The translations under genes were made by a program, and so were the position numbers. Below, piece after piece: positions 1 through 54,533 of a DNA stretch of 54,533 bases (positions within the stretch are counted from its first letter, which is position 1; each line of letters begins with the position of its first letter). This DNA comes from Polymyxa betae A26-41 (lineage: Eukaryota > Protista > Endomyxa: Phytomyxea). The stretch is taken from NCBI GenBank assembly GCA_003693705.1, contig RBZT01000575.1:1-54533 (forward strand). Direction: 5' to 3'. The notes below the pieces were generated by a model, which saw only the letters and a list, made by a program, of their open reading frames with translations, was not told the origin of the DNA and did no database searches.

Positions 1-15
1 GCTTCATTCAGCTCA

Positions 16-38
16 GTCCGTACGGTGTCCGTACGGAC
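16..38. repeat. Perfect 10-bp inverted repeat (hairpin) GTCCGTACGG-tgt-CCGTACGGAC
   Basis: Arms 16-25 and 29-38 are exact reverse complements, and each contains the palindrome CCGTACGG. Function unknown. Confidence 0.7.
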
Positions 39-221
39 CTCTGGGAGTCGAGCCCAATATTATTAGAGTAGGTCTTCATACTTCATCAATGTTCGCATCT
101 TTAGTACGCATCAGATTTATGCGTCAGTCTTCGAGTCTTATTGCGGACGCAGTTCCATCAAACTGCGTACGCTATTTTTGGGAAAATCAGAAGTTTTATG
201 TAATTTTTAATAAATCTGATA

Positions 222-701
222 CAATTGACACGAATTCAGACGTCGCCTCAACATCATTTGAATTCTTGAAGACTGCACAGCCATCAATGGAGGTGGCCAA
301 GAATGACGGTCAATTGGCCTATTCAACCTCAAAGGGTCTTTTGCACAGGAGAACCCGACAAATTGAATCCATCTCCGAACTGGGCAAAAACAATGTAGAT
401 CTCATTGGCACTACCCAGCTTCAGGAAAGAGTTGTTGATTGGCTTCATGAACCACTTTTTCGTCAAGCGTGTGATTACGTACGTTTACCGGACGGAGGGG
501 GGCGTTCAGCAGGCGGTCAATCATTTCCTCCTTATTGCCGGATAACAGCATCGAGCGTTCACGAAGCATCTACTTCAATTATGCTGCAGATTTGGTTCGC
601 AAGGAAGAAACGTCTCCAATTGCTGAGGTGTCTTCCTGGAGCGCTTCCATCCTGATTGCGGCTGCGCTTGAGATCAACAATGACAGAGTACCGTACTTCA
701 T
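222..701 (-). pseudogene. Decayed SAP-domain + YqaJ/lambda-exonuclease-like coding relic (probable transposon remnant)
   Basis: Manual minus-strand translation gives LRTKSAA*LK*MLRERSMLLSGNKEEMIDRLL (~503-603; SAP pattern with two in-frame stops). After a frameshift it reads KKWFMKPINNSFLKLGSANE (~400-460) and then SFLATSIDGCAVF (~270-305), resembling the YqaJ-family G-x-x-x-E and L-x-ASPDG motifs. It breaks before the expected E-x-K motif. Confidence 0.55.
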
Positions 702-870
702 AGGCGACTGTTGCAGTCAAGAAACCTCCCTGCCCAAAACTGCGTGGGACCTAAGGTCCGTGGAGATATTAATAACTGCAATTGCTTATTTACTTTTGAA
801 CATTGGTTATTCTTCGGTTTTGTTGGGCGGTACAGTATAAGATTGGATTTGAAATATGAAAATTGGAATA

Positions 871-972
871 AAAAATGACAGAATGGGATGGGCGGACAAT
901 TTGATTTTATAATTTGTGAGAAGCGGAGATATTTTTTAAAATTATTTTTGAAAAATGACAGAATGGGATGGG
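871..972 (+). repeat. 22-bp exact direct repeat AAAAATGACAGAATGGGATGGG x2 in an AT-rich non-coding tract (841-1190)
   Basis: Copies at 871-892 and 951-972. Partial or inverted copies at ~1040-1059 (AATGGGATGG), 1074-1083 and ~1176-1184 (TGTCATTTT). Confidence 0.75.
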
Positions 973-1840
973 TGGATTTTGTTTTATTTTTCAGTATATG
1001 GGTGGGGTTTTTGAATGTCGTTTTGAGTTTTGATTATTTGAATATGGGAAATGGGATGGAGGGATTTATAAAATGTCATTTTTTGAATTCGTTTTTTTTT
1101 CAATGACGGATTGGAAATTTGTATATTTTAAGTTTCGGAAAACGTTTTTGTTTTTTGGGAAAACTACCGACACCTTGTCATTTTCTCTCTCTAAAATTTC
1201 GACTGGAGCCATTACAATCTCAAAAGCAGACCAGCAAATACATAGCCTATCTATGAGCATGCAACCGACGACGCAAATTGCAGCATGCCTCCACCCAAGT
1301 TAATGGCGGCTGGCCATTATCAAACGCTCCCAATTGATCGATCAACATCGAAACTGGGTAGGTTAGGAATGGGGACTCATAAAAGGGCTCAGTCATGTAA
1401 GCACCATGGGGCGACTGTTTCTCTCTGTCTTACTCTCTTCACCGGAATCGTCCTCCTGTACCTAATACGGCAAAACAACAATAAATTGCAACAAATTAAC
1501 GGTGAGGTCAATTGTCAAAAGAAAGCCTTTGCAAGGAACGAAGCACGAGAAGCAGCGAACGCAAACATTAAGGGCAAGGTACAGAATATGAATGGTTTTC
1601 TATCCCATCCCACGCCATCATCGAATGCAAGCTCCCAACATGTGGCAAAACGAACACCCAACACTAAGAATAACCAGCCAATACGTGCCAATGGATAGCG
1701 AAAAAGCATCACCTGTGGAATGCATGTAGTTGAAAACCGGCAAATCCCAAGTGATCAATTCCACAAACGGATTTCACGCAAACCCTTTTTATCAAGAACG
1801 TGAGCAGTGTTGGTCTTTGTTCCGCTGAATCTAGCAACGA

Positions 1841-2865
1841 TCATCTAAGAGCGGTTCTGCACAGCGGACAGGTGGTGCGCTTGAGTAACCATTCGCGAAT
1901 ACATGGGTCGTGGAAATGATGATTACATCTGAACAGTATTAGATTAGCGATGTCACATCCCGCTTTCTTACGATGTCGATTTGCCCATATCGCCAACCAC
2001 AAAGTCATCCCAGCAAATGGAGCAATTAATTGGCGGATCCTAAGCGGATGTCAAGTGGCAGTGATATTTTGGCCTAGACTTGCCGATTGCGAATGAGTAA
2101 AATTTTGTATAGTGTCAATTTGGGCGTGAATCAAACATATCCTACGACATTCGCCAATCTGATAGAGTACTGCTACAGCCAAACTTAACAAAAACCATCC
2201 AATATAAAACAACGCCTGCACGTAGATAACAGTAGTGAGAAAACAAGGTGCTCGTATGAAGGGAATATCTTGGATGTGCAAAGTAAGCAGAGCCTAATAG
2301 TGTACTTGGGTTCAAGCTTTCCATGGTTTGCTGCATTACCCACTTACAGATACGCTTGCCAGCTTAGTAAGAATATAAGAAATTAGAAGTAGCATATCCC
2401 AGCTTATCTGTTCCGTTTTTCCTAAAGCCCAAGCAACCTGGGCGCCAGCTAAATCTTGGAATTTGATAAAGTGTTGTAAAATATTACAAGAGCTGGAAAG
2501 TAGAAAGCAATCAGGTTACGAAAAGCGAAAGGTGAGAAGCAAAGCAACAATCGGACGTCAACACAAGATGGAGGCCAAAGCCAAACCAGCATCAATACCG
2601 CGATCTAAAGGCAGCTGTTGAATCCAATCAAACCAAAGATGGGTTCGATCATACTTCGAGCATCATGAACATGTGCGAGTGAAAGATCATGCAAAATACG
2701 CCTTCCTGTTGTTTAAATTTTCGAAATAGAGCAGAGTCCTGGAAATATCAACAATCAAGGCTGGGGTTTCAGAAAGCCAGTAAAGCTTATCGTGCTTACT
2801 GCAATGGAATGCGCCCAAGGAGGCAATCTGTCGATAAGTCGAGGCTGTTGCCGTCTTCTAGTCAT
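1841..2865 (-). CDS. Membrane-anchored RING-H2 E3 ubiquitin ligase (multi-exon)
   Basis: Spliced exons 1972-2039 and 1841-1928 give CSICWDDFVVGDMGKSTSCNHHFHDPCIREWLLKRTTCPLCRTALR* (C3H2C3 RING-H2). Upstream exons are hydrophobic (VIYVQALFYIGWFLLSLAVAVLY; MLLLISYILTKLASVS). The 5' exon structure and start at 2865 are less certain. Confidence 0.85.
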
Positions 2866-3378
2866 GATACGAAGGAAGAAAGGTGCACAAGCTGCTCGAG
2901 TCACGACGACGTCACTTCCAAGCGCCTTGTATCAAATCAATGGGAAAGACAGAATGAGCAGCTAGAGGAAAGAGCCCATTAACTTGCAAAGGTGTCCCAG
3001 TGGATATTTTACTTTGGATACAGTGGATCATGACTGGATTGAGATCTCAGCATTCGGTCGGTTCTCTACCGCCAACTTCACACCGAAGATGAACTGACTT
3101 CCAACATTATCGTCGATCGAATCGACACAATCTTTTAGGCCGCGTTCAACCAGGACGGAACATTTCAAGCAATGAGTTAGGACCGGATGGGCAGAACTCG
3201 ATAAACCATTGATTGGTGAATGCATTGCAATACGAACTAGGACTATCTATACAGGAAAGATACAGAGAGTCTGATGCGGAATGGGAATAAAATAAGCCGC
3301 TTCCAAACCTGTTGCCGTGAACATCAACGGTCGAATAGACGAATTTCTTCTGGAAGAAATAAACAGAAATCGCAAACC

Positions 3379-3462
3379 AAAGGCATATTTACAACTTGAT
3401 CTTCTGAAAGGCATATTTACAACTTGATCTTTTAAAAGGCAAATTTACAACTTGATTTTCTA
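3379..3462 (+). repeat. Tandem repeat, 3 x 28 bp (AAAGGCATATTTACAACTTGATCTTCTG)
   Basis: Units at 3379-3406, 3407-3434 and 3435-3462 differ at 2-3 positions. They are followed by an 8-bp inverted repeat GGGTGCTG (3465-3472) / CAGCACCC (3492-3499). Confidence 0.9.
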
Positions 3463-3736
3463 AAGGGTGCTGGTAAGGTAACCAATATGAACAGCACCCA
3501 CAAGCAGGCAACAGCCGAATGGGAATCATTTTAACGGGTGAATTACTGCAACGCCCCGAAATTGGTAGTAGGGGTTCTGGAATATATTTGGGCAATTTGC
3601 CTAAATTGTCCAGCAATGCATTTTGGAACGAGCGCCGCCTGTTGACCATAAATCAGCGAACTACCGGTAGTCGAATCCAATCGAATCCAATCCAATGGGA
3701 ATCATTAATTGGCGGTAATAATGGCCATGTTATTTG

Positions 3737-4520
3737 TCAAACAGCACTAATTGTGGGCATACAGTGGTATGGCAAAAACTTGACAATCTGATTGTCACAT
3801 TGCACTTTGCTAACAGGGCAAAAACACTGGTTAGTTGATGTCGCAATATCCCGAAGCAGCTTCAACTCCTCCGAAACTACATTCGTTTCGGATGACAACA
3901 GAAATTGACCGATTGAATGCAGGCCCTCTTGAATTCGACACCCGAGAGCGTCGAAGGCAGAAATTTTTTCTTGAGCACGAGCACTCAATCGGGGAACTTT
4001 TTTAGGCTCTGACGGATTGGGTTTTCATTGGTTCCGAAAAAAGCTCGTCGTCGTCATAATGGTGGGAAGCTTCGACGAAAGCAGGCAGTCGTGGGCCATG
4101 CCGCTGCGTCCACCAAAATGGTTGACAAGGTCATCCCAATACGAAGGTTTCTTTTTGGAATGGCAGCGTTCCCGGTCTGGTTATCAGCCGCATTATAGGT
4201 GCGATACAGATTCTGTAATGCCTGGTATTTGGATTTGACTTGAGCCTCATTGATATTCACGTCAAATCGCATCTGCATCTCAAAAACAATTTTGGACCAT
4301 GCACGACCTAAGGCCACTTTGTCCTTGCTGTCGAGGAAATCCGATTTCAACTGTTCTCGCTGCTTCAAAGAAACTGTATCTTTTCAATTGTTCACTGGAG
4401 CGGTTCAGTGTCTGCCTCCTCCTTTTTGGGTCGACCGCGTTTTTTTTTGGCGGTCTCTCAGGTGTTACGAACGTATCAGGGCGCTTTAAAGGCTCGTCTG
4501 ACGCTGCGTCCAGGCCCGCA
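3737..4520 (-). pseudogene. AT-hook + Myb/SANT-like (trihelix) DNA-binding protein pseudogene, PIF/Harbinger ORF1-like
   Basis: Reconstructed across frameshifts as KKRGRPKK (AT-hook, ~4422-4445), EPLQ*TIEKIQFL (TGA at 4392-4394 where the Myb Trp is expected), LKQREQLKSDF..RAWSKIVFEMQMRFDVNINEAQVKSKYQALQNLYRTY..NQTGN and KPSYWDDLVNHFGGRSG. This layout is typical of Myb_DNA-bind/Harbinger accessory proteins. Confidence 0.7.
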
Positions 4521-4729
4521 GGAAAGAAAACGATGCTAATTGGAATCCCACCAATCAGATTACTGGAAATTTGATACCGATATTAAACATCGTGAACGCA
4601 ATTGAACCAGGCTCATGAAGGTGTTTATTTAAATTATTTAAACGATCAAGACAAATAAGCACGACGATGCCTTGAGTTCTTCCAGCAGTAGGAAAAATCC
4701 TATTAAAGTCGTAATGACAACAGCCCACC

Positions 4730-5330
4730 TGTGTAATGAGCCCTTGATCGTATGCCCTATGCAGTTGCCGCATACTTTGAACCCATGTCAATAAAGATAC
4801 CACTCGACTATATTTTCGCTTGATCTGGTAGTATATCTGTTTTACCTATGGCTCAAGCGACCTGAAGATTGATTCAATCGTGTTCATAGTGTTGCATCAT
4901 TGGAGTTACTAGGTATGGAAGATAGATGAAGACGACATGACAAGAATAAGCGGAACGAAACAGAAAGAAATATTGCCAATCGTCATAATAAAATATCAGA
5001 GCTAAGACTAGAGCACACATGGAAAAAATGATGCATATGGCAAGTTCGCCGCTACCTCGAGCAAAGTATACCAAAGCGGCTGAATGACGTTGAGCATGAG
5101 AAGTTCCATCACCGAAAAACAAATCAAGCACTTGGGATTGCTGTAGTATCAAATTGTCAAAAATCAATCCAAGCAAAAGTTTTCGATCCGGTTACAAGCA
5201 ATCGACGAGGGAATCTCTGCCAATGGTCACGTTCTGGAGGTTGCCGGGGTCCATCATGATGTCGGGAGCAGATAATGACAGATTACTAGAAGATATAAAT
5301 AATGATAACGTCAAGTGCAAGCAGATAAGA
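4730..5330 (-). CDS. Possible small spliced hypothetical membrane protein
   Basis: Hydrophobic ORF segment (LAICIIFSMCALVLALIFYY) and GT/AG-like signals around 4730-4870. No family recognised; boundaries uncertain. Confidence 0.2.
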
Positions 5331-5559
5331 GGCTAGCTGAGGGACTTAAGTCTTAACTGTCACTGACAAAAAGAGCTCCCTAATGAAGTTCGTTGATGGC
5401 TAGGGCATAGAGCATGAGATGCAACTGATTAAAAAAACGAAATAAAATGGGCGGAAGAACCAGAAGCAGAGACTTGTCCCTAAAACATGGCAGGCGACAG
5501 AACAGGAGGACAACGAAGGCTAAAACACATGTCTTTGATAGATTTAGTATACACAATAA

Positions 5560-7730
5560 TTAGAAAAACAGCTTAGAAAAAAGATAGGCCAAAAGGATGC
5601 CGAAAAGAACTTGGAAGAAGGCAACAGGAGCCGCCAGCCAGCGCAATCGTACGGGAGCGAACGCCGGAAGCTTGTTTTCTATAGACATTGCTATCCGATG
5701 CAATATATGAACAAGAATAGCACTCTCCCAGGCGGCTATGGGACGCTCCCATTCGCCACCAATGAAAGGAACATCAAGCTTTGAGCAAACAATTAGACCT
5801 ACGGGGCACTGTAAATAGACACTCAGCAGCACTGAAAGCCGGAACAACCTTGGCGAACTTTTGATTTCTGTTCAGGTGTCAGTAAATACCCATCATTGTG
5901 AAGATATGGAGAAGGAGGACGTTCAACAGGAATCTGGGCTCGACGCATGGTTTCGACAGTACCGTCATCGATAGCATTGGGATCGAGATGGAACAGCCTC
6001 TCCAATATTTTGCATAACGATCGCAGAGTGTGGCTTTCGTGCTGAACCTGCAGTGCAATTGAAGCCGATGTGAATAATTGCAGAGCAGCGCGATAGGTTC
6101 TTGTTTTTGGATCTCGGAATGGGATGTATTCCGTCGGAGGTCCTACACGGGCTTAATGCTTGTGAAAGAAACAACATGATTCTTACGGGCAGCAAGAGCC
6201 TCAAATCGGCGCCAGTCGACAGAAGCATGGGCATATAGAAGCCCAAGCTTGGATTCACAAGCCAGCAAGATTTCAATCATAGCATCATCGGCAAACAGAT
6301 TCAAAATCTCGTCGATTTTACTGATCATGGAGTCAGCGTCCACCAACTTTATATGGAGAGCAGACACCATAAACTAGAAAACAATGAATCCGTAACTTCG
6401 CGTTTGTGAAATTTTCGTACCTCAGCTAGCAAAACTGAATAGAATGGCAGCTGAGTCTGGATATAGGTATCCCATAGCTTAACAGGTTGATTGAGAAGTC
6501 TCCATGGCAGGGTCCAATGAAGCCACAGTTCCACTGGCCAGCGAATTACGTCGCTAATCCGTCCAAGAGGATATCGTAAAAACGAAGCTGACAAGAATCG
6601 GAAAAGTGGCCCTCGCATCAAATCAATGAGTTCAAAAGGGGCCGATCGCGTTAATAAGGCGTCCACTAGAACCATTGAGCAGTGATAGATGCTATCTGGC
6701 GGAGCAGAAAATCTACAAATTGCAAAATAAATCCCAGAAATCGTTGGCAGTCACTAAACATACTCTGGGTCTGATTGATCGTAGGTGAACGAATTCAGGC
6801 ACCATTCGCACAGCACGGTGATGAACTCTCTGGCGCGCTCCATCTGATATTCAATGACAACAAGGGAATCACGTTGTTCGTTTCTGCATGGATGTGATTT
6901 CAGTAAATATGTATCTGGTCAATATCGTACGAACAGTATCGGCGGTTGCACACATGGGATCATCGTTTTGAGCAGCATGGGAAAGAACTCCTCTACGAAA
7001 AGCCTCGGCGACTTTAAAGAACCAGAAGCAACGAATAGCTTCGAATCCCTCAGTATGCTAGTCAAGGTTGATTGTCGAAGATAGGTTACGGCCACTCCAA
7101 TGAAAAAATACTCGAAAATATTAATCTAAACCAAATGAGACGATTTTAAAGGCAGTTTGAAATAGCAAACCTCGAATGAATCATTATTGAAGATATGAGT
7201 GGAGAAGAAAGGCAACGACTGTAGATCGTCCTTTTTCGCATTATGAAGCATTTTCGCTATCGAAGCCTAATTAAAATGCTAAGAATTAGAAGAGACAGAT
7301 AGAGCAATCGACGGTAAAATACGAACCGGAGCGACAGAGTTTGGGACCCGATACTTAGGTGAGATCTGGATCGAAAAAATTGTATAAAACAGAACGCCTT
7401 CTTCTGGGGAGAGCAATTGCGCTAAAAGGCGTTGGGACGAAGATCCAGTAAGGTTCATCCAGCATCTAGATCAACTAATGTGAGAAAAACGACAAATATT
7501 TTTCTCCAATCTCTGATGGCTTACTCTGGTTGCTGGATGCCGAAAGCTGCATCGATAATGAGTAGCAAAAGATTGTGCAATTGGGGGAGATAAGCAGGGC
7601 GCTGCTGTAGATGTTGAAGGCAGCGAACAACGGCTGCAAGAGTTCCCTCAGTCCGTGGTCCATTCCCACCTGCAAGGCAGGCTGTTAATTCATCAATTGC
7701 ATTCGTGTCGCGCTCCAGGTCTAGGCCCAT
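5560..7730 (-). CDS. SMPD4: Sphingomyelin phosphodiesterase 4-like protein (multi-exon, C-terminal membrane anchor)
   Basis: Motifs recognised as SMPD4-like: GPLFRFL..PVELWLHWTLPWR (cf. LEMWLSYLQPWR), DGYLLTPEQKSKVRQG, VPFIGGEWERPIAAWESAILVHIL (cf. GDxxxxPIRSYE) and VRLRWLAAP followed by a C-terminal TM helix. Confidence 0.8.
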
Positions 7731-7981
7731 AACGTAGTCTGGAGAAGACGATGGAAGGATGCGCGCTTAGATTCGGAAGTCGCGTCGCGCAATCGGAAAA
7801 TTTCGTCGAACCGTTAATGCAGCAGCCAGATCCTGGAAGCAAAGCCGCCAAGTGAAAAGAATTGCATGTCCTAATATTGCTTTTAAATAGAAAGTGAGAC
7901 GAACTGTATATATGCAAACAAATGATGTATTCAAAGATTGTAGGAAAGCTCTGGACAGATCTAGGACAGGTATGGAGGCGA

Positions 7982-8755
7982 TTACAGCTCGCCGTGCTCA
8001 GCGCCACCGCTGAACATCTTCATAAGCGACTCGAGGAAGTCGTCTTCACCACCTTTACCCAATCCGCCGAAAAGGTTGTCAACGTCCATTCCACCAACTG
8101 TACAGATACGCTCAGTACACAACAGCATGGAAGCAATTGGAAACTTACAGAGGTTCTGGAAGATTTTCTGGAAGTCCATATCGGCGAATTTGGTCAAGAT
8201 GTCTTCATGGGACTTAGCGTCGTTAAGGAAAGCATCCTTCAAAGCTGGGTTCGACTTGAGCACTTTTAAGGCTTCTAAAACACAACATCAGCAAAACGAA
8301 AAACTGACTAAGTTTAGAATGTTACCGGGAACCGATTTGAAGAGGTCTTTGCCTTTCATCATGTCCTGAAGCACGCCAAAGTGCTCAGTCACTTCGGGGT
8401 TGTTCATTTCCTTGATACGGTCCAGGTTCATGTGGTCCAAAAACTGTTTCAAAACTTCATCCTCGCCCAATCCAGAGAACAGGCTGTGGGCCTGGGCGCT
8501 CTCAGATGCCTTCTCTGATTCGAAAGGCTTGTTGAGATTCTCAGGTTCTCCATAGGAAGGTTTCTTAACAGGTTCTTCGTACGAAGGCTTGTTAGCAGAG
8601 TAATTTGGCTTGGGGGCATCCTGAGCTTCAGTGTAGTGGTGATCTTTCTCTATAGCAATTTGTTAGTATCGTAATCAAAAGATGCATCATCAGAGTTAAT
8701 TACGAGCAAAAGCAACGGCGGCCAAGGCCAAGGCTATACAGACGAATCGCATCAT
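7982..8755 (-). CDS. Signal-peptide protein with STI1/DP-like helical repeats and C-terminal HGEL (putative ER-lumen resident)
   Basis: N-terminus MMRFVCIALALAAVAFA; internal EMNNPEV and VLKSNPAL motifs; Met/Gly-rich tail ending SGGAEHGEL*; three short GT-AG introns. Confidence 0.7.
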
Positions 8756-9261
8756 GATAATTGGTAACGATAAACGAAGAGAATTGGAGATTGTTGGAGA
8801 TTTGGGCCAATTGAAGACTGAGACAACACGGACGGGGGCGACGGCATTAATGCGAGCACCGTGAGAGAAGACCGAAATCGCGGACAATTTTACCTTCCGT
8901 CGGTGCAATGAGACACGTCAGCAATGAGTCACTTTCCGAGCGGTGAATAATCTAGCAAATCGATCAATAATCGCACGGAGTAAAAGATTTGATTGTCGCC
9001 TTGATGGTTCGCCGCTTCCCGTATTCAACAATCTTTATTCCAAAGAGCGAGTGTTTCATTCATTTTGATGTTATTAAATTTGTGAATCAGCATCATAGAT
9101 GAGTAAATTCGTCAAAGGCAAAGAGAGTTTACGCATCTTATGGGCAAAAGTTGCGCAAACGAATAGAAATAAATCTCGGAATGGAGCGGCTTTCAGCAGT
9201 TTACTGAACTCGAGTGTACCTATATCCAAACGTCTTATTCTCGATCATTAGAGAAAATCTA

Positions 9262-9526
9262 ATGGACAATCATTTTGGCGCTGATGCTTGTGGGCAATCG
9301 TGGAGGTCCCTGCTAGAATGCCTGGTTGCTACTGAATGTGGCAAGGCTGGTCGTCCACTTAAAGAATGTCTGAAAGAAGATCCGGAGACGTGCAGGGTTC
9401 TTCGTCGAGCTTTCTCGTCTTGCCAGCGTGGCCAGGTCTGATCGAGATCAATATATTGCTTAAGCCCTGAATCTGTTTTTATAGTTTGATGCTCGTAGTC
9501 GGATCCGAGGAAATCGGTTCCAATGA
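9262..9526 (+). CDS. COA5: Cytochrome c oxidase assembly factor PET191/COA5
   Basis: Exon 9262-9435 ACGQSWRSLLECLVATECGKAGRPLKECL..CRVLRRAFSSCQRGQ, GT-AG intron 9436-9484, exon 9485-9526 FDARSRIRGNRFQ*. Matches the Pet191 Cys pattern and DxRxRxRGN motif. Confidence 0.9.
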
Positions 9527-9822
9527 TCATGAATTTTTCACAATCAGAACACATATTTAGCGGTAGAATCGTTAGATTCTCACAAATTGTAATGCATTAC
9601 AAATGTTATCATTTTCGCCGAAATGCTGTTGTGCTGTCTGCCACGATATCTTTATCTAATTTGGTATCGACTCAGCTATTGCTGTTCAGCTAAGTTCCTT
9701 ATGCCAACCTATAGAGGTATTCGTGAATGGCTACACTATCGTACCATTCGATCTTCGGCTTGTTGCTTGAATGAACGCCCTCGAACTACGCTTCATATCT
9801 TTACTTGCAACGCCTTGATCTC

Positions 9823-12800
9823 ATGACTGGATCTAAAATTCGAAGCCGCCCTCCATCTGTGGGCGGCTTCGACGATTTTGGATTTGAGCTGAAAGCGATC
9901 GGGATGCTGGAGGAGCGTTCACCGCACGACCATGTTGAACCCGCCCTTCCTCCTGCTCATGATAAACGACATTCCGAACGGCATTCACGCCAGCCTTCAA
10001 TGCTGCCTGTTCCTATATTAGCACCGCCTACACCCAAAGTACCTCGGTTAGCAAAGCTTGGTCAACGGATTCGTGTATGCAATCTGGCGACTATCCTTGT
10101 AGAATCTGATCTTTGCCTTAGATGGGGCTGCGTTTTATCGACATTGCTCGATCGCCGGGTCCTCGTACAGCGCCGCTTTCGAAAACAGCATCAGCTCCTG
10201 CGTTCGCCGGGTTTTGGGATTTAAAACCGCAATCTGCGCCAACGCGGCGAAAGTTAAATCAGTTTATCTTCGAGGAGGCTCGTGATATCTCAGTGGTTGT
10301 CGATGGTGAAGATACAGCTAACGCTCGTTATTCATTTCTGATTGGACTTTAGGCGATGAAGTCGTGACTGAGTACAAAGACCAGGCCGATGTCAACATGT
10401 ACACCACTGCTGCTCTTCAAGTTCGTGAAAAGTTTCGCCACGATAAGCGCATCGACAGAATTGCTCGAGCATTTTGGGCAGCTTTCGCCCCAAATTTCGC
10501 TGAATCACGAGATGATCAGCGCATTCTCACCAAGCAAGTTTATGTGGATTATTTTATGCGGTTGCTCAAAGCCCTGTATCCTGCTGATGCGGTTCCTAAC
10601 ATCGAATCTGCACGGCAACTAGCATTTGAAGATTGGAAACGAGACGCTAAGAACGAAAGTCGACTTAATTTCCATGATTTCAAGACTTCTCTTTATGAGG
10701 TTGTCGATATCTGGACCCCGACCCTGAACATTGAAGATTACGTTCTGTTTATGAAGGTACCGCATCCTGTACATACCAATCTCATTTCTGAAGCTTTGCT
10801 TGAGCTCAGACACTATTCTGTCGAATGATGTATAAAGTCCAAAAAGCAGTACATGCACCTACAAACTTAAGAAATCGCACTCTACTGAGTGGCTCCCAAT
10901 CAGCATCTGTCAAGTTTCAGTTTAAAGCCTACTCGCAGGTCTCCAGCTCATGTCAATTCATTGACTTCTTTCCCGATGAAATTCGACGATCGTCATCGCT
11001 TGAAACGAACTCCCAATCTGGCAGCGGTGCCGAAACCAGTGGGACCAGCAAGGTAATCAAATGAATGATCCCAATTAGCGATAGTCATTTCGTGTTTAGA
11101 ATGCCAGAGCATCAGTTTCTCGCAAGACGCTGCTAACCAGAAATGATCGCCAACAGGTCCGGTTGTAACTTTCTCGAATCAGGTTGCAATAATTTCTATC
11201 CAGGCGCTTTACGCACCACGTAGCTCGTCAATATCCAACCAGGTCAAACAGACTCAGGAGCAATTGCAAAACCAAACGTTTCGAATGGATGGCGCAGATA
11301 ATCCATCAAGCAATGCCTCGAATCGTTACGGTGCCAAGAGACCATCTCTAAGTAACGCCTTTAAAATTGTCATATTTTAATCTAAATGTCATTAGCACCT
11401 GACTTCGGAGCAGCTAAAGTAAGCAGTTCCGTTCCCCCGTCACTAATGGAGAACATTTTTAACCAGCCGTCATCAATGCCAAGTCATCTGGAAGAAGCCG
11501 TCACTCTTCGTGATATGTCACTGACCCAAAAAGTACAATTTATCAGTTTAAAAGATAAGCAAATGAGCCCTAAAAGGCATTCGCTCAAATCCAAGTCCAA
11601 AACCTCAAGACGACAAAAAGCTCGCAGTAACGATAAAAACTTCGACGGCAATTCTCAACTTTTGAATGGATGGAGTGAGCAATTGCTTTCAGAGCCGGGG
11701 CTTTTCGCAGATGACCTACTACATGGTTTTGTTGCACCCCAATTCGCCGAAGAGGAGTCTGATTTTCGACGAGTATTTGCTCATGGTGCTTTCGATTCCA
11801 GTCTCGGTGAAGTATCTCATCAGCATTCTCGAACACCGATTACTCCTTCCACACCAAGACAGATTACCAATGATGCAGCTCCTATTTCGGTCTCGGTAGA
11901 CAATGGCAAGTTCCTGCCGACAACTTCTTCCACGCCCAAGCAATCCAGCAATGATGCTGTTTCTACTGAGCCTGAAGTTATCGGAATTATGACAGAAAAG
12001 GACCTGTTTAGTGGTGGGGCCTCTATCCAAGACGGCACGTTCAGCGATCCTGTTTCCATTAATGACATTCCCGCTGCTGAGATGTTGTTCAATATCGCTG
12101 CTGTTGAGCTCAGCAATCCGGCCAGCAATCCCCTTTCAGATTATCGCAACTCGAACTGCGATATTGGTTCTAAGGCTGACGAATCGGTTGCTTGTTCTGC
12201 CTCTGAGCTAAATGAACCAATTAACAACATTGCTGCTAAATTAGATGAGCCTATCAGCAGTTTCGCTCTTGAGTTAGAAAAACTGCCGAGCAGTTCTAAT
12301 GCAACTCCTGCACAGTCGCTGTCAACAGCTTGCCATGGGGGGATTATCTCTTTATCAGACAAAAGCGCTTCTGTTTCGGCCACTGCATTTGAAGGCAGTT
12401 TTCTATCTAAATCCGATCCACTTTCTGTGGATGCAACTCACAAGAAATCACTGCTGGATTCTATAGCTGTTATGGTAGCACCGGAATCTCCATCTGCTAC
12501 CAGATCTGAAACAAGCAACGCTGTTGGTCTTCCAGAAACTATATTAATGGACTCTCCAGACTTTGTAGTAGCTGTAGCTGACAATGAGCCTTCTGCTTCT
12601 AATAGCGTAATCAGCAACAATGAAGTCCAGGATGCTGTAACTACTGTCATTGCAGTTGATAAAGACGAGAATTATCGTCAACTCAATACTACTATGAAAA
12701 TCAGCGACTCAATCAACAACAATGAAGCCCATGGTGCTGCTACTGCTGCTGTTGCCATTGGCATAGGCGACAAAGGTATTCAACAGAATACTGATATGGA

Positions 12801-14719
12801 AATCAGCAATGGTTACATCCCGTTTTGCGCTAGTTCCGATTCTAAGTGGGAATCGAGTTTGATCACTGCTTTTACTGGTGACATGCTTGATCATTCTTCT
12901 AAAGATCAGCATGACATTCAGAATCCAGCAGATTCAGTTTCCTTAAATCCAATTACCTCTGCAATTGCTGGAGCTTCTGTTCGGGTTAAAAGTCGCCCTT
13001 TGTCTGCAAGCTATGCAATCCAGCTACCTCAGAAACCACCAAGAATGGTTCGGCGACGTGCAAACAGCGCTCGACGGACTCGTGGATGTGATTCTTACTT
13101 GAAGGCGATTGTTGAGGGTTCTGAGCAGCCTGTTGATCTCTTAGAAAAATCAGGGGAAGCTAATACAGCAGATGCAGATCTTGAAGTCGTATGTATGCCG
13201 CCGCATGTCCAAGATTCATTGTCCCAAAAACCAAGCCTTCGCGATTTTAAGAAAGCTTCTTCATCTTGTGAATCAATCCGAAATACAAGCGATATACGAA
13301 GCAAGTCCCTTCAGACTCAAACGAATTCTTCTAACGTATCCTTAACCTCCAACATATCAAAATATCATGATTTTGGCGGCAGCTCGGAACAGCTGTTGCC
13401 GGAATCCTTGCTCAATGACGACAACGACGATAACCAAGAGGGCACAAACTATCTGCGACCTGACAGTGATGAAATTGACAGTCGCGCCCTGGAAGTTGCA
13501 TTTCAGGACTTGAGCCGTAATTCCTCTTCCAACGTCATTCGAGAATCTGAACGCTTGAATATCATGCGAGAATCAGAACGCTCGAACCCTGAGCCTCTGA
13601 AATTGGACTTTAGCAGTCTTGTCACCCCTCATTCTGGCGATAACTTGACTGAACGTCGATCTTTCCGTCTGCATCAGTCTAGAGAAGCATTACGACAGTC
13701 CCGATTCAAACGAGTTCTTTACCAGCCTTTGAAGCGAAAGGAAGACAGAAATTTCGTCGTCATTAAACCGTTGACCAATGCGACTTCTTCCATTGTTGCA
13801 GCACGTTCTGCAGCTTCTCCTGAAGCACCCACCTTGAGTCCCAAAGATGCTGACACTGCTGAGGATGGGCAAACAAAACCTGCAGTATCTTCATCCTCAA
13901 TTCAGCGTCGGCGTCATCGGTTGATGCCTCAAGTCATCATAACACCGCGAGCTCCTTTTTTGCTTAATTCTGAGGACATCGTGATCGAAAGGCACATCTC
14001 TGATTCACTCCATCCATCGCCTATTACGCGAATCACTATCCTTCCTATACAACAAGAAGAGCCAGAACAAAATGTCATGGAAACACCAAAGTTTACATTG
14101 GGCGATCTACCTATGTTGACTATCTTGAAACTGACGACGGCGTCACGATTGATGGACTCTCCCACAACTTCTCTTGAAATTGGAAATACGGCCTTGGGAA
14201 ATGACAGTGCAGGCGGTGAAACTGTTAGGATTTCTGATCAAGAACATTGTGAAATGAGGAGGTTTTCTGTCAAAGAAGGCAATTTGGAAAATTGCCTGCA
14301 GACCTTGGGAATGACCCAAAAAACGGCCTCACGCTGTGAGGGAGGTACGATTTATGTCCCAATGAAGAAGGAAACCCCTTTATTGGTAAGCTCAAATGCG
14401 TTATGTCAATAATAGTTGATTTTTTGCACAGATAACATCGTCAGAACCTAAGGTGTCAGCTCGAGATAATTCCCATCATGGTCAAGTCCTTAGAAGAGCG
14501 TTAAGAAAAGGCACCCACATCTGCCGTCCTCTTTCAGCTCGCTCTCATAAACACAGGCAACCATGCGATCGTCGGATAGGGCGATCACCTGAATCATTAA
14601 CAACTCAGCCTGGATCGTCAGCGTCATTAGCATATCACGATATCGGCTGTGAACCTTGCCGCATAAGAACGTTGCCATCAAAGCGGCCAACGTCAGCAAA
14701 ACCTGAGCTGTGTACATAA
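9823..14719 (+). CDS. Large multi-exon protein: EF-hand-like domain followed by a ~1100-aa Ser-rich disordered region
   Basis: Exon ~10352-10756 reads LTKQVYVDYFMRLLKAL..AFEDWKRDAK..LNFHDFKTSLYEVVDIWT..EDYVLFM, an EF-hand-like module familiar from protists. The 1008-aa ORF and the final exon (to TAA 14719) are joined by GT-AG introns. Confidence 0.65.
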
Positions 14720-15092
14720 CCTGTATCACCAAGACCTCATTAGTAATAAACAAGATATAATCGTATCATCATGGCAGTGAATGGATTGGAGCCAGAAGAG
14801 CACTGAGTTCTGGCCCCAGTTGATGAACAGCCAGCATCAGGCTAATCGACAGGACGTTAGCAGGCGTGCCTAGTGGGTTATGAGCCACGAACCAGGTGAA
14901 GTTAATACACTAAGTTGACAGACAACGTGACAACAGAACGAAGAAACCCTACGTGGGGTTTTTGGCACTGTCAAAAGCGATGTTTTCAACTTCTGTTTTG
15001 TTACCTCTGTAACGGTCAGAAGGAACCCCGACACGTCACGTCATGTCCCAAACCCTCGAGGCTGCCCTCACGACAATCATTTTCTATTTTCA

Positions 15093-16014
15093 ATGATCGC
15101 GGAAGTCGTTTTCATTGCCATTCTTGTGTCGGCCAGCATCGATGCCCGCATTGTCGACAGGTGAGATTTCAACCCTGTCGCAAAGCGCGCATGCTCATCT
15201 TGCTTGAGATAGCTCGAAGTTGACGCCTGATACGTTAGCCGCTTCCTGGAGCCGCTCAGGCAGAATGCCGCGAGCCCCGCCAAATCTGAATTCTACATCG
15301 CTTCAGGAAGCACTTAATGATGCACTTTCTACACTAGCTACAGACTCGTTTCATGTTAGGAAGATTGCTCAGACTTCACTTAATGGGGCGAAGCTTCCTC
15401 ATGTCGATAATCTCCATGCAATGATTAGACTAGTCAAACATATTGTAGAATGTGCGCTTGATGACCATCAAATGGTTACTATACAGACAAGCGAAGGCAA
15501 ACGACTGCAATTTGAAGGTCTAATAGGATTGGCTCCGCAATGGATTCGTCGCGCTATCGATAAAGATGCCCAAGAGTCAGTTAGTGCTTGTCTGGCAGCT
15601 CGAGCTACAATTTTCAAAACACCACCCATCTCCTTAAGAGGATCAGCTTTAGCAGTTTATGCCGACGAGAAGGAAGAGGAGCTGTACTCATCACTTGAAG
15701 GGCTGTTCTGGGGAAATATGTTTGCTGAGGACGATGCAGCTCTGATGTCATGTTGGTCACCTGAAACTGCTGTCGCCTGGCGTCAGGCTCGGGTTTGCGC
15801 AACCGGGGATCCAGTCAGCATCGGACACTTAACATGTGGCATGATGAGGCATCTCGGACCGTGTAAGCGAATTTGTCGAGGTGGTCCAGAATCTGACGAA
15901 CCGTGGTCTATTCGCAGTTGTGAAGGCAATATTCATGTTGTGGCTGTTTATCTACGAAATGATGCTTCAGCAAAAAGTTTTACGGATCTCCAAACTCCCT
16001 CAAAAAAATACTGA
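15093..16014 (+). CDS. Orphan secreted protein (~290 aa)
   Basis: ATG 15093 begins MIAEVVFIAILVSASIDA (signal peptide). An intron gtgaga..gatag (~15161-15210) joins it to the 264-aa ORF, which has a Cys-containing C-terminal half. Confidence 0.65.
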
Positions 16015-16738
16015 AAGTATCTTGCCTTTCGATTTTGATTTAATAAATGGGATTCATTGCAGCTCAGCTATCTAAATTGAATCCGGAATCAGTCAGGCTG
16101 CAGCAATCATCCATCTAATACCGCCGAAGCAATACTTCAAAAGAGATCAAGCTACAGCCCTTAATGACAACCCAGTATAATTTTGTTCATCATCACTGCA
16201 ATATCGTATGTTATGCTATTACAGTCTAGGTTTAACAAAGACTGAATATGACCCCGATGCACGAGCAACACATATACCGGGCTGCGCAATAAACGTAATT
16301 ATGGGACCTTTTCTGATAATGCAATGCCTGCCAATAAGAAAGTCCGGAAGAAGACAATTCGCTCAAACCTGATGCAGCATGCATATTTCGCTTGATGCTT
16401 TTACATTTCACAATACAGAAAAAAAATGAATTTGTCGAAGCTGTGTACATTGAGCTTAATCAGTTTGAAAATGTTCGTAACCTCTGATGTCTTTGTTAGT
16501 GCACATTTAAAGGCATTCACTGATCCTGCTACAGTGCTACTTACATTAGAAGGATGATTGGCCCCGGATCAAACTCAACTGACATCAAACAGCGAATGAC
16601 CTTTCGCTTGTATTGTTACTTTTGTTGCGTAGATTGATAGTGAGACTGCGCCTTTCCTTTATTTAGATTCTCCACAAACCTACTTTATGAATCTCTGACG
16701 TTTTTGCCTGTGACCACTCATCTAGACCGATTTCAATC

Positions 16739-19674
16739 ATGGAAGACGACGATCAAGTCCTAGACAATATCGTCGAATGCCGAGTTTGTCGCGGCCCGCC
16801 CAATGACGCTGAACCGCTGTATAGCCCCTGTAAATGTCGCGGCTCGATCAAGTGGGTGCATCAGGCTTGCCTACAGGATTGGCTTCAGCATCGCGGCCGC
16901 TCAGATGCGCTTTGTGAACTGTGTAAACATTCGTTTACATTCGCTCCAATCTATGCCCCGGATGCTCCTGCTGAAATTCCAACACATCAGATAATTGCTG
17001 ATTTGTTCAGGAGGATGATATGCGTCTTGCCCTTAATGGTTCGATTTGTTCTGGTGACAAACGCCTGGATTGTCCTAGTACCTCTGCTAACTCGAACAAT
17101 GCTACGAGCTTGCGTCCAAATTCAATCCAGCTGGCTATTGCATCCTAGACAGTTTCTTACAATTCTGCCTCCGAATCCTGCAGCCTTTATGAACGATTTT
17201 CAATCGGGAATTTTGCTTTGTTCGGTGATATTCGTGGCGTTCGCTGTGGTCGTTGTCCTGCGAGAGCTGGTCCCGACAGAAAGAAACCGGGTTGAGCCGA
17301 CTGTAATGATCCAAGAGGTCGATGCCATCGTACCAGCCCAAGCTGCTGAACCCCAATTAGCACCGGAACCTATTTTCGATCCCGATCCTCTTGTTTTCAT
17401 TGATGACATGCCGTTATCTCAATGGCTAGGTTTTTCTGGCCATTGGACAATTTTCGTGACACACTTTTGCTCTGTCTTGCTTTGTAAGTGTTTTTATCAC
17501 AGTTTTTCTCATTTTTCTTATGGTCCTTGCAGGTAATTTCTCGGTATTAATTGGCACCGTATTTATTCCACTTCGAGTTGGGCGATTTTTTCTAGAGCAC
17601 GTTTTTCGTGATACCCCAGGAGCGCTAATATTCCGCTCTCTGGACGCTGCCGATCTACTGCACCATAAACTTGCCGCTCGAAATTTTGTCTCAGAAACGA
17701 CGCGAAACTGGATAGCGGAATCGTTAGCATCGAGTTCAGATCTTGAGGATTGCGCTACAATCGCCATCGGTATGGCCTACATCGCCTCAATGATCTCCTT
17801 TGCTCTTATAGCTGCATCGACCTGGGGCAATCCCTGGACTGCATCGTTCGCTCGGTCGCTTCGTACTGCTCTCTATCAAATTGCGGTCTGCATCAAAGTT
17901 GCTTCGTTTCTAACAATTGAGCTCGTATTATGCCCGATTGTGTTCGGCATGGCTATCGATGCACTGACATTAGATATCCGTCAGACATCGTTCGAGATAC
18001 GTTATTCTGCCTTCATATCGAGTCCAATTCTATCCACTCTCTTATACTGGATCACTGGAATCGCTCTTTTCCTCCAGCTATCACTGTTTGCATCGACTCT
18101 TCGTCAAATCCTTCGTCGAGATGTCTATTTGATGCTATTTCGAGACGTATGTAACTTTTTACTTCACTGCTTGTTGCTGCTGATTTGCATTGTGTCTAGC
18201 CAGAAGATCCCGATTTTCATCCGATCCAGGAGCTCATCAATCGACCGATTCCTCGTCTCATGCGAAACCTTGTCGCATCCATTATTGTCTATATGGTCCT
18301 GTTGGTCCTATTTTTGCACGTCCCTTCACGGATGGCACTCAAATCTATTCCAACGTTGGCACCTCTCAACCTTCGTTTCTCCGATGCTACAGAGTACATG
18401 TTTGATCTCTGTTTTGCCATCGGTTTTTGGATTGCTTATATTTCGTGTAGCCGTATGCCAGCCGACTTGGTGTTCCTGCATTTCTGCCTCCCATTTGCTA
18501 TCGAGAGGATACAAATGGGAAGATGGCATGTTAGAGTGCTTGATGTCTGGTTCAAAGGCGTTTGTCGGCTGTTGTCCATAACGGATGCTCTGCTGCCTTC
18601 ATCGTCGTCTCAGCGTGCTCCGAATCCACCTCACATGGCACTCCGAGTCTTCGCTTTGTTAGTACTTGGTTGGGTTTCGTATCTTTGTGTAGCCTCCTTT
18701 ATTGTTGTTCTGCCTCTGATCATCGGGCGAATCATTCTATCCGCTGTCACATATCACGATGTATACGCGTATCTTGTTGGTAATATCGGTTGCGAGAAGT
18801 AGTTGTAACGGCTTGTGAAATGTGTTTTTAGGATGCAATTTCTTTCTTGTAATGGGGTGGGGCATCGAACAGACATTTGGGATTGTGCTCCGTCGAGATC
18901 TTGGCCGATTTGCTGCTTTCTTTAACAAATGGGCGTACTTTGTAATGCGTTATCAAAGTTTTTACATTGTTGGTCAATTGATCGTAGGGTGCCAAGTGCC
19001 TTTGTATCTGTTTCGGTGGAGGCATTCTGCTTCCGTTGCTGGTTGGAATGCTATTTGACTTTGTCATTATCGTTCCTCTAAGGGTTCCAGTCAATGAAAG
19101 TGCTATTATCTTTCTCGGTAATTCATGTGCGTACTCTTTTACTGTCTGGTAGCTCAGCTCAGTTTAGCTCAAGACTGGACGATGGGACTAGTTGCTCTGA
19201 AGATTTGCTCGAGGCTTTTACATATAGGCTTGATCCCATCTGCTCACTGGAGACAGAAGATTGAGCGGTTGGAACAAATGGGTGTGCACGGTCTTGATGT
19301 TAGATTCGTGCTGGCCGAGATTGTTTGGCCTTTGATCTTCACAGTTGGCGCTCATTTGGGTAATCCGGACTCTTCCTTATTGGGGTTCATTTTAAATCTT
19401 TGCAGCATTACCGTATACAGTATCTAGGGGCATCTATCCTCTCTTTGATAGCAACATTCAAAATCAGGAAGCGGTTTTCCGGTCCAGTTTTGCTGTATTT
19501 GTTGTCTCCAGGCTGATTCTGTTTTCGTTCCGGCTGTTAACACAATGGTATGCTGATTTCCAGAAAGCTGTCTTCAACGATCGGTATCTAGTTGGGTGAG
19601 TTTAAGTTTTGCAGTTCTTGCATTTTAACGTTATCTCATATCTGTTTAGACGACGGCTCATTAACCATGAATAA
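16739..19674 (+). CDS. MARCHF6: ERAD E3 ubiquitin ligase MARCH6/DOA10/SUD1 (multi-exon)
   Basis: N-terminal RING-CH (CRVCR..PLYSPCKCRGSIKWVHQACLQDWL..CELCKHSFTFAPIYAPDAP), many TM segments, TD-domain LRQILRRDV..DPDFHPIQEL, QDWTMGLVALKI and C-terminal NDRYLVGRRLINHE*. Confidence 0.95.
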
Positions 19675-20020
19675 TCTCATATCTATTAGGCTTAATAAAT
19701 ATCTACAACATCGTTTTTAAACGGTTTCAATCGCTGCATATATTTTTTTTTTTTATTAAGATGGGACCAATTTAGAGTATTATTCGGACAAGAACTTGTT
19801 TTCTGGAGTCAGCTTCTTTTAAATAGGAAATAATTAGTGTGATCGGAATGCTTCGAATGGTCAATTGGATCATTCTACAGTAGTTCAGTCGTTTGGGTTC
19901 CAATGGTCCGCCGAATCTGATTTCACAAACTGCTTCAAGTTTGCCATGTCAATTTAAGAGAGTTGAGTCGTCTACCAGTATGCATCGATCTTTCTAGTCT
20001 TCAAAAAGCATTTTGTTAAG

Positions 20021-22022
20021 ATGACTATCGAACGAGATCGGATAAACCATGAACAAAAATGTGGTCGATCTATCTCCGATCTGAATGGTCAACCATTCAT
20101 ATTCATCAAAATGATTGGATCATTGAATATGCATTATGAGGACAAGGTCGTGCTTGTCCTGCAGTCTGCTATTGACAAATTTATTGAAAGTGATAAGCGA
20201 TTAACAGAAGAGGTTCGGGTTGCACTCGTAACCAAACTCTGGTTTGATCACCTTAAAGAGGTGGTTTCCCAAGCGATTCAATACTCGCATTATAATCGGC
20301 CTTCCTGGCTATTTAATTTTGGCAAATTTGCACCGGTTTACACACATTATGATGAAAGCTTAGAAAATGCTTTACAATCCCTTGATGAGGTTCTTCTAAC
20401 GGAGCTGACCAATTTGCCAATGACCGATCTCCCCTTTGCAAGCCCATTTGTTGCGATCAGTACAATGTTTTTGCAATCGGGAATTGCTATGTTTTTGCTT
20501 GGGAAGAGACTGGCCAGAGCCCGAAAATCAGAAATTCAGGCAAGCAAAAAGTTCAGCGAAGAGTTCCTTTCGAATAAGATGAAAGAATACAAAGCATCCT
20601 GGTCAACCTTTGAAAAATCGGCGATATTATGGCTCGAAACAGGACTCCTTACTGCCGTCAAAGCAAGCATACTAGAACACTACCAAGTCTGGATACGAGC
20701 AAGTAAGGATTTCTCAGGATGTTCTATGTCATGGTAATTAATATCAGGCTCTCAGTGTTATCCCATAAAAGTGATGTGCTTGAAAAAGAGAAAACGGAAA
20801 TAGAGAAGACGGTCCAAACCATGAAACAGGAGCAATCCAAAATAACCAAAGAGCTCAGTACTGCGACACGAGAACGGCACGAAGCGCAAACCAGACTAAA
20901 TGCTCTTTCGCATGAAAACCAGAATCTACAAACGCGCCTGCATGAAAGTACTCAGAAAGCTGGGATCCAAAACAAACTTATCGACCAGATGAGACGCGAT
21001 CTAAAAAACTTAAACCACAAGAACAGCGACCTTGATCAAAATCTGAAATCATCTCGCTCCCTACTTGAGACGACAGTTGCAGAACATACTGATCGTGTGA
21101 TGTCATTGAAGACAGCAATGGATGAGCTTCAAGGAATGCTCGAAGCGTCCAACACCGAAAAAGAGCGCCTGCGAGCGTAAGTCAAGAGTTGTTTCGTTCG
21201 AAATCAGTAAATATGATGAATAGATCACTGCAACAAGCACTCGAGGTGAAGGCAAGAATTGAAGATTCCAGCGGGATTACAGAGTGCCAAAAGGATGAAC
21301 TTATTCCCAACCTTTATGATCTCGAAGCAGAAGCCCGTTCTTCGCATTCAATATTGGGACGACCCTTGGCTCAAGAGTTCGAGAGAGCAGGCCAGAAAGA
21401 TCCCGATGAAAGAGTCACCGAACTCTTACAGTATTGCTTCGATCATTTTAAGCGAAGATGGGAACAGCGTATTTTACACGCAGGAAAGCTTATATACAAG
21501 CGGGATCTTGCTGAATGCGAAGATATCAGGCGCCTGTTGCGATCGGAAATCTCGAATTCATCAAAGCACGCTCGAGAATGTCGCTATGATATTTTCGGTA
21601 GCAATGAGATCCCATTACTACGAAACAAGCGTCTCTCACATAATCCACGATGCGAACAACTGTTTGGGAAATCGATCACAAATTCGGCTGGACCTGCAGA
21701 AGGGAAGGTCAATTTCTGTTGCTGCGAGTTCGCCCATTTCTGCGCTTTGATGGCAATCAATGGTTTTGAGATTCTGTGTCTTCAAGTTGGCAACGTATCC
21801 GAAGATATCTTGCGGCATTTCGACATTATCAACGAGTTCCAACAGAATCAGGTTCAGCAAGGCTCTGGTGTCACATATAAAATGATTTGGCCCGCTATAA
21901 AGTTGCCGAGCTCAGGAGAGATCGTACGTGGAAAAGCTGAAAAGATCATTCAATCAGAAACAATGATGGACTGGGAGAAGCTCGATACAACCACTGGAAA
22001 GTCAATATCAATAACCAAATAA
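20021..22022 (+). CDS. Coiled-coil protein with a C-terminal globular domain weakly resembling MIEAP/SPATA18-type C-termini
   Basis: Three ORFs are joined by short GT-AG introns (~20703-20755, ~21177-21223). Heptad-rich 20760-21180; C-terminal FCALMAI..RHFDII..MIWPAIKLPSSGEIVRGKA. The true start may lie upstream. Confidence 0.6.
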
Positions 22023-22721
22023 GCGTTTTTTACTGACCAGGATTAAAAGTATCGTTTGAAGTGACACCTAAAACTGCGAAATCGTTTTCAAATTACTGCT
22101 CGCATGGATTCAGAAAGCTAGGTTTGAAATGTATAACGAACGAATGCATCTTGATACGCCCGTGGTATCCTAAAAATCAAAGGAGACGCAAGTCCTGAGT
22201 GTGACAATATCATTTTATTGAAATCATTTTGAAGCCAGGCATACTCTTTGACAAATGACAATAGCATCTGGCTAGCTCTACAGCAGTGCATGAATGTATT
22301 CGTATAGCTATCACTATTCCTGATGGTTCTAAAACTGAGCAGGAACGCCAGACGTCAGGCAAATGTTTAGGGGTATCTCTAAGTAGAAGCTTGCATAAAG
22401 TATAACTGGTAGGTTGAATGCCGTTAGTTTTACTTAACAGTACAACACTGCCTGATAAATGGGATTTACTAGGCTGCCATGAGGCTGATCGTGTTGTGAA
22501 CCCTTGAAATTAGGACATCAATAGAATTTTTGATTGTAGATGACATCATATCGAAGGGAACGCATTTCAGAAGACAATGCATCCAAATCGCTGAAAGCTC
22601 CAAACCGCCTCGTTGAAGTTTTGTCAATGGCATTAGCATATCCTTTAACTGAAGAAACCAACGACAAGCTGGATTCACCATGATAGATCCCAAAGTAGCC
22701 ATAGCATCATGGTTGCCAACT

Positions 22722-24123
22722 TTAACAAACTCTGAACGACGGCTCTTCATTAGTCTGTTGGGGGAATTCGACATCGCTATCGTCTGAATAGGATTCCCAT
22801 TCAATAATGGGGTTGTCATCGGCGTCATCTTGACGAAACTTCGGTGTCACAACCCCAACAACACCATTGTCGTCACTCGTATAGAGTATCTTTGTCACAT
22901 CATCAAATTGTTAAATTGAGAGGTGTGTTTTATACCTGATCGTGTTCATCCCAAAGAACAGCGCTTAGATCTCCAAGCCCGACGGCTATTTCTTTGAGCC
23001 GCATTCCTCGCTTTCCAAATTGTTCAAATACATTGATAGAATGACCATCTGGGAAATAAACCGAATCTGAAGAAACCGCAAACCTAAAGGTGATCAATGC
23101 TGCTGAAGACGACGAGCGCTTCGCTAAACAGACTGGATATGTTTGGGCCGATTATGTCTGTAGTTTGAGAATGCATGCGAGTGGACTGGCTTGCACAGAC
23201 CATGACTTCCGTCAACTCTCCAACCGATTACACGATCGCCGCACAAAGATGCAAACATCTATTCAGAGATCATATGTTTCTGCACAAACTCCATAAAAGT
23301 ACTTTTACATTGGAACCGAAAGGGTTGAATTGTAATCCCGTAATAGGACGAATTCCGACATGAGAAACCGAAGGTATTTCATACAATGGCTCTACAGCTG
23401 GTCAGTAAAGATCTGAGAAGACACAGAACGAACTTGGTCTTCGAATATCAAACATAGTAATCGTCTGATCAGCGCGACCAACCACACAATGATATTGGTC
23501 TGCAACAGACCAAGCAGAGCAGGTTGCTGCTCGAGCGCTATCGTTCTTCATTCGGCTTACGCCCAAAATTTGACTATGGCTGCCGCTTCGGATATCAACT
23601 AAGCGAGTCCCTTCGAATCCATCCAAGCAGGCAACAAATAACTAAACATTTGTCAACAACAAATCCTGTGAGGAAGCTAGTATATTACTGTATGGTCAAC
23701 AGGAGACATTGATAAATGTGTTAATGAAATTTCAGCTCCGAAACTGATATCTGAAGCCAAGGATGAAGTAGCGACGTCCAGGACCCGAATATGGCCAGAA
23801 ACGTCAGCAAGTATGGCGACAGCGCCATCAGCAGCGTACCATTCACAGCCGACCAACGGAAACTCATTACGATATTGCCATGACTCTACACGAAAATCAC
23901 CGAAACGATCCCGCCTACAGACATGAAGCCTAGAGCCGGCCGTCACGCCTAGGATCCCGCCCGGGCCAGATAATGCCAGCGATCTCAGTCTGGACTCCGA
24001 TACGCTGACATAGTCAACGTTGACAGTTCTGGAGCGTCGAACGTCATGCAGATGTCGCGAGAAGGCCAGAGGCGAAATGAGACTGGACTCTCGTCCAGCG
24101 ATCTCAATGGGTCCAAGACGCAT
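22722..24123 (-). CDS. ERCC8: Divergent WD40 protein, Cockayne syndrome A / ERCC8 / Rad28-like
   Basis: N-terminal helix GRESSLISPLAFSRHL (DDB1-binding box-like), EWYAADGA, RLVDIRSGSHSQIL, AWS..QYHCVVGRADQTITMFDIRR and an acidic tail EWESYSDDSD. TAA at 22722-22724. Confidence 0.75.
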
Positions 24124-24633
24124 TCACATGTGAGGAGGTCGCGCATCACTCAGATACCAAGACTGCATAGAGGACGGAACATGAGGTGTCCATTTGCTTC
24201 TTGGTAATGATATTGTCCTCATGTGATCAAAGATGACGTTGTGAAAGCGTGAACTGCAATTTGTCGCATTTCAGATGAATCAACCAAAGGGGCCTTTTTT
24301 TCTCCCTATGCCTATTCTCGTTTACCAACTGCAATCAGGATGCGTTAGAGATTTCCGTTAGCGGGCATGCTAAGTCTTCGAATGCGTTTAGAGACAGTGA
24401 GCATGAAGCGCCGCCGGCGTATTTCGTACCATCTTGGTCCCACTATCACAAGCATAATTGGCGCGATCGGTTCATGAATGCCCCTTCAGATCCGCAGACA
24501 GAATATTTCGACCCAGGCTTCGTCAACTTACGTAATAACGAAGCGTGATCTAAGAATACTGGAACCGATATAATCACAATAAGTATATTATTCTGCTAAT
24601 GTATGATTCACCAGTAAAGAAGCAGGCGACTCG

Positions 24634-27600
24634 CTAATCCGAGCCGCTGTCTTTCCCGGATTCCTTATTCTCTTGACCACCGCTACGGTTGCTGCTATCG
24701 CTGGAAACAATAATTGGTTGTCGCGGCGCAGCAGCAGCTCTAATGGAGGTCTGGCGAAGGCTTTGGATCTTATGCTCTTCGTCCATTTGATCATTGCCAC
24801 TGCTACTGTTGCTCCTCGGATCATCATTCATTGGAGCCGGTCTTGCAGCAGAGACAACTTTGATTGACTTCTTTCGAAGATCTCGCCGTCGCTTCATCTC
24901 TTTCCGTTTCCGTTCATTTTCCTCATCATTGCCACTATCGCTGTCCGATGACACAACTGTTTGCGTTTTCTTTCTTGGCAAAATTGACGGCGCCGGTTTC
25001 TCAACTTCGCTGCCGTTCTCCGAGGACACAGCTGCAGAAGGTCTTGCCGCTGGGGCAACACGTCGTCGTACAGGCGCTAAAGGTGCTAATTTTCTGGCCG
25101 GGACAGCAGGAGGGAGCTCTGGTAGAGGCACAACGGAGGGCTGAACTTGTTGCGAGAGTTGTGATTGCTGATGACTAAGAGGCATTGAAGCATCTGTAGG
25201 TGCAGTAGGTGATAGAGGACGACTGAGAGTCTGTTGCATATAGTTAGCAATGTAGCCAGGACAGACTTCATGGAATATACCGGAGCTGCAGCGACCGTTG
25301 GAAGTGAATGTACTCTTATCGAATCTGCTACAGCATTCATTAATTCACATTTTGTTTCATCAAAGGTAATGATACCTTGCACAACAGGCTGTTCAGTAAC
25401 TTGCTCCGCATTCTGTTTAGAAGATTGTTTTAGGGCTTGTTCTACATCTAGAAGGAGAGGTTGTTCGCTAGAGTCCTGTGTAAGTTGTAAAGAACGAATG
25501 CCTGGTGATGTTTCAAGTCCAGATTTCGGCACTTCTGATTGTTCTGCGACAGGATTCAGTGAAACTTGCCGAGTGGCAGAAGCCGTAGCAGTCTGTAGCA
25601 CAATGGAAGACATAATAGAAAATTGCCGAGATCTAGTTCGTGCTGGACGAGCGACTGTATCTTTCGTGATACATTTCCGACATCTTGTTCGGAATTTCTG
25701 AAATCGGAAATGAGCTAATGTGAAAACAGGCAACTGTTTGCAAACTTGCCTGAATTTGTTGGAAATGCATACGCCACTTTTCGTTCTCGCTCGTACCGGA
25801 CATGAAATCAGGGTTTGCAATAAGCTTGTCGAACTCGTCGACGATCTCAATAAACGGAACCAGTTGCTCAACGGTAAGATTCTGCGGGTTGCCACATTGT
25901 TCACAAGTCCCTGGAAAAATCGTCAACCTTGGTTCCGACGCTGCAAGCAATTACCACCTTTCCGTTGAGCGTATGTCGTCGTCATGACCAGCGAGCGAAG
26001 CTTGATGTGGCGTCGAGACTTGCTCAGCCACCAGTTGCTAATTTGTTTTGTCGACTCCGACCGATCACCCAGGAAAATCTTCCAATTTAAATCAGATAAA
26101 TCGTGGGCAAAAAATTGAACAGAGCAAACCTCCTCCTTCTTTTCTTCATCTGATTTCATTCCATCACTGTCAGATGATACTTCGTTAACATTATCGAAGT
26201 GTCCATCAGCCTGCTGCCTAATTAACTGTTCGTATTGCTCGATCAGATACGGCCTATTGCGTTCAATCGACCTGAAAATTCCACATAAGCTAAAGCACAT
26301 CATCATCTGAATTGCATTTTACCTTGGCGTCAGAACAGACGTGAGATGATGCAACAGCCACAACTTGTTATATTTCAAGAACTTCAGTCGAACAGCTTCT
26401 GACGCGATATTCTTCCTTATATCGTATTTTTCTTCGTATTCGCTGAGCTCCGGAACATCTTCTTCTTCATCGGCCTCTTTCTTTGGCAAATACCATAGTT
26501 GTGCCCAGTCTGCACCGATACAGAATAACTCACGAAAGATCATGCAAGAGAAAACGGTGAATCCGGCAATGATAGGCGTAAGTTGATCAGCAAAAGCGGC
26601 GTAGCTCGATCGCAACATTATCGTATAACCGAACACGAGCGTAATGATGCCAAACGCGTGAAATCCGGCCATGAAATAGAATTGTGATGAGAAACACAAT
26701 TGATCTAATTTCTGCCATTCAGGTTCCAACGTCGTATCGATTTCAGTCTCGTCAGGCTTCCAGCGAGTTTGGCGAATCCGGAACCGATAACTAGGCAATA
26801 TCTGATTAGCTTTAACGTTAAAGAAAACATGTGTTTACTTTGCGAATTCGACGTAATCAAAAACAGGCCACGTGTGGAATAACTCTTGAAGGTTAAGCAG
26901 GATGACATCAATACCTGGAAACACCATTCAGTTATAGATGCGGGTGAGTAACAAACACCATCCGGACCGAATTGCCAAGCAATGATGACACAGCTGAACA
27001 GAAAAAATATCAGTAAATCACTGCTGGTCATGCCGTAGTTCGTGGGCATCTGAGTCTCTTTGTTGAACAGGACGATTAGAAGCAACGTGATGGGAGACAG
27101 AATCAGAGCAAGCGTATCATTGGCATAGCCGCAGAATGCGTCAAGCATCGGTTCGATGGTCTGAGACTCCAATTCTTCTTCCATTAACACCACCTAGATA
27201 TATTTAGTACCACACACCGCATCAAGTCAGCAGATAACCTTCTTTTCAAGAATGGCTGCAGCGGCGTCCTTTTTCTGGCGACGTAACGACTGCACCTGGA
27301 ACCGGCCCCAAAAGATCGGGACCTTCTGTGCAACATATTTCCCAATCGGGTTGATGTAGATGCGTTCTCCAGCCTCCATTCAGAGTCAGTTAAGAATTGA
27401 AGTGATTCTGTAGAGAGTACCATAAAGGCCAGATCGACAGCGTAACCCAGCACGAATGCGGCTAGATCAGCGGCACCGACAGTAACCACGAACTGTGTGA
27501 TCATGAAACTGACCTGTTTAAGGCGCGAATGAACAGACTGTTTTTGCAAACTTAAACAATGTACCATCAGCGGAGACGTCAGCGTGGCGTCTTCAATCAA

Positions 27601-30600
27601 GCCACCCAAGACGACTTCCAAAATGTTCCCGATGACTAATTTTTCAGTTTAGATTACAGCAGTTTCAAATTTTTTGATGAAATGACCCTTCATGAGAATA
27701 ATAAATGCAAACGTGTTATTGGCGAATAGATTGGTGTAGGAAAATTCGAAGATGTACAGCAATAGCAGCGACATCATCACCGAATACAATATGATTTGGA
27801 GTCGGCGCCATGTAACAGGATTCCAGAGCTCCGACGCACGGGGATGGCGATCGGAACGTTTTGAAACCATCAGACGTGACCCTTTGAATTAGATTAATCG
27901 AATGCAAACACAGGTGCAAACACAGGTTGAATTCGACATACCCTGGAACAGAAGGCAGAAACCAAACGCCAATAAACTGACGCCAAGACGTCCCGTCTTA
28001 TAGGTTAGTGTAAGTGTATCGGTTAGATCGGCTGTGTTCTGATAATCGCCGTTGACAGCACCGAACGGGTACAACATTGAAAAAAAAGCATAACTTCGAC
28101 CGTTCTGTCAGATATGTTTTTTGAGCAAAAAAAGACGTACATGTAAAGAGTAACAAAACCGATTGGGACCATAATGCAGAAGCCGCCAAATGAAGGCGAT
28201 GGAATGACGATTTCGAAATAAGGAAAGAAACGGAACGGTGACGGCGTTTTCGAGCGAATCAAAGTCTTATTGATCAAAAAGAAGGCGCCGATCGTGATAA
28301 ATGCAGCCAGGCCAATGGCACAGAACAAAACCGTATACAGCTCCAGACCGAATGAGAACGAGTTCATCAAATCAAACCAGCCTATTAGACAAGGTATTAT
28401 TGAATCAGTACGATCTGCGACTTCAGCAATGACTACCAAGAGGGGTCCAAGTGATGTGAAACTCGTAGGTCTGCGACCAACTCACAGTTTTATTGTCGCT
28501 CATGATCTGTTCGACCACCCATGAAGGAACCTATAATGACGTCTAAGTTCCGAAGCAGTGAAGAGAGCGATAATTGCACCTCAATCCATTGTGTAAGGTT
28601 AACGGTGCCCTGAATCAGCCTTCGCAACTGCGATGTTCGCTGATAGTACTGCAGCTGAACTTCGACGTAGCCTGGGATGTAAAGATGATCGGAATCGGGA
28701 CGATCAGATGCAACAGTTATCGGCACTAATGAATCAGTTCCGATTAAGTTCTGGAAATACTTGTACCCCTGGAAATAGTTCTCGTTCGATGTCGGGTCTG
28801 CATTTCATATCAGCAGAATTCCAAAAAAAAAAATCCGGAGAATAAACAAATAATCAGCTCCATTTAATGAGCCCATAGCCATAGAGCAATAAATCTTGAA
28901 ATCCAGCATAAAGTGAGTTACCTCGAGTCAGATAGAACATAACGTCACCAGTTTTGAGCTCAAACCATCGAACTCGAGGGCGAATGATTTTCAGCTCTTC
29001 TTCAATTTGGCAAGTTGTAGTGAAATCGCAAATGTCGCTCTGGCCTGTCAGACCAACATCGAATGACCCGACAGGAATGATGGTCTCCGGCTGCTGGCAA
29101 GCATCGGGTATCGAAAGCGCGTACTCGACAGGGATATGCGTTGAGAACCTGCAATTTATGGTCAATCGTACAGCCCAAAAGCCAACCGCGTAATTTACTT
29201 TTTACAATCCTTGATGAAAGGGAAGTAGTGCAGCGGGACAACAATTCGATCGGTCTCGCCCTGAAACCCGGTCACCCAATAGCCAGCTGTCTGTGCGACG
29301 ACGGTGAGATTTTCTTTCAGCTGACCGATGTTGGTGTAATTCTCATTCAAGCCAACGTCAATGAACACTTCCGTATTGTTCTCCAGAGGGAGATTCAATG
29401 GTAGATCAAGTTGAAGATCATCGAAAGTATCCTATTTTTGAGTTGTAAGATCTTGATCGGATTAACGGACTGAGAAAGTCACCTTTTCGACAACGGCATA
29501 AAAAGCGTAATCGTAGGATTTTGCAAGCGGATTCATATCTGACCGGCTTGGCCTGAACGTAGTTATATTAACCGTGTTTTTGAACTTGTACATTTCGTCA
29601 ATAAAGAAACCGTTGAATAGCTGCAAGTTGCAATCAGCGTGAGCAACACGAGACCATACACAAGCCCACCTCGATTGACACGGTGACTTGAATAGGACGA
29701 ACAGCGTAGAGAAAAACCTCAAAGAGAATTTGCTTGTAGGGATCTGGATCATCCCAGAACCAACTTGGTAATTGCATGGCCTCAGGACGTCCATTCACAC
29801 GAATTGCTAAGAAAAAGTGGTCGTCGAATTTGATACTGAGAACCAAAAATAAAGGTGATGAAACGAAAGGAGTGAGAGTCATACTATGGCTTGTTCCGCC
29901 AGTCGATTTGAAGAATCGCCATTTCAAGCGGCTCGACCGAGAACATGGTCTCGCCACTGGATAGAGGGTTGATTGAGGCAATAACAGCACAGAAACGGAG
30001 CTCCTGGCAATCCTTAAAACATGAATTGATAGATTTGGCACCGGGATCGGATGTGGTTCCAACTAAAGCAGAATTATAAGGCATAAGATTGTCAGATAAA
30101 ACAAAACAAAATACGCGGGCATTTAAATTGACTTCCCAGCGCTGATGGCTGAATCCACATTCCGGCAGGACAGTAGTAGCCAGCCTCACAGGGGAATTCC
30201 GGGTAACTTTCATCGGACGTTCGGTTAAAACAGTAAAACCCAGCTGGGCAAACGTTGTCGAACTGTGATGTAGGTGTCGTACCTAGGCACAATGAATACT
30301 GAAAATTGAGCGACGTTGATTTACGAACCTGCTGGACAATAAAACCCGCCAGGACAGGGGAATTCCTGCGACATTGCCTGGGTCGTCCCATTTGGACATA
30401 CTTGCCCTGGAGGACACAGCAGATTAATATCGGCCTCCGGAGGTAATGTTCGGCCTATGAAATGGTACTCAGAATGAAAGCGTCAATCGAGGAGGAAAAA
30501 AACAACCCTCGGTGCCGCACACCCAGCCGGCGTTACAAATGGTGCACTTATCAACACTGATCTGCCCTTGAAGTTCACCATAACGACCCTCGGGGCAAGC

Positions 30601-33600
30601 TAAGCAATAACTGGGCAGTGGATTCAGACTAAATCTTAATGACGGATTAAAACCGAGCAGACCGCTGATGAATATTATCTTCACGATAACGTCCCTATAC
30701 AGTCCCCATTAACAGACAGTGAAGCGCCAAACTGCAACTATACCGCAGGGCAAATCTCGGGAATGACAGTGCCCGACTCAGCGCACGAGTATCCTTCAGG
30801 GCAAACCCAGCAACCGTAAGTGTCATTAATACTCGAAAAATACCCGGGTGGGCAGGGCTCCGGCAGGATCTCTCCCGGCTGCCGAGAGTACTTCCCAACT
30901 GCACACCCATAAATGAGAAATCGGATCAGTACATGGCAAAGCAATCTTACATCCAACAAGAATGGGCGCAGACGACCCTTGCGGACAGTAATAGCCAGGC
31001 GGGCAGATCGCCGTTCCGGTGGGCGAGAAGCTACCTTGCTGACAGTAATATCCTTCGGTACAAAGCTGAGGGGTCGAAAAGTTCTGATATTGGTAAACAG
31101 ATGTAGCGACCCCCTCAATACAGTAATATCCGGCTGGGCAGGCTTGTGGCTCTTGCAGCCCAGAAGTTGTATTCGGCAACGCCATCGTTCCTGGTGATTC
31201 CTTTTAAAGCAAAATCCAAGCATTTCCCAGATACTGGTACCGGCATCACAGAAATAGCCAGGGGGGCATGGTCGAGAGGGCGCTGCCAATCTTAAATCAT
31301 CGCAGACGTAACCGGCTGGGCACGTTAATGGGGGTTGTGCAGGATCAGGGCAGATCTGATAAATAAAAACTGTCAGAATGTTGGGAGACGCGAAAGATGA
31401 AAGTACCATTCCGAAGGGACAATATTGGCAAATTGACTGCCCAAATAGAATATTGTATGTGCCACGATAACATGGAATTGGATGAGAATTACCAACACCT
31501 GGTGGAAAGAAAATCAATCAAAATCAAATCGAAGTCGAGTTGTCCAAAGATAAAAAACACAATACAAAAGCCAAAGAGACAAAGTTAGATCACTTTTACC
31601 TGGACAAAATGTACCAGGAGGGCATTGGATCGGAACACCATTGGGACAGTAGTGCCCGGTCGGGCAAGCCCCGTCACCTTTGATTACTTTTCAGACGGAA
31701 ACTTTGAGAGTTTCATCTTCTCTTTACCTTCACTGGTTTCAGACGCTGGGCCGCACCAGAATCCAGGCCGGCAAACGACAGGCCGATCTGCAACGACCTG
31801 CGACCTGTACAGATACGACGTACCGTCCCACTGTGCATTGGAATACTCTATAATCGCCTGGCTAAATGTTGTATTGGAAGAGCCCTGGGCAGATTTTGAG
31901 ACGAGGATACATCAAACGATATGGTACACACAAACTGGACCCCTGGAGGGCAATAGAATCCGGATGGGCATGGTTGCGGGTAGGCAGTAATTGGTACAAC
32001 GCTGGATGTTGAAACTTCCCGAAGTTCAGAAGCCGGTGAGTGCGCATTTCTGCCGACAAAGTATACAAGATGAATCAATCCTTGATCTGTTACTGACCAT
32101 GGCATATTAGACACTCGCTAGGCATACCGGCGACGAACTTACGAGGAATATCCGGTAGAATGCGTTCGTCGAGATACTGGAGATTGTACACCCAAGACGA
32201 AGATGCTACATCGGCCAACTGAGCGACACTGTTCCCGTCAGTTTTCCATATAGATGCCTGTTGGGCGATGGTTCCATTCGGAAACAACCCTGAAGATATA
32301 TGAGATGAATACCGGAACAGATATCTTGTCCCAACCATCTGCCACGAACAGAATCTCACTGCCGAGTATTACGGCAGCGTACTGCGGATTTGGTCCAACT
32401 GACCCAACAGTAAAGTCGCTGCTACCATCGGTGGCATGCAGGGATGAAGTCACAACGAAAAACATTCGACCTCTGAAAGTGCAGAGGTACATCGGGGAAG
32501 CAATAAACGTGAGAAACAATGTACTAGAATTTGCGGCATCCGTTCTCCACAGCTGCGTTCCACTAAAATAAAGTTTATAAGTGCACATTTCTGCGATAAG
32601 ACTCAGCCTTACATCGAGTAATACACAAATCCACCGAAATTTGTCCAATAATTTACCGACGACAGAGATGACGACAATGAATGTAAGACGATAGGCTGAG
32701 TCGAGGCAGGTGTGGCAGAATACAGACTGAACGCCGCTCCATTATACGCAGTGAAAACAAACCGATTAGGTGCTGCACCAGTCCAGATTGTTACGTTACT
32801 TGAGCCAGTCGGGTTCAGTTCAAAAAGCAGCCTGCTTTGACCAAACGATGAACTGCACAAGAACAGCTCTGTGCCTCTCTGAGTATCCCAGTCAACATGC
32901 AGTGTTGAGCCTGAACGAAAATCAGCAGAAGCTCTAAATCGATAATCGGAATGTACCGTTGACATTAGTTGTGAGATTGGCGCAAACGAGGGTGTTGCGT
33001 TCAACATACAGCCCTTGTTTACGAAAGCCAGCTTGCCTTGAGGCGCCGAACTGCAATGGTCGCTGAGCTTTCCAACGATCATACACCTGGAGCATTTGTC
33101 AGAAAAGGTTACGAGACAAACCAGATCGACTGACTTTAATATCGACACTGATCCCAGGTGGACACCAATATCCGGAAGGGCATAACTGCATTGGACGGTC
33201 TAAACCTGATTCTGGGCAAACGTAACCTGAAAGCAGCAACATTTAGGGCTTAAAATCGAAATATATTTTGCTTTCACCTGGTGTGCAAAGAATTGGAGAG
33301 TTGTTCCCTGAACCCGGACAGTAATAACCACGAGGGCACGGAGAGCAGCTCACACGGTGTGTTCCATTACTGTAGGTACCTGAAGGGCACGGTTTTTGGA
33401 AGATACCATTGTCATAAGGACAATAATCCCCAGGCACACATGGCTTCATAACGAAAGGCCAGCCTACCAGATAGTTTCCAGCAGAAACGTCCTAAACTGT
33501 TTGTTAGAAGGATTATAAAAAAGCAATAATTACCTACGTTCACTGTAAGTTGTTTAGAGGCAGTAACCCAGAAAAACCCTCCATCATTTGAGACTGACAC

Positions 33601-36600
33601 CAAATAGGAGATCCCCAATTTAGATCTGGCCGGAATCTGACAGCTCAGCTGGCTAATAGAACCAGCGGTGCAGTTTGCAGCATTGATTATTTCCGAATGG
33701 TTCTGGAACCGAACCGATGCACCGAAAAAATTGTTGCCCATGACCGTAAACCAATCGCCAGGAAGACCTAAGAAAAGACGTTAGCAGACAGATAGATACC
33801 TCAGCATATTACCGGAGGTGGGCGAAATAGATGAAATGGCAGGAATATCACGAGCAATAAGAACGGATTTTGTCATAACTGTCCAGGTAAACCCGCTATT
33901 GGGAGAGAGCGCCAACGCTACCGGACCGGCAGACATAATTGATGGGGTCCTGCAAACTAACGACGAATTTGTCTGCGTATGGCATTGGTGAGAAATGGCG
34001 ACGATTGAACCTGGCTTACAATATAGGTTGCTGGCACAACCACGTCATTAAAGCGGCATCTTAACGTCGTGGCTTCAACAAACATCTGGCCGATGACAGA
34101 AACCGCAGTGCTGAAAGTCGTTGGAACAACGGAAGGCACAGTCGAATTGAGGCTGAGGTCGTACACCTATCAGAATTTCTTAAGCGGCGAATAATTGAGG
34201 TTGAAATCAAGTCTTACTTCAATCATAATGCCAGAATCGGCAAATTGTTGATCATTATAGGATATCTCGACAGAACAGTTGAGTGACGGAGCCATATAGG
34301 GCAGTGTACCGCATAGAGCGGCGGTCGAAGACAACCAAGTCGCTAACGTGACAGTTCCACCACAGAATCTACAGCGAAGGAACGGATGCGATACGAACCC
34401 GCCACCGGATAAAGTGATGTTGGCTACACCTATTGAAGGCACGATGGAAGGCACAGCACTGTGTATGCTGATTCGAGGAAGATAATTGTATGTTGTAATG
34501 CCAGAAGGAATATCGTCCGCCCCATTTGGTCGTAAACTCAATGTGACAGTCCCAGCTAGCGCAAGTTAGAAACGAAATACATATGATTCGTTGTTATTTT
34601 CATTACCGGATTGAGCCGGAACAGTGCACATCATCTGGGTGTTCGATAAAAAAACGGCGCGTGATGCCTCCTGACCAAACATGCATAAAGCAAACGATGA
34701 GTTTAAAAAATTCGTTCCTGTAAAAGTAATGTTATTTAGCCCAAATTCCGGGCCTGTCAGTGGCGATATTGCAGTAACGACAGGAACATGGTAGAAAAGG
34801 AATCTGCGGGATGTTGCGCTTTTATCGATTCCTGAAATCCAAGAAATATTACGAGCTGAATACGCGAACAATAAATCTTACCGTTATTGCTTATAGACAA
34901 TTGTACAGTCGAAGCACCTCCTGTTGCTGGAGATAAACAAGTCGCGATACTATCTGAGATGAACGTTGCATTTGCCGATAGAGAACCTCCGAAATGGCAA
35001 GCCAACAGGGAAGAATTTTCGAAACCGCTTCCAAAAAGCGTGACAAAGGTAGAACCGGAAATTGGGCCAAGATTTGGATAAACATGATCAAGGCGTAAGC
35101 CAATACCAGCGTTACTTCCTGTTGTAAGATTCGAATGTTGAATAAAACGGAACATCACGGACGATGCAGACCAATCCACACCATCATTATCGGATATTTG
35201 AACTGATACATTCGCCGGCAAGACCATTCTGTCAGCTGAGTTAGTCATTGAAATTACATTGTAGAAAGTTGCTTACAGAGGAGTTCGACAAGCCATAGCA
35301 CTAACAGAGAGACATCGACTTCCAGTGGAGCGCCAGGTGCCGTTGAATAAGCAAGTACACAAGTTAAAGGCTGATTTGAAATTACTTCCTTTGATTGTTA
35401 TCCAAGTACCACCAGCGACAGGGCCTGATAACGGGCTGACAGCGTTGGCAAATAGGCGCGAGCCGCCTGTAAACCGGTCAAAGCAAATTTCAAGGGAAAA
35501 AAATAAAGATACCATAAAGAAAAGAAATAGATCCGGAAAAGGCTTGGCCATTGTTGCTTGCTGAAACTGTGACATAGGTTGCCGGCATTGTTGCGCCAAA
35601 GGTGCCTGTCGCAGCTGGAACAGAACATCCTATTGCCGTGTTATTGATAAAAGTCGCCTTGCTCGTTCCGTTTCCTAATGAAGGATCGTAAGTGTGGGTT
35701 TAAACTAGCTCACTGCAAAAAAAATACCGAATCTGCACATTAGCGTAGAAACGTTAGCGAATCCGGCTCCTCGTAAGATGGCGGCTGTTAAATAACGACC
35801 AAGAGGAGGGTATACAGATAGAGCATTAGCTGAGCTACTTTCAACAGTGATGTTGAGAGGGTTCGAGCAATAATCGAGACCGTTATTGCTGACAGTGAGA
35901 GGGATCACAGAGCCAACACCCGAAAGAGCAGGAGCAAGGCACGTAATAGAAGTGTTATTTAGCCATGTCGGCCGTACGGTAACATTGGTGCCAAATCGGC
36001 ACCGTAGAGTAGGAGAATTGATGAATCCAATTCCGGTTATGTGAATTAATGCAGGCGCGCGTGCTGGCGATGCACTCTTCAGCACGAGATTACGATGGAA
36101 ATCGTAAGGTAATCTAGAAACGCCAAAGCTCTCACCGCCATTCAATGAAATAGTAACCGACGTCTGAGTGTTCGAATTCGGTAACGAAATATCAGGAGTT
36201 AAACAGGACACGAGACGATTCGATAAAATCGTGCCATTTGTTAGCCAAACTTGCCCTTGAGGTCCAGTAAATTGACACTTAGGAATTATTGAAGCGGATG
36301 CTGGTATCATCTGGCTAATTGTGATGTTCAACTTAGTTCCTCCAGATGCGGGTCCCAAAAGAGGCGATAACGTCATTAACGTATCGTCATATGTGATGAA
36401 CGACGGGCTTGGAGCATGAAAAACGATGTTTTGATCAAACCGCAAATGAACAGTGACAGCCACAGAAGTTGCATAATCAGCCGAAAAGGAGCATAATACA
36501 GTCGTGTTGTCCAGAACAGCAGCGCGATAAACAGGGGCTGCAACTTCAGGAGTAAATTCACACCATAAAGGCAGCTTTGAATTGAAGCTGGCTCCATGTA

Positions 36601-39600
36601 ATGTTACAGTGACATTGCTGCGTACAGGTAAAGCAGCAGGTGCCGCAGTAACAATGCTCGGGTCGGGAAGAACAGACAAAGTCAGATTGGTGGAAATCCA
36701 CTTAGAGGCAGTTGGAGTGAATTTAAGCGAAACATTGTACATTCCTGGGGGGATGTCAGTGGGAACTAGGCAAGATATCGTATCGGAAGTGAGTAATGTA
36801 GAGATGGTGGATGAGGTCGAGCCAAGACGACATTCTACATATCCTGTCTCAGGGAAGTCAGAGCCGATGACGGAATAAGCTGCCTTGGATACAACGGTAA
36901 CAGTTGGAACCAAACTTTGATATTGCGCTTTTGACGGCACAAATGAGAATAAAGCTAAGGAACGCTCGGATTCTAGTAAAGCGATTGATGGATTCAGTAC
37001 AGTAACATTGACATTGGGAGCGTCAACTTTCGGTACGATGCATATAGCGATTGTATCGCTGACGATTCGAGCGCTACTGAAAACGTCACCAAAACGGCAG
37101 AGTGACGTTTGGTTAGATACGATCGTGTCTCGGAAGCCGACTCCGGTGATATTGACAGAATCACCAGCATATCCCATAGACGGGTTCAACGATGAGATTA
37201 TCACCGGGCTTAGATATCGGAATACAACAACTTCATTGGGATCACCAATATCAATCGTTACATTCACAGCACCCACATCAATAAAGGGCGGTGTGATGCA
37301 AGACGCTTGGTTCGCAGATATAACATTAGCTGAAACGACTTTCGTAGCATTGAATATACACGACATTGGTTTTTTGAATCCGACGCCTGAGAGTGAGATG
37401 ATTTCTTGGCCAATACGCTGTCCATATATAGGAGCAATGGCTAGCAAACGGGGCAATAATGAAAAATTATAAGTCAATCTTCCATTATATGAAACAAGCC
37501 AGAGAGGCGATGTGATCTGTAACGTTACGGGTCCTGGTAATTGTGCCATTGGAGCAATGCATACGAGTTCAGTCGATGTTCGAATTGTAGCGAAGGTCGG
37601 CTCCTGAGTGCCAAACACACAAGAAAGCATGGCGCCAAGAGCCGTAAAACCAGCACCAGAAACAGTAACAGCTTGTCCTCCAGTTATAGGGCCTTCGGTC
37701 GGCGTTAACGATGATATTCGAATCGGATTTGCACATTGCAATGACGCATTGCCAGTCCCAGGGACAGTTGTAATCCCGCCATCGACTGATAGGCTCAAAT
37801 TGCCACATGTAGTAGCAAAGCAGATCACGGATTGTTTAGAAATAACGACCGCCTGTGACCAATCAGATTGACCGAATTTGCAATGCAAGGGATCTCGGAA
37901 TGAATCGCCACTGAGTGTGATAGGACCAGAACCATTCCCGAACATAGGAGAACTGGAATAAATAACCGGCAATGGCAGAATTTCAAAGGACAGTTGGGAC
38001 CAGAAATATTGAACTCCGTTCAGGGTGACAGAAACTGGTTGCAGCAAGGCAACATTGTTTTGCGGTGAATAGAATGATTGCCCAAGAGGCACCCAGCAAC
38101 GGATTGCCGTTTCGTTAATAAAAACAGCAAACGAAGTTACATTACCGAATGCACAAGCCAAGCTTGAAACATTCGTGAAGCCAATCCCGTATATCTCTAT
38201 CATCTGTGATCCCACCCCAGAATATGTGCTGAGCGCTTTCAGAGTGATGCTAGGAAGCATTGGCAAAGTGGTTTCAGCGCAAGCATCATCATTGCAAACA
38301 GCGAGAAAACTGGGATTGCTGTAAGGAGCAGAGGATGGAGTGGGAACATTGCATACAATCATGTTTGATTGTGCGGTGCGAACCAAACCAAGAACAACCG
38401 CACCCAGTCGGATCTGAGATTGAGTAGTGAATCCACTGCCGATAATGGTAATGACACCGGCTCGATCAGTATGAAGGAAATCAGGAATGATACGGTCAAC
38501 TGCCAGCGTTGAGTTGTTTGAAGCCAGCAGCAACGGAGATGACGACAGTGTTCTCGGGGTAAAAGCAACATGAAGCGTTGAAATGTCGACACCATTTGCA
38601 GTAAGCGTGACATTGACTGGTCCTGAAAAATTTATAACGCTAACTACTGGGGCATAGCACAGCATCGTTGTAGAGTTGAGGATACTCAAAATCGAAACGG
38701 AAGCTGATCCAAATCTAAGAGCACTCAGTTTAGTCAACTCAGTATGGAAACCCGCCCCAGTTATGGTCAGTATCGAGGTGGATTGTTCTGGGTCAGCGAT
38801 TGGAAATATTGAAATTAATCGGGGGCGTTCACCAAGCATGACGTTAGCAGGAACTTCTGAGAACTCGACACCATCGTTGCTAATAGCAACGTTGTAGCGA
38901 CCAGGAGCATCTGGAAGGGAAACCGATATAGTGACAAGTGAATCAGATCGCCATTGAGGTTGCTGTTGTAAGACTTGCTGGTTGAAGCGAATTCGCAACG
39001 TAGATGAATTGCGGAAACCGGAGCCAACAAGTGTCAGTAGGGCAGATGTTTTGGAAGGATATACCAAACTGGGCAGAACAGCTTCAACTTTCGGTGGCGT
39101 GATCAACTCGAAAGGCATCCAGCCTTGCACGCCTCCATCCAAAGTCAAATTATAGCCATGCGCAAAACATTGCAATTGTTGTGAGTTGATCCACACAGCT
39201 GGTGAGCGAAAATGCGAGTTCCAAATGCAGGTTCTGGGCTTGGATAACAGAGTTCCGTGTACACTAACTAATACAGCAGTCCCACGAGCGCCAGACGCAG
39301 GGTCAAGACTTACAATAACTGGAGTAGAAGAAACCAGATATAAAGGCACAGAGGAAGCACTAAGGATGCCGGCAACATTGACAGAGACAGTAGCATTGGG
39401 CTGCTGAGCACTGAATGCAGGAGTGACACATGTAACGGCGGTCGAATTGAGCTGTTCGGTGATCAAGACAGTAAAGTTGTCGAACACACAATAGATGGGC
39501 ATTGCGCTGAATCCGGAACCTGAAACAGTAATCACATCACCTCCAGCAAAGCTCCCGTAGACAGGCTGGATGTTCTGAACTGAAGGCTCTGGAACAACGC

Positions 39601-42600
39601 GAACAGAGCCGGCAACAACCCCACCAATGTAAACGTTTACAGTGCCCAACGAGACATTTAATTGGGATGTGCAGCTTACAATATTTGATGAAATCCGCTT
39701 GACCGGGCTCAGCACAGTTCCGATCTGACACATATCGGTTGACTTAAACTGTGAGCCTGTTACAGTAATAGCCATCCCTTGAATTATTCTCTTAGGATAG
39801 ACTTGCAAAGTGACGTTACGAAGGAATTCGACTGCTAAAGTGAGAACGGATCGTGAATCCGCAGAGATCCCATTCACTGAAGCAGATACGTTGAGAAGCC
39901 GAGTACCGTCGAAGTCATACGGAAATAGCAACAAAGGCACTCGGCAGAGTATCTACAATAAACTCAGATAGCTGTAAACAAATATAAAACGTAGAGATTA
40001 CTGTTGTGGGGTTAATGAACGAATACAATGGGACAGGAGAACTATCAAAATGGCATAGTGTAGAATTTGGAGTGAAGCCACTTCCTGTTATTGTAACAAT
40101 GGCCAGAGGAGAGGCCCGGACAGGCGTGATCGACGATATTAAAGGCCTTGAGATTATATAGATTGTTGGTGTTGCAGCTGTAAATGAAGCATAAGAACCG
40201 TTAAGTCGCACCGACAAATTCCAGATTTGCCCGGCAATCAATGAAGGTAGATTGCAAGTGAACGAATGTCCAGATCTAATGTAGAAGTGAGGAGATGTGA
40301 ACGCAGCGTTCGAAATTCCATTTAGAGTAGTCCAAATACAGTCAACGCGCGAATACGCATTTAAAGCAGTATTAATAGTGACGGTGACATTAGATGGTGT
40401 CTCGGCAGGAATTTTCGTGGGCGATATCGACTCGATGATAAAACCTTCTCCGTAGTGAATATAGCCACGTAAGGGATTGCCATAAAGATCCCTTGCATTA
40501 TTATTTCTCGAAACAAAAACAGCAGTGCGAGAGGTTACCGATACGGCAGGAGCATAACATACCACGAAAGTATCGGTGACAGTTACAGCCGGAGCAACGT
40601 TGCCGCTAGATAAGAAATGGACAAAGGAGACGTCGATGAATCCAGAACCATGAATTGTAATAGGGACACTGGCTCCAAGTGGTAGAGAAGCTGAAGGCAA
40701 AATATAATCAATGTGCACAGGCGCATCGACGACGAACACATTGCCATCATCACTTCCATCAATTTCTACAACGTATTTTCCTGGTTTCATTACAGAGGGT
40801 ACTTGACATCGTGCGGAAGATGAAGAAAGGGCTGAGAGAGTCGAAGACGATATCACAACACCTTTTGAACGGAGAAAACGACACTGAGATCCACTTGCAG
40901 CATTAGGTCCAAACAAAGTCAGCACAGTCGATGGTGAGCCACGAGTAGGTAAAATACTGTCAATATGAGGAGCAGCAACGTATGTGAACACAAGCGGATT
41001 TCCAATGGCGCTGTTTAAGGAAACAGTGACATTACAGGGTAAAGTTGGACAGTATGGTGGTTTGGGGATGCCGCACAGGATTTTTGTGCTGGAAACGTAG
41101 CTGAGAGGAGCTATCGCTATCTGATTTGTAATATTATTGCCATTCCAGACGCAAGCTGTTATGGTGTCGGACGAGAAACCGGAGCCGAGAACAGTGATAA
41201 TGCGGTTGCCAGTAACGATCGGACCCGATATGGGTGCATATGCAGGGTAAATCGAAGATACAACCGGAGCTGCAACAACTCGGATGTGAGCACGTCCAGT
41301 CACGATGGAGCCTTCTACAACATCGATAATAACATTGCCAACAGATAGTGGTGGTACGACACATGACACACTAAATGAAGAAATCCAACGTGATGAAACC
41401 AAACTAGAGGACCCACCGATACGACACGAACGGCTGTTGCTTGGATAATCACTGACTTTATGAGGGAACAACAGCGTAATCCGATTGAATTGTTTTGAAT
41501 CGGTTATAGTACTAGGATGCGGAGTAATAACAGCCGGTTGTATGGAAGCAGATGTAGATATTGCTTTGGCAGGGGTCTGATACTTGACGATCAGTGCTGG
41601 ACTCGGAATCGTAATGCTGTTTAGCATTACAGTTACTTGCACAGTTGACGTTAGCGATGGTAAAATAGGTGGACAGACACACTCAAGAGTCGTTGTCGAA
41701 ATAGCAACAGAAGTCGAACGTTGGCTTCCATTAAACCAGCATGAAAGATTAGCAGATGGACTAAACCCATTGCCCACCAATGTAAGAGTAGTCAGTGGAG
41801 TGTCAGGATTTACAACATTCGGAAAAATCGACGAAACACGTGGAGCATCAGTTAACGTTACAAGCATACGCGAAAATATCCATTCATTCGAACGTGAACG
41901 GTAAAGCCCAATACGAGCCGGAGCTGGACTGAAAATATAAACGTTAGGGATGTGGCATTGCAACACTTCATCGGTTTGTAAAGTAAAGGAAGTAATAATG
42001 TTGTTAGGCGATCCAACACTGACGGCAACAACGAAGGACAAATAAGATCCGGTAATCGTAAGCAGCTTAGAAACAGGTTCCAACTGTAGCCCATCTATGG
42101 TAGTTCTTTGCACAATATATTCGAATTGGAGAGCATTGTCTACAAACAACTCCCCAAGAGCGACATTGACCCCAATCACAGTGTTATTTTTTAAATCCAA
42201 CAACTGAGGAATCTGGCAAATAACATACCCTTGAGAAGAACATACCTCAGGGTGCACAAACTGTAGAGACTCGGAAGAAACTACACATAGAATGGAGCCG
42301 CAAATGATGTTGCTGGCAGTAAGGTTTACAAATGTTCCAGAAACACCAGAGGACGGAGAAACAGCAGATATAACGGGAAGTGAGACAAGAGTGAGATTCC
42401 AACCCAGCGACAAAGGGACAACATTGTAACCAGCGGACGTCGTCACTGAGAAAGGAACAGATACACTAGAAGTATTGAGCATTGGTGATCCTAGATGTGA
42501 TTGAGAAAGAAGAATGCTAGTGATAATAAACTTACTAAATTGAAGATGGGTGTCATTGACGATATTCACTGGGACCGCAACAGTTTTTCCAGGAGAATGA

Positions 42601-45600
42601 ATGGAGGCATAGGCAGTGGCGATATTCAGAAAGTTACTGCCCTTTATCGTGATTACAGTATTACCATATGTAGAGGAGAATTGCGGATGGTAAGAAGTCG
42701 ATGTCGGTGAAGCGCGGATCGCGACGGATCCCACAGATTCGAACTCCTGGAGTGAGGGATTTCCAGAAAATTCGACTAAGACTTTCCCGAAAGCATAGCT
42801 TGATGCATTGAATAAGCATCCTGGCATTATGCTAGGATGTGACGAGATTGCAGAGGTAAATTCAATACCCGCTATCCTGAATGACCCAAAAGTAGAAACA
42901 TTGCTTTGCAGTCCATTGACCGGATTGAGCACGAGCTTGGAGTCGGTCCAGTTGTCGTAATTAGAAAGCGACGCAGTTGATAGTTGGAATTGATCGTGAA
43001 TGATAAAGAGCACTTTAACCGGATCTGCAAGGATGGGGAAACCGGCGATATTGTCGCAAGCGGTGAAATTAACAACAGTATCATGTAACATATTTGGCAA
43101 TGTGCAAATTATAATGCTGCTTGACTGCACTGTAAAATTTACATTTAAGATCTCATTGAAATGTCGCGCCTGAATAGCAGTTGTGGACGAAAACCTAAGA
43201 TATGTAAGAAAATTTGGTCATGCTTGACTAACGACGTACCTGCTACCAGATAATGTAACTACAGCTGGGCGACCTTGAGCAAAATTGACCACGGAAGGAT
43301 TGACACTCAGAATTAATGGAGGTGGGATGATATTGAGAACTGATTGTGACGTAGCTTCTGACCAATCAGAGGCATTGTTTGTGCTGATTTGGATGGTAAC
43401 ATTATTTACAGACAATGAAAACTCAGGAAGTATGCAAGAAATCTGCTGATCAGATATATAACCGGAATTCAGCCGAATGCTTCCGGAGCTAGAGCGGCAT
43501 AGAGCATCGGGGTTAAATCCAGACCCAAAGATAGTAATTTCCACTGGGCATCCAGCAAAAGCAGATGATGGCCATACACGAGAAACAGTCGGGTAGTCAA
43601 TGACCTTGACGACATGATCAGAAGGTGTCCAAAATTGTCCCCAATTCAAAGAAATTGCCACAGAGGTCGTTTTTGAGGAGAGGATTGCAGAGGGCGTTAC
43701 ACAGTGGATCGCACCTGGCAATAAACTCGTAGCAGGCACAACGACATCACCGAGTTTACAGGAAGCGGAATAAACAGAATGGTCAGCTAGATAACCATGC
43801 TTGAAGCCCGATCCTGTAATTGTGACAATCGTTGTCCCAGGGATAAGCCGATTCGGAGTCACATTGTCAATCAGAGGTGGATCGAAGATCTATAGAGAGT
43901 AAATGTAAATCTTGACATAAGAAATCGTGATGGCCTTACCTCAATAGTCCTATAACTAAATAATGATGACTTCTTATCATAGCCACAGTTGGCTAGAACA
44001 GTCACATTCCATTGGCCTGCATACAAAGGAGACGATCGGCATATCAGCTGTTCTGGAGAAATCAGCAACGAAGGAAATGTTACGGATCCATTGCCTATCA
44101 AGCAGCATGAAGATGAAGAGAAGTTCCGGCCATTAACCGTAATCAAGATATCATATCCGGATGGAGATTGCGTTGGATAAACCGATAGGATCTCAGGAGG
44201 ATTCACAAAACTGAAAGTGCTGGGAGCGGTTTGATTTCTGATTGATATAGGCACATTTGATAATGGCTCCGGTACAGATGGTGATAGACAAGTTATTATA
44301 GTGGACGATAGTAATAACGCTGAAGCGGAAAAATTGCCGAACCAACAACTATCATTTTGGTAAAAACGAGAGCCCTGCAGCGTTAAAGCGGTCCCGCCGG
44401 ATGTCGAGCCAATCAATACAGGCGATACACTCACGATGTCCGGTAGAGTTTCTGTATACTGGAATACAGCCTGGCCAAAAAAGTCCAAACCGTTGAAGGA
44501 CACTGAAATGTAAACACTGATAGCTTGATCTAAATTACTGGGAACAACGCATTGTAGAAATGAAGTTGAAAACATGCTTACAGCAGGCGACAAAAAGGTG
44601 CCGAACCGACATACAGGTGTTGAATACAGAACAAAACCTGACCCTGTAATATTAACCACATCGCCAGCCGCCCCTGAATCTGGAAAGATATTCGTAACCG
44701 TGGGGTAGGATGGCAAATAGTAAAACCCAACGTCATCATTTGAGGACCCTATCTCCAGAGGAACATGTCCACCAGGAGCGCCAGGTGCAGGACATATAGC
44801 CCGAGATGAATTTGGAAAGAAGATAATGTCGGAGTCGACAGAGCCAAAGTGACATTTGTACGAATCGAATCCTGATCCTGAAACGGTCACCAGTGTTCCA
44901 CTGACACCGAAACCAGGGGTGATAGAAGTAACGCTGACCACAGAAGACAGTAGCATCACAGATCCTAATTACGAGTGAGTAAGCTGAATTTACACTTTTC
45001 GGGCAGAATACAGACCAACAGTCAAACTTAATTGCTCGGTTTCCAGATACAGCAGTGAGGCAGATCCGAGTTTTTGCATCGCAAGTTTGCCATCACAGAT
45101 GACATCTGTATCATTAACGAGCGTAGCTGTCTCAACTATATCTGATCCGAAGCGACAGCGCCATGGCTCGCAGCTTGATCGAAAGTTTCCGCCCTTAATG
45201 GTGAAGAATGAAAGCGATTTTGATGGGACAACCGACGATGCAAAAGGAGTTTGACGCTCATAAAGAAGAGGACCTCTCGCAAAATCGACCCCGTTGTTAG
45301 ATACGAATACTGTGCGATTAGCAGACGTAACGCCAGCGAAAGGGCAATATATTGTACCAGAAGATTGCCATGCAGCGGGTTCTGATGAATTGGCACCGAT
45401 GGAGCATCTGAGAATCAGTTAGAAAAACTTATTTCTGTGGTCTAGCAGAATACCGTAAAAAGTCTGTTTGCACAAAACCAGTGCCAACTATAGTAACAAT
45501 ACTCGAACCGAGAGGATGAGAAGCACTTTGAATAACAATGTCATCGTTGGCGGTGAAAATAAGCTGATCGGAGAACGAAACGCCATCGTTGGTAACATCA

Positions 45601-48600
45601 AGTGCATACGGTCCCGAAACTGGGAATTCTGGTACTATGCAAACTGCAACTTTTGATGTGGATACAGATGCACCAGTGACGTTGGAAGTTGAATTCCAAC
45701 GACATTTGAGCTGATTTTCTAGGAAAAGATCCCCATGGATAGTAACGTATGTCCCCCCAGAGACAGAACCAAAATTGGGAAAGATGAATTGAACTGAAGG
45801 GATTGGGCTGTAGCTCAAATACTGGGACGTAGCTGACCAATCGCGGCCACCGTTGTTGCTGATTTCGACTGAAACCATTGCAGTACCAGACATTTCATCA
45901 AATAATGGGGTCGCGCAAAAAGCTTTTCCAATGTAACTGTTATTGACTGTAGGAGAGCTCAAAACCGACGCTGATGTCTGGTAAAATCCTCCATATCTAA
46001 GGGATAAATTGGAATATGCAGGCTCATGACGACGGGTTGCTTACCTGCAAATTAAGCTTGATGAATTGTAGAATTCGTGGCCTGATAACGTGACGACAAC
46101 GCTACCGCCGAAAGATGAGAACGATGGTGCTATCGAAACAATAGCAGGCGATAAATATAAGAAACTGCTATTGGTAGAAGACCAATCGCGGCCATTGTTG
46201 CTTGCACGAATCACAGCAGATCGGTGCGAATAGCTAATCGGTGCTGAACACAGAATTCTGTTCGAAGATATATATGAAGCGGGAACGCTTTGCAGTCCGA
46301 ATTGGCAACTCAGCGTAAACATCGGGCGGAAATTAGAACCAATGACAGTAACAAGGGTCCCGTTAGTACCAACAGAAGGATCTGTTGACGTAATGATGAT
46401 ATCAGGCTCAAATTCAAAGACAGACTCAGACTGAGTGCGCAGAGAAGTTTGTGTAGCTGAAACTTCGACGATATAAACGCCAGGAGAGGAGAGTGCTGGT
46501 GTCACAACATGAAGTTCATTGTTAGAAATAAACTTCGCTTGTAGTGAAGCTCCACCTGATTAAAAGTGGAATCAACGAAACGTATAAAAAACGCTCATGT
46601 AGCTTACCGCTAAAATGGGCAAAGGAGCCCGGCACAAAGTTAGATCCGGAAATTGTAAGCAAGGTTCCGCCAGACTGAGGACCAAATGCTGGCGTTAACA
46701 TCGCGGTGGAGATTGGAACGGATAGTGATATAAAAGTCGGGCTGAAAAAATCGTAATTGTTCGTCGAGACTTCCATATATGTTCCTGGCCCAGATGTATA
46801 GGGTATTGTGCAAAATGCTTTTGTGCTACTGGATACATTCCATGACGAGACCTGGATGGCAAGCTCAGACAAATATAAAGTCTCAATAACCATATTACTG
46901 TGTAAATAGCGCCATTATTTGCAAATTTACACCAAAGGCTTCCAGACAGGAAACTCTTGCCAGTTATGGTAACGGTCTCTCCGCCTAGAATCGTAGGTCC
47001 AGAGGAAACCACGTTGGATATAGAAGGGACATCAATGAAGGTGAACGATGCAGAAGAATTGCTGAATTGAGCTCCGTTGATTGCAACCGAAATACCCACA
47101 TGACCAGTCGAGGGATATGCTGGAGCACGGCAAGCTATGAGGTTGGAATTGATGAAGATCGCATCATAACTATGGGCAGGGGTTCAGTTAACCGCAGTGC
47201 AGCGAGCAGGCATGCATACCTGATGACATCGCCGAATTTGCAAGCAAGTTCGTCTCTTTGCAAGAATCCAGAGCCTGATATTGTGACCATCGTAATGTTG
47301 GCGTAGCCAGATATTGGTGAAGCTATAAGTATTGGAGAGATATCGGGATATACAGAAATGGTTATTCCAAAGTTGGTAAATCGCTGTGCATCATATGATA
47401 GCTCGAAAGAATAAGAGCCTGGAATGGGCAACGCTGGAACAGGACATATTACACTGGAAATCATGATTGAAGATGCCCAAGAGGTATAGCTAGACTGGCC
47501 TAATTTGAATCGACACACAATGCCAGTAACATTGAGAAAGTTGTTTCCATAGGCAGTGATGCTGGCTCCATTTGGTAGAACCCCAAAATATTCTGGCACG
47601 ACAAAATCTATGGTGGGATCGGGGTATAGATAAAACATTTTCGAATTGGACCATTGCTGGCCATTAGAAGTGAACTCAACTGGCAGAGAGGAAGCATTGA
47701 CGGTTGGGGTCAGGCATGAAATTGTGGTGCTGTTCAAATACATTGCAGGCATAATAACAGACTTGTCAAGCCGGCATCGTATTGTGGTAACATTTTTTGC
47801 ACCGTTTACATGCAAGTTGATTTTGGTATTTCCAGACTGAGGGCCGACACCAGGAACTATGGTAAATACCAAAGGATCTTCAGTATATTCGAAAGAGACG
47901 TTGGAATTACTGAAATCAACCCCGTTTGAGCTGATTTCTAATGCAACGACTCCTGGTAAGAGCTTGTCAGGAACTTTGCACCAAACCGTCGTCGAATTCA
48001 CAAAATTATATTCAGCAATTAGATCAAGACCGAAACGACAGCGTGACAAAGGATTCTCCACAAATCCTGTGCCAGAAACAAGCACGAAATAGCCCCCGGT
48101 AACTCCCCCATGATTTGGACTAATGGCAATTACTGCGATATCCGGATTGAAAGTGTAGGTAGAATCGCCTGTGGAAATATCGATCAAGTTTGTTGTTGCG
48201 TACACTGGAACAATGCCGGTCACGTTTCCGACATTATTGGGTATTTGCAGTAGCAATTGAGACGATGTTTTGTAAATTGCACTAATGAACGACCCGGTGC
48301 CAAACTTGAGCCATACCGGGTCTCGAAAATATCGTCCGGTTACAGTTGATATAACACCTCCACCTGACGCCGGCTTAAACGCAGGTGAGATATCGTCGAT
48401 AATAGGGAGATAGACGTAGCTAAAATGTAAATTTGACACAATCATATCGGTCCCGTTATTCACACTGATACCAATAATGACATCATCTTCTGCATTTCCG
48501 CCAGAAGTGAGACACGAGATCGCGGTGTCATTGCGCTGGATGACTGGAGTCCAATCTGAGCCGAAAAGGCAAGAGGAAACGTTAGATAGCGATGTTCCAA

Positions 48601-51600
48601 AGATCGTCACTAAAGTGTTGCCATTAAAATTGCCATGGTCGGGTGAAATTGCAGTTATAGCGGGAACACCAGTATAGCTGAAAGTTTGCAAGCTAGAAAC
48701 ATAATCTTGATCGTTGTCGCTGATGTAAATAACGACATCCATTGGAACTAAAGATTCTGGGGCCGCACAAGTTATAGTTGATGCATTAAGCCAGATTGCT
48801 GCAACAGGATCCATGGGACCGAATTTACAGTTGATCCAGCGTTGATTCGTGAATGATTTTCCATATAGCGTAACAGTGGTATGCGAGTTAATCACACCAA
48901 TTGTGGGCGTAATAGCGGAAACCATTGGCGGAACCGTGTGAAAAAGGCTGATCTTATTGGAATCATAATCCACTCCATTGAGGGTAACCTCGACGAAGCT
49001 CGACATGGTTGTTGAAGAAAAAACAATAGGAGACAAGCAGCGAATCAACGTTGGTGAAATATAGATGGAGCTTGAAGAGATATTCACACCGCCAAAACGG
49101 CAGTGCAAGGCTGCAGATGCAGCGAACCCAGTTCCAGTAACGTTAAGCCAGTTGGATTGGCCATTTGCCGGAAAGGATGTTGGCCATACTGAAAGAATCA
49201 CAGGCACATCGGTGTATGTGAAAGTGATGCCAGTGCCTGTAAAATCAATGCCGCCGTTGTTCGATACTTTAACGAGAACGGATCCGGAAGCAGCAACAAT
49301 GGGTGATAAACATATAACAGTTTGATTTGAAATAAATTCAGCCCGGGTGATGATACTCCCATTGAATTGACAATATAGACCTTCGTCGATAATATCGTTC
49401 ACGAACGAATTACTATTAGCAACTTGAATGAAAACTGAAGTTCCACCTCGGGTTGTCCCATTATTTGGGCCAATAAACTTGTAGACAAAAGCATCATCAT
49501 ACATAAAATCAATGCTGGAAGTAAATGATACATAGTTGTCAGCAACGCTAAAAGGAACTATGCCAGAAGATATTGCAGAGGGAGCCTTACATGAAATCAT
49601 CGTTGATGAAATCCATTTGGCTGCGACGATAGCTGATCCAAAACGGCATCGGGTGGCGTCATTATCTGAGGTGAAATTTGCTCCAATAGCGGTAACAGCA
49701 GTGCCTCCTGACACAGGACCCCTTGTTGGATGCATCAGATTTAGTACAGGCGCTGAAGCGACATAAGTAAATTGAAGCGAATCGATGGACCAATCGGCGC
49801 CATTATTCGAGCTCAAGGCAACTTGATAGGTGCCTGGAGCTTGAGATGGAGCCGTACAGGATATTAAAGTCCCAGAAATGTAATGAGCTGGTACAATTAA
49901 GGATTCGAATTTGCAAACGGTTGCGGAAGATTCGAATCCTTGACCGGTTATATTAACTGATAGACCAGATTGCCCGAAAGCTGGGCGAATACTGCTGATG
50001 TTGACTGGATAAGACAGCTTTAGAGTTTGATAGGCACCGTCAAATTTCTGATGATAAAATCTTCAGGAACAAACCAAGAGTAGAGCAATTGTGACTCACC
50101 TGGCCATCATTTGACACAGAAACGTTAAGTGTGCAAGGCTCCAAACTAGATGGCGTCTGGCAGATTACAGTTGTAGCATTAATGTAGATTGCCGAAACAG
50201 TATAATCGGACAACACGATGGAACTATCAGCTGCAAACCGGCATGAAATCGTATCCACATTCATGAACCCAGATCCAAAAACCTGCAATGACGTTCCTCC
50301 TATTCACTACAGTTAGATTGAGTTCAACGATCCCGTAAGTGCAAACCCTTCATTGTAGAACTGCTCACCGACATCGATGAGACGTTTGCGACGTCGTAAA
50401 TTGTGAAGTCAATATCAGAAGTCTCGAACAGGCCATCGTAACCATTTGAGAATTTAAATTTGAAAGTCCCAGAAGTATCATGGGCCGGTACTTGGCATAG
50501 CACTTCTGATGATGAGACGTACCTATGTTGAATGTCAGAGCCATGAATAACAAATTAGCAAAACAATACGTTGCTTTTGAAGACAATGAGCCGTAAAACC
50601 CACACATCAGGCTAGGTGATAGCCTGAAGTTATCACCAATGACGCTGATAATTGTTCCCCCAGAAGCTGCAGCAATATTCGGCTTAATTGAAGTGATTGT
50701 GACATTAGGAAATAAATTAAACTGTCGGAGAGGTGAGAGCAAGCCAGAAATATTGGCTTTTTACCTCGATGGAATTTGTATGCCAGTACCACGAGTTGGT
50801 CAACTGGATTGAGTATGTGCCACTTGTCTACCATCAAAAGTTTTAACGTTTAGAGTTCGAAAGGAAATAGATCGCCTACTGTGGCAAGAGGTAGAGCGCA
50901 TTGAGCTGAGGACGTGGTCACAACTAAGGCAGGGGACGTCGCTCCATTTGAGAGCATGCAGTAAATCTGACTGCGCCCAGAAGCCAGGAGGCTGGATCCG
51001 ATTAAGGTCAGATTGACCAGAGTAGAGAGGTGAGCGATTTTTGGAACCACTTCTGAAATGGTCCCAAGTCGAACATAATCGAGCAAAAGACCTATATTAA
51101 GCGCCAATTACAAAACGCCGATAAAGGAAAAATGGCATCCTATTTACCTTGGTTGGTGAACTGCTGATTATTAAGGGAAATTTCGACAGTTACCGAGCCA
51201 GCAGCAGAATAAGGCGCTAAACATCGGATTTCTGTCGATGATGTAAATGTAGCAGTAACTGCTTCAGAATTCTTTCCAAATTTACAGACTAACGAAGATC
51301 CAGTGGAAACAAAGTTTGAGCCAGTGATTGTGACAATTACATTGCCATCGACAGATATTTCACGAGGCGAGATTGAGCTTAAAAAGACATTTTCAGTGAA
51401 CTGGAAGCTGATCGTGCTATTAGTCCAATCAACGGCATTCGTGGTGAGGGCGAACCGTGTTGTGCCAACAGATAGACTCGGCGGTACCACACAGGTTACA
51501 GAGTTGTTCGACAGCCAAATAGCCGGGACAGACCACGTCTCGTTGAACCAACGGCAAGCAAGTTCCTCCGAATTTGCAAAATTGCTGCCAAATACCGTGA

Positions 51601-53382
51601 CAGTCGTGCCACCACGACGTTCTCCAAGCATTGGAGTGATACTCGTCACCATTGGCATTGCGTTGTAATAGAACTCTGCAGAATCGCTGGAATAGTTTAA
51701 CCCGCTAATATAAACTTGAGTTGTGGTGCCAGCCAGTCCAGGTGGCGATATACATTCCACTTGTGAACCCGATATCAAGGTCACGTTCTGAACCCAGCCA
51801 CCTGACCATCGGCATTGAAATCCTTGATAGAAGTCGACACCCGTGACGGTAATGACCGTGCCACCAGACGCTGGCCCATGGGCAGGTGTTAAAGAAGTGA
51901 TGAATGTCCCCTCACCGATTTTAATGTAAAGGTCGAATGTCTGTGTTCTTAACCTTTTACCAGCGTAAGAACGCGGTCCATATCCATCAATAGCCCATTG
52001 GACTGTATCCTGACCTGCCCAGTATGGGTTTCGTGAATAAATGACATCGGCAAGAGCAGCATTAACGTCATTAGCAGTTCCAGTATAGTTCACAGCGGCA
52101 GAAGGACCCGTTAATCGATTTAAGCCTGATGCAGACTGTAGTGAAACGGCGCCCGTATCCGCAGAAATACTGCAGGAAATGATGTTGGCACCGATTTGGG
52201 AAACGTTCATGATCGCTTCGGAAACAAACGTTAGATTCCAGGGACTTGACAAACTTAGGTCGATATCGTCGTAAACATTGATGACGTCGACATAAACAGT
52301 GGAATTAACCAAGATAACACCATCGTTGAGAATGGAGTAATCGAACGAATAGGTACCGGCTGTTGAGGCATAAAATAATATTCTGTCATCTGGGCCGGAA
52401 ATTAAGGAATTTGATACAGATATCAAATTGCCTCGAGACCAATCACCAAGCGTTTGATAAAGCTGTGCACCAGATGACAACCTGGTTATTAACGCTGCAG
52501 TATAATTGCCAGTTCCACTTAAAATAATCATAGCGTCACGTTTTCGATATGCGGTCACACGAGTGGCGTAAGGGCATGACGATAGAGACCACACTGCCCA
52601 CCCTACAAGTGCACCATCGTTGTAGTTGCCAGAAGCATCGTTCATCGTCCTTGAAGGTTCATCAAAATTCCAGTATAGAAGCTGGCTAGAAGCAAAATCA
52701 AGTTCGGGATATTTCATGGTATTTGCAATAGCATCTGGACTGAGAGCGGTGTTGTATACTTTGAATTCGTCCATTTTTCCAGAAAAATGCCTGCCACCAG
52801 AGGAGTGGACGCCCACGAACAAAGCAAGTCCAGATGAAGAGACATCGGTATAGTGCGATACAGCCTGCATAAAGACTCATGGATGTGCACGAAGAATAAA
52901 ACTTAAACTTACAGATCCTGTAATAACCCCGTTTTCATACACGTTAACACTCGCTTTTGAAACTGTTATTGCAAGGTGAGTCCAGTTTCTTCGTCCTGTT
53001 GATATCGAGAGGAAGTATTGTGGACTAGAGCCTACGAGCATATCATTGCAAACGTCAAAACACTCATCATATTGTGATTACGAGCAGTGACAGCGACCCA
53101 AGCGCCGGGAAGAAGATCGATTTGCCATTCGCCAGCTTTTTCAGCGATTGTCATGTTGGATGTATTGTTAGTGAGAATCCACGCCATTAGGGTAAACTCA
53201 GGCAATCCACCCGTGCCCTGGCACTCGTGGAAAAAATTTGGGTCGCGATTGCATGTTTCATTCGCCACGACACCAGTCGTAACACCATCAAACTCAATCG
53301 CATAGCCAGCCTTTCCAACCGTTTGTCCAAGCGAATAAACGCCTTGGCTCAAGGAAAGTGCTAACAAGAGCGCCTGCAGCAT
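24634..53382 (-). CDS. Giant multi-exon cell-surface receptor/adhesin: SP - LamG - Ig-like - ~60 IPT/TIG - GCC2/GCC3 Cys-rich repeats with ELWxxDGT insert - ~10-11 TM - cytoplasmic CxxC and disordered tail
   Basis: Successive minus-strand ORFs are joined in frame by ~45-60 bp introns at the junctions checked (~39955-40000, ~35665-35728, ~33493-33537, 25698-25749, ~25231-25279). There is a single signal peptide at 53382 (MLQALLLALSLSQGVYS) and a stop TAG at 24634-24636. Not every junction was verified. Confidence 0.8.
26490..28360 (-). other. Multipass transmembrane domain (~10-11 helices; part of giant gene)
   Basis: Hydrophobic segments include LYTVLFCAIGLAAFITIGAFFLI, GFCIMVPIGFVTLYMYVFF, LGVSLLAFGFCLLF, IILYSVMMSLLLLYIF, TLALILSPITLLLIVLF, LLIFFLFSCVIIAW, FYFMAGFHAFGIITLVFGY and LTPIIAGFTVFSCMIF. 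Confidence 0.85.
30130..33460 (-). other. GCC2/GCC3 (ephrin-receptor-like) Cys-rich repeats (part of giant gene)
   Basis: Repeated CPxGxYC motifs: CPRGYYCPGSG, CPSGFYCPPG, CPPGYFCDAG, CPAGYYCIEG, CPPGYYCPQGS, CPEGYSCAESG, CPAGFYCFNRT and CEAGYYCPAG. Confidence 0.9.
32200..32900 (-). other. ELWxxDGT-like repeat (beta-propeller) module inserted among the Cys-rich repeats
   Basis: DTQRGTELFLCSS..SRLLFELNPTGSSN..FVFTAYNG, GTQLWRTDAANSST, RMFFVV..LHATDGS, ILFVADG and QASIWKTDGNSVAQLADV. Confidence 0.65.
33545..51905 (-). other. IPT/TIG repeat array (part of giant gene), roughly 60 divergent units
   Basis: Recurrent ~90-aa unit P-x-I-x-S-I-x-P-x-x-G-x-x-x-GGT-x-VT-I-x-G-x-x-F ... C-x-FG ... S-x-x-x-I-x-C-x-x-P ... 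V-x-(V/I)S-x-NG-x-D-(F/W), with dense N-x-S/T sequons. The count is estimated from length. Confidence 0.9.
52570..53330 (-). other. LamG / concanavalin A-like lectin domain (part of giant gene)
   Basis: YAIEFDG, FTLMAWI, WTHLAITV..VNVYENG, LFVG..FSGKMDEFKVYNTALS and LLYWNFDE form the Laminin_G_3/pentraxin-like pattern. Confidence 0.85.
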
Positions 53383-53894
53383 TCCGCCTACGGTCGCATT
53401 CGAAAAAAAACACCAGATTGGATATCAGACCATAGAGGGTTTGTGCTGAGTTTTGAGGTCTCGATTTCATGGGAGGAGCCCCCCCCCCTTCAAGAAAGTA
53501 GAAACGTAACCTGAGGGCTGCAACAAGAGACCGAAATTATCGATCCTTCTGTCCATCGAACCCCGGAATACGCCTCAAAGTGCAAATATCAGATCAGCCT
53601 GTGCAAGGCATCACCAACTGAGATATAATGGCCGATTGAAAGCAAATCGAGTCTGAATGGCTTGAACAATGATAGAGCATGCTAACTTGTAGGCAAGTGA
53701 AAAAGCGTAAATCGCTGCGTAAGATTCTTGTTCCAGTTTCTTTAGTAGTACAGTATGGGAAAAACATTTTGGCAAGAAGCTGGTCAGATCAACAGCTCAC
53801 CGCGGGCCGGGAAGGAGTTTGAATGAATGAACATCAACTGAAAAATGGCGGAAGTTTTTAGATAAAATGATTAAAAGAAGGATGGCTGACATTG

Positions 53895-53904
53895 AAAAAA
53901 AAAA
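53895..53904 (-). terminator. RNA polymerase III T-tract terminator of the tRNA
   Basis: T10 on the minus strand, 10 nt downstream of the tRNA 3' end. Confidence 0.65.
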
Positions 53905-53914
53905 TCAGAATTAA

Positions 53915-53987
53915 AGCCTTTGCCGGGATTCGAACCCCGAATCTCGTGCTCCGTATGCACGCGCCTTGACCATTGGGCCACAGAAGC
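53915..53987 (-). tRNA. tRNA-Arg (anticodon ACG), intronless, with two stem mismatches
   Basis: Minus strand GCTTCTGTGGCCCAATGGTCAAGGCGCGTGCATACGGAGCACGAGATTCGGGGTTCGAATCCCGGCAAAGGCT (73 nt). A box TGGCCCAATGG, anticodon arm CGTGC-ATACGGA-GCACG, B box GGTTCGAATCC. Confidence 0.85.
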
Positions 53988-54234
53988 TTTCCCTATATGA
54001 TAAGAGAACCGCAATGGTAGAGTTTACCATTTCTCATCAACATGCTGCAAAGACATTTAGCCGAACGACGAACAGATTTTATTTGCTCGAAATTTTTTCT
54101 CCAGCGAGACACTTGGCCTTGTTGGACGTTGAGACTGGCGCAGCAGCTTTGACGGATATGCCAGGTTCGCGTTCGTCTATTGCTTTCAGTATATCGAGCT
54201 TTTGAGCCTGTGTCAATATATACGCAATAATTGA

Positions 54235-54319
54235 CTAACCTCCGATCGGACCTGACTAAACTCCGTTAATCGGAATCTCTCCGAGTTCCGAGCTAACCTC
54301 CGATCTCAGTGATATATAA
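54235..54319 (+). promoter_or_regulatory. Putative promoter: repeated CTAACCTCCGATC motif plus TATA box
   Basis: Exact 13-mers at 54235-54247 and 54293-54305, variant GACTAAACTCCG at 54254-54265, and TATATAA at 54313-54319, ~107 bp before the ATG at 54426. Confidence 0.45.
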
Positions 54320-54425
54320 GGGCTTGTATCCATCTAATATATTCATTCTGCATTCATCATTGCAATCTTAACATCGAGATCTCGAAGTAGCGCTATAAAG
54401 AATTCTTTACAGCTGTTTTCAAGCA

Positions 54426-54533
54426 ATGGCTGGTGCAATCAACGACAAGCAGTCTGTGGATGAGAGCTCACTCTCAGATGTCGCGGTTCGTGTGGAGAAT
54501 ATGCACATTGAACCAGTACCATCTCCCGAACCT
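54426..54533 (+). CDS. 5' end of an unidentified gene (truncated by window edge)
   Basis: MAGAINDKQSVDESSLSDVAVRVENMHIEPVPSPEP is open to the end of the window, downstream of a TATA box. Confidence 0.45.
   Translation, partial: MAGAINDKQSVDESSLSDVAVRVENMHIEPVPSPEP

What the first reader, a model, noticed from the sequence alone, without database searches (positions are those of the whole stretch)
24634..53382. A single ~29-kb gene for a giant lectin-tipped IPT/TIG stalk fused to a multipass membrane signalling module
Seen: dozens of minus-strand ORFs splice into one frame at every junction checked, from one signal peptide to one stop, giving ~8,000-9,000 aa. The order is LamG tip, Ig-like domain, ~60 IPT/TIG, Cys-rich CPxGxYC repeats, ~10-11 TM, cytoplasmic tail. 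Known: IPT arrays act as stalks in fibrocystin/PKHD1, plexins and Dictyostelium Tgr proteins; Cys-repeat plus multipass-TM proteins (CRMPs) in apicomplexans and ciliates act in host sensing and extrusome discharge. Inference: this is a long-reach contact sensor or adhesin (a stalk of ~200 nm if extended at ~4 nm per domain) coupling glycan recognition to a membrane effector, e.g. in zoospore attachment or penetration. Related IPT/GCC2-GCC3 proteins occur in other protists, but automated annotation would probably fragment this one, and I know of no functional description.
Basis: partly seen in the sequence, partly recalled or inferred. Interest (0 to 1): 0.85.

Follow-up and report, generated by a model that had tools for sequence, protein, structure and literature searches.

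The report
Giant IPT-stalk multipass membrane protein gene
One 28.7-kb gene with about 61-64 short introns encodes a protein of about 8,450 residues: a lectin-like tip, 63 Ig-like IPT domains, cysteine repeats and a conserved 11-helix membrane module. It belongs to a widespread family of protist proteins that nobody has characterised.

Summary
An exon chain runs on the minus strand from ATG 53382 to the stop at 24634. It has 61-64 introns of about 50 nt and encodes about 8,450 aa.

The domain order is:
- signal peptide
- ConA-like/LamG domain
- about 270 unassigned aa
- 63 IPT/TIG domains
- 16 CPxGxYC repeats, split by a ~300-aa insert
- a ~420-aa beta-rich ectodomain next to the membrane
- 11 TM helices
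- a ~500-aa cytoplasmic tail with CxxC...CxxC

Evidence for one gene:
- 17 of 27 introns in the 5' and IPT part cut IPT domains that only splicing completes.
- Spliced RNA contigs confirm 15 introns and join the Cys repeats to the TM exons.
- Single BLASTP alignments to relatives' proteins span IPT, Cys repeats and TM module, including Bigelowiella natans (4,732 aa).
- Albugo laibachii CCA22724.1 (7,926 aa) carries the same IPT array and TM module.

The TM module has no Pfam model, no solved relative and no literature. It has 428 cluster representatives, all named "hypothetical" where named, in stramenopiles, Rhizaria and others. It is not detectably a CRMP, polycystin-1 or fibrocystin.

The scan's earlier notes all concern this same locus. 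None had been followed up.

The parts
24634..53382 (-). Whole coding span: about 62-65 exons and 61-64 introns, about 25.4 kb of CDS, about 8,450 aa
   Evidence: Exon-chain models; exon list
53332..53382 (-). Start codon and 17-residue signal-peptide-like N-terminus. An in-frame stop lies 14 codons upstream of the ATG.
   Evidence: read from the sequence, no predictor was run
52721..53310 (-). ConA-like / Laminin_G_3 domain, split by introns 53081-53032 and 52912-52865
   Evidence: Pfam pieces: profile 79-103 (exon 2) and 114-151 (exon 3)
51905..52720 (-).
   Evidence: No Pfam or PDB hit; weak cadherin lead at 0.78
33544..51904 (-). Array of 63 IPT/TIG domains, residues 461-6167, period about 85 aa
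   Evidence: Pfam; own-profile HMM; 17 of 27 introns lie inside a domain whose alignment continues across the joint
33113..33491 (-). Cys-repeat block 1 (4 CPxGxYC-type repeats)
   Evidence: tblastn coverage by orthologues
31990..33086 (-). About 300-aa insert between the Cys blocks. It is absent from the orthologue alignments and has no family assigned.
   Evidence: intron 32563-32612 seen spliced in RNA contig X1
30115..31989 (-). Cys-repeat block 2 (12 repeats; Ephrin_rec_like / GCC2_GCC3 type)
   Evidence: Pfam PF07699, 24.1 bits against a cut-off of 23.1; RNA joints
28437..30062 (-). Juxtamembrane beta-rich ectodomain, about 420 aa, conserved across the family
   Evidence: RNA-confirmed exons; alignment A1; AlphaFold model of the orthologue
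26517..28381 (-). 11-helix transmembrane module. The first hydrophobic peak is at 28328-28272 and the last at 26573-26517. The most conserved cytosolic loop, between helices 9 and 10, is at about 26914-26690.
24634..26516 (-). Cytoplasmic tail: conserved helices after the last TM helix, CxxC at 25905-25894 and 25682-25671, then a low-complexity S/K/R/D/E-rich end
   Evidence: (CxxC...CxxC in 37 of 40 relatives)
25698..25749 (-). GC-AG intron between the two CxxC pairs
   Evidence: Chosen by the homology-guided model. The exon after it aligns to the second CxxC of P0024. No RNA evidence.
27636..30743 (-). Stretch with 15 RNA-confirmed GT..AG introns: 27636-27686, 27882-27941, 28094-28140, 28382-28436, 28531-28579, 28798-28921, 29149-29198, 29432-29482, 29621-29669, 29836-29884, 30063-30114, 30283-30328, 30455-30506, 30611-30662, 30695-30743
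   Evidence: Joints in spliced contigs of runs X1 and X3, from two studies; splice dinucleotides checked

Best explanation
This is one expressed gene for a surface protein of about 8,450 aa.

Shown:
- The order is signal peptide, ConA-like/LamG domain, 63 tandem IPT/TIG domains, Ephrin-receptor-like cysteine repeats, a conserved beta-rich ectodomain, 11 membrane helices, and a cytoplasmic tail with conserved helices and a CxxC...CxxC motif.
- It belongs to a large uncharacterised eukaryotic family, defined by the ectodomain plus 11-TM module, found in stramenopiles, Rhizaria and others.
- A second, more divergent copy lies on contig C574.

Inferred:
- The N-terminus is outside and the C-terminus inside the cell.
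- Conservation is strongest in the TM module and its cytosolic loops, and weakest in the stalk and tip. The module is therefore the working part, and the stalk is an adjustable reach or tether.
- Most likely mechanism: binding or pulling at the distal end is passed to the 11-TM module, which signals inward. The signal would be either an ion or lipid flux (the fold is nearest to TMEM16/OSCA/TMC) or a change in a conserved cytosolic binding platform.

My confidence by part: gene structure and family membership about 0.9; a receptor/adhesin role about 0.6; a channel-like output about 0.25.
For: One gene:
- The exon chain is stop-free and has uniform short introns.
- 17 of 27 introns in the 5' and IPT part lie inside IPT domains.
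- LamG is completed across an intron.
- Spliced RNA contigs from two studies show 15 joints. One 3,595-nt contig runs from the Cys-repeat exon at about 30.88 kb through the ectodomain and about 1.2 kb of transcript beyond 27687, well into the TM-module exons.
- Single BLASTP alignments cover model residues 5224-8209 against P0165 residues 2356-5438 (1159 bits), and 3947-8244 against Bigelowiella P0071 residues 201-4621 (1008 bits).
- Albugo CCA22724.1 (7,926 aa) and P0024 (7,340 aa, one ORF on a 27.3-kb contig) carry IPT arrays plus the same module.
- An orthologous locus, L001, is collinear with the window.

Family:
- 428 representatives at E<=1e-3 and 176 at E<=1e-10.
- The profile matches the window collinearly over positions 5-613 of 615.

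Fold:
- AlphaFold models have pLDDT 83-85 and pTM 0.76-0.81, with 11 helices.

Conservation: invariant residues cluster in the loop between helices 9 and 10 and after helix 11. CxxC...CxxC occurs in 37 of 40 tails.
Against: - No experiment or expression-stage data bear on function.
- RNA evidence covers only 27.6-33.6 kb. Between 31.2 and 33.6 kb, some of the contig pieces that were displayed are unspliced, and 16 joints were not displayed.
- No read shows the 5' end, the 3' end, or IPT-to-Cys continuity directly.
- Foldseek finds nothing at E<=0.001.
- None of 48 members hits Pfam Anoctamin, RSN1_7TM or TMC.
- The structure was predicted for an orthologue (P0083), not for the window's own protein.
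- LamG was not found in the other family members checked.
Confidence: 0.6

Rival explanations
1. It is a passive giant adhesin or surface-coat protein. The IPT stalk and tip mediate attachment, and the 11-TM module serves only as a firm anchor and trafficking or oligomerisation unit, with no signalling output.
For: IPT arrays are typical of adhesins and stalks (established knowledge). The genome holds further IPT arrays without this TM module, at C934 and C878. No catalytic or channel family is detected by sequence.
Against: An anchor does not need 11 helices. It also does not need invariant charged and aromatic residues in cytosolic loops, conserved from oomycetes to Rhizaria while the stalk varies freely. 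Short family members exist with no detectable IPT array (P0004, 1,576 aa, no Pfam hit). The module therefore has a role of its own.
Confidence: 0.2
2. It is a functional analogue of alveolate CRMPs: a contact-triggered licence for regulated exocytosis, such as discharge of an extrusome or penetration apparatus, possibly working as a heterodimer of the two paralogues.
For: The layout is the same: Cys-rich Ephrin-receptor-like repeats followed by a multipass C-terminal core. CRMPA and CRMPB act as a TM-domain heterodimer (PMC9815656). This genome has exactly two copies of the module.
Against: No sequence link was found. No CRMP appears among the named hits. Twelve motif strings from the family's conserved blocks are absent, at any conserved position, from the CRMP sequence files. 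CRMPs have 9 TM helices, against 11 here. The family also occurs in diatoms and pelagophytes, which have no invasion apparatus.
Confidence: 0.12
3. It is a flagellar or ciliary-membrane protein related to the Meckelin/Tectonic module. The juxtamembrane beta domain and TM part would derive from a Meckelin-like ancestor.
Against: Every one of these signals is weak. Meckelin has 7 TM helices of a different fold (PMC8565905). The genome has its own true Meckelin gene at C256. The window locus does not match PF09773 at E<=1.
Confidence: 0.08
4. It is two or more adjacent genes, a secreted IPT protein and a separate membrane protein, wrongly chained together.
For: No read was shown crossing the IPT/Cys junction at 33537-33492. 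Some contig pieces between 31.2 and 33.6 kb are unspliced.
Against: The frame is kept through all 61-64 junctions with no stop. There is no second signal peptide or start context. Relatives keep IPT, Cys repeats and TM module in one ORF and within single alignments. The paralogue on C574 and locus L001 show the same layout. Run X1 covers all 30 bins of 27.6-33.6 kb.
Confidence: 0.04

Closest known systems
Uncharacterised 'IPT/TIG domain-containing' or hypothetical proteins of stramenopiles and Rhizaria. Examples: Albugo laibachii CCA22724.1 (7,926 aa), Bigelowiella natans jgi 127040 (4,732 aa), Phytophthora infestans PInf_002383, Saprolegnia parasitica SPRG_19735.
   Same: Homologous ectodomain, 11-TM module and tail (E down to 1e-25 with one exon; 240-540 bits with the whole module). 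An IPT array and Ephrin_rec_like repeats lie N-terminal to it in the same polypeptide.
   Different: This copy is among the longest. It carries a LamG-like tip and a ~300-aa insert not seen in the others. Its gene has about 61-64 introns.
Apicomplexan and ciliate CRMPs (cysteine repeat modular proteins)
   Same: Signal peptide, Cys-rich EGF/Ephrin-receptor-like repeats, and a multipass C-terminal core. CRMPs work as a pair of paralogues.
   Different: 9 TM helices against 11. No detectable sequence similarity. CRMPs have no IPT array.
Polycystin-1 (PKD1)
   Same: It works in a similar way. It has a huge ectodomain of Ig-like repeats with a lectin domain at the far end, 11 TM helices and a cytoplasmic tail (own knowledge).
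   Different: No PKD, REJ, GPS, PLAT or PKD_channel domain was found by Pfam. No polycystin appears among the fold matches.
TMEM16 / OSCA-TMEM63 / TMC superfamily
   Same: It is the only solved family that aligns across helices 2-11. The topology fits a 10-TM core plus an extra N-terminal helix, as in OSCA/TMEM63.
Fibrocystin/PKHD1, plexins, Dictyostelium Tgr proteins
   Same: Extracellular IPT/TIG arrays used as stalks (own knowledge; Pfam TIG_plexin hits).
   Different: Those are single-pass proteins with other cytoplasmic or extracellular signature domains (G8/PbH1, Sema/GAP). None of these was found here.
Meckelin (TMEM67)
   Same: The order Cys-rich domain, beta-rich domain, multipass TM, cytoplasmic helices. 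There is weak structural similarity to the beta-rich domain.
   Different: Meckelin has 7 TM helices of its own fold. A separate true Meckelin gene exists in this genome.

Membership tests
Uncharacterised IPT / Cys-repeat / 11-TM family (Albugo CCA22724.1 type) | C-terminal ectodomain plus TM module homologous over its whole length | tested here: met
   phmmer with one exon reaches E 1e-25 and 428 representatives. The whole module scores 240-540 bits over about 1,000 aa. Profile A2 matches the window collinearly at positions 5-613.
Uncharacterised IPT / Cys-repeat / 11-TM family (Albugo CCA22724.1 type) | IPT/TIG array and Ephrin_rec_like repeats N-terminal to the module in one polypeptide | tested here: met
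Uncharacterised IPT / Cys-repeat / 11-TM family (Albugo CCA22724.1 type) | Cytoplasmic CxxC...CxxC after the post-TM helices | tested here: met
   Window CxxC at 25905-25894 and 25682-25671; present in 37 of 40 relatives
CRMP (cysteine repeat modular proteins) | Conserved core of EGF-like repeats plus 9 TM helices, homologous to the Plasmodium and Toxoplasma CRMP core | tested here: not met
   11 helices. No CRMP among the named hits. Twelve motif strings from the family's conserved blocks are absent, at any conserved position, from the CRMP sequence supplements. One supplement file was truncated when stored. A profile-profile test was not possible.
CRMP (cysteine repeat modular proteins) | Required for regulated exocytosis (rhoptry or mucocyst) | not testable with these tools
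   Needs genetics
Polycystin-1 | PKD repeats, REJ/GPS, PLAT in the first cytosolic loop, PKD_channel-type last six helices | tested here: not met
   None found by Pfam in window exons or in 48 relatives. The loop between helices 1 and 2 is about 20 aa.
Fibrocystin / PKHD1 | IPT arrays with G8 and PbH1 repeats, single TM helix | tested here: not met
   Only the IPT feature is shared. There are no G8 or PbH1 hits, and there are 11 TM helices.
TMEM16 / OSCA / TMC superfamily | Shared 10-TM core fold | tested here: inconclusive
TMEM16 / OSCA / TMC superfamily | Sequence-profile membership (PF04547, PF02714, PF07810) | tested here: not met
   No such hit in 48 members, even at E<=10
Meckelin (PF09773) | Match to the Meckelin profile; CRD, BRD, 7 TM, coiled coil | tested here: inconclusive
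IPT/TIG domain (PF01833) | Pfam match over the cut-off | tested here: met
   249, 137, 242, 118 and 123 bits on five ORFs, against a cut-off of 20.9
Laminin_G_3 / ConA-like (PF13385) | Pfam match over the cut-off | tested here: inconclusive
   Two collinear exon pieces score 18.9 and 26.9 bits, each under the 27.6 cut-off, though their sum is above it. The joined exons were not scanned.

The most novel reading that the evidence does not exclude
The protein is a tether-gated channel or scramblase in a single polypeptide. In this reading, an 11-helix domain of the TMEM16/OSCA/TMC fold is covalently joined to its own ~200-nm IPT 'gating tether' with a lectin-like hook, so that pulling on a bound surface opens the module. 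That would be a one-chain counterpart of the hair-cell tip-link plus TMC arrangement, and it would be conserved across stramenopiles and Rhizaria.
Probability: 0.12. Interest if true: 0.9.

Novelty: new variant of a known kind. Interest (0 to 1): 0.62.

Why it matters
Several eukaryotic supergroups carry proteins of 5,000 to 8,000 residues that end in the same strongly conserved 11-helix module. These groups include crop and fish pathogens (Phytophthora, Albugo, Saprolegnia, Aphanomyces), diatoms, pelagophytes and Rhizaria. The module has no Pfam model, no solved structure, no name and no publication.

A curated, partly RNA-supported gene model and a confident structure prediction make the family tractable. 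They define which residues to mutate, which part to express, and one concrete hypothesis (a tethered TMEM16/OSCA-like module) that flux assays and cryo-EM can test.

The case also shows that genome annotations often break such genes. Many database entries for this family are partial.

Tried and rejected
1. The first gene models, built without splice matrices or a minimum exon length, gave zero-length exons and long false introns in the 3' third. I replaced them with constrained models.
2. The raw RNA runs X16 and X11 held no read of this organism, so they are no test of expression.
3. Single-exon searches found no paralogue of the TM exons. This was overturned by the profile search, which found the C574 copy.
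4. A search for near-identical transcript-derived proteins using exon 9 gave at best 43% identity.
5. I tried to name the organism through ORF 11386-14412 and found no homologue. Run labels are coded. The best named relative of the module is Bigelowiella, so a rhizarian origin is only an inference.
6. Pfam and NCBIfam found nothing on the insert, so the 'ELWxxDGT propeller' note is not confirmed.
7. PDB sequence searches with profile A2 and with the post-LamG segment found nothing.
8. VIA-align wide on the TM-only model returned only single-helix matches.
9. Atlas feature searches returned only unnamed oomycete clusters at 0.77 and cadherin at 0.78.
I recomputed the same coordinates from hydrophobicity and residue numbers without typed letters.
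11. The joined spliced protein was built only inside sandbox scripts from window.fa. There it was used for domain counting, hydrophobicity, and local BLAST/phmmer against proteins the tools had returned. It was never typed or sent to any database, family, structure or paper tool. Those searches used single exons by reference or orthologue ids, so a Pfam, HHpred or AlphaFold run on the window's own full protein was left out.

Full report
**1. What is in the sequence**

Between 24.6 and 53.4 kb the minus strand carries dozens of stop-free stretches in changing frames. Pfam finds IPT/TIG domains in every long one. The five largest score 118-249 bits against a cut-off of 20.9. Pfam also finds the C-terminal third of a Laminin_G_3 domain at the 5' end, and an Ephrin_rec_like repeat at 31.5-30.7 kb.

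I chained the stretches with a small dynamic-programming gene finder. It used codon log-odds trained on the long ORFs, splice matrices learned from the short introns, and a minimum exon length. I then constrained it with RNA joints and with orthologue homology.

Every version runs from ATG 53382 to the stop at 24634-24636 without an in-frame stop. There are 61-64 introns, nearly all 44-56 nt, with GTA-type donors and CAG/TAG acceptors. The protein is 8,425-8,534 aa. Homology-guided model 5 probably reads through two or three short introns, for example 27564-27514 and one near 26129-26063. About 8,450 aa is therefore my estimate. An in-frame 42-nt intron at 42245-42204 is optional. Exon coordinates are listed.

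**2. Is it one gene?**

Four lines of evidence agree.

(a) Domain continuity. A profile built from the window's own repeats finds 63 tandem IPT domains at residues 461-6167. Of the 27 introns in the 5' and IPT part, 17 lie inside a domain whose alignment runs on across the joint. Laminin_G_3 is split the same way: profile 79-103 in exon 2 and 114-151 in exon 3.

(b) RNA.
- Runs X1 and X3 come from two studies, and their organism labels are coded. They are spliced transcript contigs.
- They show 15 listed joints between 27636 and 30743, all GT..AG on the minus strand and all matching or correcting my model.
- One 3,595-nt contig runs from the Cys-repeat exon at about 30.88 kb through the ectodomain exons and about 1.2 kb of transcript beyond 27687, well into the TM-module exons.
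- X1 covers all 30 bins of 27.6-33.6 kb.

Limits of the RNA evidence:
- Only 6 kb could be laid, and only once.
- Sixteen joints and 42 pieces were not displayed.
- Between 31.2 and 33.6 kb, some displayed pieces are unspliced.
- Contigs cannot show transcript ends.
- The two raw RNA runs held no read of the organism.

(c) Relatives.
- An exhaustive phmmer with one TM exon found 428 cluster representatives.
- Many are 5-8 kaa, with the match near the C-terminus.
- Albugo laibachii CCA22724.1 (7,926 aa) and P0024 (7,340 aa, one ORF on a 27.3-kb contig) carry IPT arrays plus the same module.
- The C-terminal 1,700 aa of these proteins align collinearly to the window from 33.4 to 25.65 kb.
- Single BLASTP alignments join the last IPT domains, the Cys repeats, the ectodomain, the TM module and the tail: model residues 5224-8209 against P0165, and 3947-8244 against Bigelowiella natans P0071.

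(d) The same layout recurs in a paralogue on contig C574 and in an orthologous metagenomic locus, L001.

I put the two-gene alternative at about 4%.

**3. Anatomy (model 5 numbering)**

| Residues | Feature | Evidence |
|---|---|---|
| 1-17 | Signal-peptide-like N-terminus | |
| ~25-188 | ConA-like/LamG domain | |
| 189-460 | Unassigned; no Pfam or PDB hit, cadherin lead only 0.78 | |
| 461-6167 | 63 IPT domains | |
| 6170-7075 | 59 cysteines in 910 aa and 16 CPxGxYC-type repeats in two blocks | |
| within the above | ~300-aa insert (window 33086-31990) that no orthologue covers and no library names | |
| ~7026-7443 | Conserved beta-rich ectodomain | |
| ~7467-7975 | Membrane module | |
| ~7976-end | Tail of about 500-550 aa: conserved helices, two CxxC pairs (conserved in 37 of 40 relatives), low-complexity S/K/R/D/E-rich end | |

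The second CxxC follows a GC-AG intron at 25749-25698 and aligns with the second CxxC of P0024.

**4. The membrane module**

Pfam has no model for it, either in the window exons or in 48 relatives. No solved structure is related by sequence.

I predicted the structure of the nearest full orthologue, P0083, which scores 542 bits against the window's module. I used 48 family members as the alignment. The ectodomain plus TM model has pLDDT 83.3 and pTM 0.76. The TM part alone has pLDDT 84.6 and pTM 0.81.

The model has two beta-rich ectodomain parts and then 11 hydrophobic helices. With the N-terminus outside, this puts the tail in the cytosol. It also places the family's invariant residues mostly in the cytosolic loop between helices 9 and 10 and just after helix 11.

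Fold search results:
- Foldseek finds no PDB match at E<=0.001.
- The extra first helix would correspond to TM0 of OSCA/TMEM63, and the orientation fits.
- This is a lead, not a finding. The scores are below the tool's own bar for helical bundles, and no member hits the Anoctamin, RSN1_7TM or TMC profiles.

The beta domain directly before helix 1 gives weak matches:
- Tectonic in the atlas: TM-score 0.23.
- Pfam Meckelin is hit weakly by 2 of 48 members.

The genome has its own true Meckelin gene on C256.

**5. Comparison with what is known**

CRMPs share the layout of Cys repeats followed by a multipass core, and they act as a pair (PMC9670195, PMC9815656). They have 9 TM helices. No CRMP appears among the named hits. 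Twelve motif strings drawn from this family's conserved blocks do not occur at any conserved position in the published CRMP sequence files. I therefore do not file this protein as a CRMP, although it may work in a similar way.

Polycystin-1 is the nearest analogue in design: a lectin domain, Ig-like repeats, 11 TM helices and a tail. None of its signature domains is present. Fibrocystin, plexins and Tgr proteins share only the IPT domain.

Every named family member is 'hypothetical' or 'IPT/TIG domain-containing'. Four literature searches and two accession searches found no description.

**6. How it most likely works**

Shown: it is a secretory-pathway protein with a very long modular ectodomain, a conserved multipass module and a conserved cytoplasmic part. 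It is expressed and spliced.

Inferred: the stalk is the variable part. IPT number, tip and inserts differ between relatives, and short members lack the array altogether. The ectodomain plus TM module is the constant part. The module is therefore the effector, and the stalk sets reach and ligand. My preferred reading is a long-reach contact or tension sensor whose 11-TM module converts distal binding or pulling into an ion or lipid flux, or into a change at a conserved cytosolic platform that includes the zinc-knuckle-like CxxC pairs.

Rivals: a passive adhesin with an elaborate anchor, a CRMP-like exocytosis licence (two paralogues could form a heterodimer), and a flagellar Meckelin-like protein.

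**7. Novelty and verdict**

The gene is a new and unusually large member of a family that exists in databases only as unnamed predictions. The family's defining module is undescribed. It may be a distant TMEM16/OSCA-like fold fused to a giant tether, which would be a new variant of the giant multipass receptor theme.

Function remains untested.

The scan's earlier notes on this genome all concern this same locus, and none had been followed up.

**8. Method note**

The joined spliced protein was assembled only inside sandbox scripts from window.fa and was never sent to a search tool. All database, family and structure searches used single exons by reference or orthologue ids. No step needed referral.

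Noticed in passing
window 31600-32583 (+ strand): An RNA contig of run X3 lies unspliced over the minus-strand introns here and skips 32061-32110. That skipped stretch ends in GT..AG on the plus strand. This is either an antisense spliced transcript over the insert region or an assembly chimera.
   Followed up: partly
G000 contig C574: 57651-60150 (-) and 65445-81733 (-): A second gene of the same family, with a TM module downstream of an IPT array. It is more divergent from the relatives than the window copy is.
   Followed up: partly
G000 contigs C934 (35-59 kb) and C878 (3-4.4 kb): Further long IPT/TIG arrays that do not carry this TM module.
   Followed up: no
G000 contig C256: 8198-10862 (+): A true Meckelin (PF09773) gene, with exon hits down to E 1e-53. 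The organism therefore has the ciliary transition-zone module.
   Followed up: no
window 31990-33086 (-): A ~300-aa insert splits the Cys repeats. No orthologue covers it, and it has no Pfam or NCBIfam hit.
   Followed up: partly
window 53914-53988 (-): A tRNA-Arg(ACG) gene about 530 nt upstream of the giant gene's ATG, on the same strand.
   Followed up: yes
window 11386-14412 (+): An intron-free 1,008-aa ORF with no homologue at E<=1e-10 among the 8,000 best candidates of 5.8 billion proteins.
   Followed up: partly
L001 (ENA ERZ25039503 contig_14256), 3036-10763: An orthologous locus of a related organism in a metagenome assembly. It is collinear with window 33207-25749 at 65-87% nucleotide identity in the exon-sized blocks.
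   Followed up: partly
window 35728-50047 versus 24634-35674 (-): Intron density is very uneven. Five exons of 0.9-4.2 kb lie in the middle of the IPT array, against about 43 exons in the last 11 kb.
   Followed up: no
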